A stretch of DNA of 63,560 nucleotides, the filler included. It is 4 parts of 4 records of this genome, joined end to end, with 100 filler letters (N's around TTAATTAATTAA, not from the genome) between each part and the next. Parts side by side here need not be neighbours in the genome. Positions count along the whole stretch, not along the records: positions 27,240 to 56,924 come from SRR31156797_4496; 3 more parts are not named here. The stretch is one strand, 5' to 3'. Each line of letters starts with the position of its first letter. Positions within the stretch are counted from its first letter, which is position 1. Positions 1 through 63,560 of the stretch are shown in pieces. Under the pieces are notes generated by a model. That model searched no databases. It saw nothing but the letters and a program-made list of their open reading frames with translations, and was not told the DNA's origin. A program made the position numbers and the translations under genes.

Positions 1-681
1 CATCATTTCGTTACTCATATTATCAAGCATGATAATATCAGCACCAGCACTTATGGCTTCTTTTACCTCATTTAAGTTGGTTGTTTCAACCTCAACTTTA
101 ATCGTTGAAGGAACTGCTTTTCTAATTTGCTTCACAGCAGGAGTAATTCCTCCAGCTAATTTAATATGATTGTCTTTAATCATTACCAAATCATACAATC
201 CGATTCTATGATTGGTACCACCACCAGCTTTAACGGCATATTTGTCCAAACTTCTAAGACCAGGTACCGTTTTTCGTGTATCAAGAATTTGAACTTTTGT
301 ACCTTCAACTTCAGCAACATATTTAGCTGTTTCACTAGCTATACCCGACATTCTTTGAATTAGGTTTAAAGCTAATCTTTCACCAGTAAGAATTGCTCTA
401 AAAGTTCCTTCCATCTCAACAATTAGATCTCCTTTTTTGATAGCATCACCATCCTTAAATTTTGGATTCCAGCTAAAATTGGGATCTAACTTTTTAAATA
501 TCATTTCAGCAATTGGTAAGCCGGCAATTATACCATCAGCTTTTGCTGTCATGCTTGCTTTAGCACCTGTAGTTTCAGGCACTAAATTATTTGTTGTAAT
601 ATCACCTTCTCCTATATCTTCACGAAAAGCATGATCAATTATATATTCTAATTCTTGAATATCTAATCCTGTTTCTTCCAT
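1..681 (-). CDS. nadC: Nicotinate-nucleotide pyrophosphorylase (quinolinate phosphoribosyltransferase), 3' end outside window
   Basis: Not in ORF track. Manual translation from ATG at 681 gives MEETGLDIQELEYIIDHAFREDIGEGDITT...GERLALNLIQRMSGIAS...ILDTRKTVPG...GGGTNHRIGLYDLVMIKDNH...EVET...ADIIMLDN, all typical NadC motifs; lies directly downstream of nadB. Confidence 0.95.
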   Translation of the reverse strand, partial: MEETGLDIQELEYIIDHAFREDIGEGDITTNNLVPETTGAKASMTAKADGIIAGLPIAEMIFKKLDPNFSWNPKFKDGDAIKKGDLIVEMEGTFRAILTGERLALNLIQRMSGIASETAKYVAEVEGTKVQILDTRKTVPGLRSLDKYAVKAGGGTNHRIGLYDLVMIKDNHIKLAGGITPAVKQIRKAVPSTIKVEVETTNLNEVKEAISAGADIIMLDNMSNEMM

Positions 682-693
682 AAGGTTGAATAA

Positions 694-2277
694 TTATTCT
701 TGAGATTTTTGTTCTACGGGAACAAAAGTAATTTCTTTATTGATTTGTTGTATAGAATGGAATAGAAAGTCTTCATTTTCGGTAGCAAAATCTTCACGAT
801 AATGTCCTCCACGGCTTTCTTGTCTAGCTAATGCTCCTTTTACTATCAGATTTGATACAATGATTAAATTTTTCATTCTGCAACTGAAATATTCATCATT
901 TTCGTATGGAAAATTATTGTCTAGTTGTGAAATTGTATTTTTTAGGTTTAACAGATTTTTTTCAGATCGAATAATTCCTGCTTTAGTATTCAATTCCTTG
1001 GCAAGTTTATTCACTGAATCTAAAAATAATTTTTCGAGTATTGAGTTGACTCGAATTTTCGTAAGATTCTTAGGACTTGATGTGTATTCTAGTTGATTTT
1101 GATAAGCATGATTTACAGCACGTTTACCAAAAACAAGACATTCAAGTAATGAATTTGATGCAAGCCTGTTGGCACCCATAACGCCAGTTGATGCTAATTC
1201 CCCACACGCATATAAATTCTGGATATTTGTTTTACCATTTATACTCGTTTTAATTCCACCAACTGTGTAGTGTGCTGCTGGCGCGATTGGAATTTCATTT
1301 AGAAGATCTGCTCCTGAAAGTTTACATTTTTCATATATAGATGGAAAACGTGATTTAATTTTTTCACCATTTAGATGCTTTAAACTAAGAGTTACGTGCT
1401 CATCTCCAAATTTTTGCATTTGTTCAAATATTGAGCGTGCAACAATATCACGGGGTGCTAATTCAGCAAGAGGATGAATGGTAGGCATAAACCTTTCCCC
1501 TTTGGAATTTAGCAAATGAGCACCTTCGCCACGAACAGCTTCACTAATAAGGAAGGTATATCCATTTTTGGAGTAAAAAGAACTAGGATGAAATTGGATA
1601 AATTCCATATCTGTAATTTTTGCGCCAGCTAAATAAGCTAAGGCAATTCCGTCACCAACAGTCGTATCTGGATTTGTGGTTCGTTGATAAACAGCCGAAG
1701 CACCGCCAAGAGTTAAAATTGTCGATTTGCTTGTTACCTCAAGGTTTGAATTGTCTTCAAGATTATAACTTAGGGCACCAGAACAAATGCCGTTTTTAAC
1801 TAAAAGTTCGTAAACCATTTGATTTTCGAAGATGGTAATGTTTGAGGTTTGCTGAACTTTTTCAATGAGGAATCGAATCATCTCTTTGCCTGTAGAATCT
1901 CCACCGGCATGCAATACTCTTCGACGATGATGTCCTCCTTCAAGAGCTAATGAAAGTTCGCCATTCTCTTTGTCGAATTTCATTCCCATTTCAATCAACT
2001 CCTTGATTCTCTCCGGACCTTCATTTACTAAGATTTCTACAGGAGTGTAGTCGCACAATCCTCGTCCTGCGATTAGAGTGTCTTCTAAATGGTATTGTGG
2101 GAAATCATTAGAATCGGTTACTGCAGCAATACCTCCTTGAGCGTAATAAGAGTTACTTACATCTAGTTTTGATTTGGTTAAAATCGCAACAGATCCTAAT
2201 TGAGCAGCAGTAAGAGCCGAATATAATCCAGCGAGTCCACTTCCGATAATCAGAAAATCGAACTGTTTGTGTAACAT
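694..2277 (-). CDS. nadB: L-aspartate oxidase
   Basis: GSGLAG FAD motif, SNSYYAQGGIAA, QFHPS, LISEAVRGEG, HYTVGGI, GANRLASNSLLE, ESRGGHYREDF; adjacent to nadC. Confidence 0.95.
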   Translation of the reverse strand: MLHKQFDFLIIGSGLAGLYSALTAAQLGSVAILTKSKLDVSNSYYAQGGIAAVTDSNDFPQYHLEDTLIAGRGLCDYTPVEILVNEGPERIKELIEMGMKFDKENGELSLALEGGHHRRRVLHAGGDSTGKEMIRFLIEKVQQTSNITIFENQMVYELLVKNGICSGALSYNLEDNSNLEVTSKSTILTLGGASAVYQRTTNPDTTVGDGIALAYLAGAKITDMEFIQFHPSSFYSKNGYTFLISEAVRGEGAHLLNSKGERFMPTIHPLAELAPRDIVARSIFEQMQKFGDEHVTLSLKHLNGEKIKSRFPSIYEKCKLSGADLLNEIPIAPAAHYTVGGIKTSINGKTNIQNLYACGELASTGVMGANRLASNSLLECLVFGKRAVNHAYQNQLEYTSSPKNLTKIRVNSILEKLFLDSVNKLAKELNTKAGIIRSEKNLLNLKNTISQLDNNFPYENDEYFSCRMKNLIIVSNLIVKGALARQESRGGHYREDFATENEDFLFHSIQQINKEITFVPVEQKSQE

Positions 2278-2394
2278 TATTGAAAAATCTTGGTTCGTGC
2301 GAAAATAGCTATTTTCATTCTATCAAGTGCAAATTTAGATGAAAATTAAGGATGGGAAAAGAAATTATCAATGATTGTTACTGGAATTCAGTAA

Positions 2395-2421
2395 AAAAGA
2401 CGACTAATTTAGTCGCCTTTT
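2395..2421 (-). terminator. Intrinsic terminator downstream of the TPS/TPP gene
   Basis: CGACTA-att-TAGTCG stem flanked by A and T tracts just past the stop at 2440. Confidence 0.6.
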
Positions 2422-2439
2422 ATTATATGTAATTTTATA

Positions 2440-4647
2440 TTATTCGATTAAGTCAGATAAGAAACTTCTGACAGTTTTTACAGAATCTACTTTGTATTTA
2501 GCAGCCGTATGCTTTAAGCCAACTTTAATTGTATTGGCAGATTCCGGAAGTTCTCTAAACATGTATTCATCGGTCCAATCATCGCCCATGGCAATAATAA
2601 AGTCGAAATTTTGATTTTGCAGAAACTGTAAAGCTGCCATTCCTTTGTTAATTCCTCCACTTTTAACTTCAATTACCTTATTTCCTTCAAGAATTTCAAG
2701 GTTGTGGTTGGCAATCATTGTTGTTAATTCATCTTTAAGCTCATTGGCTCTTAGTTCTCCTTGTTCAGGCTCAGATTTTCTGTAATGCCACACAAGTGAA
2801 TAGTTTTTCTCTTCGATAAATGAGCCAGGAGTTCTGTCAACAAATATTTCTAAACTAGGTCTGATACTAGGTTTCCATGCGTCATTGGTATTGGCAAGCA
2901 TTTTCCAGTCCTTTTCATACTTTTTAATCCAAACACCATGTTCTACTATTAAATTTATCTTGTGTCCTTCAAACCAATTTTCCAAACTTTCTCTATCTCT
3001 ACCACTTATAATTGTAATGATATTTTTTGGATCCTCTTCGAGTTTATAGAGAAGGTTGTGCAATTCTTCATCAGGTTTGGCATCATTAGGATTCTTTTTA
3101 AATCCGGTAAGGGTACCATCATAATCGAGGAATATAGATCTTTTTTTTGCTGAATTATAATTCTCTTTTATTGCATCAGATATTTTTGAATTTATCTTTT
3201 TAGCATAGAATGATTGCTGAATTGATTCAACTTTCTTAAGAGATTTTACAAATTCGCTAGACCATTTGAATACATCATATCTTTTTATTCTGTCCTGCAA
3301 GAATATCATTCTTTCTCGTTGTTCATCCAACGGCATAGTTAAAGCCTGGTGGATGCTTTTCGCTATTTCTCCTATGTTATTTGGATTAATCATTAAAGCT
3401 TCTCCCATTTCTTTTGAAACACCAGCCATTTCACTTAAAATCATTACACCAGTACGATTGGTTCTCGAAGCCACATATTCTTTAGCAACCAGGTTCATTC
3501 CATCTCTAACCGGAGTTACCAATGCTACGTCGCAGGAACTATACAACTCAATTAAATTCTCGAATGGTAAGGATCGGTAAAAGTACCATACCGGAGTATA
3601 ATTTATACTTCCAAAACGACCATTTACATTCCCAACCAATTCATCAACTTCTTTTTTAAGATTGATATAATGCTCCACTGTTCCTCTTGAAGGAACGGCA
3701 AGCATGATCAGGGTAACTTTTCCAATAAACTCTGGATATTCTTCTAAAAACTTGGCAAATGCCTGAAGTCGGTTCGGAATTCCTTTGGAGTAATCCAATC
3801 GATCTATCGAAAGAATAAGTTTACGATTTGGGGAGACTAGGAAGTATTTTTCCAACTCTCTATGTAATTTCGATTTCTCCTGTAAGGGTTTTTGAAAAGT
3901 TTGTGTTGCAGCTTCCCTAAATTTATCGTAATCGATACCCATTGGGAAAGCATCAACAATAATGATTCTATCTTCAATGTGAATTTCGTTAAACGAGATT
4001 TCATATCCCATTAATCGTCGTACCGAGCTGCAAAAATGGCGTTGGTAATCGAAAGTGTGAAAGCCAATTAGATCGGCACCAAGCATTCCATTTATCAATT
4101 CTTTTCTCCATGGAAGGATTCTAAAAACTTCGAAGGAAGGGAAGGGGATATGTAGAAAAAATCCAACTGTAACACCTGGTTTTTTAGATTTAATCATCTC
4201 CGGAACCAATAGTAATTGATAATCATGTATCCAAATTGTATCTCCTTCTTCTATTGTTTCAAGGGCTTTATCTGCAAATTTTTGGTTTACCTTTACAAAG
4301 GCATCCCAAAGTTCCGGTTCATAATCTATGTATTGGGCAAAATAATGAAAAAGAGGCCAAATTGCTCGATTGCTAAAACCATCGTAGTATAAATCTATCT
4401 CTTCTTTCGATAAATGAACAGACACGCAATCTTCATCAATTAATTTATCTTCAATTCGATCCTTAAGATCATCGTCAAGATCATCACTTGGAAGTCCAGG
4501 CCATCCAATCCATTTGCCATTATATTCTTTATAGACCGATCTCATTCCAGTTGCTAACCCTCCAACACTGGGAATCAAATCAATTTGATCATTTTCTACG
4601 TTAATACTAACTGGGAGTCTATTCGAGACAATGTGAATTCTATTCAT
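2440..4647 (-). CDS. Bifunctional trehalose-6-phosphate synthase/phosphatase (GT20 + HAD fusion)
   Basis: N-terminal VSNRLP, WIHDYQL, FFLHIPFP, DRLDYSKGI, RDGMNLVAKEY (OtsA-like). C-terminal FLDYDGTL, ISGR, GDDWTDE (OtsB HAD). Confidence 0.93.
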   Translation of the reverse strand: MNRIHIVSNRLPVSINVENDQIDLIPSVGGLATGMRSVYKEYNGKWIGWPGLPSDDLDDDLKDRIEDKLIDEDCVSVHLSKEEIDLYYDGFSNRAIWPLFHYFAQYIDYEPELWDAFVKVNQKFADKALETIEEGDTIWIHDYQLLLVPEMIKSKKPGVTVGFFLHIPFPSFEVFRILPWRKELINGMLGADLIGFHTFDYQRHFCSSVRRLMGYEISFNEIHIEDRIIIVDAFPMGIDYDKFREAATQTFQKPLQEKSKLHRELEKYFLVSPNRKLILSIDRLDYSKGIPNRLQAFAKFLEEYPEFIGKVTLIMLAVPSRGTVEHYINLKKEVDELVGNVNGRFGSINYTPVWYFYRSLPFENLIELYSSCDVALVTPVRDGMNLVAKEYVASRTNRTGVMILSEMAGVSKEMGEALMINPNNIGEIAKSIHQALTMPLDEQRERMIFLQDRIKRYDVFKWSSEFVKSLKKVESIQQSFYAKKINSKISDAIKENYNSAKKRSIFLDYDGTLTGFKKNPNDAKPDEELHNLLYKLEEDPKNIITIISGRDRESLENWFEGHKINLIVEHGVWIKKYEKDWKMLANTNDAWKPSIRPSLEIFVDRTPGSFIEEKNYSLVWHYRKSEPEQGELRANELKDELTTMIANHNLEILEGNKVIEVKSGGINKGMAALQFLQNQNFDFIIAMGDDWTDEYMFRELPESANTIKVGLKHTAAKYKVDSVKTVRSFLSDLIE

Positions 4648-4879
4648 AAAATGTGGTTTTTTATTTTGGTAGTAATGTTACTTTTATTCGTGAAATTTCT
4701 CTATTTTCCAATTTGAATATCACAGAATACATTAAAATTTAACATGATTTAATCTGATGAAAATTGTAATGTGTTACTCAATTGTTTAGTTGACTGTGTA
4801 TTGTGTGTTGTTAATCGGTCATGAAAGAATTTATCATGACTAATCATTTTATGGTTAAGCTCTAAAATAGTCATTTTTT

Positions 4880-6691
4880 ATGAAGAATTTAAATTATGGG
4901 GTAATAGGAAATTGCCGAAGTGCTGCATTAATTTCGGAAAGGGGATCGTTGGATTGGTTGTGTTTGCCTCAATTTGATTCATCATCGGCTTTTGCAAAAA
5001 TCCTGGATAAGGAAAAGGGTGGAAATTTTGAAATTATTCCTGAAAACTTATTGGAAGTAAAACAAGAATATCGATCTAAAACAAATATCTTAAAAACCAG
5101 ATTTGAATGTGTTGATGGTGTTTTTGAGGTTTTGGATTTTATGCCGAGATATTTATCTGATAATAATAGCTACTATGCACCACCTGATGTTATTCGTTTT
5201 TTTAGATTGGTATATGGTAAGCCAACATTTAGAGTAAAGTACAATCCACAATTGGATTATGCTCGTAATCAGACGCAAAATTTTATATCTGAAGAGGGTT
5301 TTATAAAATCCTATACAGAGACAGGTAATTATGATTCACTTTATTTGTATTCTAGTTTTAAGAATGAGGATATCTTGAATAGTGAATTGATTTCTTTAGA
5401 GAAGAATGAATTTTGTGTGATTAGTTACGACCAAAAATTATTGGAACAAAACATTGAACGAGTTTATTTAAAACTACAAAGAACCAAAACTTATTGGTTG
5501 AATTGGAGTGAGAAAACTAAGATATTACCTGAATATAACGAGCAGGTTACCAGAAGTGCCTTAGTGTTGAAATTGCTCAGTTATCAGAAAAGTGGTGCTG
5601 TCTTAGCCGCTCTTACTACCTCTTTGCCTGAAACTATTGGTGAGGTTAGAAATTGGGATTATCGTTTTTGTTGGATCAGAGATGGGTCGATGGTGGTTAA
5701 AATTTTAACTCAGTTGGGGCATTACAATGTCGCGAAACGATACTTGAAATTCATTATGGATATTATACCTGAAAAGAATGAGAAGATTCAAATCATGTAT
5801 GGGATTAATGGTGAAAAAAAACTAACCGAATATGAATTGGAACACCTTTCGGGATATGAGAATTCGAAACCTGTTCGTGTTGGTAATGCAGCTTACAAAC
5901 AAAAGCAAAATGATATTTACGGTATTTTGCTGGATCTGATTCATCAACAATTCGAAACATTTGAGAATTCTTTAGAACATAGTGAGGAATTATGGACGAT
6001 TGTTCGAAGTATTGTGAAGGTGGTTGAGGCAAACTGGAAAAAGCCCGATAGGGGAATCTGGGAGATACGTGGGAAGAGTTTGCACTTTACCTTTAGTAAA
6101 GTAATGTGTTGGGTTGCTTTTGATAGAGCTGTGAAAATTGCAAGTTTATTAAAACAAGAATACTACATTAGTAAATGGACGGTATTACGACATTCAGTTA
6201 AAGATGACATTTTAAAGAAGGCATGGAGTAGAGAGAAGAAAGCATTTACTCAGTATTATGGATCTCAGGATATGGATGCTTCGGTATTATTGATGGAAAC
6301 TTATGGATTTATTGAAGCAAAGGATCCAAAGTATAAATCTACCGTTCTTACCATACAAAAGGAGTTAGAACACGATGGTTTAATGTATCGTTATAAGAAT
6401 CAGGATGATTTCGGCACACCAAAATCTGCTTTTACAATCTGTTCATTTTGGCTAATCAATAGCTTATATAAGATTGGGAAAAAGAAAGAAGCTAAAGAAA
6501 AATTTGATAGGTTACTGCAATATTCCAATCATCTTGGTTTATTTGCCGAGGATATTGATTTTGATACAAAACGTATGTTGGGAAATTTTCCACAGGCCTA
6601 TTCACATTTAGCTATAATCGAAACGGCACTCAACTTTTCCAATTATAATTTTGATGATGATGATAATCTACTTGATCAATTAACAAGTTAG
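4880..6691 (+). CDS. Glycoside hydrolase family 15 (trehalase/glucoamylase-like)
   Basis: YGVIGNCRSAAL, TTSLPE..G.VRNWDYRFCWIRD, GIWEIRG, LGLFAED, GNFPQAYSH GH15 motifs. Confidence 0.9.
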   Translation: MKNLNYGVIGNCRSAALISERGSLDWLCLPQFDSSSAFAKILDKEKGGNFEIIPENLLEVKQEYRSKTNILKTRFECVDGVFEVLDFMPRYLSDNNSYYAPPDVIRFFRLVYGKPTFRVKYNPQLDYARNQTQNFISEEGFIKSYTETGNYDSLYLYSSFKNEDILNSELISLEKNEFCVISYDQKLLEQNIERVYLKLQRTKTYWLNWSEKTKILPEYNEQVTRSALVLKLLSYQKSGAVLAALTTSLPETIGEVRNWDYRFCWIRDGSMVVKILTQLGHYNVAKRYLKFIMDIIPEKNEKIQIMYGINGEKKLTEYELEHLSGYENSKPVRVGNAAYKQKQNDIYGILLDLIHQQFETFENSLEHSEELWTIVRSIVKVVEANWKKPDRGIWEIRGKSLHFTFSKVMCWVAFDRAVKIASLLKQEYYISKWTVLRHSVKDDILKKAWSREKKAFTQYYGSQDMDASVLLMETYGFIEAKDPKYKSTVLTIQKELEHDGLMYRYKNQDDFGTPKSAFTICSFWLINSLYKIGKKKEAKEKFDRLLQYSNHLGLFAEDIDFDTKRMLGNFPQAYSHLAIIETALNFSNYNFDDDDNLLDQLTS

Positions 6692-6737
6692 TATTAGCTT
6701 ATTTTTCGTTTAGATAAGATTACTGTTTGCTACAAAT

Positions 6738-6771
6738 AAAAAGAGCTTGCCATCATATGGCAAGCTCTTTT
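6738..6771. terminator. Bidirectional intrinsic terminator
   Basis: AAAAGAGCTTGCCA-tcata-TGGCAAGCTCTTTT perfect inverted repeat between convergent genes. Confidence 0.85.
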
Positions 6772-6793
6772 GTTACTGTTAATTTCTATCTTT

Positions 6794-9700
6794 TTATTTC
6801 ACTAAAAGTTTTCCTTTGTAAATTTTCTCTCCGGAAAGATTAATGATATGAACTCCTGGTTTTAATTGTTCACGATTGATAATAAAGTTATTATCAGTAA
6901 TATTTTCGATGATTCGAACAACTCTACCACTTGCGTCAACCACAACTAAACGATATTTTTTATTCGTTTTATTTGGGAATTTTACATTGGTTTTATCTAC
7001 CATTGGATTAGGGTAAATAATAAGCTTATTATTCTCTTTATCTAAATCATCAATAGCAGTAGCCACGTCAACAAAAATGTAATCTGTTTTAGTTTCTGAA
7101 GCTGTTGCTCCATCTGTATCGGTTACATTAAGTGTAACACTATAGGTTCCTGTTTGCTCATAAAGAACCGTTGGGTTTTGTTCGGTTTTATCAGCTATGG
7201 TTCCACCAGGAACAATCCATTCCCAACTTGCAATATTTCCATTCGATTGATCTGTAAATACAACTTCATCACCAACGCGAATTGATGTAGAACTTGCAGA
7301 GAAATCAGGTTTTAATATTGAGCCTGCATCTTCGAATCCCACTTTTACTTTTATAGCAAGAGCAGAGTTTGATTCAAAAATAGAAGGAGAAGAATAAGGA
7401 TACCATGTATCATTAAATTTTAGATAAGCGCTATTGTTCCATGTAATTTCTCCATCAAGAGGTAGGTGATAAACTGCGAAAGTATCCAATGGATTTTCAA
7501 AAAAGATTTTATAACCTACAAAAAATTCGTTTTCAACTTCAACTGGAGTCTCTAATACGATTTCATTGAATTGTTTAAGTTGAAATTGAGACAATGGAAT
7601 ATCCTGAGAATATACCTCTTCAGCAGGAGCATCAGTTCCATTCCAAATCTTTAGTTGAATTTTAGGATCACCTGATTTAGCTTCAACAATTACCGGGTTG
7701 ATCTGAACGCTTCTTACCACATTAAGGTTGGTATTAATCATTTCAAATTTTTCAGCAAATTCTGGCATACTGTAGCTATTGTGACCAGTTACATAACCCC
7801 ATGATGTTTCTCCATTAAAGCTATAAACAGAAAGCTTCTCTTCATCTGTAGCTAAAACATTATACAAAAGATCATCTTCTTTATCATCTGCATCAACTAC
7901 AGTAATATAATCAACTTTGGTTTTAGTATCTGTAAAATCACCTGATCCTGTAATTTTTAATGTAATGGTATAAACTCCAGCTTCGCTAAATGTAACAACT
8001 GGATTTTGTACCGTATTATCATCAGTAGTACCTCCGGCAAAATTCCATTCCCAAGCTTCAACTGTTCCCGTTGAATTATCGGTAAATGTAATTTCCTCAC
8101 CTACATTAACTGAAGTTTTGTTTGCTGCGAAATCTGCTTTTACTGATTTAACAACAACTGCCGATTCTAACACTTTTGTGTTATCACCATTAGCATTTGA
8201 AACTTTCAAAGAAACTTTAAATTTTCCGGCAGTTTTGTAAAGTATATCTTCTGGATGCTGAACAGTACTTGATGCCGTTTCAGCACCTTCAAAAGTCCAC
8301 TCATAAGCAGTAACTTCTCCAATAGATCTGTCTTTGAAATTTACTTTCTCACCTACAAAAATCGTATCTATTGTTGTTCCAATGTTTGCAACTGGAGTTG
8401 AGTTACTGTAATCAGCATCTGCGTAGAATAGTCCGTTTGCATGTGTACCAACTCCAATAAAACCATCACCTCTATTTTTCACCATAGACACAACAGTATT
8501 TCCAATTGTATTAGGAGCTTCTTGAGTCCAGTTTGTAGAACTTCCATCTAATTTGCTTGTACTATATAAACCAGTACTTGTTCCGGCATAATAGGTTGTG
8601 TCAGTAGGTGAAACAAGAAATGATACTGTTCTCACGGAAGGACCACTTCCTGAAGCATTTCCATTTTCTTCTAAATTACCACTAACAGCATTCCAAGTAT
8701 TACCTCCGTCAGCTGAATAAAATATACTTTCAACTTTGTAGTTCGAAAAAGAAACTAGAATTTCATCAGCATTTAAAGGGTTTACTGCAATAGAGCTAAC
8801 GTAAGCACCTGATGGCATTCCGTTACCAGTAATTTCAGTTTTTTTAGCATCTGCTGAGTGAGAATTTTCCAGTTTGTATACTTTTCCTTTTGACGAGCCA
8901 TAATATAAAATGTGGCTTGGATTGGTTGAGGAGGCATAAGCTGTTACCTTACCATCAGCTCTAGAAACTTCTAATTTTTCCCAATTTTCGTCAGTAGAAG
9001 AGTTAGAGTATAGAGAGATTCCGAATATGTTTGAGTTTCTCCAAATGTAATTTCCTCCAGTATAATAAACTATTTCACTATTGTTCGCATCAACAATAAA
9101 GGGGTTGATAAAAAGTTGTTCTTCAGCGCTTGCTGGGTTAATACGAGTCCAGCCACCATTAGAATAAAACAAATACATACCACCTCTTTGCCACGATACA
9201 ATCTGGGCTTTTCCTTGATCTGTTATGGCACAAAAACTTCCGTCTCCTGAGAATGCTTCATCCCAATCGCCTCCAGTTGTAACATCGTCAATATTCCAAG
9301 TTCCATTGTCTTGAAATCCAGCAAGCATCTGTTTATTTGAGAAATTATCGTGATCGATAGCAACCGTATAGGCTTGAGTTGTAAGATAACCGTTGTTTAA
9401 TGAAGTCCAATCTACAGGTTCCTCAACATTATCGGATGCATCAGTATCTTCTGTCTGTTTGTAGTTAGTCGTTAAACTCAAACCACCATCATGTCCACAT
9501 ATCATACTAGCATTATCTGATTTAAATGCCATAGAATGTACATCAGGGTGATGATTTTCATATTGAGAAACATTATTTTTAGTAGAATATCCTCCAATCC
9601 AATAGGTATTGTTTTTTGTTGCAAAACCATCATCTGAACGATGAAGGTTAGTTCCACCAATAAATACTATATCTTCATTATCGGGAGCCACTTTAATAAT

Positions 9701-10909
9701 CATATTGTATGAACCTTGAGAATCGTATCCGCCTACATCCCCCGATTCTGCAGGAATATTATTTGAGCGGTTTGTCCACTTGTAATTAGAACTGGTTTCG
9801 TACTCAAGTTTCCACAAACTGTGACCTTCAAAACCTCCATTTGAAGTTGCTCCCAATAAATAAACTGATTTTTCATTTGATGGAGCGTAAGACAACACTA
9901 TTCTATCGTAATTAGTAGGAAATTCATCAGGAGTAATGTTAGCCCAAGTACCACTTGCACCACTTTCCGATCTATAAACTCCTTTTTGACTACCATCAGC
10001 ACTTAGTGAAGCATACAATATACCAGTTGGGGTACAAATAATGTCGCTAAAGTAGGCATTTGTTTGTATAACAACTTCCCATGTATTTCCTTCATCGGTT
10101 GACCTTCTGATACCATCAGCGGTTGCAACATAAACATTCCCATTAGTTGGATCAACACAAACATTCCAGCAGTAATCAAATGGATCGTATGATTCAGGAG
10201 TATTCGAAACTGTAGCTTCTAATGATTCCCATGTTTCACCATTGTCTGTTGATTTGAAAACTCCATCTCCTCTGAATGGAGCTCCGCCTCCAGAAGCACT
10301 GTTTCCATGCAATTCTCCAGTAACATAATACCAGATGTTTTCTTTTCCAGTTCTGGTATCCTGTGCAATAGCGGTAATACTTTGCAAATCATTTTTTGCA
10401 GTTTTTTTACTCCAATTCGCACCGTTATCAGTTGATTTCCAAAGACCGCCAGCAACGCCACCGGCAAGTATGGTATTGTTATTTTTAACATCAATGGCAA
10501 GAGCTCTTGTTCTACCTCCAACATTTCTTGGTCCGGCATTAGTGAAATTTAATCCTCCTGCTTTGGTAAAACTTCTTAAGCCAGATTGAGGCGAAAGAGC
10601 AAAATTTAACTCTTGTACTCTGATGTTAGCAGGTATTTTTCCAGTAGTAGGGTCAACTAGCATTCTAGTTTCATACTTAACTCTTCCATTAGGGTCATCT
10701 GCTTTTCGTAAGACTCCATTTCTCTTATCCGAAATTTTAGAAAGTTTTCTATGATTAGCTGATTTAGATGTTAACTCTTTATAGGTAGCTTCTGTAATAA
10801 CAATATCGTTATTCTTCAGATTGCTCTTTTTTTTGACTTTAAATGGGGTTTGAGCACAAACGGTAAATGAAATTACCAGTGCTGCAACAACCATAAATAT
10901 ATTTTTCAT
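6794..10909 (-). CDS. Secreted T9SS cargo: BNR/Asp-box beta-propeller + 3 PKD domains + C-terminal sorting domain
   Basis: Signal peptide; repeated S-x-D-x-G-x-x-W boxes (KSTDNGANW, KSTDNGETW, RSTDEGNTW, YSADGGNTW); three PKD repeats (F.D.S.G....WEW.F.GG...NP); CTD IIYPNP...KLLVK. Confidence 0.85.
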   Translation of the reverse strand: MKNIFMVVAALVISFTVCAQTPFKVKKKSNLKNNDIVITEATYKELTSKSANHRKLSKISDKRNGVLRKADDPNGRVKYETRMLVDPTTGKIPANIRVQELNFALSPQSGLRSFTKAGGLNFTNAGPRNVGGRTRALAIDVKNNNTILAGGVAGGLWKSTDNGANWSKKTAKNDLQSITAIAQDTRTGKENIWYYVTGELHGNSASGGGAPFRGDGVFKSTDNGETWESLEATVSNTPESYDPFDYCWNVCVDPTNGNVYVATADGIRRSTDEGNTWEVVIQTNAYFSDIICTPTGILYASLSADGSQKGVYRSESGASGTWANITPDEFPTNYDRIVLSYAPSNEKSVYLLGATSNGGFEGHSLWKLEYETSSNYKWTNRSNNIPAESGDVGGYDSQGSYNMIIKVAPDNEDIVFIGGTNLHRSDDGFATKNNTYWIGGYSTKNNVSQYENHHPDVHSMAFKSDNASMICGHDGGLSLTTNYKQTEDTDASDNVEEPVDWTSLNNGYLTTQAYTVAIDHDNFSNKQMLAGFQDNGTWNIDDVTTGGDWDEAFSGDGSFCAITDQGKAQIVSWQRGGMYLFYSNGGWTRINPASAEEQLFINPFIVDANNSEIVYYTGGNYIWRNSNIFGISLYSNSSTDENWEKLEVSRADGKVTAYASSTNPSHILYYGSSKGKVYKLENSHSADAKKTEITGNGMPSGAYVSSIAVNPLNADEILVSFSNYKVESIFYSADGGNTWNAVSGNLEENGNASGSGPSVRTVSFLVSPTDTTYYAGTSTGLYSTSKLDGSSTNWTQEAPNTIGNTVVSMVKNRGDGFIGVGTHANGLFYADADYSNSTPVANIGTTIDTIFVGEKVNFKDRSIGEVTAYEWTFEGAETASSTVQHPEDILYKTAGKFKVSLKVSNANGDNTKVLESAVVVKSVKADFAANKTSVNVGEEITFTDNSTGTVEAWEWNFAGGTTDDNTVQNPVVTFSEAGVYTITLKITGSGDFTDTKTKVDYITVVDADDKEDDLLYNVLATDEEKLSVYSFNGETSWGYVTGHNSYSMPEFAEKFEMINTNLNVVRSVQINPVIVEAKSGDPKIQLKIWNGTDAPAEEVYSQDIPLSQFQLKQFNEIVLETPVEVENEFFVGYKIFFENPLDTFAVYHLPLDGEITWNNSAYLKFNDTWYPYSSPSIFESNSALAIKVKVGFEDAGSILKPDFSASSTSIRVGDEVVFTDQSNGNIASWEWIVPGGTIADKTEQNPTVLYEQTGTYSVTLNVTDTDGATASETKTDYIFVDVATAIDDLDKENNKLIIYPNPMVDKTNVKFPNKTNKKYRLVVVDASGRVVRIIENITDNNFIINREQLKPGVHIINLSGEKIYKGKLLVK

Positions 10910-10932
10910 AGTAATGGTAATGTTGATTTGAG

Positions 10933-11331
10933 TTACTTGACTTTAATAAGTTCAAAAAATGCAGGTTCGTAACGACCTTCTTTCATTAAAATAATACAAG
11001 AGATGTTGTTTTTGTCTTCTAACAATTCTACTTGTGATTTCGAAATGTGAATTACAATCTCATCATTTTTTGAAAGAGTTTGGTTAAAAGCTGCTCCATA
11101 AGCTTTTACTGTTTGTACCTTACCTAAAAGTTTATAGGAATCATCTTTTGAATCAATTCTACAATCGGTAATAATTAAAGAACAAGTCCCTGGTGCAATT
11201 TGTTTATCACCATCAACATAAATATCATGCTGGGCGACTGGTTTTGGAGCTTTGGTTTTACTTACTTTATTCGGCGGGGCGCACGACATAGTAAATAACG
11301 CTAAAGCGATAAATGGTAAAATTTTTTTCAT
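10933..11331 (-). CDS. Hypothetical lipoprotein
   Basis: Lipobox-type signal MKKILPFIALALFTMSC; co-oriented just upstream of the T9SS cargo gene. Confidence 0.65.
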   Translation of the reverse strand: MKKILPFIALALFTMSCAPPNKVSKTKAPKPVAQHDIYVDGDKQIAPGTCSLIITDCRIDSKDDSYKLLGKVQTVKAYGAAFNQTLSKNDEIVIHISKSQVELLEDKNNISCIILMKEGRYEPAFFELIKVK

Positions 11332-11401
11332 GCTATTTGTGATTTTAGTTAGCAGAGCACAAGTTATGAAAAAATATATTACGATCTTATGATTTATAAA
11401 T

Positions 11402-11438
11402 AAAAAAAAAGCTTCCCATTTTGGAAAGCTTTTTTTTA
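11402..11438 (-). terminator. Intrinsic terminator after purL
   Basis: A-tract, AAGCTTcC...GaAAGCTT stem, T-tract just past the purL stop. Confidence 0.7.
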
Positions 11439-11448
11439 TTTATTGATG

Positions 11449-14400
11449 TTATTTCTGATTTGTAATCCAGTTTTTAGCATTTACAAATGCTTCAATCCAT
11501 GGAGTAACTTCATCATTTATTCTGTTATTATCGTAGTGAGCCCAATTCCAAGGATAAGTTGCGCGCTCCAAGTGTGGCATCATAGCTAGATGACGACCAT
11601 CTTTTGATGCGATTGCAGCTGTTGCAAATGGTGAGCCGTTAGGATTTGCAGGATATTCATTATAACAATATTTCATTGGGATTTGATATTCTTCTTCAGA
11701 ATAAGGCAAATCGAACTTTCCTTCCCCGTGTGCAACCCAAATACCTAACTTCGATCCAGCTAATGAAGAAAGCATTACAGAGTTGTTTTTAGGAACCTCT
11801 ACACTAACGAATCCTGATTCAAATTTATGAGAATCATTGTGTAACAATTTTGGATGTTTTTCATGATCAGGATAAATTAAACCCAATTCAGAAATTAACT
11901 GACAACCATTACATACACCTAAACTTAAAGTGTCTTTTCTCTTGTAGAAGTTATCTAATGCAGCTTTGGCTTTTTCATTATATAAGAATGCACCAGCCCA
12001 ACCTTTGGCAGAACCTAATACATCCGAATTCGAAAATCCTCCAACGAACACGATCATGTTAACATCACTCAAATCTTCACGTCCGGAAATTAAATCTGTC
12101 ATGTGAACATCCTTAACATCCATTCCAGCAAGATGCATCATCCAAGCCATTTCACGATCACCGTTAACTCCTTTTTCACGGATTATTGCAGCTTTAACAC
12201 CTGATTTTTCTGTTCTTTTAGGATCGATTCCATATTGCGAAAACTTACCAGTAAAGCTTTCAGTGAATGAATATTTCAATTCGTTCTTCTTATAAGATTC
12301 AAATCTTTCAAGGGCTAAATCAGCTCCTGATTGATTGCGATCTAATAAGTAGGAGGTTTTGTACCAAAGATCTCTTAATGTTGCAATATCGAAATTGAAC
12401 GATTGAGAATCTTTTACCATGTTTAGGCTGCCAGCAGTAGCAGGAGCACCAATTACATGGAATCTTAATCCGTTTTCACTTAGAGATTTTTGAACTGATT
12501 CAAGATCTTTTACCTGGAAAATTACACCTGGATTCTCACTGAAAAGAACTTTGATTAAATCTTTTTCTTCAATACTACTAAGATCTATGTTTGCACCTAA
12601 ATTGTTATCAGCAAAACACATTTCAAGCAAAGCAGTAATCATACCACCAGCTGAGATATCGTGACCTGCTAGAACTTTACCATTTAGAATTAGATTCTGA
12701 AGAGTTTCAAATGCAGAAACAAAATAGTCAGCATCTGTTACATTAGGAGTTTGTTTTCCTAGCTTATTCACGATCTGAGCAAAACTACTTCCACCCAATT
12801 GGAAATCATCTTTAGAAAAATCAAGGTAAATTAAATGAGAATCCTGATCAGCTTTCATTACTGGAGAGATCATTTTATTGATGTCAATAATTTCACCAAC
12901 AGTAGAAATGATAACAGTTCCTGGAGAATAGACAACATCATCTTTTCCATATTTCTGAGTCATGGAAAGAGAATCTTTACCTGTAGGGATATTAATGCCC
13001 AATTTTACCGCAAAATCACTGATGGATTCAACAGCATTATATAGACGAGCATCTTCACCTTCGTTTTTACATGGCCACATCCAGTTTGCCGAAAGAGATA
13101 TTCCTTTTAATCCTTGTTCTATAGGAGCCCAAACCATATTGGTTAATGATTCGGCTATTGATAAACGACTACCATTTTCAGAATTAACCAAAGCGGCAAT
13201 AGGAGTATGTCCTATAGATGTAGCAATACCTTTCTCACCTTGGAAGTCGATAGCAACAGCACCTAAATTGTTTAAAGGCAACTGAAGAGGACCGGCACAT
13301 TGCTGCATGGCAATTTTACCAGTTACCGAACGGTCAACTTTGTTTGTCAACCAGTCTTTACATGCAACAGCTTCCAATTGAAGAACATTTTCAACATATT
13401 CTTCTAATTTATTTGAATCATATTCAACCGCTTCGAATCCTTCCGAAACAGTTTTGTCATTCATTATAGTTTTTGGTGGTTTACCAAACATCTCGGATAA
13501 GCCCAGATCTATTGGATTTTTACCAGTTTTTTTATCTTCAAAAGTGAACCTCATATCACCAGTTGTTTCACCAACAACATACATAGGAGCACGTTCTCTA
13601 TCTGCAATACGTTGTAAAAGATCCACATCTTCCTCCTTCATCACCAAGCCCATTCTCTCTTGTGACTCATTACCTACAATCTCTTTTGCAGATAAAGTTG
13701 GATCACCTACAGGTAAACTGTTTAAGTCTATTTTTCCTCCGGTTTCTTCAACCAACTCAGAAAGACAATTTAAATGACCACCTGCACCATGATCATGAAT
13801 AGAAGTTATAGGGTTTATATCTGCTTCGGCCATGGCACGAATTGCATTACAAACTCTTTTTTGCATTTCAGGATTAGAACGCTGAACGGCATTCAATTCA
13901 ATTGAGTTGGCAAATTCTCCTGTAGCAACAGAAGAAACAGCTCCACCGCCCATTCCAATTCGGTAATTGTCACCACCTAAAAGAACAACTTTTTCACCAG
14001 TTTCGGGCACATCTTTTAAAGCTTGTTCATGGCGACCGTAACCAATTCCGCCAGCTTGCATGATTACCTTATCGTAACCATATTTTTTATTGTTTTCGAA
14101 ATGTTCAAAAGTAAGTACAGAACCTACAATTAGTGGCTGACCAAATTTATTTCCGAAGTCAGAAGCTCCATTCGATGCCTTAATTAAGATTTCCTCGGGA
14201 GTTTGATATAACCACTCTCTTGCTTCTGTTGCATTTTCCCACTTGCGTGATGCTTCTAATCTTGGATAAGAAGTCATGTAAACAGCGGTACCAGCCATAG
14301 GTACAGATGCTTTACCACCTGCAATTCGATCTCTAATTTCACCACCGGTTCCGGTAGCAGCACCATTAAAAGGTTCAACTGTAGTTGGGAAATTGTGTGT

Positions 14401-15138
14401 CTCCGCTTTTAGTGAGATAACCGTGTCAATATCTTTGGTTTTAAAGAAATCAGCTTTGTCGTGAGTTGCTGGAGCAAATTGCTCCGCTTTAGGACCAGCT
14501 AAAAACGCACAATTGTCTTTATAAGCAGATACAATTCTATTGTGATTTTCTTTCGAAGTTTTCTTGATCAATTGGAAAAGTGAAGATTCTTTTTCTTCTC
14601 CATCTATAATAAAGGTACCATTAAAGATTTTATGACGGCAATGTTCGGAATTAACTTGTGAAAAACCAAATACTTCCGAGTCGGTTAATTTTCTTCCTAT
14701 TTTTTCAGAAACATCATTTAAATATGAGATTTCTTCAGAACTAAGAGCCAAACCTTCTTTGTTGTTATATTCTTCAATATTCTCAATATATAATATTGAG
14801 TCAGGTTCCTTATCGATAGTGTAAATTTCCTGATCTAATTTAGTATACAATGCTTGTAGCATTGGATCAAATTCAGGCTTTTCTGATTTTGCCAGGAAGT
14901 ATTGTTCTATTCTTAAAATGCCTGAAAGTCCCATGTTTTGGGTTATTTCAACAGCATTAGTACTCCAAGGGGTAATCATCTCTTTTCTTGGTCCAACGAA
15001 TGTTCCTTCTAACACTTCTTGATCGGCAATAGAAGCATTTCCGAACAACCAGGAAAGTTTGTCAAGATCTAAACCACTTAATGGGTTTGTAGCCTGAACA
15101 ACAAAATGTACTTCGTCTTTTTTGAAGAATACTATCAT
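11449..15138 (-). CDS. purL: Phosphoribosylformylglycinamidine synthase (large single-chain form)
   Basis: NSEHCRHKIFN, KAETHNFPT, GAATGTGGEIRD, HDHGAGG, NESQERM, GKDSLSM, glutaminase LGVCNGCQ and MMPHLER. Confidence 0.97.
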   Translation of the reverse strand: MIVFFKKDEVHFVVQATNPLSGLDLDKLSWLFGNASIADQEVLEGTFVGPRKEMITPWSTNAVEITQNMGLSGILRIEQYFLAKSEKPEFDPMLQALYTKLDQEIYTIDKEPDSILYIENIEEYNNKEGLALSSEEISYLNDVSEKIGRKLTDSEVFGFSQVNSEHCRHKIFNGTFIIDGEEKESSLFQLIKKTSKENHNRIVSAYKDNCAFLAGPKAEQFAPATHDKADFFKTKDIDTVISLKAETHNFPTTVEPFNGAATGTGGEIRDRIAGGKASVPMAGTAVYMTSYPRLEASRKWENATEAREWLYQTPEEILIKASNGASDFGNKFGQPLIVGSVLTFEHFENNKKYGYDKVIMQAGGIGYGRHEQALKDVPETGEKVVLLGGDNYRIGMGGGAVSSVATGEFANSIELNAVQRSNPEMQKRVCNAIRAMAEADINPITSIHDHGAGGHLNCLSELVEETGGKIDLNSLPVGDPTLSAKEIVGNESQERMGLVMKEEDVDLLQRIADRERAPMYVVGETTGDMRFTFEDKKTGKNPIDLGLSEMFGKPPKTIMNDKTVSEGFEAVEYDSNKLEEYVENVLQLEAVACKDWLTNKVDRSVTGKIAMQQCAGPLQLPLNNLGAVAIDFQGEKGIATSIGHTPIAALVNSENGSRLSIAESLTNMVWAPIEQGLKGISLSANWMWPCKNEGEDARLYNAVESISDFAVKLGINIPTGKDSLSMTQKYGKDDVVYSPGTVIISTVGEIIDINKMISPVMKADQDSHLIYLDFSKDDFQLGGSSFAQIVNKLGKQTPNVTDADYFVSAFETLQNLILNGKVLAGHDISAGGMITALLEMCFADNNLGANIDLSSIEEKDLIKVLFSENPGVIFQVKDLESVQKSLSENGLRFHVIGAPATAGSLNMVKDSQSFNFDIATLRDLWYKTSYLLDRNQSGADLALERFESYKKNELKYSFTESFTGKFSQYGIDPKRTEKSGVKAAIIREKGVNGDREMAWMMHLAGMDVKDVHMTDLISGREDLSDVNMIVFVGGFSNSDVLGSAKGWAGAFLYNEKAKAALDNFYKRKDTLSLGVCNGCQLISELGLIYPDHEKHPKLLHNDSHKFESGFVSVEVPKNNSVMLSSLAGSKLGIWVAHGEGKFDLPYSEEEYQIPMKYCYNEYPANPNGSPFATAAIASKDGRHLAMMPHLERATYPWNWAHYDNNRINDEVTPWIEAFVNAKNWITNQK

Positions 15139-15190
15139 TTTAACGTCAACTTAAAAATTTATAAAAATGGTTGAATGTTGTTTCAAAGTG

Positions 15191-15198
15191 CAAATATA
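15191..15198 (-). promoter_or_regulatory. Bacteroidota -7 promoter element (TAnnTTTG) for purL
   Basis: Minus strand reads TATATTTG about 55 nt upstream of the purL ATG. Confidence 0.55.
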
Positions 15199-15642
15199 AA
15201 CAAAAGAGTTGCAAAACGAGCGTGAAAATGTATTAGTAATTAAGTAGTTTTTTTCATTATTAAAAACCAATTAGTTCTTCCTGGTGATTTTTAAAAGATC
15301 GATATAAATGTTTATCAGTAACTGGACAATATTTAGATTGAAAATCTATTGAAAACATGTTGCGCAATACCTAAAAAAGTTTCAGTTTTTTTAAAAAAGC
15401 GCTTTCCTTTGACCTCGAATTCAAAAACAATTTCTTTTTACGCAAAGGTTTTCGCTAATATTGGATTTTCAGTCAGAGTTTAAGTTATATTTCGTATCTT
15501 ATTTCGCTGAAAAACAAGAAGGTATTAAGTGTTGCATCTTCTGTTTTTACATGTTGAAGAACAACTTTTGCAATGTTAAAGATCATTGATTGAGATTTTT
15601 AGAATAAATATTTTTGTCACTATTAATTTAAAATATAAGAAT

Positions 15643-16047
15643 ATGAAACCGTCGCATATTGAACATATCGGTATCGCTGTAAAAAGCTTAGAAGAGGCAA
15701 TTCCATTTTACGAGAAAGTTTTGGGATTGGAGTGTTATGCAGTTGAAGAGGTTGTAGACCAAAAGGTAAAGACTGCTTTCTTTAAAGTTGGAGATACTAA
15801 AATTGAATTGTTAGAATCTACTGATCCAGCAGGTCCAATTGGTAAATTTGTTGAGAAAACAGGTGGCGGAATGCATCACATGGCTTTCGCAGTAGAAGAT
15901 GTACAAGAAGCATTGAATGATGTTCAGGAAGCAGGTTGCCAGGTGATTGATAAAACTCCTCGCGATGGTGCTGAAGGGTTAAAGATTGGTTTCTTGCATC
16001 CAAAATCAACCATGAGAGTGCTGACAGAGCTTTGCGGCGACAAATAA
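15643..16047 (+). CDS. mce: Methylmalonyl-CoA epimerase
   Basis: MKPSHIEHIGIAV...KIELLE...GGMHHMAFAV...FLHPK...TEL VOC-fold motifs; start re-called to ATG 15643. Confidence 0.92.
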   Translation: MKPSHIEHIGIAVKSLEEAIPFYEKVLGLECYAVEEVVDQKVKTAFFKVGDTKIELLESTDPAGPIGKFVEKTGGGMHHMAFAVEDVQEALNDVQEAGCQVIDKTPRDGAEGLKIGFLHPKSTMRVLTELCGDK

Positions 16048-16084
16048 GAAAACTCAATATTTAAATAACAACACAATTTAAGTT

Positions 16085-17545
16085 ATGGCTAGTCAGGATA
16101 AGATTAAAAAATTAATTGACTTAAGAGCAGAAGCTAAGCTTGGTGGAGGTGAAAAAAGAATTGCATCTCAACACAAGAAAGGCAAATACACAGCTCGCGA
16201 AAGAATCGATATGCTTCTTGATGAAGGAAGTTTCGAGGAATTTGACATGTTTGTTTCTCACCGTTGTACCAATTTTGGTATGGAGAAAACCAAATTTTTA
16301 GGAGATGGTGTTGTAACCGGTCAAGGTACAATCGACGGAAAATTAATTTTCGTATTCTCTCAGGATTTTACAGTATTTGGAGGTTCGTTGTCTGAGACAT
16401 TTGCACAGAAAATTTGCAAAATCATGGATATGGCAATGAAAATGGGTGCTCCTGTTGTCGGATTAAACGATTCAGGTGGAGCTCGTATTCAGGAAGGTGT
16501 TACTGCATTGGCAGGATATGCTGAAATTTTTGAAAGAAATATTCTTGCTTCAGGTGTTATTCCTCAAATTTCTGCAATTTTCGGACCTTGTGCTGGTGGT
16601 GCTGTTTATTCTCCTGCTTTGACTGACTTTATCATGATGACTGAAGAGAAATCTTACATGTTCGTTACAGGACCTAAGGTTGTAAAAACAGTTACAGGTG
16701 AAGATATCACTGTGGAAGATCTTGGTGGTGCCAAAATGCACGCTTCTAAATCAGGTGTTTCTCACTTCATGTTAGAGGATGAAGAAGAAGGTATCATGAT
16801 TATCCGTAAGTTGTTATCTTACATGCCATCAAATAACTTAGAAGAGGCTCCAATTTTAGAATGTAATGATCCAATCGATAGAATGGATGACATTTTGAAT
16901 GATATTATTCCTGAAAATCCTAACATGCCTTATGATATGAAGGATGTTATTTATTCTATTGCAGATGATTCTGAATTCCTTGAAGTTCACCGTCACTATG
17001 CTAAGAATATTATCGTTGGATTTACTCGTATGGGTGGTATGTCAGTTGGTGTTGTTGCAAATCAGCCTAACTTCCTTGCTGGTGTACTTGATATCGAATC
17101 ATCAAGAAAAGCAGCCAGATTCATTCGTTTCTGCGACTGTTTCAATATTCCAATCCTGACATTGGTTGATGTTCCTGGTTTCTTACCTGGATCAAGTCAA
17201 GAGTTTGGTGGTATCATTACTCACGGTGCGAAACTAATGTTCGCTTATGGTGAGGCAACTGTACCAAAAGTAACTATTACATTAAGAAAATCATACGGTG
17301 GTGCTCATGACGTAATGTCTTCTAAGCAACTTCGTGGAGACTTGAATTATGCTTGGCCATCAGCTGAAATTGCAGTTATGGGAGCTAAGGGTGCTATCGA
17401 AGTCCTACATGGAAGAAAGCTTGCTGAACTGAATGATGATGAAAAAGTGAAGTTCATTGGAGAGAAAGAAATTGAGTACAATGAGGCCTTTGCTAATCCA
17501 TACAATGCAGCTTCTTACGGTTACATTGATGATGTAATTGAGCCA
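16085..17545 (+). CDS. Acyl-CoA carboxyltransferase (methylmalonyl-CoA decarboxylase alpha / propionyl-CoA carboxylase beta), truncated at contig end
   Basis: [52 protein letters not shown]; follows mce. Confidence 0.9.
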
Positions 17546-17645
17546 NNNNNNNNNNNNNNNNNNNNNNNNNNNNNNNNNNNNNNNNNNNNTTAATTAATTA
17601 ANNNNNNNNNNNNNNNNNNNNNNNNNNNNNNNNNNNNNNNNNNNN
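17546..17645. other. Artificial contig spacer (N-run with TTAATTAATTAA)
   Basis: 44 N + TTAATTAATTAA (stop in all frames) + 44 N; identical at three places. Confidence 0.99.
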
Positions 17646-18549
17646 TTATAAAAAGTGCCTTAATTATATGTTGAGCCATTTTTGGATTTTCTTTTAATCT
17701 CCGGGTTGAATAGCCAAACCATTGTTGTCCGTACGGAACGTAAACTCGCATAAGATGCCCTTCGTTAACAACAGACTGTCTTAGGTCGGGAGTTACTCCA
17801 TACAACATCTGGAATTCATACATCTTTTTTGGAATATTTAATTCCTTGATCATCTTCAAGGCTTCTTCAACCAAATATTTATCGTGGGTTGCAATGCCAA
17901 CATACATTTTGTTTTCAAACATGTAACGCAGGTTAGCAAGGAAATGCTGGCGGACTTCATCAAAACCTTTAAATGCAATGTTTTCCGGTTCAACATAAAT
18001 ACCTTTACATAGCCTGAAACTTACAGGATGGTTTTCGTTGTTTAAATCGTTTAGTGCTTCAATATCGCTTGCTGTTCTGCGAAGATAAGCTTGAACAACT
18101 ATTCCAACATGTTTTGGGAATTCAGCATGTAATTTTCTGAAAATTTCCAACTCCATATCAACACATTGCGAGTCTTCCATATCAATTCGAACAAACGAAT
18201 CTTTTTCAGCAGCCAGTTTTACAATGTCCCTTAAGTAATTGTAACATATGTCTTTATCAATCAATAAGCCAAACATTGTTGGTTTTACCGAGAAATTACC
18301 TTTTACCTTTTCGGCAGTAAAACATTCAATAACTTCCAGGTATTCGTCGCGGTTCTTTTCTGCCTCGTTAAGGGTTTTTATAAATTCACCTAAAATGTCA
18401 ACGGTTACTTCAATTCCTTTTTCATTTAAAAGCTTCGACGCAAGTAATCCCTCTTCCATTGTCTCTCCTGCAATGTACCTTTTCGAAAAAACCCAAACCA
18501 GTTTTTTGGGCATGAATGGTAAAATATTTGCTATAAGCCTATTCAACAT
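17646..18549 (-). CDS. Monofunctional proline dehydrogenase, 3' end at contig edge
   Basis: RYIAGE, VRIDMEDS, VVQAYLRR, RLCKGIY, IATHD, EFQMLYG, RVYVPYG, YSTRRLKENP; start re-called to ATG 18549. Confidence 0.9.
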
Positions 18550-18790
18550 TTCTGTTTTTGAGTAAATACTTTTTTGTACAGCGTAAAAATACAATGCAGG
18601 TAAAGTTTATTTCAATGATGTTTATCAGTGACTAAGCATGATTTAACGCAGCTTTTTCAGGAAGTATCTGATTATTAATTACATGAAAAAAGTGTTAATT
18701 AGGGTTTCGCATTTCGGGTAAAAAATTATCTTTGTCCGAGCTTAAACTTAATTAGAAAACCAAAAAGGTTAAACGTTAAAAAGAATTAGA

Positions 18791-19399
18791 ATGAAAGGAT
18801 CTTCATTAATTGTAAGTATTGTATTGTTTGTAGCGGTTGCAGTGTTATATGTTTTACATTTTACCGGAGGTACTACCGACAACCAGGGAGGAGTTGAAGT
18901 AAAAAGGATTGATGGAAACCCATCAGGTTTAAATATTGCATATATTAAAGCCGATTCTGTTATTTTAAACTACAATTTATCGCAGGATTTACACGATGAG
19001 TTCTCAAAAAAGCAAGAAGCTTATACTTCTGAATACGGAATTAAACGTCAATCATTTGAGAAGGAAGCAGCTGCTTTTCAGGAAAAACTTCAACGTGGCG
19101 GTTTTTTAACTGAGCAACGTGCAGTTCAGGAGCGCGACCGTTTGGTTGGTAAAGAGCAGGAGATTGTAAAACTGGATCAGGAATTGTCGGCTAAACTGGC
19201 TGAAATTCAACAAGAAAACAATAAGCAGATTTTAGATAATATAATGGATTACCTGAAAAAGTACAACGAAAAAGCGGGTTACGATTATATCTTTAATGGT
19301 ACAAATATTCTTATTGGCGATGAGGCACACAATATTACTGCAGATGTGTTAAAAGCATTAAATGAGGCATACGATTCGCAAAAAACTTCGGCAGAATAA
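18791..19399 (+). CDS. OmpH/Skp family outer-membrane chaperone
   Basis: N-terminal TM, IAYIKADSV, coiled-coil body, YDYIF...NITADVLKALN. TATCTTTG -7 element at 18727-18734. Confidence 0.85.
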   Translation: MKGSSLIVSIVLFVAVAVLYVLHFTGGTTDNQGGVEVKRIDGNPSGLNIAYIKADSVILNYNLSQDLHDEFSKKQEAYTSEYGIKRQSFEKEAAAFQEKLQRGGFLTEQRAVQERDRLVGKEQEIVKLDQELSAKLAEIQQENNKQILDNIMDYLKKYNEKAGYDYIFNGTNILIGDEAHNITADVLKALNEAYDSQKTSAE

Positions 19400-19419
19400 A
19401 AATATTATTCCAAATATAT

Positions 19420-19447
19420 GATCCGGGCTTAGGTCCGGATTTTTTTT
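19420..19447 (+). terminator. Intrinsic terminator after ompH-like gene
   Basis: ATCCGGgC-ttag-GtCCGGAT stem followed by a T-run. Confidence 0.75.
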
Positions 19448-19473
19448 GCCCTTATTTTATCTAGTTTTGTAGC

Positions 19474-20661
19474 ATGTTTGCTAATAAGTATTTGCTTAAA
19501 AACAATTCTGGTGTTTTAATTAATTGTGATCCGGGAAAGAACCTTGGAATTACAGTTGTTATTCCATGTTTAAGAGAACCGGAAATTATATCTACTCTCG
19601 AATCGCTTAAAAATTGTACTATCCCTCATTTATTTGTGGAGGTTATTGTTTTGATTAATCATTCAGAAACTGCAGAAAGTGAAACGAATAACCAGAATCA
19701 GCAAACAAAAATTCAGTTGGACAGATGGATTCAGGAGAATCAGGTGGAAGGAATGCAATTTTATGCAGTTGGCCCGGTTATACTAAAGAAAAAATGGGCC
19801 GGAGCAGGTTTGGCACGAAAGAAGGGCATGGATGAAGCCGTAAGACGGTTTAACCTCTTGAATAAAGAAGATGGGATTATTGTTTCATTGGATGCCGACA
19901 CCTTGGTTGAAAAGAATTATTTAACGGAGATTGAAAGATACTTTGTAAAAAATCCGAAACATGCTGGAGCTACCATTGCGTTTGAACATCAGAAGAAAGA
20001 TTTGGAGGATAAACAACTGCAGGGGATTGAACTTTATGAGCTCTATCTGAATTATTATAAACAAGCACTGGATTATGCCGGTTATCCTTATTCAATGTTT
20101 ACCATTGGATCGGCATTTGCTGTTACTGCTTTAGCCTATGTAAAAAGAGGTGGTATGAATCGCAGACAGGCTGGTGAAGACTTCTATTTCTTACAAAACC
20201 TGGTGCAGGTTGGAGCGGTGGGTGAAATAAACTCTACACTGGTTTATCCCTCGTCAAGGTTGTCCGATCGTATTCCTTTTGGTACCGGGCCAATATTGAA
20301 AAAATGGATGCTTGGCGAAGAAGACCTCGAAATGACGTATAACTTTAAGGCGTTTTCAGATTTAAAATTGTTTCTCGACAGGAAAGATCAGTTTTATAAA
20401 AAGAATCACACAGAGTATTTACAACTCATTGAATGTATGAAAGCTTCGGTTAAGGAATTTCTTCATACAGATAATTTTTGGAATGAACTATCTGATTTGA
20501 ACAAGAATTGTGCAACAATTGAATCTTTCAGATTGCGCTTTTTTCAGAAGTTTAATGCATTTAAAATTTTAAAGTTCCTGAATTTTGCACATGAAAACTA
20601 TTATCCGAAGTTAAATCTGTACGAACAAATTGCATTGCTAAATAAGGAACAAAAGGCTTAA
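19474..20661 (+). CDS. Glycosyltransferase family 2-like protein
   Basis: VVIPC..E, GAGLARKKGMD, SLDAD (DxD), AGEDFYFL, SSRLSDR.PFGTG. Confidence 0.75.
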   Translation: MFANKYLLKNNSGVLINCDPGKNLGITVVIPCLREPEIISTLESLKNCTIPHLFVEVIVLINHSETAESETNNQNQQTKIQLDRWIQENQVEGMQFYAVGPVILKKKWAGAGLARKKGMDEAVRRFNLLNKEDGIIVSLDADTLVEKNYLTEIERYFVKNPKHAGATIAFEHQKKDLEDKQLQGIELYELYLNYYKQALDYAGYPYSMFTIGSAFAVTALAYVKRGGMNRRQAGEDFYFLQNLVQVGAVGEINSTLVYPSSRLSDRIPFGTGPILKKWMLGEEDLEMTYNFKAFSDLKLFLDRKDQFYKKNHTEYLQLIECMKASVKEFLHTDNFWNELSDLNKNCATIESFRLRFFQKFNAFKILKFLNFAHENYYPKLNLYEQIALLNKEQKA

Positions 20662-21462
20662 GGCCATAATTACCATTCCTCCTGTTAAGCCGTAAATAGC
20701 AACGTGATGTTCTCCATATTCTTCGGCTGACGGTAATAGTTCATCCAAAGAGATAAATACCATTATTCCTGCAATGGATGCCATGGTTACTCCAAAAATG
20801 ACTTCGCTGTTCCCCGAGTTAAGGAAGGGCATAAGTGCCAGGTAAGCAATTAGTGCTCCAACAGGCTCTGAGAGACCGGAAAGAAAGGAATAGAAAAAGG
20901 CTTTTTTTCGATTGCCGGTAGCATAGTAGATCGGAACCGAGATAGCAATACCTTCAGGAATATTATGAATGGCTATTGCAATTGCAATGGCGACACCAAG
21001 TGCCGGATCTTTAATAGCCGACATAAATGTTGCAATTCCTTCAGGAAAGTTATGTACCCCAACTGCAAGAGCAGTCATTAAACCCATTCGGTAGAGCTTA
21101 TTAAAACGATTGGCTTCTTTTTTATTATCCATCGCTTCAATACCTCTCATTTCGTGTGGATTTTCAAAGCTTGGTATAAATTTATCGATTAGTGCAATTA
21201 GCAACATTCCTCCAAAAAAAGCGATAACGGTGTACAAGGTTCCATTAAACTCATTGTATTGAAGTACCAGACTTTCTTTTGCTTCCTGAAAAATCTCCAC
21301 AAAAGATATGTAAATCATAACACCAGCCGAAAAACCAAGAGATAAAGTAAGAAGTTTAGTATTAGTACGTTTGGCTACAAAGGCAATGGCACTGCCAATT
21401 CCGGTCGACAATCCGGCAAACAAGGTGAGTAGCAGGGCATAAATAACGTTTGACGATTCCAT
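20638..21462 (-). CDS. zupT: ZIP-family zinc transporter
   Basis: LGFSAGVMIYISF, HNFPEG and HNIPEG metal motifs, SLDELLP. Confidence 0.92.
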   Translation of the reverse strand: MESSNVIYALLLTLFAGLSTGIGSAIAFVAKRTNTKLLTLSLGFSAGVMIYISFVEIFQEAKESLVLQYNEFNGTLYTVIAFFGGMLLIALIDKFIPSFENPHEMRGIEAMDNKKEANRFNKLYRMGLMTALAVGVHNFPEGIATFMSAIKDPALGVAIAIAIAIHNIPEGIAISVPIYYATGNRKKAFFYSFLSGLSEPVGALIAYLALMPFLNSGNSEVIFGVTMASIAGIMVFISLDELLPSAEEYGEHHVAIYGLTGGMVIMALSLLFLI

Positions 21463-21668
21463 ATTTTTGTTAAAATGAATAACAAAATTAACAAAAAGTA
21501 GATTAATTGAATATTAATACTTCATTAAGGTCTATTGGTCAGAAAATGAGGGGATTATAATGTCTTGGCTTAAAACATGTCAAGAAATTAGGTTGTGAAT
21601 TTTGAAATTATAGCAAACTTTGTACATTTGCTGAAACGTTAATGTTTAACTAAAAAAAAATCATTGTT

Positions 21669-21839
21669 ATGGCATACAAAATTTCAGATGAATGTATTGC
21701 ATGCGGTACTTGTATCGATGAGTGCCCGGTTGACGCTATCGCGGAAGGTGATGTTTATGTAATCGACGCCGAACTTTGTACTGACTGTGGTTCATGTGCA
21801 GAAGTATGTCCGGTTGAAGCTATTTCTATTGTAGAATAG
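21669..21839 (+). CDS. 2[4Fe-4S] ferredoxin (56 aa)
   Basis: Not in ORF track. MAYKISDECIACGTCIDECPVDAIAEGDVYVIDAELCTDCGSCAEVCPVEAISIVE has two CxxCxxCxxxCP motifs; TACATTTG -7 element at 21623-21630. Confidence 0.95.
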   Translation: MAYKISDECIACGTCIDECPVDAIAEGDVYVIDAELCTDCGSCAEVCPVEAISIVE

Positions 21840-21863
21840 TACGGTCGACATGTAAAGATTCAC

Positions 21864-21888
21864 AAGCTCGCGCATGCGGGCTTTTTTT
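21864..21888. terminator. Intrinsic terminator after ferredoxin
   Basis: AAGCTCGC-gcat-GCGGGCTT followed by a T-run. Confidence 0.8.
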
Positions 21889-21910
21889 ATGCCCAGAAAT
21901 TCACAGGTTT

Positions 21911-23506
21911 TTAAAATCCATTCAGATTCATTAGCACTGTAGGCAATAGAAGCAGAAATCCAAGCATGATTAACATTAGTATAAAAGGAGCAGCCCATTT
22001 AAACCACTTTTCATACGGAATTCGTGCTACACCCAGCACCCCAATTAATACTCCACTTGTTGGTGTAAGCATATTGGTAAAACCGTCTCCAAGCTGAAAC
22101 ACCACTACTGTTGTTTGTCGCGAAATCCCAATGAGGTCAGAAATTTGCGACATAATAGGGATGGTTAAAGCAGCTTGTCCCGATCCGGATGGAATAAATA
22201 CATTCAGCATCGTTTGTATCAGGTACATAATGCCAACAGTTCCAACTTCTCCAAAGTTTTGCATTGAGTTGGAAACGTAAAAAAGAATGGTGTCAATAAC
22301 TTTTCCATCTTCAAGAATAACCACAATACCTCGTGCTAATCCAACAATCAGGGCAGCCGGAAGAATATCTTTGGCTCCTTCGAGAAACAGCCTGGTTAAT
22401 GTATTGGGTGATTTATTTGCCGAAATACCAGCAAAAATGCCCATCGCTAAAAAAATAGTGGCTATTTCTTTAATAAACCAACCATGCCCCATAACTCCAA
22501 TTATAAGGTAGACGATGGTGAAAGTAAGCAAGGTTAGAATAAAGTACTGAACAGAACGACGTAGTGTGATAATACTTATAATGATGAACAGGGCTGTGGC
22601 AACCGGAATAGCCGGAATATTTAATATGTCATTCCCTATTTGGATGGTACTCTGAGGAAATAAGAATGAGAAAATTACAAGTGATATTGATAAAACACTC
22701 ATTGTAATCCAGGCGGCAGTTGGATTTATCTTATCTATACTCATTGAGTTGGTAATATTTCGGGAACGCCAGTATTCATCGCTGGAGAATACAACTGATT
22801 TTGAAGGAGCTTTTTTTATTTTGGTAGCGTATCTTAAAATATAGGTAAACCCAAAAAGATTAATAACAATCCACATAAAAATACGATATTCCAGGCCTGA
22901 GAATAAGGGAAGATCTGATAAGCCCTGGGCAACACCAACGGTAAAAGGATTTAAAAAAGCACCTGCAAATCCCATCGTTGCTGCCAGAAAACATAAGGAT
23001 ACACCTACTATCGAGTCGTAACCCATTGAGATGGCTAACGGAACAAATATTATTGTAAAGGCAATTGTTTCTTCACTCATCCCAAATACAGCTCCAAACA
23101 AACTAAAAATGGTCATTATGCTAATAAGAACAATGTTGTTCACTCCAATACGGGCCAGGAACTTCGAGCGTTCAAATCGTTTCAGAAACTTCAAAAAAGA
23201 ATAGATTCCAATGTCGATAGATTTACTTTCGTTTAAAATCCAAAAGGCCCCACCGATTAAAATTACAAGAGCGATTATATTTGAGGTTCGTAAAAAACCA
23301 TCGAAAAAAGAAGAAAACACCTGCCAGGTTTGTATCTGGCTTTCGGTTTGGTGAAATGAACCATTTTTTATAACACTGCGTTCAATACCGTTAACAATAA
23401 CCGATTCACGTTCAAACTCTCCACCGGGAATGATTAATGTTAGCAAGGCACAGATTATTATCAGGAAAAATATAATTACATAAGTGTGAGGTACTTTTTT
23501 AAGCAT
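21911..23506 (-). CDS. YfcC/DcuC-family membrane transporter
   Basis: PHTYVI, GMSEE, NPFTVGVAQ, IPSGSGQA, QLGDGFTN..PTSG motifs; multi-pass hydrophobic. Confidence 0.8.
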   Translation of the reverse strand: MLKKVPHTYVIIFFLIIICALLTLIIPGGEFERESVIVNGIERSVIKNGSFHQTESQIQTWQVFSSFFDGFLRTSNIIALVILIGGAFWILNESKSIDIGIYSFLKFLKRFERSKFLARIGVNNIVLISIMTIFSLFGAVFGMSEETIAFTIIFVPLAISMGYDSIVGVSLCFLAATMGFAGAFLNPFTVGVAQGLSDLPLFSGLEYRIFMWIVINLFGFTYILRYATKIKKAPSKSVVFSSDEYWRSRNITNSMSIDKINPTAAWITMSVLSISLVIFSFLFPQSTIQIGNDILNIPAIPVATALFIIISIITLRRSVQYFILTLLTFTIVYLIIGVMGHGWFIKEIATIFLAMGIFAGISANKSPNTLTRLFLEGAKDILPAALIVGLARGIVVILEDGKVIDTILFYVSNSMQNFGEVGTVGIMYLIQTMLNVFIPSGSGQAALTIPIMSQISDLIGISRQTTVVVFQLGDGFTNMLTPTSGVLIGVLGVARIPYEKWFKWAAPFILMLIMLGFLLLLPTVLMNLNGF

Positions 23507-23873
23507 AACTTGTTATGTTTGGCAGTAAAAGTACAAAAAAGGTTATTAGGAATATTTTGTTCTTTAATGTCAAATTTCAACTTTCGTTCAATACTCAAAA
23601 AAGATCTTCTTGTTTAAGCAAATGAATTCTGAAATCAGAGCACAAGGCTGTGTTATCGGTACTTGTCATAAGCTTATTCGTATCGCAAAGGGAAAAATAG
23701 TATACCTTTTTTATCACAAAGGAATCCCTGGATTCAAAAATTCACTGAAGAAAATCATTATCTAATATTCCAGCTATTTTTACATTCGCATAAATGTTAT
23801 TTCGAAGATGGTAAAAACGGAAACGTTGACGTTTTAGTATTTGGATCTTTTGCTGTGTTCGAGATGATAAAAA

Positions 23874-25580
23874 ATGAATAAGATGAAAAAGATAATTGAA
23901 TGCGTACCCAATTTTTCAGAAGGACGCGATATGGGCATTATAAAAGAGATTACTGATGCTATAGAGAGTGTAGCTGAAATAAGTTTGCTTGATGTTGATC
24001 CGGGGAAGGCTACCAATCGAACAGTGGTAACATTTGTTGGAGCTCCCGATGATGTAATTGAAGCTGCTTTTCGTGGGATAAAAAAGGCAGCAGAATTAAT
24101 TGAAATGAGCCATCACAAAGGTGAACATCCTCGTTTTGGAGCAACTGATGTTTGCCCATTGGTACCCGTGGCTAACGTTACCATGGAGGAAGCTGTAGAA
24201 TATGCGCGCGAATTAGGAAAACGCGTAGGAGAAGAACTGGGAATTCCGGTATTCAGTTACGAGTTTGCTGCTTTTAAAGAGGAACGACGTAGTTTGGCCA
24301 ATTGTCGGTCGGGAGAGTATGAAGCCTTAAAAGAAAGAATTACTTCTGCAGAATGGAAACCTGATTTTGGCCCTGATGAATGGAATGATAGAGTTGCCGG
24401 AAGTGGAGCAACAGCCATTGGAGCAAGAAACTTTCTGGTTGCCTACAATATCAACTTAAATACAACTTCAACCCGCCGTGCTAATGCCATTGCTTTTGAT
24501 ATTCGGGAAGCCGGACGTGTTAAGCGGGAAGGAAGTCCCATAACCGGTAAGATTATAAAAGATGAAAAAGGTGAACCTGTCCGAATTGCGGGAAGTTTGA
24601 AAAAAACACGTGCCATTGGTTGGTACATCGAAGAATATGGTATTGCACAGATCTCCATTAATCTGACTGACATTACCATAACACCTGTGCATGTTGCTTT
24701 CGATGAAACATGTAAAAAAGCACAGGAACGCGGAATTCGCGTTACAGGTTCGGAGTTGGTGGGTTTGATTCCTCTTCAGGCCATGTTGGATGCCGGGAAA
24801 TATTTTCTTCGCAAACAGCAACGGTCAACCGGAATATCGGATGCCGAGATTATCAAAATTGCCATCAAGTCGCTTGGTTTAGACGAGCTTGCTCCTTTTA
24901 ATCCTAAAAAGAAGATTATTGAATATGTGATTGAGGACAAGTCAGCAAAAAAACTGATTGATATGACCTTGTCTGAATTTAAAGATGAAACGGCTTCAGA
25001 GTCGCCTGCACCTGGTGGTGGTTCTATTTCTGCATATGTGGGGGCACTGGGTGGTGCTCTTGGAGCAATGGTCGCAAATCTTTCAGCACATAAACGAGGC
25101 TGGGACGAGCGTTGGAACGAGTTCTCCGATTGGGCAGAGAAAGGTAAATACTATCATACTTCATTATTGAACTGTGTGGATGAGGACACCGATGCTTTTA
25201 ATCAAATTATGGCAGCTTTTGGTTTACCCAAAGGTAGTGAGCAGGAAAAAGCTGAACGCAAACTGGCCATTCATGAAGCCACTAAAAATGCCATAGAAGT
25301 ACCGCTGAAGGTGATGCAGTTAGCTCACGATTCGTTGGAAGTAATGGCTGCAATGGCTGAATTTGGTAATCCAAACTCAGTATCTGATGCAGGTGTAGGT
25401 GCACTTTGCGCCCGAACTGCCGTTGAAGGTGCTTACCTGAATGTAAAAATAAATGCCGCTGGTTTTACCGATAACGAATTTTTAGGTATTGCCTTGAAAA
25501 AGGCTGAAGGTCTTTTAAAATCAGCTAAAGAAAAGGAGACTGCTATTTTGGAGGTGGTGAAGAAAAAGATAGAAGGTTAA
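23874..25580 (+). CDS. ftcd: Glutamate formimidoyltransferase-cyclodeaminase (FTCD)
   Basis: IECVPNFSEGRD, HKGEHPRFGATDVCP, GSELVGLIP and a C-terminal cyclodeaminase domain (SPAPGGGS, GNPNSVSD). Confidence 0.92.
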   Translation: MNKMKKIIECVPNFSEGRDMGIIKEITDAIESVAEISLLDVDPGKATNRTVVTFVGAPDDVIEAAFRGIKKAAELIEMSHHKGEHPRFGATDVCPLVPVANVTMEEAVEYARELGKRVGEELGIPVFSYEFAAFKEERRSLANCRSGEYEALKERITSAEWKPDFGPDEWNDRVAGSGATAIGARNFLVAYNINLNTTSTRRANAIAFDIREAGRVKREGSPITGKIIKDEKGEPVRIAGSLKKTRAIGWYIEEYGIAQISINLTDITITPVHVAFDETCKKAQERGIRVTGSELVGLIPLQAMLDAGKYFLRKQQRSTGISDAEIIKIAIKSLGLDELAPFNPKKKIIEYVIEDKSAKKLIDMTLSEFKDETASESPAPGGGSISAYVGALGGALGAMVANLSAHKRGWDERWNEFSDWAEKGKYYHTSLLNCVDEDTDAFNQIMAAFGLPKGSEQEKAERKLAIHEATKNAIEVPLKVMQLAHDSLEVMAAMAEFGNPNSVSDAGVGALCARTAVEGAYLNVKINAAGFTDNEFLGIALKKAEGLLKSAKEKETAILEVVKKKIEG

Positions 25581-25616
25581 GTTCTTAGATTATTCTTTGT
25601 AAAAAGAAGGTGTGCA

Positions 25617-25658
25617 TAGTGATCTTTATGGTTAAAATATCAAACATAAAGATCACTA
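25617..25658. terminator. Inverted repeat between convergent genes
   Basis: TAGTGATCTTTATG ... CATAAAGATCACTA 14-bp arms. Confidence 0.6.
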
Positions 25659-25707
25659 AGTATGAAAAAGTTTTTATGTGTGTAGCTTCAGTTTTAAAGC
25701 CACTAAT

Positions 25708-26073
25708 TTAGTCGGTTTCTTTCCAGGTGGCAGCGCCAATATTTTTTCGCCCAAAGCAGGCATCCTGAATAACAGTAAGAGTGAGCATCCCGTCTTTGTA
25801 TAAAAATTCATATTCCCCCTTTATACTTTTCTGACAGGCAATGGGACCCTCGGTGTCGCTTAAGGTGATTTTTTTTTCATCGATTTTGTAGTTGCCTTTT
25901 ACCAAAACCACTGCGGCCGGATTCGATAATTCGTAAACATTCTCTTTAAACTGTAGGCTGATTTTACCAATTCCTTCAAGGTTTGCACTAAATTTCTTAC
26001 CTTGAAGCTGAGCACTTACGCTAAACGACATCATTATCGATAATAGGATTAAATAGAAAGATTTTTTTTTCAT
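25708..26073 (-). CDS. Hypothetical secreted protein
   Basis: Signal peptide ending SVSA-Q; small beta-rich domain with two Cys. Confidence 0.6.
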   Translation of the reverse strand: MKKKSFYLILLSIMMSFSVSAQLQGKKFSANLEGIGKISLQFKENVYELSNPAAVVLVKGNYKIDEKKITLSDTEGPIACQKSIKGEYEFLYKDGMLTLTVIQDACFGRKNIGAATWKETD

Positions 26074-26092
26074 ATGATAATAATTTGATTTT

Positions 26093-26863
26093 TTATTTAT
26101 TGCCCGTTTTTTCAGTACTTTTTACCTGGTATTTATCTAATTGTTGTTTTAAATAACGAATTCCGCACATAACACCAAGTTTCCCTTCTGCTCCCGAAAC
26201 TATACCAACCAGGTACCCGTTTTTATCAATTACAGGTGATCCGCTGCGGCCGGCAGGATCAACATTCTTTGTTAAGGTATTAGTATAGAAATATGGTCCA
26301 GGGTTTTTGAAGACCTGCATTTTAATTAGCGAAGGATTCTCCGAATTTTGTTTGAATGCCCAACCAGGCGCATAAACAATTTCGCCTTTCGAAACCGGGC
26401 GTGTTCTTATTTTTAGAGGCGTAAAATCAGACTTCTCATTAGTTTTAAAAATAATCCAGTCGCGGCTTTTAAGGGTGTTGAACTCGCCCGTTTCTTCATT
26501 CTTGTTTCCATTCAGCAGTTCTCCCAAACATATGGCTTTGTGCGGTTTCCCTTTGGGGGAGATTTGCCATCGTTTAAAATTGTTGTCCAGGCAGATGCTG
26601 TTATTGGTTTCATCTCTGAAAAGCATAAAAATATGTTTACAGGTTACCGCAAATGTATCGGAGCCTGTTTCAATAAGGAATGCATTGCCGAAATTGGTAT
26701 AGGTGGAATCGCTAAATTCAACGGTGTTGGTCATTACCAGGTGGGGCCATTCTATAACAGGTTTTTCCATCCATGTTTCTTTGGAAACCATCTCGGTTTT
26801 GTTTTTACATGAACTGAAACAAACCAGAACAATGAGTACCTTTATAAAATATGATTTCAGCAT
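26093..26863 (-). CDS. Trypsin-like serine protease lipoprotein
   Basis: Lipobox FSSC; triad VTCKH / RDW / GRSGSPV plus LVGIVSG. Confidence 0.75.
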   Translation of the reverse strand: MLKSYFIKVLIVLVCFSSCKNKTEMVSKETWMEKPVIEWPHLVMTNTVEFSDSTYTNFGNAFLIETGSDTFAVTCKHIFMLFRDETNNSICLDNNFKRWQISPKGKPHKAICLGELLNGNKNEETGEFNTLKSRDWIIFKTNEKSDFTPLKIRTRPVSKGEIVYAPGWAFKQNSENPSLIKMQVFKNPGPYFYTNTLTKNVDPAGRSGSPVIDKNGYLVGIVSGAEGKLGVMCGIRYLKQQLDKYQVKSTEKTGNK

Positions 26864-26913
26864 TTTTTATTGTTTGAAAATTTTCCCTGATATTTCGGCT
26901 TAACAGGAATGAT

Positions 26914-26943
26914 AAGCGTTAAGCAGTTTTACCCGCTTAACGC
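26914..26943. terminator. Hairpin downstream of partial ExbB-like gene
   Basis: GCGTTAAGC ... GCTTAACGC inverted repeat. Confidence 0.5.
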
Positions 26944-26979
26944 ATTATTGAACGGTTTAATTGTTTTCCAAATGTATGT

Positions 26980-27139
26980 TTACTTTGGTTTATAATCCTT
27001 TTGATGGCTTATAAGGATGATTATACCAATCCGTGCCAAAGCAAACACCAGGATGCCCATTAAGGGATCAACCAGTGCCATTTTTAAACCTTCCGACATT
27101 AAACGAGGAGTTAGGTCGCCATGTGCTGCCACCATGTCG
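26980..27139 (-). CDS. C-terminal fragment of a MotA/TolQ/ExbB-like membrane protein
   Basis: Manual translation ...DMVAAHGDLTPRLMSEGLKMALVDPLMGILVFALARIGIIILISHQKDYKPK*; resembles the last TM helix of the family; 5' part cut by contig end. Confidence 0.5.
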
Positions 27140-27239
27140 NNNNNNNNNNNNNNNNNNNNNNNNNNNNNNNNNNNNNNNNNNNNTTAATTAATTAANNNNN
27201 NNNNNNNNNNNNNNNNNNNNNNNNNNNNNNNNNNNNNNN
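27140..27239. other. Artificial contig spacer
   Basis: N-run with TTAATTAATTAA; marks the switch from Bacteroidota-like to Campylobacterota-like sequence. Confidence 0.99.
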
Positions 27240-27641
27240 TGTCGCAGATAGAAAAGCTCCATTTTCTGGCACTGCTATAGTACCTTCTTGCTTTGTAGCT
27301 TCTAATGTAGTCGTTTCATTCGAAGGAGAAGTATTATATCTATGTTGATGAGTATGCTCTGGTAATTCATATATTGATAAGTGTGTATATTCAGAAAAAT
27401 ATCTATCACCTAAAAATTGCCTTGTAAGACCAGGACCTTGTCCCATACTTATTGCTGTTGAGCCTCTTAAATCCGGTAATGCAAAAACAGTTCTTCCATC
27501 TCCACCATAATAATCATATAATAATGAGAATAAAGCTTGATATTCGTTGACATAAACTAATGCCCCTCCACAATACCCATTATTTTCTGCTGTATAATTA
27601 AATCCTACTGGTATTATTTCACCCATATATTGATCATACAT
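27240..27641 (-). CDS. Tail-collar domain protein (MdpB / 'microcystin-dependent protein' family), truncated
   Basis: YMGEI...F......C.G......YQALFSLL...YGGDGRTVFALPDLRG......GQGPGLT...G....E...LS..ELP.HTH signature. Confidence 0.88.
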
Positions 27642-28569
27642 ATTGTTCCTTTATATTTGTAAACTTCTCTCCACTAAAAAGATTTGCATAGTTTGAATAA
27701 CTATACCCACTGAATATTCCATCAAATGAAGATATAATATCCATTCTTACTGCACCATCTTTAGTAGAAACAACTAATCCCTCTATCTTGTCTATCAATA
27801 CTATTGTTCCCTCCTTTACACCATAGGTTTGATACTCTATTGGTGTTGCTTCTAAAATTTTTATAACTCTATTGCTAATAGTTGTTTCAACTCCTCCATA
27901 TGCTGGATTTGATGCTTTTACTTTTTGTGAAATCTCATATGCTGAATCTTGTTGCCAATCAATTTGAAAGTCAGATGTTTGTGGTTGTTGGAAATATGTA
28001 AAATCTTTTTGCTCCTTATGTTCTATACTGTTTGATTCTATTGCCTCTAAAAACCCTATTATTATATTAGGAACAATTGATGCAACTTTATTACTTAAAG
28101 AACCCATTGTTGCTTCTTTTTCGATCATAAATTCAACACTATAAACAATATCTCCACCATCAATCTCTTCTGTCACTCTGTGAATACTAATGGCACTTTT
28201 TGTTTCACCGTTTCTGATCTGCCAATACAAAGGACTTGATCCTCGATATTTAGGTAAAGGTGAGGGATGTATATTAAAAAAGCCATCTTTAAAGATAGAG
28301 GTCATTTTTTTAGAAAATATTTTAGGATAGGAAAAAGATAAAGCGATATCTGCATTTAAAGCTCTTAAAATATCAAGAAATTCCTCTTTCTCATCATCTG
28401 GTTCTAGATATATTTTTATACCATGCTGCTGAATAAACTGTATCATCTGATGAAATTGGGGATGAGTATTATCCCTAATGACAATAGCTAATAAGTTTTT
28501 ATTTTCAATTAAAACACCAATCAAACTCCATGATATTTGAGAAGAGGTAAAAAGGATCACTTTTTTCAT
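27634..28569 (-). CDS. Fmt-family (10-formyl-THF) formyltransferase, non-housekeeping
   Basis: FFNIHPSPLPKYRGSSP, HRVTEEIDGGDI (Asn/His/Asp catalytic set) and an Fmt-like C-domain (IDW...SNP). Lacks the FMGTP N-terminus of tRNA Fmt. Confidence 0.8.
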   Translation of the reverse strand: MKKVILFTSSQISWSLIGVLIENKNLLAIVIRDNTHPQFHQMIQFIQQHGIKIYLEPDDEKEEFLDILRALNADIALSFSYPKIFSKKMTSIFKDGFFNIHPSPLPKYRGSSPLYWQIRNGETKSAISIHRVTEEIDGGDIVYSVEFMIEKEATMGSLSNKVASIVPNIIIGFLEAIESNSIEHKEQKDFTYFQQPQTSDFQIDWQQDSAYEISQKVKASNPAYGGVETTISNRVIKILEATPIEYQTYGVKEGTIVLIDKIEGLVVSTKDGAVRMDIISSFDGIFSGYSYSNYANLFSGEKFTNIKEQYV

Positions 28570-29825
28570 TGGTTAAATTCTTTCTTTTTAAAAGGGATAA
28601 AAGATGGTAGTCCATCTAGTCTATAATAAAAAGTAACTACATCTCCACTCTTTACAAGAAGATCATCCTCTTCCATTTGTAAAGGTTTATAATTTAAACA
28701 AAAATTCACCATTGGGTATGGATGAGAAATTCCTGAATCATATTCCCCTACTCTTTCACCTTTATAGATATCTACATATGCACTAAAAAGAAGATACTGT
28801 TTAGCATATTCCCCTATAGGTACTGGCATTTTCAAAGTTGCGCACTCTATAAGATTTACATTAGGATCAGAAGATGGAACCTCTTTTAAATTTCGAATAT
28901 TATCTTGGGTAATAGTTAAAATATCTCCTAGTTCCGTCCTTTGTTTTAATATCTCTTCATCTCTTAAAATCTCTCGACAACTTTTTACATCTCTCCATTG
29001 TTCCACATATTCATCTTGAGGTTTATTTAAAAAAGCTTTTACTGTTACTTTTTGCGGTAAAAATATTCCATCTTTTTCTAAAAACTGGGAAAAGTGTTTT
29101 GTAAGTAAGAAGTGCCCTTCTTTTGTAAACCCATGATTTAAAGCTTCAAGCACTACCATATGAATTCTTTGAGCTTCTTTTGGATAGTAATCCAAAGCAT
29201 CCATCTCAAAAATTTCTTCTATATAATCCTCTATTCCTAAGTTTTGAATCAAAGCTTGTAGAGTCGCTGTAGCTCCTTTTTGTATATCTATAAGAGTTAC
29301 TTTTAAACTATTTTTATAGAGGTTCTCCATCTCATATTTTTTTATAAGAGGTAAAAGCAATGGGGCAAATGGTCCACAGGCTGGATAAATAATGTGTATC
29401 TCTTCATTAGGAAATTTACATATAATATCATCTAATGCAAAATGGGCACTTCTTATATAAGCTCTTACTCTTAAACTATCTTTTATCGTATGGATACAAT
29501 GTTCGGGAGCTATTATATTTCCACCTTTTGAGATAAATCTTCTTTTTTTTAGATCAGGATCCATATCTAAAGAATCAAAAATCTCTTTTTGCAACTCAAA
29601 AGCTCTCTCAAGATATCTGTTCAGTTCATCAATATCTTCATTAGTATCATCGATAATAATATCCATTGTTTGCTTGATAACTTGATCTAGGGATAAACTT
29701 AGATCAAAATCCTTGGCTTCCTCTTCTAAAGGTTTTATTTTAGGATATCCTCTTCCATGTTCCAGACTTCTATCTATCACATTTTGAAACTCTCTTGAAA
29801 ACTCTTTTGTAGCCTGATTATTCAT
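28566..29825 (-). CDS. PRMT-like SAM-dependent methyltransferase
   Basis: IIYPACGPFA (motif I-like), VTLIDI (post-I), MVVLEALNHGFTKE (E-x8-E), FLEKDGIFLP (motif III-like); paralog of 30130-31659. Confidence 0.6.
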   Translation of the reverse strand: MNNQATKEFSREFQNVIDRSLEHGRGYPKIKPLEEEAKDFDLSLSLDQVIKQTMDIIIDDTNEDIDELNRYLERAFELQKEIFDSLDMDPDLKKRRFISKGGNIIAPEHCIHTIKDSLRVRAYIRSAHFALDDIICKFPNEEIHIIYPACGPFAPLLLPLIKKYEMENLYKNSLKVTLIDIQKGATATLQALIQNLGIEDYIEEIFEMDALDYYPKEAQRIHMVVLEALNHGFTKEGHFLLTKHFSQFLEKDGIFLPQKVTVKAFLNKPQDEYVEQWRDVKSCREILRDEEILKQRTELGDILTITQDNIRNLKEVPSSDPNVNLIECATLKMPVPIGEYAKQYLLFSAYVDIYKGERVGEYDSGISHPYPMVNFCLNYKPLQMEEDDLLVKSGDVVTFYYRLDGLPSFIPFKKKEFNQ

Positions 29826-29840
29826 TTTTACTTTCCTTTT

Positions 29841-30119
29841 TTATACTAATGGTCTAATGACTTTTGTTGGTGTTACTTCTTGTAACTCCGTAGCCATTGA
29901 ATTATTAATTTGTTGTATTTTTTTTGGAGTCTTTTTTATCTCTTTCATTTTTGAGTTATCTTTATATGTTGTAACTTCATCAACACTATCAAGTAACATC
30001 TCGATCTCTTTTGAAATATTTTTTACTAAAATACTATTATCAACCGATTGTGCTACATTTAATATCCCTTTTATTCCAGCAGACATTACTTCAAAAGTTT
30101 TTTTATCTATATAACTCAT
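29841..30119 (-). CDS. Small hypothetical protein (92 aa)
   Basis: ATG with AAGGGA RBS; fills the gap between the two methyltransferases in the same orientation. Confidence 0.65.
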   Translation of the reverse strand: MSYIDKKTFEVMSAGIKGILNVAQSVDNSILVKNISKEIEMLLDSVDEVTTYKDNSKMKEIKKTPKKIQQINNSMATELQEVTPTKVIRPLV

Positions 30120-30129
30120 ATGATCCCTT

Positions 30130-31659
30130 TTACTCTCTTAGCCAGCTTTTCATCATTGGAAAACTATCTATTTGTAGTTTATCTGCACTTTTTTTTGTAA
30201 GTGTTAACCCCATCCATTCCAAAAGTGGAACACCCATCTCTCCACCATTTTCAAAATGTTCTATCAGCCATTTAGAATCACCTTTATATCCATCACTATG
30301 AAAAACTATGCTAGGATCAATCTCAAGATACTTTAAAGCAGCATAACTCCAAGCTAAGGTAGCCAGTTCATCTCCAGCATTTTTACTTACATCGTTGTAA
30401 ACCTCTTTTCTCTTTTTTGATGTAAAGGTTGCTATATGTCCTGCCTCATGTAAAAGATCTCCTGGGGCTAAAAATTTTTCATTATCAATAACTAATACCC
30501 CTTTATCAATCAAGATTCCTGGTAAAAAACTTGCTTCATGTATACTTTGATGTTTTACTTCGATCCCTATCTCTTCTAGAAAACCAAACATTTTAGCTAC
30601 GATTTTTGGATCGATTTCTTGTTTTTTCATAACTCTAGAAGAGATTCTTTTTTGTTTCGATAATTTTTCTCTTTTTTCATGAAATAGATGTTTATAAACT
30701 ATTTCTGGTCTATTTTCAAATATATAACTAAACTCTAATATATCCCCTTTTAATACTGCTGTATTCAAAAACAATTCTCTAGGACTATTTAAAGTAGACT
30801 CATTTTCTACTAAGATATTCTTCTTATATATTTCTATTGTCGTTGTAAAATATAAACAATCTTCATCCTCTATCTCTTTATCTACAATGATTTTAGGAGT
30901 AATGATAATATTCTCTTTAAACCAGTTTTTTTTCGTATCTAACTTTATAATATCTGATATATGATCTTTAGATTTAATAAGCTGTTTTTCTTGAGTATTT
31001 TTCTTTTTTCCAGATTCCAAGGCCACTGTGACACACTGAGGTATAAACACTCCATTTTGACAAAGTTGTGGTAATAAATTAAGAGTAATATTCACTTGTG
31101 GTTCACCCTCAAATGCTGCTCTCATTGTTTCTGTGATCATTAAATGTACTTTTGAAGTAACTGCAAAAGTTGCAGCATCACAACATTCATAACTTTTAAC
31201 AAAAGAGATTAGTTCTAAACTTTCCACAATAGCTTTTACAGATTCAAGAGAACTTTGATGAATATCTAAAAAAGTTACTTCTATGTTTTTAGGTAAAAAT
31301 AGATGAAGCAAAGGAACCACTAAACTCGCATAAGGACCTGTTCCAGCATAAAGTATATGTATCTTTTCATCATGAACTTTTAATAGATCAATAATAGCTT
31401 CATAAACTCCTCTTAAATATTTAGAAGTCCTTTTATATTCATTGGTACAAACAGCTGCATCTAAAGGAGATAGTGCAACTCCAGAATTTAAATTGGTATG
31501 GATAAACTCTTTTGATTCTAAATGATTCTCTTTAGCTGATATGGTAGATAAACTTCCAAAAAGCTTGGATAATTTATTTACAGCTTTTTCAAGTTCTTCA
31601 TTACAAGAATCTTTATCCAACAATATTGTAACGATTCTATTTAAATCTTGTTTGATCAT
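30130..31659 (-). CDS. PRMT-like SAM methyltransferase fused to a C-terminal HExxH metallopeptidase-like domain
   Basis: ILYAGTGPYA, VTFLDI, LMITETMRAAFEGE (E-x8-E), NGVFIP; C-terminal DLLHEAGH...GDE. Confidence 0.65.
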   Translation of the reverse strand: MIKQDLNRIVTILLDKDSCNEELEKAVNKLSKLFGSLSTISAKENHLESKEFIHTNLNSGVALSPLDAAVCTNEYKRTSKYLRGVYEAIIDLLKVHDEKIHILYAGTGPYASLVVPLLHLFLPKNIEVTFLDIHQSSLESVKAIVESLELISFVKSYECCDAATFAVTSKVHLMITETMRAAFEGEPQVNITLNLLPQLCQNGVFIPQCVTVALESGKKKNTQEKQLIKSKDHISDIIKLDTKKNWFKENIIITPKIIVDKEIEDEDCLYFTTTIEIYKKNILVENESTLNSPRELFLNTAVLKGDILEFSYIFENRPEIVYKHLFHEKREKLSKQKRISSRVMKKQEIDPKIVAKMFGFLEEIGIEVKHQSIHEASFLPGILIDKGVLVIDNEKFLAPGDLLHEAGHIATFTSKKRKEVYNDVSKNAGDELATLAWSYAALKYLEIDPSIVFHSDGYKGDSKWLIEHFENGGEMGVPLLEWMGLTLTKKSADKLQIDSFPMMKSWLRE

Positions 31660-31664
31660 CTTTA

Positions 31665-31988
31665 TTATCCATCCAATAGTTGCTTTTGTATCTGATTCAA
31701 CTCATCAAGCAAGGCTTTAGAATCACTTCCTGAACTTATCTTTTTTTGTAAACTTTCTAATTGGTTAAGCAATTGCAATTTATTTTGCATATTTTGCTGC
31801 TCTAGTTTCATATTGTTTTTGTGAGCTCTTTTTAGATGAATAGGTTCTAAGAAAAGGAAAAAACTTTTTTTCTCCTCTTGATAGTTTTTAATATTTTCAA
31901 CCACATCATTTGGTACTTTTAAGCCATTGCCCAAAGCATATTTTAACATCGCTTTTGCTTCTAAAAAAATGATCTCATTGACAAGCAT
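31665..31988 (-). CDS. Hypothetical protein, first gene of the methyltransferase operon
   Basis: ATG at 31988 with AAGGG RBS; coiled-coil C-half; 5-nt gap to next gene. Confidence 0.55.
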   Translation of the reverse strand: MLVNEIIFLEAKAMLKYALGNGLKVPNDVVENIKNYQEEKKSFFLFLEPIHLKRAHKNNMKLEQQNMQNKLQLLNQLESLQKKISSGSDSKALLDELNQIQKQLLDG

Positions 31989-32026
31989 AATAACCCTTTT
32001 AATTTTCAACTTTGTTGTAAATAAAT

Positions 32027-32061
32027 ATCATATCAAAAAAGTGTCACAGAAATCCGTCACA
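32027..32061 (-). promoter_or_regulatory. Extended -10 (TGATATGAT) with upstream direct repeat TGTGAC-N7-TGTGAC
   Basis: Read directly on the minus strand upstream of 31988. Confidence 0.45.
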
Positions 32062-32192
32062 AAAAATTTTTTTTAAAATTTAAGAGAATAATGAGAAATT
32101 AGTATATAAGTTTAAGTTATTTATAAAGATATCGATTATTGTATGAATGTAATTAGATAAAATGTAGTAAAAGGTTAAAAGGGATATGAAGC

Positions 32193-32537
32193 TTAAAAAA
32201 GCTCCTTATACTCCTCTTCATTAAAACCAACATGAAGTTTCTCTTCCCCATTGAGTCCATGTTCGATAATTGGTCTTTTTAAGATAGAGTTATCTTCCCA
32301 TAGTTTTTTTAACTGTGTTTTTTTAGAAAGATCTTTCCCTTTTAGTTCATGTTCTTTATATGCTTTACTTCTTGTATTAAAAAGCTTTTCTGGTTCTACA
32401 AAATTTAACCAATACTCAATATGCTCTTTTGGGATATTGTTATCGATTTTGATAAACTCATATTCAATATTATTGTTATTGAAAAACTCTAAGGCTTTTT
32501 TACAACTTGCACAAGTTTTGATTCCATAAACTTTCAT
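32193..32537 (-). CDS. ArsC/Spx/YffB-family thiol reductase
   Basis: MKVYGIKTCASCKKA CxxC, LFNTRS, ILKRPII, VGFNEEEY. Confidence 0.85.
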   Translation of the reverse strand: MKVYGIKTCASCKKALEFFNNNNIEYEFIKIDNNIPKEHIEYWLNFVEPEKLFNTRSKAYKEHELKGKDLSKKTQLKKLWEDNSILKRPIIEHGLNGEEKLHVGFNEEEYKELF

Positions 32538-32560
32538 TTTTATTCTCCATTGTTTTTATA

Positions 32561-32592
32561 AGTGTACTCAAATTTGATTACACTTAGATTAC
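32561..32592 (-). promoter_or_regulatory. Direct-repeat box + -10 upstream of ArsC-family gene
   Basis: Minus strand: GTAATC-taagt-GTAATC-N9-TACACT. Confidence 0.7.
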
Positions 32593-32598
32593 TAAAAT

Positions 32599-34089
32599 TT
32601 ATATTTTAAGTTGAGTAATTGCATCATTGGCAACTTGAATTAAATTATCAGCTCCTGGTAAAAACTCTACTAACCCAGTTCCTATTCCACCCCATATTGT
32701 CATCAATGCCATTAAAGCGATACAGATACTGCTTATAGTGATAGGAAAGTTTTTCTTTTCACTTTTTGGTGGATAAAAATACATCAATGCAATTAATTTA
32801 AAATAATAATATATTGATACAAATGCTATAAACACACCAAAACCTGCTAAAAACACCTGCCCTGATTCAATAGCACTAATAAAGATATAAAACTTCCCTA
32901 AGAATCCTATCGTTGAAGGAAATCCTGCCAAAGAAAGCATAAAAATACTCATCATTGCTGCCATATAAGGACGCTCATGAGCAAACCCTTTAAAGTGCTC
33001 AAAAGTGAGTCTTTTTTGTGTATCGCTTGCTATAAAGCTTAAAATTCCAAAAGCTCCAACTGCACTTAAAAAATATGCTATAAGATAAAATACAATAGCT
33101 GAAGAGGCAAACTCTGCTCCAACAGAGATTGAACTAAGTGCAATCAACAAATACCCACCATGAACGATACTAGATCCTGCTAACATTCTTTTTAGATTTG
33201 TTTGAGATATTGCTAAAAATGATCCACCAATAAGAGTTAAAAATGCAATTACATATAAAATAGTAGAAAAAATATGATACATCGGTGCAAAGTCTACTAA
33301 AAATAGTCGTAAAAGTAGAGCAAATACTGCTATTTTAAAAGTCGCTGCCATAAACATAGTCACTGGAAATGGTGCTCCATGATATACATCTACTACCCAA
33401 GAATGAAAAGGAACTGCTCCAATTTTAAAAAGAATCATCACAAGGATAAAAAGTAATCCTACAGCAACTAAAAGATTTACTTCACTACTTCCACTAATAA
33501 ACTGATAAATATCTCCTAGATAAGTTGATCCAACTGCACCATAAATAAGAGCTGATCCAAAGATGAAAAATGCTCCAGTTAAAGCTCCTAGTACGATATA
33601 TTTTAACATCGCTTCAGAACTTTTGGTATTTGTTTTATTATATCCTACTAAGATATATACAGCGATTGAAGCTACCTCTAAAGAGATAAATGCAGTGATC
33701 AACTCATTGGCATGGGCTAACATCATCATCCCAAATACACTAAAAAGTAAAAGTGAGAAAAACTCCCCATTGTAATAGTTTCTACTTTTAAAATAGTGAC
33801 TATTGATAAGCAGTGTAAACATCGCTCCACTTAAAAATAAGATGTCAAAAAGTATAGAGAACTGGTCAATAATAAACATCTGTCCAAAAATATCAGGAAA
33901 TAGATATCCCACTTGTACCCCATCAAAAAGTGAAAACTGTACTACAATAGCTAAAAATAAAAAGAGTACTGCCATTAAACTATAGTTTTTAATCGCTATT
34001 TTTGGGATAAAACTTACAAGCATTAGAATTAATGCCCCTATTGCTATGATCGTTGGAGCAAAGGCAAACTCAAGTCCATAACTTATCAT
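32599..34089 (-). CDS. nuoN: NADH-quinone oxidoreductase subunit N
   Basis: SLEVAS, SSEAMLKY, FKIGAVPFHSWVVDVY, LKRMLAGSS, LSLAGFP; last gene of the nuo operon. Confidence 0.93.
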   Translation of the reverse strand: MISYGLEFAFAPTIIAIGALILMLVSFIPKIAIKNYSLMAVLFLFLAIVVQFSLFDGVQVGYLFPDIFGQMFIIDQFSILFDILFLSGAMFTLLINSHYFKSRNYYNGEFFSLLLFSVFGMMMLAHANELITAFISLEVASIAVYILVGYNKTNTKSSEAMLKYIVLGALTGAFFIFGSALIYGAVGSTYLGDIYQFISGSSEVNLLVAVGLLFILVMILFKIGAVPFHSWVVDVYHGAPFPVTMFMAATFKIAVFALLLRLFLVDFAPMYHIFSTILYVIAFLTLIGGSFLAISQTNLKRMLAGSSIVHGGYLLIALSSISVGAEFASSAIVFYLIAYFLSAVGAFGILSFIASDTQKRLTFEHFKGFAHERPYMAAMMSIFMLSLAGFPSTIGFLGKFYIFISAIESGQVFLAGFGVFIAFVSIYYYFKLIALMYFYPPKSEKKNFPITISSICIALMALMTIWGGIGTGLVEFLPGADNLIQVANDAITQLKI

Positions 34090-35552
34090 AATGCACCTCC
34101 AAGCGTACCTAATATAAGCTGTAAGTTATTTTCAAACAGTGGCATAAAAAGTGATGGAACGACTCCCATCAATACTATTAAGAGCATAAGAGGTAGAAGT
34201 ATCAATGTCTCAATTAGAGTTAATTCAGTAAAACTTTTAGTCAATGTATTTGCCTCTCCATAGATAGTTCTTTGTAACATCCAAAATACAAATATCATTG
34301 CAGCTATCATAGTGGTTGCCGCGCAAATACCTATCCAAATATTATATTTAAATGCTCCAATGATAATAAGTAGTTCTGCCACAAATCCTCCAGTTCCTGG
34401 AACTCCTGCAATCCCAAGAGCAAAAAAGGCAAAGAAAAAGGCAAACCTTGGAGCAACAGTTGCTATTCCTCCTAGCTCTGAAATAGTAATGGTTTTAAGT
34501 CTATTTCCAAGCATCCCTATCATTAAAAAGATCCCTGCACTATTCAATGCATGGGTTGCTATAAGATATAAACTTCCATTCCATGCATAAATATTGGCTA
34601 GAACTAATCCCAGAGCTATCAAGGAGAGGTGTGATCCAGAAGAAAATGCAAACATCCTTTTGAGATCTTTTTCCATAATCGCATGAATTGCATAAAATAC
34701 TACTCCAATCACAGAAAAAGTGATAAACAGTGGGGTATAAAATGCAATTGGTTTTTCAAAAAGTTCAAACCCAAATCGCCAGATACCATAAACCCCTAGC
34801 TTTGCCATAATCGCTGAAAGTATTACAAGTGCTGGTGTCGGTGCAGAGCTATATGCAGGTGCCATCCAGGTATGAAATCCAACAAGAGGGATCTTGATAG
34901 CAAAAGCTAATAAAAACCCACTCGCTATTAAGATAGAAGTTTTAGGATCAAAATTTAAAGTAGCAAGATCTGATAAGGCAAAACTCCATACCCCATGAGT
35001 CTGTAGATACACTGAACCTAAATAAAGAATAGAAAAAAGCATCGCCATAGAACCAAGTACGGTCATAATAATGATCTTCATAGCATTATATTGACGCATC
35101 CCATATCCATATTTTCCTATCATTATAAAAATAGGTAAAAGCATTGTTTCCCAAAAGAGATAAAAAAGGATCACATCAAGTGAAACTACTGCGCCCATCA
35201 CTCCTGTTTGTAAAAACAGCAGATTGTACCAATACCCTTTTCGCTCCTCATTCCACAACGAGATAAAGATCAAAGGCATCAATAATGAGATCAAAAGAAG
35301 TAACACTAAAGAGATAGCATCTACTCCTATATAATAAGTGATCCCATAACTTTCAATCCAAGGAGCAATAGTGATAAACTGCATTGTTTTTGAGGTATCA
35401 AAGTGATATGTTAAAACAAGTACTAAAATAAAGACGATCAATGAAGCAGTTAGTGCTCCTATTCGAAGTATTTTAGATGAAGCTTTAAATAGTCCCATTA
35501 CAAGGATAAAACAAAGTGGAAGAAAAACAATAAAAGAAAGTATATTTTCCAT
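34086..35552 (-). CDS. nuoM: NADH-quinone oxidoreductase subunit M
   Basis: FYLFWE, FAIKIPL..FHTW, KLGVYG, GVPGTGGFVAE. Confidence 0.93.
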   Translation of the reverse strand: MENILSFIVFLPLCFILVMGLFKASSKILRIGALTASLIVFILVLVLTYHFDTSKTMQFITIAPWIESYGITYYIGVDAISLVLLLLISLLMPLIFISLWNEERKGYWYNLLFLQTGVMGAVVSLDVILFYLFWETMLLPIFIMIGKYGYGMRQYNAMKIIIMTVLGSMAMLFSILYLGSVYLQTHGVWSFALSDLATLNFDPKTSILIASGFLLAFAIKIPLVGFHTWMAPAYSSAPTPALVILSAIMAKLGVYGIWRFGFELFEKPIAFYTPLFITFSVIGVVFYAIHAIMEKDLKRMFAFSSGSHLSLIALGLVLANIYAWNGSLYLIATHALNSAGIFLMIGMLGNRLKTITISELGGIATVAPRFAFFFAFFALGIAGVPGTGGFVAELLIIIGAFKYNIWIGICAATTMIAAMIFVFWMLQRTIYGEANTLTKSFTELTLIETLILLPLMLLIVLMGVVPSLFMPLFENNLQLILGTLGGAL

Positions 35553-35553
35553 C

Positions 35554-37443
35554 TTACACCCCTATCCCGATAAGTAAAAGCATACAGAGCATTGATATCC
35601 CAAAGACGATATATACTGCATATTCTCTTACTTGACCATTTTGAAGTTTTGCAACTTTTGTTGCCATCACATTATATGAGCTTACACTATTATTGATCAA
35701 CCCATCTACTATTTTATTATCAAAAGTGGTATGAAAAAAATTGCTTAGATTTCGTAAACTTTTTACAAAAAGAGCATCATAAAGCTCATCGATATAAAAC
35801 TTATCTATAATTACTTGTTTCCAAATAGGAACAACTTCTAAAGCCTTTGATCGTACAGCAAAAAGTTTATACGCTAAAAATATCCCAGCGAGTGAAACAG
35901 CTAAATTAATAAGTCCTAAAAGATACTCTGTCGTATGGCTTACATGGTGGTGTTCTTCATCTAAGTGCAAAAATGAACTAAACCAGTTTGAGCCTCCATA
36001 CGCTTCATTTGCTCCTAAAAACCCTACAAATGCTGAACCAAGAGCAAGGATCAAGAGAGGAATGGTCATCTTTTTGCTAACACTATGGATTTGATGCTCC
36101 ATCTCTTTATTTGATAAGAACACAATAAATAGCATTCTAAACATATAAAATGCGGTTAAAAATGCGGTAATTACAGCCAAGATCCAAATAAAATAGTTCC
36201 CTGTGATAAAGGTATGATTGATAATAGCATCTTTTGAAAAGAACCCTGCAAATGGTGGAATTCCACTAATCGCTAAAGTGGCAATTAACATCATAATAAA
36301 AATAGCTGGCAGATACTTTTTTAGATTTCCCATCTTAAAGATATTTTGCTCATGGTGCATCGCAATGATAATAGCTCCAGCCCCCATAAATAAAAGAGCT
36401 TTAAAAAAAGCATGGGTAAATACATGAAATATCCCTGAACTATATGCTCCTAACCCAACGGCTACAAACATATATCCAAGTTGAGACATTGTTGAATAAG
36501 CAAGTATCTTTTTAATATCACTTTGAAAACAAGCAATAAGAGCAGCAAAGAGTGCCGAGGCAATCCCTATCATGGCGATAAATTCCCCAATGGCAGGAAC
36601 TTCATTGTAAACAAAAGCAAATCTTGCCACCATATACACTCCAGCTGTTACCATCGTAGCAGCGTGGATAAGGGCTGAAACTGGTGTTGGTCCAGCCATC
36701 GCGTCAGGAAGCCACACATATAAAGGAAGCTGGGCAGATTTTCCCATCGCTCCTACAAATAAAAGCACTCCAATAACAGCTAACATAGTAGAATCAACCA
36801 TCTTAATATGTGTTTCTAATGCCATAAAGTTAAAATCCACTCCAGACATCGAGATAAAAAGAATTGAAAGCCCAATGATAAATCCAAAATCCCCTACTCT
36901 ATTTACCATAAAAGCTTTATTGGCTGCTGTGATATTTTGAGTATCTTTAAAATAAAATCCAATAAGCAGATATGATGCAAGCCCTACAAGTTCCCATCCT
37001 ATAAACATAATAATAGGATTATTTGCTAACACCAAAAGAAGCATACTCCCTAAAAAGAAATTAAAGTAGCTAAAGAATTTTCCAAACCCTTTATCTCCAC
37101 TCATATACCCTGCCGCATAAATATGAATTAAAGCTCCTACAAAAGTAACAAAAGAGATCATAACAACGGAGAGCCTATCAGCCATAAAACTAAGCTCAAT
37201 ATGAAACTCTCCTATACTTACCCAAGTAAAAAGAGTACTTTGTAATATATAATCATTTGATTCTCCCATAGAGTGACTAGCAACCATTAAACTAAAAATG
37301 GTAACAATTACAGGAGTGATAATCCCAAGGATTTGATATACTCTCTCCCCTACTTTTTGTTTACTATCTATGAGATAAATAAGCCCTATAATAAAAGCAG
37401 ATAAAAATGGTAAAACAACAATAAGATTTAGATAGGTACTCAT
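35554..37443 (-). CDS. nuoL: NADH-quinone oxidoreductase subunit L
   Basis: GWELVGLASYLLIGF, NRVGD, GKSAQLPLYVWLPDAMAGPTPVSALIHAATMV. Confidence 0.96.
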   Translation of the reverse strand: MSTYLNLIVVLPFLSAFIIGLIYLIDSKQKVGERVYQILGIITPVIVTIFSLMVASHSMGESNDYILQSTLFTWVSIGEFHIELSFMADRLSVVMISFVTFVGALIHIYAAGYMSGDKGFGKFFSYFNFFLGSMLLLVLANNPIIMFIGWELVGLASYLLIGFYFKDTQNITAANKAFMVNRVGDFGFIIGLSILFISMSGVDFNFMALETHIKMVDSTMLAVIGVLLFVGAMGKSAQLPLYVWLPDAMAGPTPVSALIHAATMVTAGVYMVARFAFVYNEVPAIGEFIAMIGIASALFAALIACFQSDIKKILAYSTMSQLGYMFVAVGLGAYSSGIFHVFTHAFFKALLFMGAGAIIIAMHHEQNIFKMGNLKKYLPAIFIMMLIATLAISGIPPFAGFFSKDAIINHTFITGNYFIWILAVITAFLTAFYMFRMLFIVFLSNKEMEHQIHSVSKKMTIPLLILALGSAFVGFLGANEAYGGSNWFSSFLHLDEEHHHVSHTTEYLLGLINLAVSLAGIFLAYKLFAVRSKALEVVPIWKQVIIDKFYIDELYDALFVKSLRNLSNFFHTTFDNKIVDGLINNSVSSYNVMATKVAKLQNGQVREYAVYIVFGISMLCMLLLIGIGV

Positions 37444-37754
37444 TTTTGCCCTTTATCATATGAGAGTTTATTAAAAGCTTCACTATCAATAGTTCGTGTA
37501 GTTTTAAATAGATAGATAATAAGCGCTAAAAATATAGCTGCTTCAGCTGCAATAACAGCTATCATCAATAATGCCATCAACGATCCATCCATTGCCCCAT
37601 GAACTCTAGAAAAAGTAGCTAGTACAAGGTTTACACTACTGAGCATCAATTCAATCGACATATAGATCACAAAAAGGTTTTTTCTTGTAAGTACTCCGAT
37701 CAGTCCAATGGCAAAAAGGATCGTTGCAAGATATAAAAAACTATCTGGATTCAT
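37440..37754 (-). CDS. nuoK: NADH-quinone oxidoreductase subunit K
   Basis: RKNL....MSIELML, AAEAA; three TMs. Confidence 0.93.
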   Translation of the reverse strand: MNPDSFLYLATILFAIGLIGVLTRKNLFVIYMSIELMLSSVNLVLATFSRVHGAMDGSLMALLMIAVIAAEAAIFLALIIYLFKTTRTIDSEAFNKLSYDKGQK

Positions 37755-38253
37755 TTGACTCTCCTCTTTTTGAGATCACTATTCCACCTATAAGTGCTAC
37801 TAAAAGCAGTATCGATATGGTTTCAAAAGGAAGTACCCACTCACTAAAAAGAATCTTTCCTGTTAGTTTTAAAGTACCAAAGTCTGATGAAACATTAGCA
37901 AACTCTAAAGCGCTGCTATTGATAGCATAAAAGACTGTAAATACTATAGGAAGAACTAAAGCTATCATCAGCATCATATGCTTTTTTCCTAAAGAGTTTT
38001 TAGGTAAATTTTCCTCTTTGATATTAACTGATACGATAACTAAAAGTGCTAAAGTAACGATTGCTCCAACTGAGACTAGGATTTGCGCTAAAAATAAAAA
38101 GCTTTGATCTAAAAGCGCAAACATCCCTGAGAGTGCTATCATAGCAAGTAAAAAACTGATCGCACTAAAAACACTTTGTTTAAAAAGGATCATCCCAAGA
38201 GATCCCCCTATTAAAAACAGAGCCAAGATACTAAATATACTATTTTCCAGCAC
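37741..38253 (-). CDS. nuoJ: NADH-quinone oxidoreductase subunit J
   Basis: AQILVSVGAI, LPFETISILLLVALIGG; start re-called to GTG at 38253 with GGAGG RBS. Confidence 0.9.
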   Translation of the reverse strand: MLENSIFSILALFLIGGSLGMILFKQSVFSAISFLLAMIALSGMFALLDQSFLFLAQILVSVGAIVTLALLVIVSVNIKEENLPKNSLGKKHMMLMIALVLPIVFTVFYAINSSALEFANVSSDFGTLKLTGKILFSEWVLPFETISILLLVALIGGIVISKRGESNESR

Positions 38254-38764
38254 GAGCAACCTCCGAAGAAAAATTACCTTTATGGGATAATAATTGCTCT
38301 TTTTCAAGCACAAAATCTTCTCTTTTTTTTCCAGTAACCGTAAAGATACCTGTATCCATACGGATAGCATCACAAGGACACGCTTCCACACAATATCCAC
38401 AAAAGATACACTCTAAAGTATCTATAGCAAATCTTTTGGGCATCTTTTCATCTACTCCATCTTCTCTCTCAACCGCTTCAATGAAGATACACTCTGCTGG
38501 ACAAGCTGTTGCACACATAAAACAAGCAACACATCGTACACTCTCATCTTCTCTTTTTGTTAGACGGTGGAGTCCTCTATATCGATCACTGATATCTGTA
38601 GGCTGCTCTTCAGGGTACTCTAATACATCAATAGATTTTATATCATTTACATTTTTTCTTAAATGATCAAAAGTGATCTTTAATCCTTCAATGATAGCGG
38701 GGATATAGATACGCTCTTTAAAAGTTGTCCCATGTCGCTTTATTGTTTTGATCTTTTTTTCCAT
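38240..38764 (-). CDS. nuoI: NADH-quinone oxidoreductase subunit I
   Basis: YPEE, RYRGLH, CVACFMCATACP and CIFCGYCVEACP; start re-called to ATG 38764. Confidence 0.95.
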   Translation of the reverse strand: MEKKIKTIKRHGTTFKERIYIPAIIEGLKITFDHLRKNVNDIKSIDVLEYPEEQPTDISDRYRGLHRLTKREDESVRCVACFMCATACPAECIFIEAVEREDGVDEKMPKRFAIDTLECIFCGYCVEACPCDAIRMDTGIFTVTGKKREDFVLEKEQLLSHKGNFSSEVARAGK

Positions 38765-40056
38765 TAGCTCACCCCCACAACAATAATCGCTGTAATGAAA
38801 ATATTTACAAGAGAAAGTGGTAAAAGATAGTTCCACCCTAGTGTTTGAACTTGGTCATATCTAAACCTAGGAAGTGTCCATCGAACCACTATAAAAAAGA
38901 TATTAAAAAGCATCAGTTTAAATACAAAGATACCTATTTGTAAAATAGTTATCGTAATATTTGCTCCAAGTGATCCTTTTTCTAATCCTACTAAGAAAAA
39001 CCCTATCACTTCAAGTATCACAACCATCCCTATTAATACATACGTAAGCACTTTTGTTTCAAAGTTTCTCCCACCATCAGAGGAAACTGTAGCTCTTACA
39101 TTATTATTTTTCCACATCCAACGAAGTAAAAAGTAGATCGCAATTGGTAAAAATATCATACAAGCGATCACCACAATACTAAAGTTATTTCCTAGATCTT
39201 CCGTGCTAATCCAAGGAAGTTGATACCCACCAAAGAACATAGTGATCACCACAGCACTTGCTGTGTTCATAGCGATATATTCACCCATAAAATACATAGC
39301 AAACTTCATCGCAGAAAACTCTGTCATATGCCCTGCAACGATCTCACTCTCCCCTTCAGCTACATTAAATGGAGCTCTATTGGTCTCAGCAAAAATTGTG
39401 ATGATAAAAATAATTGCAGCAAGTGGTTGTACGATCACTCCCCAAGCTGGTAAAAATCCAAGTACTGTTCCACTTTGCCAATTAACCATCACATTAAAAT
39501 CTATACTTTGATAGGTGATGATCATAGCTACTACACTAAGACCTAATGGAAGCTCATAGCCAAGCATCTGAGAACTTGCACGCTGAGCTCCTAAAAGAGA
39601 ATATTTATTATGACTTAGCCATCCACCAAAGATGATACCGATAATTCCAATAGACCCAATTGCTAGATACCATAAGATTCCATATTCTACTGGTAAAGCT
39701 TGGATTCTAAATGATTCTTCACCAATCACTAGATTATCTGCAAAGGGGATAGTCATAAAAGCAAGGAGTGCTGAAACAAACATAATAGATGGTGCTAAAA
39801 TAAAAAGCCATTTCCCTTTTTTAATATGTGATGGATAATACTCCTCTTTAAATACAAGCTTGATCACATCAGCAAAAGATTGGATCACACCACCTAGTCT
39901 AAATCCTTTGATATTGGTTCGATTTGGTCCTGTTCTATCTTGAATAAGTCCTGCAATTCTTCGCTCTAACCAAACTAAAACAGGGATCATCAAAAGAGCT
40001 AAAAGAGCTGCTAAAACAATAGAAGCTAAAGTAACTATGATCATTGCTATACTCAT
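38764..40056 (-). CDS. nuoH: NADH-quinone oxidoreductase subunit H (long form)
   Basis: WLERR...IQDRTGPNR, NKYSLLG, AETNRAPF..AEGESE, RWTLPRFRYDQ. Confidence 0.95.
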   Translation of the reverse strand: MSIAMIIVTLASIVLAALLALLMIPVLVWLERRIAGLIQDRTGPNRTNIKGFRLGGVIQSFADVIKLVFKEEYYPSHIKKGKWLFILAPSIMFVSALLAFMTIPFADNLVIGEESFRIQALPVEYGILWYLAIGSIGIIGIIFGGWLSHNKYSLLGAQRASSQMLGYELPLGLSVVAMIITYQSIDFNVMVNWQSGTVLGFLPAWGVIVQPLAAIIFIITIFAETNRAPFNVAEGESEIVAGHMTEFSAMKFAMYFMGEYIAMNTASAVVITMFFGGYQLPWISTEDLGNNFSIVVIACMIFLPIAIYFLLRWMWKNNNVRATVSSDGGRNFETKVLTYVLIGMVVILEVIGFFLVGLEKGSLGANITITILQIGIFVFKLMLFNIFFIVVRWTLPRFRYDQVQTLGWNYLLPLSLVNIFITAIIVVGVS

Positions 40057-41432
40057 TTTATCTCCTCTTGTAGTTTATGAAGCCACTCTAAAATAGTATC
40101 AAGGTTTGATTCTACTGCATAGTTTGAATACTGTTTTATCTCATCTTCATTGATCAAGGTTCCACTATATTCACTAAAAACTGGGATTGGTGCAATTAAT
40201 TTATATTGTTCATAACTTGTATGGGTTTGAAAACTGATGATCTTATTATCTTTATATATAGAAACCATCGGGTGGTTAAAATTAATAATAAGATCAACTT
40301 CACTCTCAAACTCTTCTTTAATATCAAACTTTTCAACACCTTTTTTATTGGCACATCTCCAATTACTTTTTAACCAATCATCTCCAAACTCTTCATCATA
40401 ATAACACTCCATTGGAGCTATCACTTGTGCGCCTATCTCTTTTGCATAAGCAACAATAGCAGAGATATCTTCTACGTAAAGATTTGCATCGATAATGACA
40501 CCTATAGAGTTAGCCTCTTTGATATCTTTTTTTGCGAAGTAGCTAAAATCTTTTGAGTCGATCTCCACACCGTTTTGTAAAGAGACAAGTTGTCGATCTT
40601 TTTGCAAAGTATGAAAACTTAATCTTCCATCATCACAGATAAAATGTCCATTGATCTTTTTATTTACCCTTGGTCTAAATCTATAGATGATATCCTCTTT
40701 ATATTTCTCTTTATTATGATCAATATAGATATTACATCCCTTTGCACATCCATGGCAAATAGCATCAGAAGATTTTAAAAACCAAACTCGTTGATGAAAC
40801 CTAAAATCTTTACTTGTCAAAGCTCCAACAGGACAAAGATCAACAATATTCATAGCATATGGATTTTCTAATCTCATCCCTGGAACAGTAGTAACACAAG
40901 CATGATCTCCACGATTAACAATCCCAAGTTCTCCTGTTTTGGTTATCTCAGAAGTAAATCGTGTACATCTAGCACATAAAACACATCTTTCTTGATCTAA
41001 AACTATATTTGATCCAAGATCTACATTTTTCTTATTTTTTACTTTTTGCTCCATATTTATATTAGAATCATATAAGCCATAATCCATATAAAAATCTTGA
41101 AGTTTACACTCCCCTGCTTGATCACAAATAGGACAATCTACAGGATGGTTGATAAGTTCAAGTTCTAAGATTCTCTGACGAACAGAATTTATCTTTTCCC
41201 CTCTTGTTCTAACTTCCATCCCTTGCGTTACAAAAGTATCACAAGCAATTTGAGGTCGTTTTTTCCCTTCAATTTCTACCATACACATACGACAGTTTCC
41301 ATCTGCACCCAATGCTTCATGGTAACAAAAATAAGGGATATCTATCCCATTATCAATCAAAGCTTCAATAAGAAGTGTCCCCTCTTCTATTTTATAAGCA
41401 GTATCATCTACTCTAATCGTTACAAGACTCAT
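40053..41432 (-). CDS. nuoG: NADH-quinone oxidoreductase subunit G (short form)
   Basis: FCYH...GNCRMC, HPVDCPICDQAGEC, CVLCARC...CPVGAL, CHGCAKGC...CDDGR Fe-S motifs. Confidence 0.92.
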   Translation of the reverse strand: MSLVTIRVDDTAYKIEEGTLLIEALIDNGIDIPYFCYHEALGADGNCRMCMVEIEGKKRPQIACDTFVTQGMEVRTRGEKINSVRQRILELELINHPVDCPICDQAGECKLQDFYMDYGLYDSNINMEQKVKNKKNVDLGSNIVLDQERCVLCARCTRFTSEITKTGELGIVNRGDHACVTTVPGMRLENPYAMNIVDLCPVGALTSKDFRFHQRVWFLKSSDAICHGCAKGCNIYIDHNKEKYKEDIIYRFRPRVNKKINGHFICDDGRLSFHTLQKDRQLVSLQNGVEIDSKDFSYFAKKDIKEANSIGVIIDANLYVEDISAIVAYAKEIGAQVIAPMECYYDEEFGDDWLKSNWRCANKKGVEKFDIKEEFESEVDLIINFNHPMVSIYKDNKIISFQTHTSYEQYKLIAPIPVFSEYSGTLINEDEIKQYSNYAVESNLDTILEWLHKLQEEIK

Positions 41433-42694
41433 AGTTTTTTATCCTTTATATAGGATTCAAATTCAGATCTAAATTTCATAATAAACCCATCGATCACATC
41501 TGATGCAGCTGGGGCAAATACACAGATAGTTTGTCCATTCATCGTTTTTGATATCTCTAAAGCTTTATCGATATCCGCACCTTTAGCAATACCATCTAAA
41601 ATATTCTTTAGAATTGTATCAACCCAACCTGTCCCTTCACGACATGGAGTACATTGACCACACGATTCATGATGATAAAACTCAAGAAGATTTTTTAAGG
41701 CTTCTACCATATTAGTATCTTCATCCATTACGATCATTCCACCTGTTCCTAAAGCCGATCCAAGCTCTCTCATACTTTCATAATCAAGTTTTGCTTCCAT
41801 CACCTCATCGTATGTTAGTATTTTTGTAGAAGCCCCTCCAGGAATTACCGCTTTTAATTTTTTATCCCCTTTGATTCCACCACCATAGTGATTGATATAA
41901 TCGATCATTGGGGTTCCAAACTCTGCTTCATACACTCCTGGAGTTTTTACATGTCCACTCATAGCAAATAAAAGTGTCCCAGGAGAACATTCTGTACCAA
42001 AGCTTCTATACCCTTGCGCTCCATTTTCTATGATAAAAGGAACCGTTGCAATAGTCTCAACATTATTGACTAAGGTTGGCAAACCAAAATACCATTCACA
42101 CTCTTTTTGGTGAGGCTTTAATCTTGGATGTCCACGTTTCCCTTCCATAGATTCTAAAAGAGCAGATTTCTCTCCACAGATATAAGCTCCTGCTCCTCTA
42201 TGGATAGTAATATCTAAGGAAAACTCACTCTTTCCAAGTACATTTTTTCCTATCATATTTGCAAGGTATAGTTCATCAATCGCTTTTTGTAAGATATCTT
42301 GAAACTGTTTATATTCTCCCCGAATATAAATATATGCTTTGTCTGCTTTTATAGCATAACAAGTACAGATGATCCCCTCAAGTAAAAGGTGTGGGTCTTT
42401 TGTGATAATCTGTCTATCTTTAAAAGTTCCCGGTTCGCTCTCATCACAATTTACTGCTAAGACATTAAACCCTTCATCATGAAGTGGCATCAACGCCCAT
42501 TTATCACCTGCACTAGCACCTCCTCCACCTTTTCCTCGAAGTCCACTTTGTCTAATTATCTCTATAATTTCTTCTTTTTCCATAGAAAAAAGCTTTTCAC
42601 TCCAAGCATAAGCACCATGCTCTTTGGCTACTTCTAAAGAGGTGATATTCTCTATCTCAAAACGTGAGCTAACAATTTTTTTATCTTCAATCAT
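41429..42694 (-). CDS. nuoF: NADH-quinone oxidoreductase subunit F (FMN/NADH-binding)
   Basis: SGLRGKGGG, NCDESEPGTFKDR, GAGAYICGE, NNVET, ESCGQCTPCREG. Confidence 0.95.
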   Translation of the reverse strand: MIEDKKIVSSRFEIENITSLEVAKEHGAYAWSEKLFSMEKEEIIEIIRQSGLRGKGGGGASAGDKWALMPLHDEGFNVLAVNCDESEPGTFKDRQIITKDPHLLLEGIICTCYAIKADKAYIYIRGEYKQFQDILQKAIDELYLANMIGKNVLGKSEFSLDITIHRGAGAYICGEKSALLESMEGKRGHPRLKPHQKECEWYFGLPTLVNNVETIATVPFIIENGAQGYRSFGTECSPGTLLFAMSGHVKTPGVYEAEFGTPMIDYINHYGGGIKGDKKLKAVIPGGASTKILTYDEVMEAKLDYESMRELGSALGTGGMIVMDEDTNMVEALKNLLEFYHHESCGQCTPCREGTGWVDTILKNILDGIAKGADIDKALEISKTMNGQTICVFAPAASDVIDGFIMKFRSEFESYIKDKKL

Positions 42695-43167
42695 TGTGCT
42701 AACTCCTTTAAAATATCTACTGTACTCTCACGAGTAAGGTTTTCATAATAGATATCATTGATCTGCATCACTGGTGCTGTGCCACATGAACCTAAACATT
42801 CCACTTGAGAAAGGGTAAACTTTCCATCACTTGTGGTTTCTCCAATATCAATCTTTAGATACTCTTTAATAGCTTCAACGATCTCACTCTTTCCACATAA
42901 TGAACATGAAAGTGTTTTACATACTTGAAGATGATACTTTCCTATTGGTTCAAGATTAAACATCGTATAAAAAGTAGCAACTTTATATATCTCCATAAGG
43001 TGATGATTTGAGAGTTTAGCGATCTCTTGCATCGCTTCGATTGAGATATATCCCTCTTGATATTGTGCCATCCAAAGTAGTGGTAAAGATAAAGCTTTTG
43101 GATCAGGATATCTTGTTTTTAAAGCTTCTATTGTTTTTAAATTTTCATCAGTAAAAGAAAAACTCAT
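42691..43167 (-). CDS. nuoE: NADH-quinone oxidoreductase subunit E
   Basis: VATFYTMF, VCKTLSC, VECLGSC [2Fe-2S] motifs. Confidence 0.95.
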   Translation of the reverse strand: MSFSFTDENLKTIEALKTRYPDPKALSLPLLWMAQYQEGYISIEAMQEIAKLSNHHLMEIYKVATFYTMFNLEPIGKYHLQVCKTLSCSLCGKSEIVEAIKEYLKIDIGETTSDGKFTLSQVECLGSCGTAPVMQINDIYYENLTRESTVDILKELAQ

Positions 43168-44849
43168 CTATCCATCTCCCCTGCAATGATATTGAGACTA
43201 CTTAAGGTAATAATTGCATCTCCAACTTGATAGTTTTCAATAATCTTTGGATAAGACTGCATATGTAAAAAACTTGGTGGTCGTACCTTTACTCTATATG
43301 GCGTTCCACTCCCATCACTAACAATGGTAAATCCAAGTTCTCCATTTGCAGCTTCATAGGCTCCATAATAAGTTTGTGTTGGAACCTTTACCCCTTCATA
43401 GGTAAGTTTAAATTGATTCATCACACCCTCAATACTTGTATAGACTTGATCTTTTTTAGGAAGAATAATACTATGATCATCCATATTAATAGCACCATCT
43501 GGGATATTTTTTACAGCCTGTCGTATAACTTTTATACTCTCGATCATCTCATAAAAACGAACCATAAAACGATCATAAGTATCACCAGTTGAGCCAACGA
43601 CTAATTCAAAATCAAACTGATCATACATATCATAAGGTTTATCAAATCGAAGATCATAAGGCACACCTGATGCTCTTAGGTTTGGTCCAGTGTATCCAAA
43701 ACTAATAGCATCTTCAGCGCTTACAGCTCCTACATTTTGTGTTCGATCGTGAAAGATTCTATTTTTTTCCACCATCATTAAACTTTGATCGATCCCTTTT
43801 TCGATCTTTTTTAAAACAGCTTCAAGTTCCTCTTCCCAGCCACGATGAAGATCATGGGTCATCCCACCTACTCTCATATAACTGTTCGTTAGTCTCGCAC
43901 CAGTTAATCTACTTAAAAAATCATAGGCGTCATTTCTTGGATTAAACAGATACCAATAGTTGGTTTGCGCTCCCATATCAAGTAAAGCAGCTGCTAAACA
44001 CACAAGATGATCGATCACCCGTGAAAGCTCACTTATAATTACTCTTATAAATATCCCACGTTCAGGTAAAGTAACCCCTAACATATCTTCTACTGTTTTT
44101 ACAAACCCGATATTATTCATAATCGCTGAACAATAATTAAGTCTATCTGTATAGGGAACTATTTGATTATAGGTGTGATTCTCACATGATTTTTCAAAGC
44201 CTCGGTGAAGATAGCCTATCTCACTTGCCCCACATTTGATCTTTTCCCCATCAAGTGCAACTATCGTTCTAATAGTTCCATGACTTGCAGGGTGTGAGGG
44301 TCCAAGGTTTAATATCATCAAATTATCTTTGATCATATCAAGATTTCGCTCTTTAAGTAGTGGTGCCATCTCGTCCATCATATCTTGGGTTGTAGTACAA
44401 TACTGCCCTTTTGTGATTGGATAGTCTTTTCTTAAAGGGTGTCCAACAAATTCTAGATGATTTAAAACTCGTTTTAAAAGTGGGTGAGCGCTAAAATTGA
44501 TCCCATATTGATCCCACACTTCTCGCTCTAACCAATCAGCTGCTTTAAAGAGTGTTGTAATACTCTCAAGCCCTGCTTTTTCATCTTCTATCAGAGTTTG
44601 TAAAGCAAGAGTTTGTTTAAAATCTTTATGTCTAAAAAGATAGATCAATCCAAAACGCCCGCCATTGTGCCCTTTATAGTTAAGATAATCTATCCCAGCA
44701 ATATCAAGTAAAAAAGAAAACTCTAAAGTGTTTTTTAGATAAGTAACGATCTGTAAAATATCTTTTGAAGGGACTTTATAAAGTGGTGTATCACCCATAT
44801 CACACTGTTGATCAATATTAGGAAACTGCTCTATTAGTTTAGTCATCAA
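43164..44849 (-). CDS. nuoCD: Fused NADH-quinone oxidoreductase subunit C/D
   Basis: NuoC part WLEREVWD...GHPLRKDYP fused to Nuo[31 protein letters not shown]. Confidence 0.94.
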
Positions 44850-45357
44850 GTTTCCCTTTGAAATCTTTGTGATCTTGTAGATCTAAAGAGGACTCTTCCC
44901 AAAGCTGTTTTTGTATCCCCATCACCGCATCAAGTATCGCTTCAGGTCTAGGAGGACAGCCTGCAATATACACATCCACTGGGATAATCTCATCAATTCC
45001 TTGAAGCGTAGTGTAGTTATCATAAAATCCACCACTACAAGCACATGCTCCCATACTCACTACCCATTTAGGCTCAGGCATCTGATCATAGATCTGTTTT
45101 AAAATAGGAGCTTGTTTATAGCTAATAGTTCCTGCTACAAAAAGAAGATCTGCATGTCTTGGAGAAAACCGTAAAACTTCTGCTCCAAAACGGGAGATAT
45201 CATAACGACTTGCTGCTGTTGCCATAAATTCAATGGCACAACATGCAGTTCCAAAGACCATAGGCCATAGTGAAGATTGTCTTCCCCAGTTAACTACTGC
45301 ATCAAGTCGTGTAGTGACAACTGCATCGCCTAATAGATTCTGTGCACTTACGTCCAT
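44839..45357 (-). CDS. nuoB: NADH-quinone oxidoreductase subunit B
   Basis: [31 protein letters not shown]. Confidence 0.96.
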
Positions 45358-45710
45358 TTTAACACCCCTGATTTATATACATAGATAAGCCCCGCAACCA
45401 AAATACCTACAAATACGAACATTTCGATCATCCCAAACATTCCAAGCTCTCGAAGCTGAATCGCCCATGGGAACATAAATAAAATCTCTACATCAAAAAG
45501 TAAAAAAATTATCCCTACGGTATAAAATTTTATATTAAATGTATCATAAGGATCTTTGTGGGTGAATCGTATACCACTCTCATAAGGTTCATTCTTTCTA
45601 GTATTATCGCTTTTAGCACCTAAGTATTTTGTTAGGTGAAAAACAACAGGCAAGGCTACAACAAGCACTAAAATAACACTTGATGCTAAAATCAAATTTG
45701 CAGACATCAT
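45348..45710 (-). CDS. nuoA: NADH-quinone oxidoreductase subunit A
   Basis: PYESG, FLLFDVE, FPWA, GVLKW. Confidence 0.94.
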
Positions 45711-45740
45711 ATAATTCCATTTTTAGATTTATTAGTATGT

Positions 45741-45772
45741 ATTATACATAGATTAAATTTCAACTAGGTTAC
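45741..45772 (-). promoter_or_regulatory. Direct-repeat box + -10 upstream of nuoA
   Basis: Minus strand: GTAACC-tagtt-GAAATT-N9-TATAAT. Confidence 0.6.
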
Positions 45773-45804
45773 AAAGCAGCAATTTTTTAAAATTCTTTAT
45801 TTTC

Positions 45805-45836
45805 GTAACCAAAGTGCAACTCTTTTTTGTTAGGAT
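45805..45836 (+). promoter_or_regulatory. Direct-repeat box + -10 upstream of EAL-GGDEF gene
   Basis: GTAACC-aaagt-GCAACT-N9-TAGGAT. Confidence 0.65.
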
Positions 45837-45865
45837 TCCGTCAAAATATTATTTGGGAATAATGG

Positions 45866-47629
45866 ATGATAGATAAAAAGTGGACTAGCATAATTGAAAT
45901 ACTTGATTTTGCTTTTCAACCGATCGTAAATATAAAAAGTGGTCGAATCTTTGGAGTAGAAGCACTTTTAAGAAACCATAAAGAAGCTGCAGGATTTAAC
46001 TCTATTTATAATCTTTTTGATGAAGCGTACCACGATGGAGTATTGTATCAATTAGATCTCGAACTTCGTATCAAAGCGATCAAAAAATTTAAAACTATAG
46101 ATGTGGAAAACATCAAACTATTTTATAATATCGATAATCGTTTGATCTATATGCCTGATTTTACAAGTGGAAATACCAGTGAACTTCTTGAAAAACTCCA
46201 ACTACCTAAAAGCACCCTTTGTCTAGAGATCAGCGAAAAAGCTACGATACATGATTCTAGTTCTGTACAAAACCTTATTAATAGATATACCAAAGATGGC
46301 TTTGATGTATCAGTTGATAACTTTGGGACAGGGATTGCTGGTCTACAAATTTTATACTATGCACAAAATGATTATATAAAAATAGATCGTTTTTTTGTGA
46401 GTGATATCCATACAGATGCTAAGAAAAGACTTTTTTGTAGCAATATAGTCAATATGGCTCATCTTATGGGTCTCAAAGTGATCGCCAATGGCTTAGAAGA
46501 GGAGGAAGAGTACCTTACTTGTAAAGATATTGGAATAGACTTCATCCAAGGTTTTTTAATTCAAAAACCAAAACTTGATATGGGGAAGATCAAAGCAAAA
46601 TATAATGTGATCAGTGATCTATATAAAAATGATCAAAGAAACTATACTTCAAATATGATTGATAAATCAAAAATAGAGTATATTGAACCTATTAGTATCC
46701 ATACCTCTTTACATGATCTTTTTATCTATTTTCAATCAAACCCTGAGAATATCTTTGTACCAATTATTGATGACCTTGATCAACTCAAAGGGGTGATCTA
46801 CGAAAAAGATATTAAAAAACTTTCCTATTCACAATATGGAATATCCTTAGCTAAAAATGACCAAAGCAATTCTAATTCTAGAATCAAACAGTTTATAAAA
46901 AACGCCATCTCTTCAGAAATCACATGGGGTGTAGATAAAGTACTACAAATCTATAATATGGACAGAGAAAGCTCTTTTGGTATCTTTATCACTAAAAATG
47001 GAAAATATCATGGGTTTATCGATGTTAATAATCTTTTATCAATCTCATATAATAGAAACTTAGAAATAGCAAAAGATCAAAATCCACTTACAAAGCTTCC
47101 TGGAAATCATCAAATTGATATCTTTATCAATGAAGCTTTAGAGTGTAAAAATGATAAAACCTATCATATCGTGTATTTTGATTTTAATGATTTCAAACCA
47201 TTTAATGATGCTTATGGCTTTAGACAAGGGGATCGTGCTATTATGATCTTTGCGGATATTTTAAAAACGATTTTGCCAAATGATACTTTTACCGCGCATA
47301 TTGGTGGAGATGACTTTTTTATGGGCTTTAGAGAAAAAGAGTATCAAGAGGTATATGAATTAACTGATATGGTACAACACAAATTTAGAGATCAAGTCCT
47401 AAACCTTTACAATGAAAAAGACAAAAAAAATGGTTATATCGAAACAGCTGATAGATTTGGAATAAAGCGTAAATTTAATCTTCTTGGAGTATGTAGTGCC
47501 ATTGTAGAGATTGTTTCACAAAAGACTCCAAAAGATCTTGATCTTGTCCTTGGAAAATTAAAAAAAGAAGCAAAAAAATCGTTTTTACCACTAGGATCTT
47601 CGATTCGTGATACTGACTCTTGTAACTAA
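45866..47629 (+). CDS. EAL - (CBS-like) - GGDEF c-di-GMP signalling protein
   Basis: FQPIV...GVEALLR, DNFGTG, KIDRFF, QGF (EAL); NPLTKLPG, DFNDFKPFNDAYG...GD, HIGGDDF (GGDEF). Confidence 0.9.
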   Translation: MIDKKWTSIIEILDFAFQPIVNIKSGRIFGVEALLRNHKEAAGFNSIYNLFDEAYHDGVLYQLDLELRIKAIKKFKTIDVENIKLFYNIDNRLIYMPDFTSGNTSELLEKLQLPKSTLCLEISEKATIHDSSSVQNLINRYTKDGFDVSVDNFGTGIAGLQILYYAQNDYIKIDRFFVSDIHTDAKKRLFCSNIVNMAHLMGLKVIANGLEEEEEYLTCKDIGIDFIQGFLIQKPKLDMGKIKAKYNVISDLYKNDQRNYTSNMIDKSKIEYIEPISIHTSLHDLFIYFQSNPENIFVPIIDDLDQLKGVIYEKDIKKLSYSQYGISLAKNDQSNSNSRIKQFIKNAISSEITWGVDKVLQIYNMDRESSFGIFITKNGKYHGFIDVNNLLSISYNRNLEIAKDQNPLTKLPGNHQIDIFINEALECKNDKTYHIVYFDFNDFKPFNDAYGFRQGDRAIMIFADILKTILPNDTFTAHIGGDDFFMGFREKEYQEVYELTDMVQHKFRDQVLNLYNEKDKKNGYIETADRFGIKRKFNLLGVCSAIVEIVSQKTPKDLDLVLGKLKKEAKKSFLPLGSSIRDTDSCN

Positions 47630-47653
47630 CTTGTAATCGAAAATTATTATCAT
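47622..47653 (+). promoter_or_regulatory. Direct-repeat box + -10 upstream of phoX
   Basis: GTAACT-aactt-GTAATC-N9-TATCAT. Confidence 0.75.
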
Positions 47654-47684
47654 TCCAACGCAAAAAAATCACAAAAGGAAAATT

Positions 47685-49508
47685 ATGAATAAAAAAACTA
47701 TTCTAAAAAGTTTAGTAGCAACATCAGTAATTGGTATGACATTTACTGCTTGTTCACAACCTGAGATGGCACAAGTAAATAAAATGGGACACAATGATAT
47801 CTACTTTAAGCCAGTTGCAGCTCCTGTAACTGATGCTCAAAAGAAAAAGATCATGGCAAGTGAAGAGGTTGTTATCAATGGAACTGTACACAAAATCGGT
47901 TGGCATACACTTGCAAGAACTGGACAAAAACTTCCAAGTCTTGATGGAAAAACTATGGAGATCTTTGGTCAAGTAAAAAATGAGATGGGTCAACCAATCA
48001 ATCATAAAGATGGGAGCCCATTTGTTTGTAAAACAAGTAAAGATGGATCAGGACCTGATCATACAACACTTCATGAAAAAGATGGTGAGCTTTTTGCTAT
48101 CACTCAATTTGAGTGTGGGCCTGGAGCTATGTACATTTCAAGATTAGAAAAAACTGAAAATGGTGGGCTTAAAGCAGTGGCTACAAGTCATATCTCTCAA
48201 GCTGAGTATCAAGGTGGATGGGTACACTGTGCTGGTATGAAAACTCCATGGGGATCACATTTAGGGTCTGAAGAGTATGAGCCAAATGCTAAAAAAGCGG
48301 AAAAAGATGAGTATTATCAAAACTTTGATCTTTACTTTAAAGATGGAAAAGCTGCTTTAAATCCATACTACTGGGGATGGACTCCTGAAGTTACTATCAA
48401 AAACAAATCTGGTGAAACTGAATATGTAAAACACTACTCTATGGGTAGATTTGCACATGAACTTGCATATGTTATGCCAGATCAAAAAACAGTTTATTTA
48501 AGTGATGATGGTACAAATGGAGCTTTATTTATGTTTATTGCTGATGAGCCAAAAGATTTAAGTAAAGGTACTTTATACGCAGCTAAACTTACTCAAAAAG
48601 ATGAGAAAAATGGTGGAGTATTTGATGTATCTTGGATCAACCTTGGAAATGCAAAAAATGATACAATCAAAGCTGCAATAAGTAAAAAACTAACTTTTGA
48701 TGATATTTTTGAATCAGCAAAACCAAATGGAGCAAACTGTCCAAGTGGATTTACTTCAATCAATACAACTGCAGGACATGAGTGTTTAAAAGTGAAACCT
48801 GGTCGAGCGATCACTGCAAGTAGATTAGAATCTAGAAGATATGCAGCAATGAAAGGTGCAACGACTGAGTTTAGAAAAAAAGAGGGAATCACTTTTGATC
48901 CAAGACGAGGAAATGTATATCTTGCAATGTCAAGAATCCAATATGGTATGGAAGATTTTGCTAAAAAAGGGAAAAAGAACGATAAATATGATATCGGTGG
49001 AAACAATGATATCAAGCTTCCTTTAAATAGCTGTGGTGGAGTGTATAAACTACCAGTTGGTGAAGCTCATGATGATAAAGGTGAGATGATCCCTTCAATG
49101 GCAGTTATTACTTCTATGTCTGGTGAAGTTATGGGTGAGATGAAAAAATATCCAAAAGGAAGCGAGTTTGATGGAAATAAATGTGCTATTGATAAAATTG
49201 CAGAACCAGATAACTTAAGCTTTATTGATAACTCTGATATCTTAATCATTGGGGAAGATACTGGTGCACATCAAATTGATTATGTTTGGGCATATAATGT
49301 TGTAACAAAAGATATCACTAGAATCTTAACAACTCCATATGGATCTGAAACAACTTCTCCATTTTGGTATCCAAATATTGCAGGAAATGCATATATGACA
49401 ACTGTTATTCAACACCCATTTGGTGAATCTGATAAAGAGAAAAAAGACTCTCCAGCAGATATTGAGTCTTGGATCGGTGTAGTTGGACCATTCCCAGCTT
49501 TTAAATAA
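47685..49508 (+). CDS. phoX: PhoX-family alkaline phosphatase (lipoprotein)
   Basis: HCAG.KTPWG.HL.SEE, MGRFAHE, YLSDD, PDNL, IGED, GSETT, QHP motifs of PhoX/DUF839; lipobox FTAC. Confidence 0.85.
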   Translation: MNKKTILKSLVATSVIGMTFTACSQPEMAQVNKMGHNDIYFKPVAAPVTDAQKKKIMASEEVVINGTVHKIGWHTLARTGQKLPSLDGKTMEIFGQVKNEMGQPINHKDGSPFVCKTSKDGSGPDHTTLHEKDGELFAITQFECGPGAMYISRLEKTENGGLKAVATSHISQAEYQGGWVHCAGMKTPWGSHLGSEEYEPNAKKAEKDEYYQNFDLYFKDGKAALNPYYWGWTPEVTIKNKSGETEYVKHYSMGRFAHELAYVMPDQKTVYLSDDGTNGALFMFIADEPKDLSKGTLYAAKLTQKDEKNGGVFDVSWINLGNAKNDTIKAAISKKLTFDDIFESAKPNGANCPSGFTSINTTAGHECLKVKPGRAITASRLESRRYAAMKGATTEFRKKEGITFDPRRGNVYLAMSRIQYGMEDFAKKGKKNDKYDIGGNNDIKLPLNSCGGVYKLPVGEAHDDKGEMIPSMAVITSMSGEVMGEMKKYPKGSEFDGNKCAIDKIAEPDNLSFIDNSDILIIGEDTGAHQIDYVWAYNVVTKDITRILTTPYGSETTSPFWYPNIAGNAYMTTVIQHPFGESDKEKKDSPADIESWIGVVGPFPAFK

Positions 49509-49516
49509 TACTATTT

Positions 49517-49550
49517 TATATACAGAGAACTTCTCTGTATATAGATCTTT
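49517..49550 (+). terminator. Perfect hairpin after phoX
   Basis: TATATACAGAGAA-c-TTCTCTGTATATA followed by a T-rich tail. Confidence 0.65.
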
Positions 49551-49598
49551 TTTAAACTTCTATCTTTATTAATACATAATATTACAAGGTTATTTCAA

Positions 49599-51350
49599 AT
49601 GCAAAAAAATATTTTTTTATTTTTATTATTTCTTCATACAACTCTTTTTTCTTCAAATGTAGATCTAAAAAACAATACACTTATTAATCAATCCGCTTAT
49701 ATAAACTCACAATGTTATACAAAAACAGAAGATTCAATAGATAAAAACCTTTTACACAATCCATGCTATAGCTGCCATACTAAAAATAAAGAACCAAATT
49801 TTTCTTTTGGAGATGATGATCTCCAGAGTGCCTATGATTTTCCCTATCCAGCTTTAAAAAACCCTTGGACAAACCTTTTTAAAGATAGAACACAAGAGGT
49901 TTCACAAATAACTGATACTGAAATATTACATTATATAAATCAAAACAACTATATACAAAACAATCAAATAATTTTAAAAAATAAACTTACTACTCTTCCA
50001 TCTTCATGGGATCATAATGAGAATGGAAAATGGGATGGATATATCCCAGATTGTTACTTTAATTTTGATAATGAGGGATTTGATAAAGATCCAAATAATA
50101 TCTACACAGGATGGAGATCATTTGCTTATAGACCATTTTTAGGAACCTTTTGGCCTACCAATGGAAGTACAGATGATGTGATCATACGACTTGATAAGGT
50201 TTTTATGCAAAATGAAAAAGGGGAATTTGATCTTGATATTTATAAACTCAATCTTTTAATTGTAGAATCACTTATTAAACAAGCTGATATAGATATTGAT
50301 CCAAGGGATGAAAAAAAATATGGCTATGATATGGATCAAAATGGAAAACTTAATATTGCAAACAAAATAGTTTTTAAATGGAAACAGCCTACCTATAATC
50401 AAGAGACTTTTAAGATCTCTGGCTTTTCAATGACCTATGTGGGAAAAGCAAAAACACTTCTAGAACAAAACAAAGTTTTAATAGCTCCTGGTCTTTATCC
50501 AGTGGGAACAGAATTTTTACACTCTGTAAGATATATAGGAGTTGATAAAAACAATGAAATAGTGATGGCTCCAAGAATGAAAGAGCTTCGATATGGGAAA
50601 AAAATGGCATGGAAAACCTATTATGAGCTTAAAAATAATGGACTTGGAAAACTAAAAGAAAAAGATGATTTTGGAGATAGACTTGATCAGTTTTTAGGAA
50701 ACTCTGAAACAGGTTTATATAATGGACTGGGATGGAGATATCAAGGGTTTATCGAAGACAAACAAGGGGATCTTCGTCCACAAAGTTATGAAGAGACCCA
50801 TTTTTGTATAGGGTGTCATAATAATATAGGGGCTATTGCTGATTCCACTTTTGTATTTCAAAGAAAACTTGGACACGATTCTTTTCAAAAAGGGTGGTAC
50901 CACTGGAGCCAAAAAGGTCTAAAAGGGATCACAGATCGAATGCTAAAAAATGGTGATACAGAATATGTACAATATCTAAAGACTAATAACGCTGGAGATG
51001 AGTTTAGACAAAATCAAGAGGTGATGGAAAAGTTTTTTGTAAAAGGTTGGGAAAAAGATAAAGAGAATATTCAAAAAGATCTTATTGAAAAACTAGAAAA
51101 TCCTGATATTTATCAAAAACAGTATTGGAAACTCAAAAGAGATGAAGTTAAAAAACTTCAAAAAGATATATCACATTTGATCCTACCAAGTCCTAAAAGA
51201 GCAATAGAATTGAATAAAGCTTATAAAGTGATCGTAGATGAACAAAGTTATATCTATGGACGTGAACCTCATATAAAACCTCTAACAAATGTCCATAAAG
51301 AGGTAAAAGATGGACAAATGACACAACTACAAAAAGTGTATAACGAATAA
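49599..51350 (+). CDS. Exported hypothetical protein with two CxxCH heme-binding motifs
   Basis: Signal peptide; CYSCH and CIGCH. Confidence 0.65.
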   Translation: MQKNIFLFLLFLHTTLFSSNVDLKNNTLINQSAYINSQCYTKTEDSIDKNLLHNPCYSCHTKNKEPNFSFGDDDLQSAYDFPYPALKNPWTNLFKDRTQEVSQITDTEILHYINQNNYIQNNQIILKNKLTTLPSSWDHNENGKWDGYIPDCYFNFDNEGFDKDPNNIYTGWRSFAYRPFLGTFWPTNGSTDDVIIRLDKVFMQNEKGEFDLDIYKLNLLIVESLIKQADIDIDPRDEKKYGYDMDQNGKLNIANKIVFKWKQPTYNQETFKISGFSMTYVGKAKTLLEQNKVLIAPGLYPVGTEFLHSVRYIGVDKNNEIVMAPRMKELRYGKKMAWKTYYELKNNGLGKLKEKDDFGDRLDQFLGNSETGLYNGLGWRYQGFIEDKQGDLRPQSYEETHFCIGCHNNIGAIADSTFVFQRKLGHDSFQKGWYHWSQKGLKGITDRMLKNGDTEYVQYLKTNNAGDEFRQNQEVMEKFFVKGWEKDKENIQKDLIEKLENPDIYQKQYWKLKRDEVKKLQKDISHLILPSPKRAIELNKAYKVIVDEQSYIYGREPHIKPLTNVHKEVKDGQMTQLQKVYNE

Positions 51351-51363
51351 GTAAAATTTATCT

Positions 51364-51395
51364 GTAACCAAAAAGTAATCCAGTTGTACTAAAAT
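51364..51395 (+). promoter_or_regulatory. Direct-repeat box + -10 upstream of OlsF-like gene
   Basis: GTAACC-aaaaa-GTAATC-N9-TAAAAT. Confidence 0.75.
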
Positions 51396-51429
51396 ACCGA
51401 GTTAAATACATCACTAGGAATATCACCAT

Positions 51430-53154
51430 ATGATAAATATTGAAAAAGAGATAATTAAAAAATTTCCAAACCTGAGTAATAGAGCTCCTATGCTTCAAAA
51501 GTCTTTATTTAAAATCGCGCAAAAACTTGTCCATGAGGATCAAGTGAATGCTTTTTTAAAAGAAAATGGTCATCTTAAAGGGTTTGACTTTTTAGAAGCG
51601 GTGCTGGATTATTTTAAATTTGATTTTTCATATTCAAGTAGGGATATAGAGAATATTCCATCTCATGGAAGAGTTGTGATCATATCAAACCATCCTTTAG
51701 GTGCTCTTGATGCACTTTGTCTTTTAAAACTAGTAGGAAGTGTAAGAAAAGATGTAAAGATCGTAGCTAATGATTTTTTAGCAGGAATTGATGCTTTAGA
51801 TTCACTTTTTATCAAAGTAGATAACTTTCAAGCCAAACAAGCAAAAGAGAATATTAAAAATATCTATGCTGCACTTGATAGAGAAGAAGCTGTTATTATC
51901 TTTCCAGCAGGAGAAGTGAGTCGTGTCTCTCCAACTGGAGTCAAAGATGGAAAATGGCAAAAAGGGTTTTTAAAGTTTGCACAAAAATCAAAAAGTCCAA
52001 TTTTACCAATTTTAGTAGATGCAAAAAACTCAAAAACATTTTATACAGTATCTGTTTTAAATAAAACTTTTTCAACAATCCTTTTATCTGATGAGATGTT
52101 TAAAAAGAAAGATAAAAATATTGCTATCAAAATAGGAAAACTTATTCCACATGAGAATATTACAAAAACCACTTCAACAAAAATAGATATAGTAAATCAA
52201 TATAAAAAACATCTCTATGGACTAAAAAAAGGGAAAAAACTTTATTTTGATACGATCGATACCATTGCTCATTCTGAAAATAGACAGTTTTTAAAAAAAG
52301 AGCTAAAAGAATCTCAACTTATAGGGGAAACCAACGATAGTAAAAAGATCTATCTTTTTGATTATGCATCCGATTCAGCTGTAATAAAAGAGATTGGACG
52401 TTTAAGAGAGCTTAGCTTTAGAAAAGTAAATGAAGGGGTCAATAAAAAAAGAGATATTGACCAATACGATCAATACTATAAACATATTGTTTTATGGGAT
52501 GAAGAGGAACTAGAGATCGTAGGAGCTTATAGAATTGGAAATGGGAAATATATTAAAGAGCATTATGGGAAAGAGGGATTTTACTCAAATACTTTATTTA
52601 AATTTCAAGATGAGTTCTTACCATATCTAGATGATGCTATAGAGCTTGGCCGAAGTTTTGTACAACCAAAATATTGGGGTACTAGAGCACTTGATTACCT
52701 ATGGTTTGGGATTGGAGCATATTTAAAACATAATCCACAGATCAAATATATGTTTGGACCGGTTAGTCTAAGTGGAAACTTTCCTCAATATGCAAAAGAG
52801 CTTATAGTAGACTTTTATCAAAGCTATTTTAGAGCTGAGATAAAATTTGTAGAGCCTATCTATCCATTTGAGTATGAGACTTCAGAGATCGCTTTAAATA
52901 ATCCATTTCAATTTAATAACTATAAAGAGGATCTGAAACTTTTAAAAAATCAGCTTAAAAGTATGGATCTAGCAATTCCAACTTTATATAAACAATATGG
53001 TGAATTATGCGAAGAGGGAGGATTGGAATTTCATGGATTTAATGTGGACCCAGATTTTTCAAACTGTATCGATGGATTTATCATCGTATCAATTGAAAAG
53101 ATCAAACAATCTAAAGTGGATAGATATATAGGAAAAGAGGAAATTGGTAACTGA
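51430..53154 (+). CDS. Bifunctional acyltransferase (PlsC-like + GNAT), OlsF-like ornithine/amino-lipid synthase
   Basis: NHPLGALD (HX4D), FPAGEVS in the N-domain; EIGRLRE.SFR...EG, IVGAYR, IELGRSFVQPKYW, LW.GIG in the C-domain. Confidence 0.8.
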   Translation: MINIEKEIIKKFPNLSNRAPMLQKSLFKIAQKLVHEDQVNAFLKENGHLKGFDFLEAVLDYFKFDFSYSSRDIENIPSHGRVVIISNHPLGALDALCLLKLVGSVRKDVKIVANDFLAGIDALDSLFIKVDNFQAKQAKENIKNIYAALDREEAVIIFPAGEVSRVSPTGVKDGKWQKGFLKFAQKSKSPILPILVDAKNSKTFYTVSVLNKTFSTILLSDEMFKKKDKNIAIKIGKLIPHENITKTTSTKIDIVNQYKKHLYGLKKGKKLYFDTIDTIAHSENRQFLKKELKESQLIGETNDSKKIYLFDYASDSAVIKEIGRLRELSFRKVNEGVNKKRDIDQYDQYYKHIVLWDEEELEIVGAYRIGNGKYIKEHYGKEGFYSNTLFKFQDEFLPYLDDAIELGRSFVQPKYWGTRALDYLWFGIGAYLKHNPQIKYMFGPVSLSGNFPQYAKELIVDFYQSYFRAEIKFVEPIYPFEYETSEIALNNPFQFNNYKEDLKLLKNQLKSMDLAIPTLYKQYGELCEEGGLEFHGFNVDPDFSNCIDGFIIVSIEKIKQSKVDRYIGKEEIGN

Positions 53155-53199
53155 TTTGTAACTCACAGTAACCAAATTGAAATAATTTTTTTTTATAAT
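53147..53199 (+). promoter_or_regulatory. Tandem direct-repeat boxes + -10 upstream of small ORFs/phoH
   Basis: GTAACT-gattt-GTAACT-caca-GTAACC-aaatt-GAAATA-N9-TATAAT. Confidence 0.75.
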
Positions 53200-53230
53200 T
53201 GTTTTGCAATAACCAAAAAGGAATTCTTAC

Positions 53231-53479
53231 ATGAAAAAAAACATTGCTAAAATCAAATCTCAGTTCAGTTCAGAAATCTCACAAGCAAAAGCAAACAACT
53301 ACGAAGCGATCATGCTTCCACTTGAGTGTGAATATGACCCATACTGTCTAAACAATATAGAAGATATCGATCATGTATTAGATATGGCAAATGATTTTGG
53401 TTGGGATCAATTTCTTTTAATAGATTTATTAAAAAGAAGTGAAACTTTTATTGATCTATTTGAATTTGAAGCAGCATAA
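53231..53479 (+). CDS. Small acidic hypothetical protein
   Basis: AAGGA RBS; stop overlaps next start (TAATG). Confidence 0.65.
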   Translation: MKKNIAKIKSQFSSEISQAKANNYEAIMLPLECEYDPYCLNNIEDIDHVLDMANDFGWDQFLLIDLLKRSETFIDLFEFEAA

Positions 53480-53676
53480 TGTTTGATAAACTAAAACAAA
53501 AACTTCAAAAACTTTTTGAAGATGATGAAGCAGAAAAAGAGGAATATAAATCTCTTTTAAAGAAGTTTGAGAAAAAACTCAAAAAGCTTCAAGACAAAGA
53601 TGATGAGGAATCAAAAGAGGAGATCCTCATCATCGAAAAAACGATCAAAAAAATTAAAAAACATCTCCGTTCATAA
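53479..53676 (+). CDS. Small charged coiled-coil hypothetical protein
   Basis: Translationally coupled; K/E-rich helix. Confidence 0.55.
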   Translation: MFDKLKQKLQKLFEDDEAEKEEYKSLLKKFEKKLKKLQDKDDEESKEEILIIEKTIKKIKKHLRS

Positions 53677-53740
53677 AACAATAATCAACATAAGGTTACA
53701 ATTGTAGATTATTGATATCCACACTTAAGGTAATACTCTC

Positions 53741-55114
53741 ATGGGAAAAAAAATCTATGTTATAGATACAAACGTTATTTTACAAAATCTCCAAAATATA
53801 TTTAATGTTTCAGATAATGGAACCAATATTGTTGTTATTCCAGAAACAGTTCTTGTTGAGCTTGAGGATAAAAAAAAGCTCTTTAATGAACTAGGCTACC
53901 AATCCCGTCAATTTGCCAGATATTTAGCAAAGACAAAAATCAAAGAGGTGGTTCATAAAAAAAACTTCAAAGTAGTAAAACTTTATGATGAACAGATTGA
54001 GATTCATATCATCTCAAAAGATAAATACGAAAGTGAGATGTTAGCTCATAATATTGCTGAGAGTAATGATAAGAGAATTATTGAAGTTGCCGAAGTTGCA
54101 AGGGATTATTATAAAGGGGAGAAGATCATATTTCTCTCTATTGATATCTATGCAAGAACTTTTGCACTTTTAGCAAATATCAAAACTGAGACACTCCATG
54201 AAGATAAAGCCGATATCCCTACTTTTGAATTTATTAAAAAAATAGAACTTGATTCAAGCTACTTTAACTCTTTACATCTTTCAGATATTCGACAATTTGA
54301 TGAAGAATATACAGTTCAAAACTTTTGTTATGAGTTTTTATCCCCTGATGGGAATAGCACTTATGCAGTGATAATTAATGAAAGAGTCCACTTAATAGAA
54401 GATAGTGAATTTCATCCTTTAGTGATCCGTCCAGCGAATCTTAAACAAAAGTTCTTTTTAAAAGCAATTCTTACTAATATGTACAATCTACTTGTGATCG
54501 ATGCAAAAGCAGGGTCAGGAAAGACCTTAATGTCAGTAGCTAGTGCTATGAGACTCATTGATGTTGGTGCTTATGAGAAGATCGTCTATGTAAGAAACTC
54601 AATTGAATCACTTGATAAAGGTGCAGATGTGGGATACCTTGCAGGGAATGATGAGAAATTTCGAATCTATAATATGGCACTGTATGACACTTTAGAGTTC
54701 ATTGGGAAAAAGAAGCTTAAAAAGAATGAAAGCAGAGATAATCCAGAATCAATCCATTCAAAAATAGATGAACTTATCTCAAAATATAATATTGAGATGT
54801 TATGGCCAGGGGAAGCAAGAGGACGGACTTTAAGTGATGCTATTGTGATTATGGATGAGTGGCAAAATAGTTCAGAAAACACTACACAACTTATCCTCTC
54901 ACGACTTGATGAAAGCTGTATGGCTATAGTGATAGGATCAAATAGACAGATAGATAATCTATACTTAAATAAATATAATAATGGTCTTACTACACTTATG
55001 AAACAAACAAATTATGAACATCCAGAATTAAAGATGTTTGCAATAGAACTTGATAAAGCAGTTAGAGGAAAATTTGCTGAGTTTACTGAGCGAATCTTTG
55101 AAAGAAAAAAATAA
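53741..55114 (+). CDS. PIN-PhoH (PhoH2/YlaK-like) protein
   Basis: YVIDTNV PIN domain, SNDKRI; AGSGKT Walker A, GYLAG, RGRTL, IMDEWQN, GSNRQID. Confidence 0.88.
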   Translation: MGKKIYVIDTNVILQNLQNIFNVSDNGTNIVVIPETVLVELEDKKKLFNELGYQSRQFARYLAKTKIKEVVHKKNFKVVKLYDEQIEIHIISKDKYESEMLAHNIAESNDKRIIEVAEVARDYYKGEKIIFLSIDIYARTFALLANIKTETLHEDKADIPTFEFIKKIELDSSYFNSLHLSDIRQFDEEYTVQNFCYEFLSPDGNSTYAVIINERVHLIEDSEFHPLVIRPANLKQKFFLKAILTNMYNLLVIDAKAGSGKTLMSVASAMRLIDVGAYEKIVYVRNSIESLDKGADVGYLAGNDEKFRIYNMALYDTLEFIGKKKLKKNESRDNPESIHSKIDELISKYNIEMLWPGEARGRTLSDAIVIMDEWQNSSENTTQLILSRLDESCMAIVIGSNRQIDNLYLNKYNNGLTTLMKQTNYEHPELKMFAIELDKAVRGKFAEFTERIFERKK

Positions 55115-55149
55115 TTTTTCAAAATACTATTCTATCATTTTATAATAAT

Positions 55150-55181
55150 GTAACCAAAATGTAATCTTTTGATCATATTAT
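55150..55181 (+). promoter_or_regulatory. Direct-repeat box + -10 upstream of MCP
   Basis: GTAACC-aaaat-GTAATC-N9-TATTAT. Confidence 0.75.
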
Positions 55182-55211
55182 TCTCTTTACTTTTAAGTTT
55201 TTGGAGAAAAT

Positions 55212-56924
55212 ATGATTCAATTTAAATATGTAAAAACAAAACTCGCTTCTATATCTGCTTTAACAGTAGTAGGCTTTGGTGTCGTTATCACTCTTTTACT
55301 CTACTATTCAAATTCACAAAATAAATTTGTGGAAGTAAGAAACTATTCAAAACAACTTCAAATATCAATTGGTGAGCTTAATGAGTTTCCAAAATATACA
55401 ATAGTTAATAATAATTTCTTTAATCAATACGAAACTGTAATGAAAAACTTACAAACACTCCAAAACTCAATGGAAAATAGTTCTCTAGATATTACTACCT
55501 TAGAACCATTGAAAAAACAGCTTGAAATTGCAAAAAAATCTTATGATGTGGTTTTTGAGAAACAGATACAAATTGATAAGAATCTTCAAATCATGAACCA
55601 ATCTAAAAAAATGATTCAAGATATCTTTGAAAAAGTATATGATTATAAACTTATTCAATATATGATGAAACTTGAACTAAGTGAAATCAACTTTTTACAT
55701 ACGGGAGAGATTGATCTAAAAGAGTTTGGAAAAACCCATTTTAAAATGAGACGATCTGTTAGAGGTAGTGAAAACTTTACAACAGATAAGCAGATGCAAA
55801 AAAAGATCAATACTGCTTTAATAGAGTATAAAAACATGTTAGAAACTGTTGTAGAAAATCAAAAAGATATCAATACCCTTTATATTGATTTGAATAAAAA
55901 CTTTCAAACCACTTTACAAGCACTCAATACAACAAATAAAATGATCTTTGAAAACATTTCTAAAAGTAGTGACCAACTTCTTTATACAATAATTGGTATC
56001 TCAATTTTAATTGTTATTATACAGTTTATCATTGCAACACTTATTTCCAAAGGAATCATCACAAGTTTGCATCTTGTTCATCGTGGGCTTAATAGCTTTT
56101 TTGATGTTATCAATTATAAAAGTGAAACTGCTGACGATATTATCGTTCCAACCAAAGATGAATTTTATAATATCGCAAATGATATTAATACCAATATCCA
56201 TTCAAGTGTAACACTTCTCAATCATAATAAAGAGGTTTTAGAAGAGGTAAATGATATTTTACAAAAAGTATCAAATGGTTTTTATGGCTATAAAATAGGC
56301 CATCATAACAATGTCTCTCCTGATGTAAAAGAGCTGATTATAAATATCAACAAAATGTTAAATGAAACTAAGTATAAGTTTGAAATTCTCAATCGTGCGT
56401 TAGATGCTTATGGAAACTATAACTTTGAACACGTAATACCTAAAAAAGATGAGACGGGACTCTATGGAGATTTTGGATCTTTAGTTGCACGAACAAGACT
56501 TATTGGAAATAATGTCTCTGAGTTTTTAGCGATTATTGTTAATACTGGTGAAAAGCTCAATAATGATACTACAACCCTTAATAAAAGCTCAAATGATCTT
56601 TCGAATGCTTCAAATATGCAAGCAGCTTCATTAGAAGAGACTTCAGCTGCACTTGAAGAGGTCACAAAAAACATCCAAGAGAATACTAATCATACAAAAC
56701 AGATGGCAGGATATGCAAATGAGCTTACCTATTCATCTGAAAATGGGAAAAAGTTAGCTAATGAGACTTCTAGTGCAATGGATCTAATCACTACAAAAGT
56801 TACTGCAATTAGTGAAGCGATCTCAATCATTGACCAAATTGCTTTTCAAACAAATATTCTTTCACTCAATGCGGCAGTTGAAGCTGCAACTGCTGGAGAA
56901 GCTGGTAAAGGGTTTGCTGTAGTT
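55212..56924 (+). CDS. Methyl-accepting chemotaxis protein, truncated
   Basis: Two TMs flanking a helical periplasmic domain; QAASLEETSAALEE and IAFQTNILSLNAAVEAATAGEAGKGFAVV. Confidence 0.93.
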
Positions 56925-57024
56925 NNNNNNNNNNNNNNNNNNNNNNNNNNNNNNNNNNNNNNNNNNNNTTAATTAATTAANNNNNNNNNNNNNNNNNNNN
57001 NNNNNNNNNNNNNNNNNNNNNNNN
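56925..57024. other. Artificial contig spacer
   Basis: N-run with TTAATTAATTAA. Confidence 0.99.
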
Positions 57025-57251
57025 GCAACTTGACCTTTCATAACACCTTTCATAGGTCCACCATAAGTACCAGCTTTGTATCCAACAAGTGATGCAGCGA
57101 TGTCAGCTTCAGACATATCTTTAACGATTTTAGACTTTCCTAAAGCAGCTTTTTCCCAGCTAGCTCCGTGACAACCTTTACATGCTCCTAAACTTACTGC
57201 AGCAAATGCAGCAGCACTACAAAGTAATGTACCTAATACGATTTTTTTCAT
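57025..57251 (-). CDS. Class I monoheme cytochrome c553, truncated
   Basis: Signal peptide, CKGCHG, ALGKSK, GYKAGTYGGPMKGVM. Confidence 0.9.
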
Positions 57252-57337
57252 ACTAATTCTCCTAATTTTTTTAGTTTTAAATAATACAGAGTATTTACTT
57301 TAACTTATCTTAGAAAAAATAGGATAAAATAGCAACA

Positions 57338-57937
57338 ATGAAAAGAGATACAATACTAAACATCACAAATCTAACATTTGGATACACAAAAGAAAAACTT
57401 ATATATAAAGATTTTTCACTCTCTTTAAGCAAAGGAGAGCTAGCTTGTGTAGTTGGAGGAAGTGGAAGTGGAAAATCCACACTCTTTGAACTAATCACTT
57501 CAAACCTTATTCCATTAAATGGAAAAATTGAGGTACAAAAAATTGCTACAATATACCAAGATCCCTATAGTTCTTTTCATCCCACATATTCAATATTACA
57601 GCAAATTGATGATGTGGTGCAAAGTTATGAAAAAAGTGAATTAATAACATTATTAGATGCATTAAAGCTTGAAAAAGAACTTATAGAGAAAAAACCATAT
57701 GAATTGAGTGGTGGACAACTGCAAAGATGTAGTATTTTAAGGGCAGTTTTAATGAAGCCAGATATTATTCTAGCAGATGAGCCTACAAGTGCACTTGATA
57801 ATATTATAGCACTTGAAACAATGAAGATGTTACTCTCTTTTTTAGATAAAGTGGGAATACTATTGATTACCCACGATAGAGGATTAGCACGCTGGTGTGC
57901 TGATACCATAATAGATATAGAAAATTTAAAAGGTTAA
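57338..57937 (+). CDS. Stand-alone ABC ATP-binding protein (Opp/Dpp-like)
   Basis: GGSGSGKS, YQDPYSSF, LSGGQLQR, ADEPTSALD, ITHD. Confidence 0.88.
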   Translation: MKRDTILNITNLTFGYTKEKLIYKDFSLSLSKGELACVVGGSGSGKSTLFELITSNLIPLNGKIEVQKIATIYQDPYSSFHPTYSILQQIDDVVQSYEKSELITLLDALKLEKELIEKKPYELSGGQLQRCSILRAVLMKPDIILADEPTSALDNIIALETMKMLLSFLDKVGILLITHDRGLARWCADTIIDIENLKG

Positions 57938-57942
57938 AAAAT

Positions 57943-58860
57943 ATGAAAAAAGCATTAGTGTTACTCAATATGGGAGCAGCAAGAAGCAAAGATGAACTAG
58001 AAGTATTTTTACGAAATATGTTTAATGATGAAAATATATTAACCATCAATAATACAACTATTCGTTCAATGATCGCTTCATTTATTGTAATGACAAGGTT
58101 AAATAAAGCATGGAAAAACTATGAAGAGATAGGAGGAAGCTCCCCTTTACATAAGCTCACAGATCAACTTATTGAAAAACTTCAAAATGAATTACCAGAG
58201 TTTTATGTGACAGCTGCTATGAGATATACTTCCCCTTTTGCACAAACAGCATGTGCAAGAATAAAAGAGCAAGGGATAAAAGATGTGGTACTTTTCCCTA
58301 TGTATCCACATTACTCAACTACTACAACAAAATCAAGTGTTGAAGACTTTATGGAAAAAGCTGCAGGGGAATTTAATATAGAGGTGATAGAACCATATTA
58401 TAATAATTATCATTTAAATAAAGCGATTTGTGATGATATAATTAAAACTTTGAATAAGTATAATGACTTTCATCTTATCTTCTCAGCTCACGGACTTCCT
58501 CAAAAAGTTGTAGATAAGGGTGATCCTTATCAAAAACAGATTGAAGAGCATGTGGAGTTATTAAAAGAGAAGCTTATCCATTATGCAGTCAATATTAAAT
58601 CGATCAATCTTGCATATCAATCAAAAGTAGGACCAATGAAATGGTTAACTCCAAGTTTAGATGATATGTTAAAACATTTCCGTGGTCAAAAGGTTATTAT
58701 CTATCCAATAGCTTTTACAATAGATAATAGTGAGACAGTATTTGAGTTGGATATAGAGTATCGGGAGTTAGCTGAAAAAATTGGAATTAAAGAGTATCGA
58801 GTGGCACCATGTTTAAATAGTAATGATACTTTTATTGAGGCGATTAAAGAGCTTATTTAA
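57943..58860 (+). CDS. hemH: Ferrochelatase
   Basis: LLNMG, IGGSSPL, AMRY, PMYPHYS, FSAHGLP, YQSKVGPMKWL.P, DNSETVFELD. Confidence 0.95.
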   Translation: MKKALVLLNMGAARSKDELEVFLRNMFNDENILTINNTTIRSMIASFIVMTRLNKAWKNYEEIGGSSPLHKLTDQLIEKLQNELPEFYVTAAMRYTSPFAQTACARIKEQGIKDVVLFPMYPHYSTTTTKSSVEDFMEKAAGEFNIEVIEPYYNNYHLNKAICDDIIKTLNKYNDFHLIFSAHGLPQKVVDKGDPYQKQIEEHVELLKEKLIHYAVNIKSINLAYQSKVGPMKWLTPSLDDMLKHFRGQKVIIYPIAFTIDNSETVFELDIEYRELAEKIGIKEYRVAPCLNSNDTFIEAIKELI

Positions 58861-58876
58861 GCTCTTTAAGATTAAT

Positions 58877-59494
58877 TTATAAGCTCATTGGCTCATATAT
58901 CGTATTTGAGTTAAGTCTACTTTGTCTTGGTTTTTTTTCAAAATGGATGATCTCATCGGTTAAAGTTGTTTTTTGAGTTGCTGCTTTATGAATAATACCT
59001 GTTCTTAGATCTACTAATTTTAGATATAAAATAAGTTGTCGTTGCGTCATTGCATAGGTTCCAACTAAAGCATAAGTGTTTCTATTTATTTTTGTACGAT
59101 TAAGTTCATCAATATCTCTACTTAAGAGTTTTGTACCATTAGCTCCGATTTTTAGATATTTGGCATATTCTATTGAATATACTGCACGATCGCATTTTTG
59201 TGTTACTAATGTTTTTAATTCATCAGAGAGCATAAATCCAAGCTCAGAATGGTTCTCAAGATCTTGAAGGTTTACAAAATCTACTACATAAAATGGTTTT
59301 TCATGTTCCGTTGATAGTTCTTTTATAGTTGGACAAAGTTGTAAAAGAAGCTCTTCAACCACTTCATCAAAAGCAGTAACAGAAGTAGAATGAAGATATT
59401 TGAATTTAAAAGAGTCTTCATATTCATTAACAACACTGCATCCACTAAAGGTGAGTGAAGTAATAAAGATTAATATAATGTAGAGTTGTCGCAT
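58877..59494 (-). CDS. FlgO-family lipoprotein
   Basis: Lipobox FSGC; VVDFVNLQDL...SELG..LSDEL, LSRDIDEL, LVGTY. Confidence 0.7.
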   Translation of the reverse strand: MRQLYIILIFITSLTFSGCSVVNEYEDSFKFKYLHSTSVTAFDEVVEELLLQLCPTIKELSTEHEKPFYVVDFVNLQDLENHSELGFMLSDELKTLVTQKCDRAVYSIEYAKYLKIGANGTKLLSRDIDELNRTKINRNTYALVGTYAMTQRQLILYLKLVDLRTGIIHKAATQKTTLTDEIIHFEKKPRQSRLNSNTIYEPMSL

Positions 59495-60186
59495 ATTCCA
59501 TCTTTACATTTTTGAGTAGGACAAGAAACAGCAGAACAGTTATCCGTAACTACATCAATACCATAATCATCAGGTTTTTTAGTTTTATAACAAAGATCAA
59601 AAAGTGTACAATCTATAGGTTTATAAATAACTCTTGCGGTTGAGATAATAGAACCAGTTTCAGAATCAAGTATTCTTGAATTTATTAAAACAGTATGGTT
59701 TTCGAATTTTACATAAGTCCCTACAACAATATATTCTGTAGCACTAATATGATCTTTAAGCTTTTCCACATCTCTTGTGATATGAAACTCTCCATCAGCA
59801 TTTACTGAAACAGCATTTTGTCCTCTAAAGTCTGTTACATGAAAGTTTCTTATGTGTAACTCATTGAACATACTTTCACTTAAAAGTCTTCCAAAAGTTG
59901 TTGTTTTATTAAGTTGGTTAAGATCAACAAAGGAAGTAAGGATCAAACTAGGTTTTCGTTCTTTAAAAGTATTGGACATAAAAAGTTGATCAGCCATAGC
60001 AACAATTGCACCATTTAGGTTTTGATATACTGATTCTGTATTTGCATACGGTTTTGTATAATCTGCAGATCGTACTTTTTCTATTACCTCTTCTTTGTGT
60101 GTTTTTGGTTTTTCTTGAAACATGTTAGAAGTACTACAACCAGTGAAGAGAAGTATTAGTGGTAAAAAAGGTAATATAAATCTCAT
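59470..60186 (-). CDS. FlgO-family lipoprotein with Cys-rich tail
   Basis: Lipobox FTGC; TSFVDLNQLNKTTTFGRLLSE, GEFHITRD, VGTY, SRILD. Confidence 0.75.
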   Translation of the reverse strand: MRFILPFLPLILLFTGCSTSNMFQEKPKTHKEEVIEKVRSADYTKPYANTESVYQNLNGAIVAMADQLFMSNTFKERKPSLILTSFVDLNQLNKTTTFGRLLSESMFNELHIRNFHVTDFRGQNAVSVNADGEFHITRDVEKLKDHISATEYIVVGTYVKFENHTVLINSRILDSETGSIISTARVIYKPIDCTLFDLCYKTKKPDDYGIDVVTDNCSAVSCPTQKCKDGICDNSTLY

Positions 60187-60253
60187 ATAAGCCTCTCAAA
60201 TTAAATTGAGAAGATTATATAATGTTTTAAATTAATAAAAGTTGAAGAGTTTT

Positions 60254-61465
60254 TTATTTCTTTGTAGGAGTGTAGTGAACCGTGATAACCATACTTTTAT
60301 TTCCAATAGTTGCAATTCTTGATTTTACAGGTATCATAGATGGAGCAACATTTTTCCCTAATTGTGCAGTATCGTTATTTCTAATATCTTGGATTTGGAT
60401 CATCCCTTTAGCAAATTTGATCTTATCTTTTGTAAGTTTTACTAATTCCTCTACAGAAATGCACGCCAATTCATTTCTCATAATATAGATAGGAGAGAAT
60501 ACCATCACAAATTTATTTTCATTCATATCTCGAATGATAAGTTTGTATTTTCTAGATTGTTTCTCTTTATAACTAAATGGAAATGAGAAATAGATATATT
60601 GATCTTTCCCTGCATTGTCATAACTCAATGAAGTTTGATCACTTTGTAATAATTGAAGAATCTTCTTTTTGTTATCTTTTCCTAATAGAAGATCAGGATT
60701 ACTATCACTTGTAAAATGGATAATATCTCCAGTTCTTTGATAATTGTGAGTATTTTTAAAAGCCATCATTGGTAACGTAGCAGTTTCTTGTTTAGAAGTA
60801 TTAAATGATATAAAACCGCTTAAACTTTCCTCATCTACTCCATTTTTTCTAAGTCTTGGATTAGAAGTATCTCCATCTAAGAGTCTCTCCCATCTTTCAA
60901 GTAAAACTTTTTTGCCAACCTTTTGTTTACTTCCTTCGTCAAATTGAGCGATTGGATATACTTCAATATACCCATGAGTAAAATCAAGATTAGTTTTTTG
61001 TACCTCTTCTAATTCAAACGCTTTTCCATTAAGTTCTACATATCCTTTATTATAGTCATTTTCTCTATAACTAGTTGAAGAGCTATGTCCTAACAGATCA
61101 ATTCCATTCATCATCATTTTTACAGCTGATGGATGGTTTGAATCGTCATCACTTGTAAGGATAACTCTTCCATTGATAAAACAGATGTTTCCATCCCATA
61201 CATCACCTGGAGAGAGAAGTAATGGAAAGTCTACTTCATGAGAAGCGATAGATTCTCGAATCGCAACTTTTGCTAAGATTGAGCTATATTCATTGGTATT
61301 AATCACCTGAATTTTACTACAAATATCATCTTTAGCAACATATAAAGGAGATATTAAAAAATCACCTTTATGATTTGTTGAGTGTTCCACATAACTTTTT
61401 GAAGCTATACTTGCCGTTGCTAGTAGTGACAATATAGCAAAGTTTTTAATAAGTACCTTTAACAT
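60254..61465 (-). CDS. Exported hypothetical protein (possible surface protein)
   Basis: Signal peptide; LISPLY...IQVINT...AKVAIRE...DFPLLLSPGDVW...GYIEV, reminiscent of uncharacterised cell-surface proteins. Confidence 0.5.
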   Translation of the reverse strand: MLKVLIKNFAILSLLATASIASKSYVEHSTNHKGDFLISPLYVAKDDICSKIQVINTNEYSSILAKVAIRESIASHEVDFPLLLSPGDVWDGNICFINGRVILTSDDDSNHPSAVKMMMNGIDLLGHSSSTSYRENDYNKGYVELNGKAFELEEVQKTNLDFTHGYIEVYPIAQFDEGSKQKVGKKVLLERWERLLDGDTSNPRLRKNGVDEESLSGFISFNTSKQETATLPMMAFKNTHNYQRTGDIIHFTSDSNPDLLLGKDNKKKILQLLQSDQTSLSYDNAGKDQYIYFSFPFSYKEKQSRKYKLIIRDMNENKFVMVFSPIYIMRNELACISVEELVKLTKDKIKFAKGMIQIQDIRNNDTAQLGKNVAPSMIPVKSRIATIGNKSMVITVHYTPTKK

Positions 61466-61486
61466 TTTATTCTCCTCTTTTACTTA

Positions 61487-62245
61487 TTATTTTATTAAAC
61501 TAAATTGATAGTTTGATTGAGTTGTTTTTGGTTTTTCCTGTAAATCAACTTTTGAAAGTGTATCTGGAACACTTTTTTCTTTTCTTATCAAATAAGAGTG
61601 ATCATAATTTATAGTATTTGATTGTTTTGTGATCGTAATTTGATTTTTTTCTGTTTTAGTAGAATCACCAGCTACGATCTTTATTTTTCTTGGTTCTTTA
61701 CAGTTTTCCAAGATAGCACAATCATTTGATAAGTAGTTTGATCTAGCTGATGCTAAAACTTTTCCTGATTGGTTATCTAAGATTCTAGCATTCAATAAAA
61801 CTTTTCCTTCAAATAGCGAGTAAGTCCCAACTAAAATATAGGCACTTGGCACATCCTTATTTAATAGTTTTATATCTCTTGTTAAGAAATATTCCCCATT
61901 TGCATTTATTGATAAAGTTTCTTGACCTCTAAAATCACTTACATTAAATCCTCTTGTAAAAAGCTCATCAAAAAATGCTTCAGCTACTGTTCTTCCAAAG
62001 TGAGTTGTTTTATTTAGCTGATGGAGGTCTACAAAAGATGTTATTGCTATCTCCTCTTTGTCTCCATGGAGTTTGTTATAAAGAAAAAGCTTGTCTGCAA
62101 GTTCAGTGATTACATTATTGAGTTGATTATGTCCATTGATCTTATATTTTGAAGTTTCATTGAGTTGATAATCAGATGCATAAGAGTTTGTCATTAGCAA
62201 AAATGATGCTAGAAACAGTATTGATAGTGATTTTAAAGAGGTCAT
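61487..62245 (-). CDS. FlgO-family protein (SPI-type signal)
   Basis: TSFVDLHQLNKTTHFGR..AE, GEYFLTRD, VGTY, NARILD; start re-called to ATG 62245 with AAGGA RBS. Confidence 0.75.
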   Translation of the reverse strand: MTSLKSLSILFLASFLLMTNSYASDYQLNETSKYKINGHNQLNNVITELADKLFLYNKLHGDKEEIAITSFVDLHQLNKTTHFGRTVAEAFFDELFTRGFNVSDFRGQETLSINANGEYFLTRDIKLLNKDVPSAYILVGTYSLFEGKVLLNARILDNQSGKVLASARSNYLSNDCAILENCKEPRKIKIVAGDSTKTEKNQITITKQSNTINYDHSYLIRKEKSVPDTLSKVDLQEKPKTTQSNYQFSLIK

Positions 62246-62415
62246 TTTGAATCCTTTCAAGATTTGATAATCAAACTATACTAGTACTTTTCTTAATTTT
62301 AGTTTAAATTATTATTGAAAAACATTATTTTCCATGCTAAAGTGTTGTTTTAAGCTAATATTAAAAGTTATATGATTAAACTTTCTATAATCTAATTTTA
62401 AGCAAAGGATAAAAT

Positions 62416-63207
62416 ATGAAAAAACTCATCGTTTTCATGGTTCTTATTGGTGTTACATTAGTATTCTCTGGATGTACTCAAAATAGAGCTTATAAATCAT
62501 GGTCAACAGATCCATATATTAATAATACATTTAATGAAAGTATTAATGATATAGCAGAGCAATTATTTAAAAGCACAAGGATCAAAACAGCAGATAAGGT
62601 TGCAATTACTACTTTTGTAGATCTACATCAACTAAATAAGACAAGTTATTTTGGTAGAAAGTTAAGTGAAAGTATGTACAATGAACTTCATACAAGAGGA
62701 TTTAACGTAGTAGATGTTCGAGGAACAAAAACTATTCGAATCAATGCTGAGGGTGAGTTTTTTGTTACACGAGATATTCAATTACTAGATAAAAAAAGAG
62801 TTGAAAACTCATATATATTAGTAGCGACATATTCAAAATTTGGAAGTGGTATCTTATTAAATGCAAGAATAATTGATAATATCAATGGTGATGTTATTTC
62901 AACTGCAAGATCTATTATTGATGTGGATGCATGTGATGTATATGAAAATTGTCATGATATTAAACCAGTTCAAACAGCTATGAAAACAGAAGAAAAAGAG
63001 AAAAAAGTAGTTGAAAAGAAAACTGTAAAAAAACGAATGATTGGACTTTCAGATGCAGGGTGTTCATATGTTGATTGTCCTGAAAATTGTGTTGATGAAA
63101 CATGTTATAATCATGTAAATTATAAAAAAACTGTCCAGAAAAAGGTTGAAGAGAAACCTTCTAAACAATATTGCGAGGGTACGATCCCCCAAACTCTTTA
63201 CAAGTAG
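62416..63207 (+). CDS. FlgO-family lipoprotein with Cys-rich tail
   Basis: Lipobox FSGC; TTFVDLHQLNKTSYFGRKLSE, GEFFVTRD, NARIID. Confidence 0.75.
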   Translation: MKKLIVFMVLIGVTLVFSGCTQNRAYKSWSTDPYINNTFNESINDIAEQLFKSTRIKTADKVAITTFVDLHQLNKTSYFGRKLSESMYNELHTRGFNVVDVRGTKTIRINAEGEFFVTRDIQLLDKKRVENSYILVATYSKFGSGILLNARIIDNINGDVISTARSIIDVDACDVYENCHDIKPVQTAMKTEEKEKKVVEKKTVKKRMIGLSDAGCSYVDCPENCVDETCYNHVNYKKTVQKKVEEKPSKQYCEGTIPQTLYK

Positions 63208-63383
63208 TTCACATAACTACTTGTATCTAACTTCTAAAATAAAATTAATCTTAAATTTAAAAATTAATCTTTTAAAATTAACAAATAATTAACTAATTCA
63301 GATTTGTTTAAATCTTATTAAGCTAAAATCTCAGGATAAGTGGCGATCTTCGTGGCTTTATTTTAAACTTTAGGAGGAGATTG

Positions 63384-63560
63384 ATGCAAGACAATGCACA
63401 ACCAATTGAGTATGACTACTCGATAGCGAAAGCCTTTACTTTTGCAACAATTTTGTTTGGTATCATAGGGATGACAGTTGGTGTTATTTTAGCATTTCAA
63501 TTAGCGTTTCCAAGCTTAAGTAACTTAGCTGGTGAATATGGTACTTTCAGTAGATTAAGA
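63384..63560 (+). CDS. ccoN: cbb3-type cytochrome c oxidase subunit I, 5' fragment
   Basis: Not in ORF track. AGGAGG RBS; MQDNAQPIEYDYSIAKAFTFATILFGIIGMTVGVILAFQLAFPSLSNLAGEYGTFSRLR matches the CcoN N-terminus. Confidence 0.88.
   Translation, partial: MQDNAQPIEYDYSIAKAFTFATILFGIIGMTVGVILAFQLAFPSLSNLAGEYGTFSRLR

Follow-up and report, generated by a model that had tools for sequence, protein, structure and literature searches.

The six-gene operon described here appears, on balance, to be a rare variant of a widespread cassette that would modify tail-collar proteins post-translationally with swappable enzymes. In the window (the whole stretch of DNA analysed, 63,560 nucleotides), this variant would do without a hydroxylase or sulfotransferase in its visible part, and would be built on predicted methylation and formylation.

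Layout of the operon and its small proteins

The window consists of four contigs linked by N-spacers, one of which lies at 27140-27239. ORF listing gave six closely spaced ORFs, all on the minus strand and running from 32009 to 27240, with gaps, in transcription order, of 5, 10 and 15 nt at the first three junctions; at the last two the genes overlap by 4 and 8 nt. Thus, the packed or overlapping arrangement proposed in the sequence-only reading was borne out by the coordinates, and the contig end that it had placed after the collar gene is real, as the assembly junction at 27240 truncates this final gene. No second piece of the collar gene was found elsewhere in the window. The features are as follows.

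27140..27239, no strand: assembly junction, two runs of 44 N flanking the TTAATTAATTAA linker; an artefact, not biology
27240..27641, minus: first 134 residues of a tail-collar (COG4675/MdpB/RhiB-type) protein; PF07484 8e-16, residues 7-62
27634..28569, minus: Fmt/ArnA-like formyltransferase, 311 aa; PF00551 2.3e-23, PF02911 1.1e-11
28566..29825, minus: second PRMT-like methyltransferase, 419 aa, paralog of the first; alignment A2
29841..30119, minus: small protein of 92 aa, preceded by a good ribosome-binding site, between the two methyltransferases
30133..30627, minus: HExxH 'hub' domain of ~165 aa, residues ~345-509; A1 and A3 alignments, model
30655..31659, minus: PRMT-like SAM methyltransferase, N-terminal module (residues 1-335) of the 509-aa protein; alignment, model, Foldseek
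31665..31988, minus: 107-aa orphan ORF, with an AAGGG ribosome-binding site preceding the ATG at 31988
32022..32061, minus: candidate promoter region, read from the AT-rich sequence that follows the ArsC/Spx gene

Regarding transcription, the candidate promoter region holds a TGnTATGAT extended −10-like string at 32035-32027 and two TGTGAC direct repeats (32061-32056 and 32048-32043). The one extended −10 promoter claimed earlier is therefore present as a string, but as a sequence match only: a consensus promoter scan of 27240-32700 returned 22 sites against a shuffle mean of 28.1, showing no excess, so that a single promoter driving the operon may be regarded as plausible, though unproven. 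No terminators were found by the scan of the same interval.

The remaining contig, up to 56924, carries ArsC/Spx, nuoA-N, EAL-GGDEF, PhoX, PhoH and MCP genes, and ORF and family searches found no phage genes there. Over the full 29.7 kb of the contig, genes for a capsid, a terminase, an integrase or further tail parts were all absent, in agreement with the earlier remark on capsid, terminase and integrase genes. The operon could be what is left of a prophage tail-fibre module and its auxiliary genes, since the collar domain is phage-derived and the window's collar protein gave weak tail matches, and only these, against PHROGs (3e-8 and 2e-4). However, capsid, terminase, integrase and other phage tail genes are likewise missing from the syntenic locus L083 described below, none of the other five ORFs matches a structural PHROGs family, and the hub domain occurs in 1 locus among the 2.9 million contigs of IMG/VR; we assign this origin only a very small probability. 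PADLOC anti-phage defence models matched none of the six operon proteins (0/6). Beta-hydroxylase and sulfotransferase genes were absent from the six ORFs and from the visible contig, and could lie past the contig end.

The matches to PF00551 and PF02911 confirmed the Fmt-like identity of the formyltransferase, which holds an N-I-H...SPLPKYRG motif that we take to be the catalytic motif of Fmt-type formyltransferases. Its score against TIGR00460, the Met-tRNA formyltransferase equivalog, was 150.6 bits and below the cut-off of 201.5; it is therefore not the housekeeping Fmt. The PF07484 match likewise established the last product as an MdpB-type collar protein, whose C-terminal ~40-80 residues are lost at the contig end and which carries an HTHQH (HxH) motif. 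Among the collar relatives of alignment A4, P181 of the C-terminal tail is invariant and R183 nearly so. The HxH motif is shared with T4 gp12, the short tail fibre tip from which the collar domain comes; unlike gp12, the cassette collars have neither a fibre shaft nor a phage context, are ~170-220 aa long and occur as tandem paralogs. In the collar sequences inspected no signal peptide was seen, and a role at the cell surface is therefore a guess.

The two small ORFs are of different standing. The 107-aa ORF, for which an alternative TTG start at 32009 would give 114 aa, has a coiled-coil-like appearance; it has no homologs at E ≤ 0.01 and no Pfam, NCBIfam, PHROGs or PADLOC family above cut-off. 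For the 92-aa protein, a search of 1.84 billion representatives yielded three homologs (82-94 aa, 41-63% identity); its N-terminal helix and C-terminal tail are conserved and its middle is variable. These conserved ends and variable middle, a basic residue near the C-terminus, the scarcity of relatives and the position between two methyltransferases behind a strong ribosome-binding site are features that could suit the precursor of a RiPP-like pathway, in which the 92-aa protein would receive methyl and formyl groups and be cleaved by the HExxH protease. On the other hand, the ORF is present in none of the 163 loci searched (L001-L163), including the syntenic L081 and L083, Pfam and NCBIfam searches of the operon matched neither a RiPP recognition element nor any known family of RiPP enzymes, and the hub family is mostly found stand-alone beside hydroxylases and collar genes. 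The suggestion that the 92-aa ORF is a RiPP-like substrate is thus unsupported, and we consider such a pathway improbable.

PRMT-like methyltransferases and the HExxH hub domain

The first methyltransferase forms the N-terminal module of a methyltransferase-HExxH fusion (ORF 31659-30130, 509 aa) and is a paralog of the second (24% identity, E = 3e-20). Against Pfam and NCBIfam at E ≤ 0.1, neither matched any family except a sub-threshold Methyltransf_25. In alignment A2, G108-P109 (motif I, YAGTGPY) and D161-A162 are invariant and kept in both window paralogs, both of which also have an acidic residue within (L/I)(D/E)I; E177 and E186, nine residues apart in the double-E loop, are invariant in 17/17 sequences, and the second enzyme retains every A2 invariant residue. 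In PRMTs, the glutamates of this loop hold the guanidinium group.

The structure model of the N-module (pLDDT 88.9) has strands spanning residues 204-325, which make up a C-terminal beta-barrel domain. All Foldseek matches listed were PRMT9/5/7/1/CARM1-type PRMTs (best E = 5e-10), with 290-360 aligned columns, and the chains of PRMT1, CARM1 and PRMT6 (320-350 residues) were covered almost completely by the module (TMt 0.48-0.58). A HMMER profile searched against PDB sequences gave PRMT7 as the best hit (C. elegans 3wst, E = 0.0055), with the E...E of the double-E loop aligned. The window enzymes therefore have in common with eukaryotic PRMT1/5/7/9 and CARM1 the Rossmann fold with beta-barrel, the SAM motif I and the double-E loop; they differ in that identity is only 9-14% among the matches listed, with moderate TM-scores (0.48-0.58), and in that they stand in a bacterial operon with a fibre-tip protein. 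Since fold and motifs match whereas no curated PRMT model does, we call them PRMT-like and not members of a filed family. Paralogy, Foldseek matches and double-E loop together bear out the two PRMT-like methyltransferases proposed from the sequence.

The HExxH domain was also correctly recognized, as HEAGH lies within the conserved C-terminal domain of the 509-aa protein. Alignments A1 and A3 contain invariant PGDLLHEAGH, E95, WSYAA and H118-x2-GY, with H68-E69-x-x-H72 and E95 invariant in 20/20 and 30/30 sequences, respectively; E95 would be a metal ligand. The domain is confidently modelled (pLDDT 93.1). Its best fold matches score poorly and come almost entirely from metallopeptidase/YbeY/EpmC-like proteins (Foldseek E 0.11-3), and structural alignment (VIA) gave Z 5.6-4.0 and rmsd 3.8-5.1 over 84-120 residues, below the level at which the tool is reliable. 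One such weak match, 4pdn_A of the EpmC/YfcM fold, has Z 5.1 and rmsd 4.1 over 102 residues and spans model residues 14-171; in the ESM Atlas, the nearest named cluster is EpmC as well (0.90, 181 shared features). For 10 hub sequences, Pfam returned nothing even at E ≤ 10, PF04315 (EpmC/YfcM) included, and the window's domain has no NCBIfam model; PF04315 was not found in five hub-carrying genomes either, with the E. coli control recovered.

With the minimal zincins and the YbeY/EpmC-like group (selecase, abylysin, the ArdC C-domain, ImmA/IrrE, BepA and YfcM/EpmC), the hub shares an HExxH on a helix, an invariant downstream Glu and a small alpha/beta fold. It is set apart from them by uniformly weak matches (Foldseek E ≥ 0.11, Z ≤ 5.6, no HMM match) and by WSYAA and FH-x2-GYKG, extra invariant motifs of the hub family only. 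The models suggest a zincin-like domain of an unnamed family, which may be a peptidase, a hydroxylase or a pure binding module.

This domain was present in 70 of the 97 homologs of the search, and its fusion partners are diverse: Asp/Asn beta-hydroxylase in 34 of these 70, carbamoyltransferase in 13, GNAT in 6, class I methyltransferase in 4, hexapeptide acetyltransferase in 2, and sulfotransferase, AlkB, PhyH, PF05985 and PF02152 in one each. The six hubs without a Pfam partner comprise two PRMT-like fusions, two tandem hubs and two unassigned cases.

Gene neighbourhoods of relatives and the choice of substrate

In a survey of the neighbourhoods of homologs, two independent loci showed the gene order PRMT-like > Fmt > collar again. 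L081, in a genome of the same order, reads AspH > PRMT-like > Fmt > collar, and L083 reads PhyH > AspH-PRMT-like > PRMT-like > Fmt > collar > a 1581-aa Big_5/Big_9/cadherin protein, flanked by DnaK/GrpE and T2SS genes. AspH is upstream in both, and both have an ortholog of the second methyltransferase at the equal operon position (5e-93 in L081, 2e-87 in L083) and an ortholog of the window's Fmt-like enzyme beside the collar gene. In place of an ordinary prophage tail module, L083, the only relative locus to continue beyond the collar gene, has a giant Ig/cadherin-like surface protein. The collar genes strongly enriched beside hub and PRMT-like genes, together with this synteny, are consistent with the dedicated modification pathway tied to the collar that had been proposed.

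The association was quantified for each enzyme type. Of 80 genome loci, each with exactly one hub, 26 have a collar ORF at a distance of up to 10 kb from the hub gene and 54 have none; of 23 metagenome loci of at least 8 kb, 7 have one near the PRMT-like module and 16 have none, so that the share is about 30% for each module. Since collars are missing from most loci of both kinds, neither of the two enzyme modules is strictly tied to them. In four of five genomes checked (3.7-13.7 Mb), all two or three collar genes are within the hub locus, and in the fifth they are on a separate contig, adjoining a PRMT-like gene. The window-type Fmt cluster comprises 10 loci, with collar genes in 10/10 and directly adjacent in seven. 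Among the loci holding PRMT-like genes (L081-L161), 0/81 contain a hub domain, including L083, the closest full synteny, which shows that the hub is dispensable for PRMT-like/Fmt/collar sets. The interchangeable neighbours of hub and PRMT-like genes are hydroxylases, sulfotransferases and acetyl-, carbamoyl- and formyltransferases.

Such a repertoire raises the question of whether the enzymes make or tailor a small molecule or a short peptide, for example a modified amino acid or a guanidino compound, with the part of the collars, and of Peripla_BP_6-like proteins at other loci, limited to binding, presenting or sensing it. Typical enzymes of small-molecule tailoring include PhyH and the carbamoyl-, sulfo-, acetyl-, formyl- and methyltransferases, bacterial PRMT relatives have been reported from secondary-metabolite operons (PMC3417536), a LivJ-like binding protein is encoded between the Fmt and collar genes in Bacteroidota loci, and the 54 hub loci without a nearby collar fit as well. 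We nevertheless consider it unlikely: the loci share no recurring gene for making a scaffold (NRPS, PKS, ATP-grasp or other) and no recurring exporter, their recurrent non-enzymes are limited to collar proteins, DUF6916 and giant adhesins, and the hub is predicted to bind the collar through its active-site face.

The giant adhesins could themselves be the substrates, with the collars as accessory tips or chaperones. ORFs of at least 1000 aa are found in 15/26 collar-holding hub loci compared with 11/54 loci without collars, one of them follows the collar gene of L083 directly, and 16 giant ORFs searched against Pfam included SprB-repeat/T9SS-sorted and Big/cadherin/RTX proteins and one RHS protein, with two giving no match. 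However, these proteins are heterogeneous and missing from 11/26 collar loci, Fmt and hub track the collar genes far more tightly, and complex prediction favours a hub-collar contact, so that we hold this possibility to be quite doubtful.

In that prediction, the collar protein and the stand-alone hub of a Flavobacterium locus (L065), used in place of the window's own proteins, scored 0.73 in three runs, compared with 0.11 for the best of three controls. The pass mark was reached by 51/78 solved complexes and 2/108 mismatched pairs; 7/44 blind-drawn neighbouring genes also passed, a pass being the model's own confidence. Contact agreement between runs was at least 96% and partner pLDDT at least 86. 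The predicted interface pairs collar residues 36-44 and 180-184 with hub H60, 87-95 and 117-121, and these hub residues are family invariants also found in the window's hub domain. The model suggests that the hub may bind the collar at two elements, the conserved helix of the collar domain and the C-terminal tail, which is invariant and is predicted to lie in the HExxH site. The earlier idea of proteolytic processing is unsupported, as the hub in this complex resembles a collar-docking module and may not cleave.

Relation to known systems and proposed mechanism

Collar-centred cassettes have a precedent in silico: Iyer, Abhiman, de Souza and Aravind (2010, NAR 38:5261; PMC2938197) predicted 'hydroxylate-then-sulfate' operons with tail-collar/collagen-like proteins, proposed the collars as substrates of the co-encoded hydroxylases and sulfotransferases, and noted methyltransferase domains fused to PhyH, acetyltransferases and PAPS synthesis. 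Its main text contains none of the words HExxH, zincin, metalloprotease, metallopeptidase and formyltransferase, although its supplements may list them. Common to those cassettes and ours are a collar co-encoded with peptide-tailoring enzymes and the same families around hub and PRMT-like genes, whereas the visible part of the window operon lacks beta-hydroxylase, PhyH and sulfotransferase and instead combines an HExxH hub with two PRMT-like enzymes and one Fmt-like enzyme. MdpB of Microcystis and RhiB of the Rhizobium rhiABC operon, the latter listed under COG4675 in PMC6969944, are likewise small non-phage collar-domain proteins; their loci are not described with the window's enzyme set, and the rhi operon differs in having RhiB alongside RhiA, RhiC and quorum-sensing genes.

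In the mechanism that we propose, the collar proteins would be small, trimer-forming homologs of the receptor-binding tip of phage short tail fibres, co-encoded with interchangeable tailoring enzymes acting after translation. The two PRMT-like enzymes would probably N-methylate arginine or another amine or guanidino group, and the Fmt-like enzyme would carry out N-formylation. The metal-binding hub, fused to the first methyltransferase, would grip the collar helix and C-terminal tail, thereby uniting enzyme and substrate, and may additionally trim or modify the tail; the decorated collar would most likely act on the cell surface in concert with a giant adhesin. Of this scheme, the identities of the genes, their folds and conserved motifs, the synteny and the co-occurrence were observed, contact between hub and collar is predicted by a model, and the residues modified, the order of the steps and the cellular role are what we infer. 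We tentatively entertain a further possibility, that the hub reads the collar C-terminal tail and recruits swappable enzymes as a modular chemical code that varies the recognition surfaces of adhesin-linked trimeric tips, by arginine methylation and formylation in the window and by hydroxylation, sulfation, carbamoylation and acetylation elsewhere.

To our knowledge, MdpB/RhiB-type collar proteins, which are common in soil, water and host-associated bacteria, have been without a function for decades, and the cassette connects them to a large swappable enzyme toolkit. This toolkit, together with the positive-selection signal reported in PMC3174227 for one collar paralog family, that of Solibacter, points to an arms race in surface recognition. 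With the predicted hub-tail contact, the in-silico prediction of 2010 becomes open to a direct test that needs a pair of small proteins and mass spectrometry. If the collars are the substrates, bacteria would offer examples of a structural protein that carries arginine methylation, N-formylation, beta-hydroxylation and sulfation, and the ~165-aa docking domain could serve as a reusable module for bringing enzymes to tagged proteins; if the chemical-code reading is true, the two window enzymes would give bacteria their first PRMT-type methyltransferases whose protein substrate is defined.

Layout and chromosomal setting of the operon

The operon occupies the low-coordinate end of contig 3 (27240–56924) and consists of six ORFs running from 32009 down to 27240 in the following order:

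First gene, minus strand: ORF of 107/114 aa
Second gene, minus strand: 509-aa protein, a PRMT-like module fused to an HExxH domain (hereafter the hub)
Third gene, minus strand: 92-aa ORF
Fourth gene, minus strand: 419-aa PRMT-like protein
Fifth gene, minus strand: 311-aa Fmt-like protein
Sixth gene, minus strand: tail-collar protein (hereafter collar), truncated at the contig end with 134 codons remaining

The genes are separated by gaps of 5, 10 and 15 nt and then overlap by 4 and 8 nt, the Fmt-like gene overlapping the collar gene, which bears out the tight packing described in the earlier sequence-only reading. That reading had also placed all six genes behind one extended −10 promoter. A TGnTATGAT string does precede the ATG at 31988 by 39 nt, but it is a sequence match only, and promoter-like sites in 27240–32700 were not more frequent than in shuffles; no terminator-like sites were found in the same interval. 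Two copies of TGTGAC, 13 nt start to start (32043–32061, minus strand), stand just upstream of the −10-like string and may serve as a regulator site.

On the same strand, upstream of the operon, come an ArsC/Spx-family gene and a complete nuo operon, and c-di-GMP, PhoX, PhoH and chemotaxis genes are found further along the contig. The setting is chromosomal, and no phage genes were detected on this contig; the sequence-only reading had likewise seen no capsid, terminase or integrase genes nearby. G+C content was 28–31% in the six-gene stretch versus 32–37% in the nuo genes. A 583-aa ORF (49599–51347, plus strand), flanked by PhoX and an acyltransferase gene, had no Pfam family at E ≤ 1e-5.

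The four contigs are joined by spacers, each a TTAATTAATTAA linker with 44 N on either side:

17546–17645, assembly join
27140–27239, assembly join
56925–57024, assembly join

An apparent 149-aa ORF at 27192–27641 crosses one of these spacers and was rejected as an artefact, as were the other spacer-crossing ORFs. At 37–43% G+C, the end of the second contig (23874–27139) differs from the operon's contig (about 30%) and could belong to a different organism in the bin; its genes are for a formiminotransferase-cyclodeaminase, a trypsin-like protein and small proteins that have lipoprotein-like leaders.

Identity of the encoded proteins

The 509- and 419-aa proteins matched no Pfam or NCBIfam family and are paralogs over about 330 residues. 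Across the alignment of their common module, 17/17 sequences, among them both window proteins, have a glycine-rich motif I, an acidic residue at post-I, a D-A pair and, spaced nine residues apart, two glutamates. All the Foldseek matches listed for the AlphaFold model of the module (pLDDT 88.9) were PRMTs (PRMT9, 5, 7, 1, CARM1, PRMT6 and PRMT2; best E 5e-10), spanning both its Rossmann and beta-barrel parts. Single-sequence searches of the PDB with the two large proteins gave nothing useful; a profile search returned PRMT7 first (E 0.0055), its alignment bringing the two invariant glutamates onto the PRMT7 double-E loop. Because of the fold matches, the conserved motifs and the PRMT7 profile match, designation of the two proteins as PRMT-like is supported, with arginine methylation as their putative activity; however, identity to PRMTs is only 9–14%, and the window proteins matched no curated PRMT model. 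The two PRMT-like enzymes named in the sequence-only reading are thus retained under that label, and so are the formyltransferase and the collar protein: the 311-aa protein contains both formyltransferase domains, scoring below the Fmt equivalog cut-off, and the last ORF contains PF07484 (8e-16). As for the small ORFs, the 92-aa protein had three small relatives among 1.84 billion representatives and no ESM Atlas match, and the 107-aa ORF had no homologs.

The HExxH segment of the 509-aa protein, also noted earlier, proved to be a separate domain (residues ~345–509). Among 97 homologs of the whole protein, 70 carried the hub, fused to diverse partners, and 27 carried the PRMT-like module alone.

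Fusion partners of the hub (n = 70)
Asp/Asn beta-hydroxylase/cupin: 34
Carbamoyltransferase: 13
GNAT: 6
Class I methyltransferase: 4
Hexapeptide acetyltransferase: 2
Sulfotransferase, AlkB-like, PhyH, PF05985, PF02152: 1 each
No Pfam partner: 6 (2 with PRMT-like module, 2 tandem hub copies, 2 unassigned)

The tandem copies are two 343-aa proteins (P0023 and P0024), each with two hub domains. One hub-carbamoyltransferase fusion (P0097) carries the label of a nematode, Ostertagia ostertagi, probably through bacterial contamination of that assembly. The invariant motifs of the hub are PGDLLHEAGH, WSYAA, FH-x2-GYKG and a Glu 23 residues past the second His. No Pfam match was obtained even at E 10, and a hub-alignment profile searched against the PDB matched the fused enzyme parts only (carbamoyltransferases and a proline hydroxylase). 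The hub model (pLDDT 93) matched known structures only weakly, with Foldseek E no lower than 0.11 and VIA Z no higher than 5.6, and the best matches were nearly all zincin-type or YbeY/EpmC-type HExxH proteins. In the ESM Atlas the hub fell among unnamed clusters, the nearest named one being EpmC at 0.90. The EpmC model PF04315 did not find the hub, and the two are linked only by a weak likeness in fold and language model. We call the hub a zincin-like domain of an unnamed family, for which cleaving, hydroxylating or only binding are candidate roles.

Gene neighbourhoods of the hub and the PRMT-like module

Scanning one genome per species gave at least 579 relatives of the hub in many phyla, of which the best 80 loci were kept. 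Each of these 80 loci had exactly one hub copy, mostly a stand-alone ORF of about 165 aa, in many cases adjoining or overlapping a gene for a hydroxylase, carbamoyltransferase, PhyH, sulfotransferase or GNAT; the hub fusions are therefore Rosetta-stone links. Collar ORFs were found within 10 kb of the hub in 26/80 loci, typically two or three paralogs in tandem, each about 175 aa long. With the PRMT-like module as query, metagenomes yielded at least 564 relatives. Of the 80 loci kept from these, 23 were at least 8 kb long and 7 of these 23 had collar ORFs; none of the 80 had the hub. A viral scan for the hub gave one locus with uninformative neighbours. Clustering of all ORFs yielded the recurrent neighbours listed here, and the gene maps show one variable cassette.

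Neighbour clusters (genome loci / metagenome loci)
Asp/Asn beta-hydroxylase: 33 / 3
Collar: 26 / 8
Sulfotransferase: 18 / 2
PhyH: 13 / 2
GNAT: 10 / 6
Fmt-like: 8 / 2
DUF6916: 7 / 6
APS kinase: 8 / 0
Peripla_BP_6-like: 8 / 0

Cluster c17 was dropped as a likely antisense ORF, its representative overlapping a collar gene on the opposite strand, and c16 is suspected to be the same. Loci of the Fmt-like cluster had collar genes in 10/10 cases, directly adjacent in 7/10. In whole-genome PF07484 searches (n = 5), all 2–3 collar genes of four genomes (3.7–13.7 Mb) lay inside the hub locus, and those of the fifth lay on another contig beside a PRMT-like gene. Since a 20-kb locus is about 0.15–0.5% of such 3.7–13.7 Mb genomes, confinement of collar genes to hub loci is far beyond chance.

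Two further kinds of neighbour were observed. A pair of a DUF6916 small protein and a GNAT acetyltransferase stands directly beside collar genes in L033, L036, L072, L079, L110, L143–L145, L148 and L156, and DUF6916 may be another non-enzymatic partner. In Bacteroidota loci L063, L065, L077, L005, L051 and L071, a Peripla_BP_6 (LivJ-like) protein lies between or next to the Fmt-like and collar genes.

ORFs of at least 1000 aa were present in 15/26 collar-holding hub loci versus 11/54 others. The giant proteins beside collar cassettes (L008, L013, L024, L065, L066, L077, L079, L083, L143 and others) have SprB repeats with T9SS sorting domains, MBG/cadherin-like or Big/RTX domains, with one RHS protein; such adhesins, commoner beside collar cassettes, could themselves be the substrates or the partners.

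The 419-aa protein was found in only 1/401 sampled genomes of the phylum, on a 3.5-kb contig (L081) with the order AspH > PRMT-like (5e-93) > Fmt-like (2e-57) > collar (cut). A 21.6-kb metagenome contig (L083) has PhyH > AspH-PRMT-like fusion > PRMT-like (2e-87) > Fmt-like > collar (216 aa, complete), followed by a 1581-aa Big_5/Big_9/cadherin-like protein, a 94-aa ORF and an OMP beta-barrel; its flanking genes are DnaK/GrpE and, at the opposite end, T2SS/pilin genes. L083 is not a prophage, and among the loci it gives the best view of what could follow the window's contig end. Synteny across genomes, the check set by the sequence-only reading, was thus observed for PRMT-like > Fmt-like > collar. 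A RiPP-like product from the 92-aa ORF, one of the candidate substrates named there, is unsupported: neither this ORF nor the 107-aa ORF is in L081 or L083. In the nearest genome (G001), the 509-aa protein and PF07484 had no match, and the assembly breaks beside the position of the island; its contig C35 (L164) starts inside the ArsC/Spx gene (97% identity, versus window 32244), and absence of the island is therefore indistinguishable from an assembly gap.

The collar protein and its predicted complex with the hub

The 76 aligned collar sequences show a collar domain at the N-terminus, an HxH motif and a conserved C-terminus, whose last five residues are identical in nearly all complete sequences; the middle is variable and rich in Ser/Ala/Gly/Thr/Asn. 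By eye, no group-specific residue was obvious between loci with and without a PRMT-like gene. Complex prediction for a natural pair of neighbours, the 184-aa collar protein and the 169-aa stand-alone hub of locus L065 (Flavobacterium), gave 0.73 in three runs versus 0.00, 0.00 and 0.11 for controls, a mark reached by 51/78 solved complexes and 2/108 mismatched pairs, with contact agreement of at least 96% and partner pLDDT of at least 86. The predicted interface joins collar helix residues 36–44 and the last five residues (180–184) to the first HExxH histidine, the helix with the invariant Glu and the GYKG loop of the hub. These hub residues do not vary within the family, and the window's domain has them too. 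The model supports binding of the hub to the collar protein.

The most economical account is that the hub would dock onto collar proteins via their conserved C-terminal tail and co-encoded enzymes would decorate them; in the window, the hub is fused to one of the two PRMT-like methyltransferases. Against this account, no collar gene lies within 10 kb in 54/80 hub loci and in 16/23 long PRMT-like loci, the hub is absent from L083, collar proteins have no signal peptide, and the giant adhesins commoner beside collar cassettes could be the substrates or partners instead. The operon as first described is confirmed, and the dedicated modification pathway proposed with it is partly supported, by the gene identities and the collar-linked synteny.

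The main text of Iyer et al. 2010 (PMC2938197) describes conserved neighbourhoods of beta-hydroxylases, PhyH-methyltransferase fusions, sulfotransferases, PAPS synthetases, acetyltransferases and AlkB-like enzymes, containing tail-collar or collagen-like proteins that were proposed as substrates for hydroxylation followed by sulfation; none of the terms HExxH, zincin, metalloprotease, metallopeptidase and formyltransferase appears in that main text. Passages elsewhere place bacterial PRMT relatives in peptide-metabolite operons (Aravind 2012 review, PMC3417536) and RhiB under COG4675 (PMC6969944), and report a positive-selection signal in Solibacter collar paralogs (PMC3174227). The literature searched yielded no experimental or functional study of the cassette, MdpB, COG4675, DUF6916, or 'tail collar' with hydroxylase and sulfotransferase. 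The window's set is without the hydroxylase and sulfotransferase pair dominant elsewhere. The operon is a new, rare variant, with putative methylation and formylation and a hub fused to a PRMT-like enzyme, of a kind of cassette predicted in 2010.

Follow-up and report, generated by a model that had tools for sequence, protein, structure and literature searches.

A Pho-box-like direct repeat at seven clustered promoters points to a phosphate-starvation regulon in an Arcobacteraceae genome

The Pho box of E. coli is described in one review as an 18-nt element of two 7-nt repeats lying 4 nt apart that was later redefined as two 11-nt units, with its core given as CTGTCAT (PMC4415409). For C. jejuni, it is reported that PhoX is activated by PhosS-PhosR and that tlp2 lies upstream of phoX and is co-transcribed, and for P. 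aeruginosa the same paper places phosphate taxis under the Pho regulon (PMC6250842). Here we evaluated a window of 63,560 nt, an Arcobacteraceae genome fragment whose four contigs (1-17545; 17646-27139; 27240-56924; 57025-63560) are joined by N runs, in which seven promoters had been proposed to share a Pho-box-like repeat. Box enrichment, positions at pst, phn and phoX genes, and conservation support this seven-promoter regulon, and we consider it very probable that the repeat serves this organism as its Pho box and as the predicted operator of a PhoB-type response regulator, a reading that draws on sequence comparison.

All seven sites fall on the third contig, with coordinates, strands and sequences as first given, and each occupies an intergenic gap and points at a gene. 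Their shared layout is GTAAYN-N5-GNAAYN, exactly 9 nt and a TANNNT -10, such that the 11-bp direct-repeat period and the invariant 9-nt spacer described for them are both seen in seven of seven. The pattern GTAAYCNNNNNGNAAYH matched the window seven times versus 0.46 expected, a count that none of 100 shuffles reached, with six of the proposed sites and one position inside nuoN (33453) making up the matches, while GWAAYYNNNNNGWAAYY also matched seven times (1.31 expected), at five of the proposed sites, an upstream half-site pair at 53147 and a coding position at 9908. Combining box, 9 nt and TANNNT into a composite yielded eight exact matches in 63.5 kb, namely the seven sites and 9908, which is within an ORF, and allowing at most one mismatch yielded 12 in the window versus 2.14 expected. 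The composite scan found no intergenic match in the other three contigs, in agreement with the earlier observation, in which the motif was not seen in contig 4 intergenic regions. We additionally applied an independent matrix, trained on nine pst/phn promoters that all lie outside the window (scores below are given as box alone / box with -10), and it placed the seven sites at ranks 1-7 in the whole window, five of them above every shuffle and the nuoA and EAL-GGDEF sites inside the shuffled-sequence score range.

The promoter geometry bears on what kind of protein reads the repeat. The preference for a 9-nt spacer is not produced by the search pattern, because 30 box-only matches in the nearest genome (G001; 1.8 Mb, 97% identical over 3.6 kb) carry TANNNT at spacer 9 in 16 cases, whereas each alternative spacer between 4 and 15 accounts for only 0-5. 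No sigma-70-type -35/-10 match was found at the six sites within the scanned interval 45300-56900. One could instead take GTAAC, with no activator site at all, for a -35-like element recognised by an alternative sigma factor of the ECF type, given that the upstream hexamer is found around -35 and that ECF sigma factors are reportedly known in Arcobacter, an A. butzleri paper being said to treat them together with energy metabolism. However, a direct repeat with an 11-bp period and up to four half-sites is the hallmark of winged-helix domains binding in tandem, the TANNNT downstream is an ordinary sigma-70-type hexamer, and the second half-site occupies positions of about -27 to -22, at which sigma factors are not known to make sequence contact; we regard the sigma-factor reading as extremely unlikely.

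Looking outside the window, the composite signal in G001 amounted to 22 matches versus 3 for the reversed control, so that the motif is not a feature of most promoters in that genome. Fourteen of the 22 are followed by an ORF (at least 60 aa) starting 22-40 nt after the -10 and eight are not; chance would be expected to account for about three of all 22. The motif is present at pstS, and also at pstC and at a pstB-phoU-response regulator-kinase operon, with the products being a PstS-family protein, PstC (284.9 bits, cut-off 196) and PstB (398.9 bits, cut-off 343); further boxes precede phoX, olsF, a gene for a PhnD-like binding protein, a HAD-IIA hydrolase gene and a divergent pair encoding PotD/PhnS-like and PotA/PhnT-like proteins. 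Two of the outcomes named beforehand as fatal to the prediction, occurrence at most promoters and absence from pstS, thus did not arise in this genome. Because the same signal precedes phosphate-uptake genes in close relatives, we predict that it is the site of a phosphate-starvation regulator, and because ten of the 14 ORF-linked box promoters in G001 have no counterpart in the window, the regulon extends beyond the cluster. In a genus relative (G067), boxes precede pstS, pstCA, pstB-phoU-regulator-kinase, phoX, olsF and two phosphonate loci, one of which is a C-P lyase operon with PhnI and PhnJ, as well as a glycolytic gene cluster and PFOR. The physical clustering that had been proposed also extends to this genome, where an 85-kb stretch contains 14 of the 24 matches, and is conserved in the genus.

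Who binds the repeat is best approached through G001. A Pfam scan of 43 ORFs of the window detected no regulator of the OmpR family, and for these ORFs the original prediction that the regulator lies elsewhere is borne out. The G001 gene order is pstB, phoU, response regulator, kinase, with PhoB the best NCBIfam match of the regulator and PhoR that of the kinase; the regulator scores 165.2 bits against the PhoB equivalog TIGR02154, below its cut-off of 296.2, and the gene context supports a PhoB role. That shortfall, together with the nine other OmpR-family regulators of G001 (10 in total), could favor a reading in which another member of the family, such as one that responds to envelope stress or general starvation, uses the repeat as its operator, with the phosphate genes just part of its regulon. 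Targets that are not classical for Pho (nuo, EAL-GGDEF, MCP and ArsC-related genes here, the glycolytic cluster and PFOR in G067) point the same way, as does the half-site, which resembles a CpxR-type half-site. Against this, every hallmark target is a phosphate gene (pstS, pstC, pstB-phoU, phoX, phosphonate uptake, C-P lyase, olsF), the pst-linked regulator and kinase are themselves encoded in a box-headed operon, and the box tracks pstS across the order, with orthologues of this regulator adjoining pstS in many genomes. The box targets examined in G001 and G067 included no envelope-stress genes, and overall we judge a different OmpR-family regulator to be improbable.

Under the preferred Pho-box reading, a phosphorylated dimer of the PhoB-type regulator would bind head-to-tail with one winged-helix domain per 11-bp unit, and the box would span roughly -38 to -22 if transcription starts about 7 nt past the -10. 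Since the box would thus take the place of a -35 element that is not present, the bound regulator would recruit sigma-70 RNA polymerase, which suggests class II activation, rather than repression, with induction under phosphate scarcity. The most likely regulator is a 223-aa member of the OmpR family whose gene, together with one for a kinase, directly follows pstB-phoU in G001, and the position of that operon behind its own box would imply autoregulation. Predicted outputs include phosphate scavenging through phoX and orf583, ornithine lipid in place of phospholipid through olsF, an orf82-orf65-phoH2 operon, a chemoreceptor and a c-di-GMP enzyme, with an ArsC-related gene and the nuoA-N operon being less certain candidates.

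Among the individual sites, evidence for regulon membership is strong at phoX, olsF, orf82-phoH2 and MCP. The phoX box (47622..47653, + strand; GTAACT-N5-GTAATC, 9 nt, TATCAT; matrix 21.3 / 20.9) overlaps the final codons of the EAL-GGDEF gene and precedes phoX (47685-49508, + strand; Pfam PhoX PF05787, 82.9 bits, cut-off 24), and an equivalently placed box is found in 16 of 21 phoX loci of Arcobacteraceae and Sulfurospirillum. Downstream, beyond a terminator-like hairpin (49515-49545) between the two genes, lies orf583 (49599-51350, + strand), a conserved neighbour that adjoins phoX in 21 of 22 loci and for which Atlas features point to PF27085 Aq_1262. The olsF box (51364..51395, + strand; GTAACC-N5-GTAATC, 9 nt, TAAAAT; 19.9 / 19.2) precedes a gene (51430..53154, + strand) for OlsF, a bifunctional synthase of ornithine lipid, a phosphorus-free membrane lipid, that matches NCBIfam NF052615 with 818.8 bits (cut-off 620), its residues 1-567 covering positions 1-569 of the 570-position profile, and its G067 orthologue (79%) also has a box upstream.

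At the orf82-phoH2 site (53147..53199, + strand), half-sites GTAACT, GTAACT, GTAACC and GAAATA are followed by 9 nt and TATAAT; the two extra half-sites noted upstream of 53168 are indeed there, at 53147 and 53158, so that four half-sites occupy 53147-53184 with successive spacings of 11, 10 and 11 (matrix 14.6 / 25.1). The genes behind it, orf82, orf65 and PhoH2 with PIN and PhoH domains (53231..55114, + strand; Pfam PhoH 132.5 bits, PIN_4 77.4 bits), probably form one operon; G067 carries orthologues from this group at 60% and 86%, its orf82 orthologue having three upstream half-sites with an 11-bp period. The MCP box (55150..55181, + strand; GTAACC-N5-GTAATC, 9 nt, TATTAT) is the top-scoring site (21.4 / 28.0) and heads a methyl-accepting chemotaxis protein gene (55212..56924, + strand; Pfam MCPsignal) that is truncated at the contig end, with the N run beginning at 56925; the G067 orthologue (66%) is within a box-headed operon immediately upstream of pstCA. 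For the EAL-GGDEF gene (45866..47629, + strand; c-di-GMP turnover; Pfam EAL 153.9 bits, GGDEF 56.3 bits) the case is fair, with a box (45805..45836, + strand; GTAACC-N5-GCAACT, 9 nt, TAGGAT; 14.5 / 7.8) that is divergent from, and 32 bp apart from, that of nuoA, and with a G067 orthologue (66%) that is the second gene of a box-headed operon.

The remaining two sites are weakly placed in the regulon, and less certain than the other five, because conservation is missing: five genus relatives have no box ahead of nuoA and at most a degenerate form ahead of the ArsC-like gene. The ArsC-like box (32561..32592, - strand; GTAATC-N5-GTAATC, 9 nt, TACACT; 14.0 / 17.9) sits in a 61-bp gap that separates the nuoN stop from its predicted target, a 114-aa gene of the ArsC-related / Spx-MgsR family (32193..32537, - strand; Pfam ArsC 69 bits, NCBIfam TIGR01617 94.4 bits, cut-off 75.05). 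G001 has the same site, and orthologues in G067 and G079 (60-61%) have only the degenerate version. The nuoA box (45741..45772, - strand; GTAACC-N5-GAAATT, 9 nt, TATAAT; 10.1 / 15.0, inside the shuffle range) is the weakest of the seven, and no box was found in 30 family upstream regions of nuoA; the nuoA-N operon (32599..45710, - strand; Pfam matches to complex I subunits, canonical nuoE and nuoF) is possibly a lineage-specific target. At some promoters, and at nuoA especially, the regulator may instead repress or do nothing, the boxes being fortuitous or inert, and here the low-scoring, unconserved nuoA box is joined to a perfect TATAAT -10 that might be enough alone. Many transcriptionally inert sites are reported by a genome-wide PhoB study in E. 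coli (PMC10294691). Yet the nuoA geometry equals that of the well-supported sites, including 30 nt from -10 to start codon, and a 67% orthologue in G042 retains a one-mismatch box with the same geometry; we consider inert or repressing boxes at such promoters a serious minority possibility.

Across the family, there were 716 matches versus 330 in the control in 81 genomes, 62 of which exceed their own control. Across the order, GTNNYN-N5-GTNNYN-N9-TANNNT lies upstream of 25 of 32 pstS-type loci (reversed control 0, shuffle mean 0.14), and the box precedes pstS-type genes in many families. The GTAAYC form, thought to be lineage-specific, is not narrowly so and is the most frequent form in the order; the other cores GTCAY, GTATCC and GTTTCC occur in single genomes from three families, and some genomes mix both kinds of core, such as GTCATT with GTAACA, or have GTCAY alone. 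In a genome of another family (f26), GTTTCC-N5-GTTTTC with 9 nt and TATAAT precedes pstS, and the regulator is only 37% identical with a different recognition helix. This pstS box fits the C. jejuni PhosR box as given in the original prediction, a string that we did not find in the literature searched; the matching form was seen only before pstS of that one genome, and the C. jejuni form so given looks like an outlier within the order. A broader scenario, which we hold to be rather doubtful, is that GTAAYC is the ancestral Pho box of Campylobacterales, with Campylobacter-type and GTATCC cores derived alongside recognition-helix changes, and with an island that brings respiration, c-di-GMP, chemoreceptor and ArsC-related control under one box.

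In this doubtful broader scenario, the genus would possess a compact genomic 'Pho island' under a PhoB orthologue, in which one box drives scavenging, lipid remodelling, respiration, c-di-GMP turnover, a chemoreceptor and an ArsC-related gene, the respiration targets being the 13-kb nuoA-N here and NuoE-like, NDH-2-like, PFOR and glycolytic genes in relatives. Like the PhoB box of E. coli and other Proteobacteria, the repeat has 11-bp direct-repeat units replacing the -35, occurs (through G001 and G067) at pstS, pst-phoU genes and the regulator's own operon, and belongs with a regulator encoded with its kinase and PhoU; the distance from the PhoB Pho box to the -10 is likewise equivalent. It differs from PhoB systems in target content and in the packing of promoters into one island, and its core is GTAAY(C) unlike the E. 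coli CTGTCAT given in that review, with A instead of C as the third base when aligned on GT (PMC4415409). The C. jejuni PhosS/PhosR system belongs to the same phylum and shares both layout and the outputs pstS and phoX, whereas no window site has the PhosR core as originally quoted. The title of Wosten et al. 2006 reportedly terms PhosS/PhosR 'non-classical', unlike the candidate regulator here in its classical pstB-phoU-regulator-kinase operon. As in P. aeruginosa and with C. jejuni Tlp2, a chemoreceptor gene lies within the phosphate-starvation gene neighbourhood, and unlike Tlp2 the truncated MCP gene is under its own box. We found no description of a GTAAY-type Pho box in the literature for this bacterial group; the type of switch is ordinary and known, and the new part is the sequence variant of the box core.

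All seven sites of the original prediction were recovered with the coordinates and sequences it had given (32592 and 45772 on the minus strand, then 45805, 47622, 51364, 53168 and 55150), each consisting of a GTAAYN hexamer, 5 bases, a GNAAYN hexamer, 9 bases and a TANNNT hexamer, and each lying between genes and oriented towards the adjoining one. The two extra half-sites described upstream of 53168 exist as well (53147 and 53158). Contig 3 (27240-56924) holds all seven, and the MCP gene is truncated where it ends. Four contigs separated by paired N runs (17546-17645, 27140-27239, 56925-57024; 264 N in all) make up the window, and genes that face each other across a join, such as the MCP gene and those for an ABC ATPase and ferrochelatase, are not true neighbors. 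Scanning the window for the exact composite (the hexamer pair, or box, plus the 9-nt spacer and -10) returned eight matches, the seven sites and one at 9908 inside an ORF, while two box-only patterns gave 7 matches each versus 0.46 and 1.31 expected. A GTATCC-type near-box at 4227, probably a chance occurrence, lies inside the first gene of a pair (2440-6691) in which a fused trehalose-6-phosphate synthase/phosphatase (735 aa) is divergent from a GH15 trehalase-like gene.

For an independent view of the sites, we built a weight matrix from nine promoters of pst and phosphonate genes, all outside the window, taken from G001 (the genome nearest to the window, 97% identical over 3.6 kb, and used here for it) and from G067 (a genus-level relative). 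Across both window strands, the matrix for box, spacer and -10 placed the seven sites at ranks 1-7 with scores of 28.0 to 7.8, the nuoA and EAL-GGDEF sites being lowest, and its maximum on ten shuffles was 16.8; the box-alone matrix ranked the same sites 1, 2, 3, 5, 6, 8 and 9. A chance origin of the boxes was rejected, since shuffles and reversed controls speak against it. The spacer preference is real, with TANNNT at spacer 9 in 16 of 30 box-only matches of G001 and in no more than 5 at each of the other spacers between 4 and 15. At the six sites inside the scanned 45300-56900 region there was no sigma-70 -35/-10 match, and a sigma-70 consensus scan gave an uninformative count (66 matches versus 59.3 expected).

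The genes adjoining these boxes are predicted targets that we grade promoter by promoter. Confidence is high for PhoX (47622), OlsF (51364; an NCBIfam equivalog match of 818.8 bits), the small-ORF operon that begins with orf82 and ends in PhoH2 (53168) and the MCP (55150), because their scores are strong and their orthologues in G067 are box-driven. It is fair for the EAL-GGDEF protein (45805), whose site scores weakly but whose G067 orthologue lies inside a box-headed operon. The remaining two are weak predictions. The site before the ArsC-related/Spx-family gene (32592) is present in G001, and orthologues at 60-61% identity carry just a degenerate GTTACT/GAAACA form. The other precedes nuoA (45772), which opens a nuoA-N operon that is complete and whose nuoE and nuoF are canonical; this region is unassembled in G001. 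No nuoA box was found in five genus relatives, where NuoA is just 44-50% identical, or at 30 family loci, and a one-mismatch box with unchanged geometry was seen in one 67% orthologue. If nuo is truly a target, phosphate status would be linked directly to complex I expression.

In G001 as a whole, enrichment was seen only once the -10 geometry was added to the box pattern: the loose box-only pattern gave 38 matches versus 40 in the control, and the composite gave 22 versus 3. In 14 of these 22 an ORF 60 aa or longer begins 22-40 nt past the -10, and for the four window sites also present in G001 the distance from -10 to start codon is 23-34 nt. Genes following the G001 boxes include a PstS-family protein, PstC, PstB, PhoX, OlsF, a PhnD-like binding protein, an HAD-IIA hydrolase, a divergent PotD/PhnS-like and PotA/PhnT-like pair, a DUF4912 protein and a NuoE-like protein (32% identical to the window NuoE). 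Another G001 box (contig 46, L044, locus position 1501) precedes an 81-aa receiver-domain-like ORF starting 103 nt past the -10; this may be a receiver gene, either broken or stand-alone, that shares the control. Two outcomes that the original prediction had named as refuting it, no box at pstS or a box at most promoters, were not observed in G001, and with about 22 sites per genome a general promoter element was rejected.

The regulator had been placed outside the window, and indeed none of the 43 window ORFs scanned encodes an OmpR-family regulator. In G001, phoU comes after pstB and leads into genes for an OmpR-family response regulator of 223 aa and a kinase; the regulator, a candidate PhoB orthologue, has PhoB as its best NCBIfam match at 165 bits, short of the 296-bit cut-off, and the kinase has PhoR. 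Physical clustering of the regulon, also claimed at the outset, extends to relatives: 14 of 24 matches in G067 fall at 59-144 kb of contig 1, and 10 of 18 in a second relative (G033) fall inside 67 kb. Boxes in G067 precede pstS, a gap-pfk-pyk cluster, PFOR, phoX, an aldo-keto reductase gene divergent from a GntR-phnCDE-C-P lyase operon, a second PhnD-like gene, an NDH-2-like gene followed by the EAL-GGDEF orthologue, olsF, the orf82...phoH2 operon, a kinase-like gene followed by the MCP orthologue, pstCA, and pstB-phoU-regulator-kinase. Within its first 424 nt, G001 contig 76 carries an orthologue of the G067 gene between MCP and pstC, and therefore the pst and regulator genes probably lie after window contig 3; from this synteny, pstCA and pstB-phoU-regulator-kinase are predicted no more than a few kilobases on. 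Along G067 contig 1 (55-153 kb, L122-L126), the box-preceded PFOR is 1195 aa and the NDH-2-like protein is an oxidoreductase; energy-metabolism genes recur among predicted targets (gap-pfk-pyk, PFOR and the NDH-2-like gene in G067, the NuoE-like gene in G001).

Beyond these genomes, composite matches across 81 Arcobacteraceae genomes totaled 716 versus 330 in the control, with 62 genomes above their own control. Boxes precede phoX at 16 of 21 loci (Arcobacteraceae, Halarcobacter, Sulfurospirillum), and two more have G-A-A-A variants recognized by eye. A query with one PstS protein (E <= 1e-20) reached just 11 of the 71 order genomes, and a Pfam family search was used instead; GTNNYN-N5-GTNNYN-N9-TANNNT was found upstream of 25 of 32 pstS-type loci across the order Campylobacterales (reversed control 0, shuffle mean 0.14). 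The first hexamer at these loci is usually GTAACC, such that GTAAYC, originally proposed as a lineage-specific box, is instead the common form across the order and not a private one. Other cores are GTCATT/GTCACA in a genome of family f2, GTATCC twice in one of f11, GTTTCC/GTTTTC in one of f26, and mixed GTCATT/GTAACA pairs in f8; the geometry is thus universal, and it is the core that drifts. Orthologues of the G001 regulator occur in 57 of 71 order genomes (E <= 1e-33), often beside pstS, and their recognition helix, (K/R)TVNVAI(K/N)RLK, is almost invariant where boxes are GTAAY or GTCAY, and the exceptions, TINTAIVRLK and AINIAISRLK, are confined to the GTATCC and GTTTCC genomes. That the helix changes along with box type is suggestive only, because there are two such cases, in regulators that are also the most divergent of the set over their whole length.

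Next to phoX, orf583 (49599-51350, plus strand) matched no family in the Pfam and NCBIfam libraries searched, and its protein-atlas features suggest PF27085 (Aq_1262, 'putative cytochrome c / lipoprotein'). It adjoins phoX in 21 of 22 loci (Arcobacteraceae, Sulfurospirillum, Nitratifractor) and is a candidate PhoX partner. At 7 of 8 Sulfurospirillum-type loci the two genes diverge, with a box in front of each. In the window no box precedes orf583, and a terminator-like hairpin (14 pairs plus a T-run, 49515-49545, plus strand) lies between it and the phoX stop; co-transcription with phoX would need read-through. Elsewhere, contig 4 carries four paralogous FlgO-domain genes (205, 238, 257 and 263 aa; 58877-63207) around a 403-aa ORF without a family.

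These boxes would define a testable Pho regulon for Arcobacteraceae and, apparently, most Campylobacterales families. In bacteria of sediment, vents and wastewater they predict genes for phosphate scarcity (phosphonate use, PhoX, a phosphorus-free ornithine lipid) and flag orf583 (Aq_1262 family), orf82 and the DUF4912 protein as putative phosphate-starvation genes, and the natural series GTCAY, GTAAY, GTATC and GTTTC, with its regulators, offers material on joint regulator-operator change. Full-text searches covering the main text of openly available papers returned none that describes such a box in Arcobacter, Sulfurospirillum, Sulfurimonas or Campylobacterota; the strings 'pho box', 'PhoB', 'PhosR' and 'pst' are absent from the A. 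butzleri genome paper, and a 2019 review describes Arcobacter regulatory proteins as without reported functions beyond those discussed there (PMC6682613). Neither of these two publications mentions such a box in Arcobacter or in another member of the phylum outside Campylobacter.

PhoB binds 11-bp units in tandem, head to tail (PMC4415409). By analogy, a dimer of the phosphorylated regulator would cover about -38 to -22 and bring RNA polymerase to promoters without a -35, and we infer binding, activation and induction at these boxes on that model. What is new is the sequence of the box, the operator kind itself being well known; the less ordinary parts are the island organization and the predicted respiratory and behavioral targets. 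Set against the E. coli core given in that same review, CTGTCAT (PMC4415409), GTAAYC differs at one core base.
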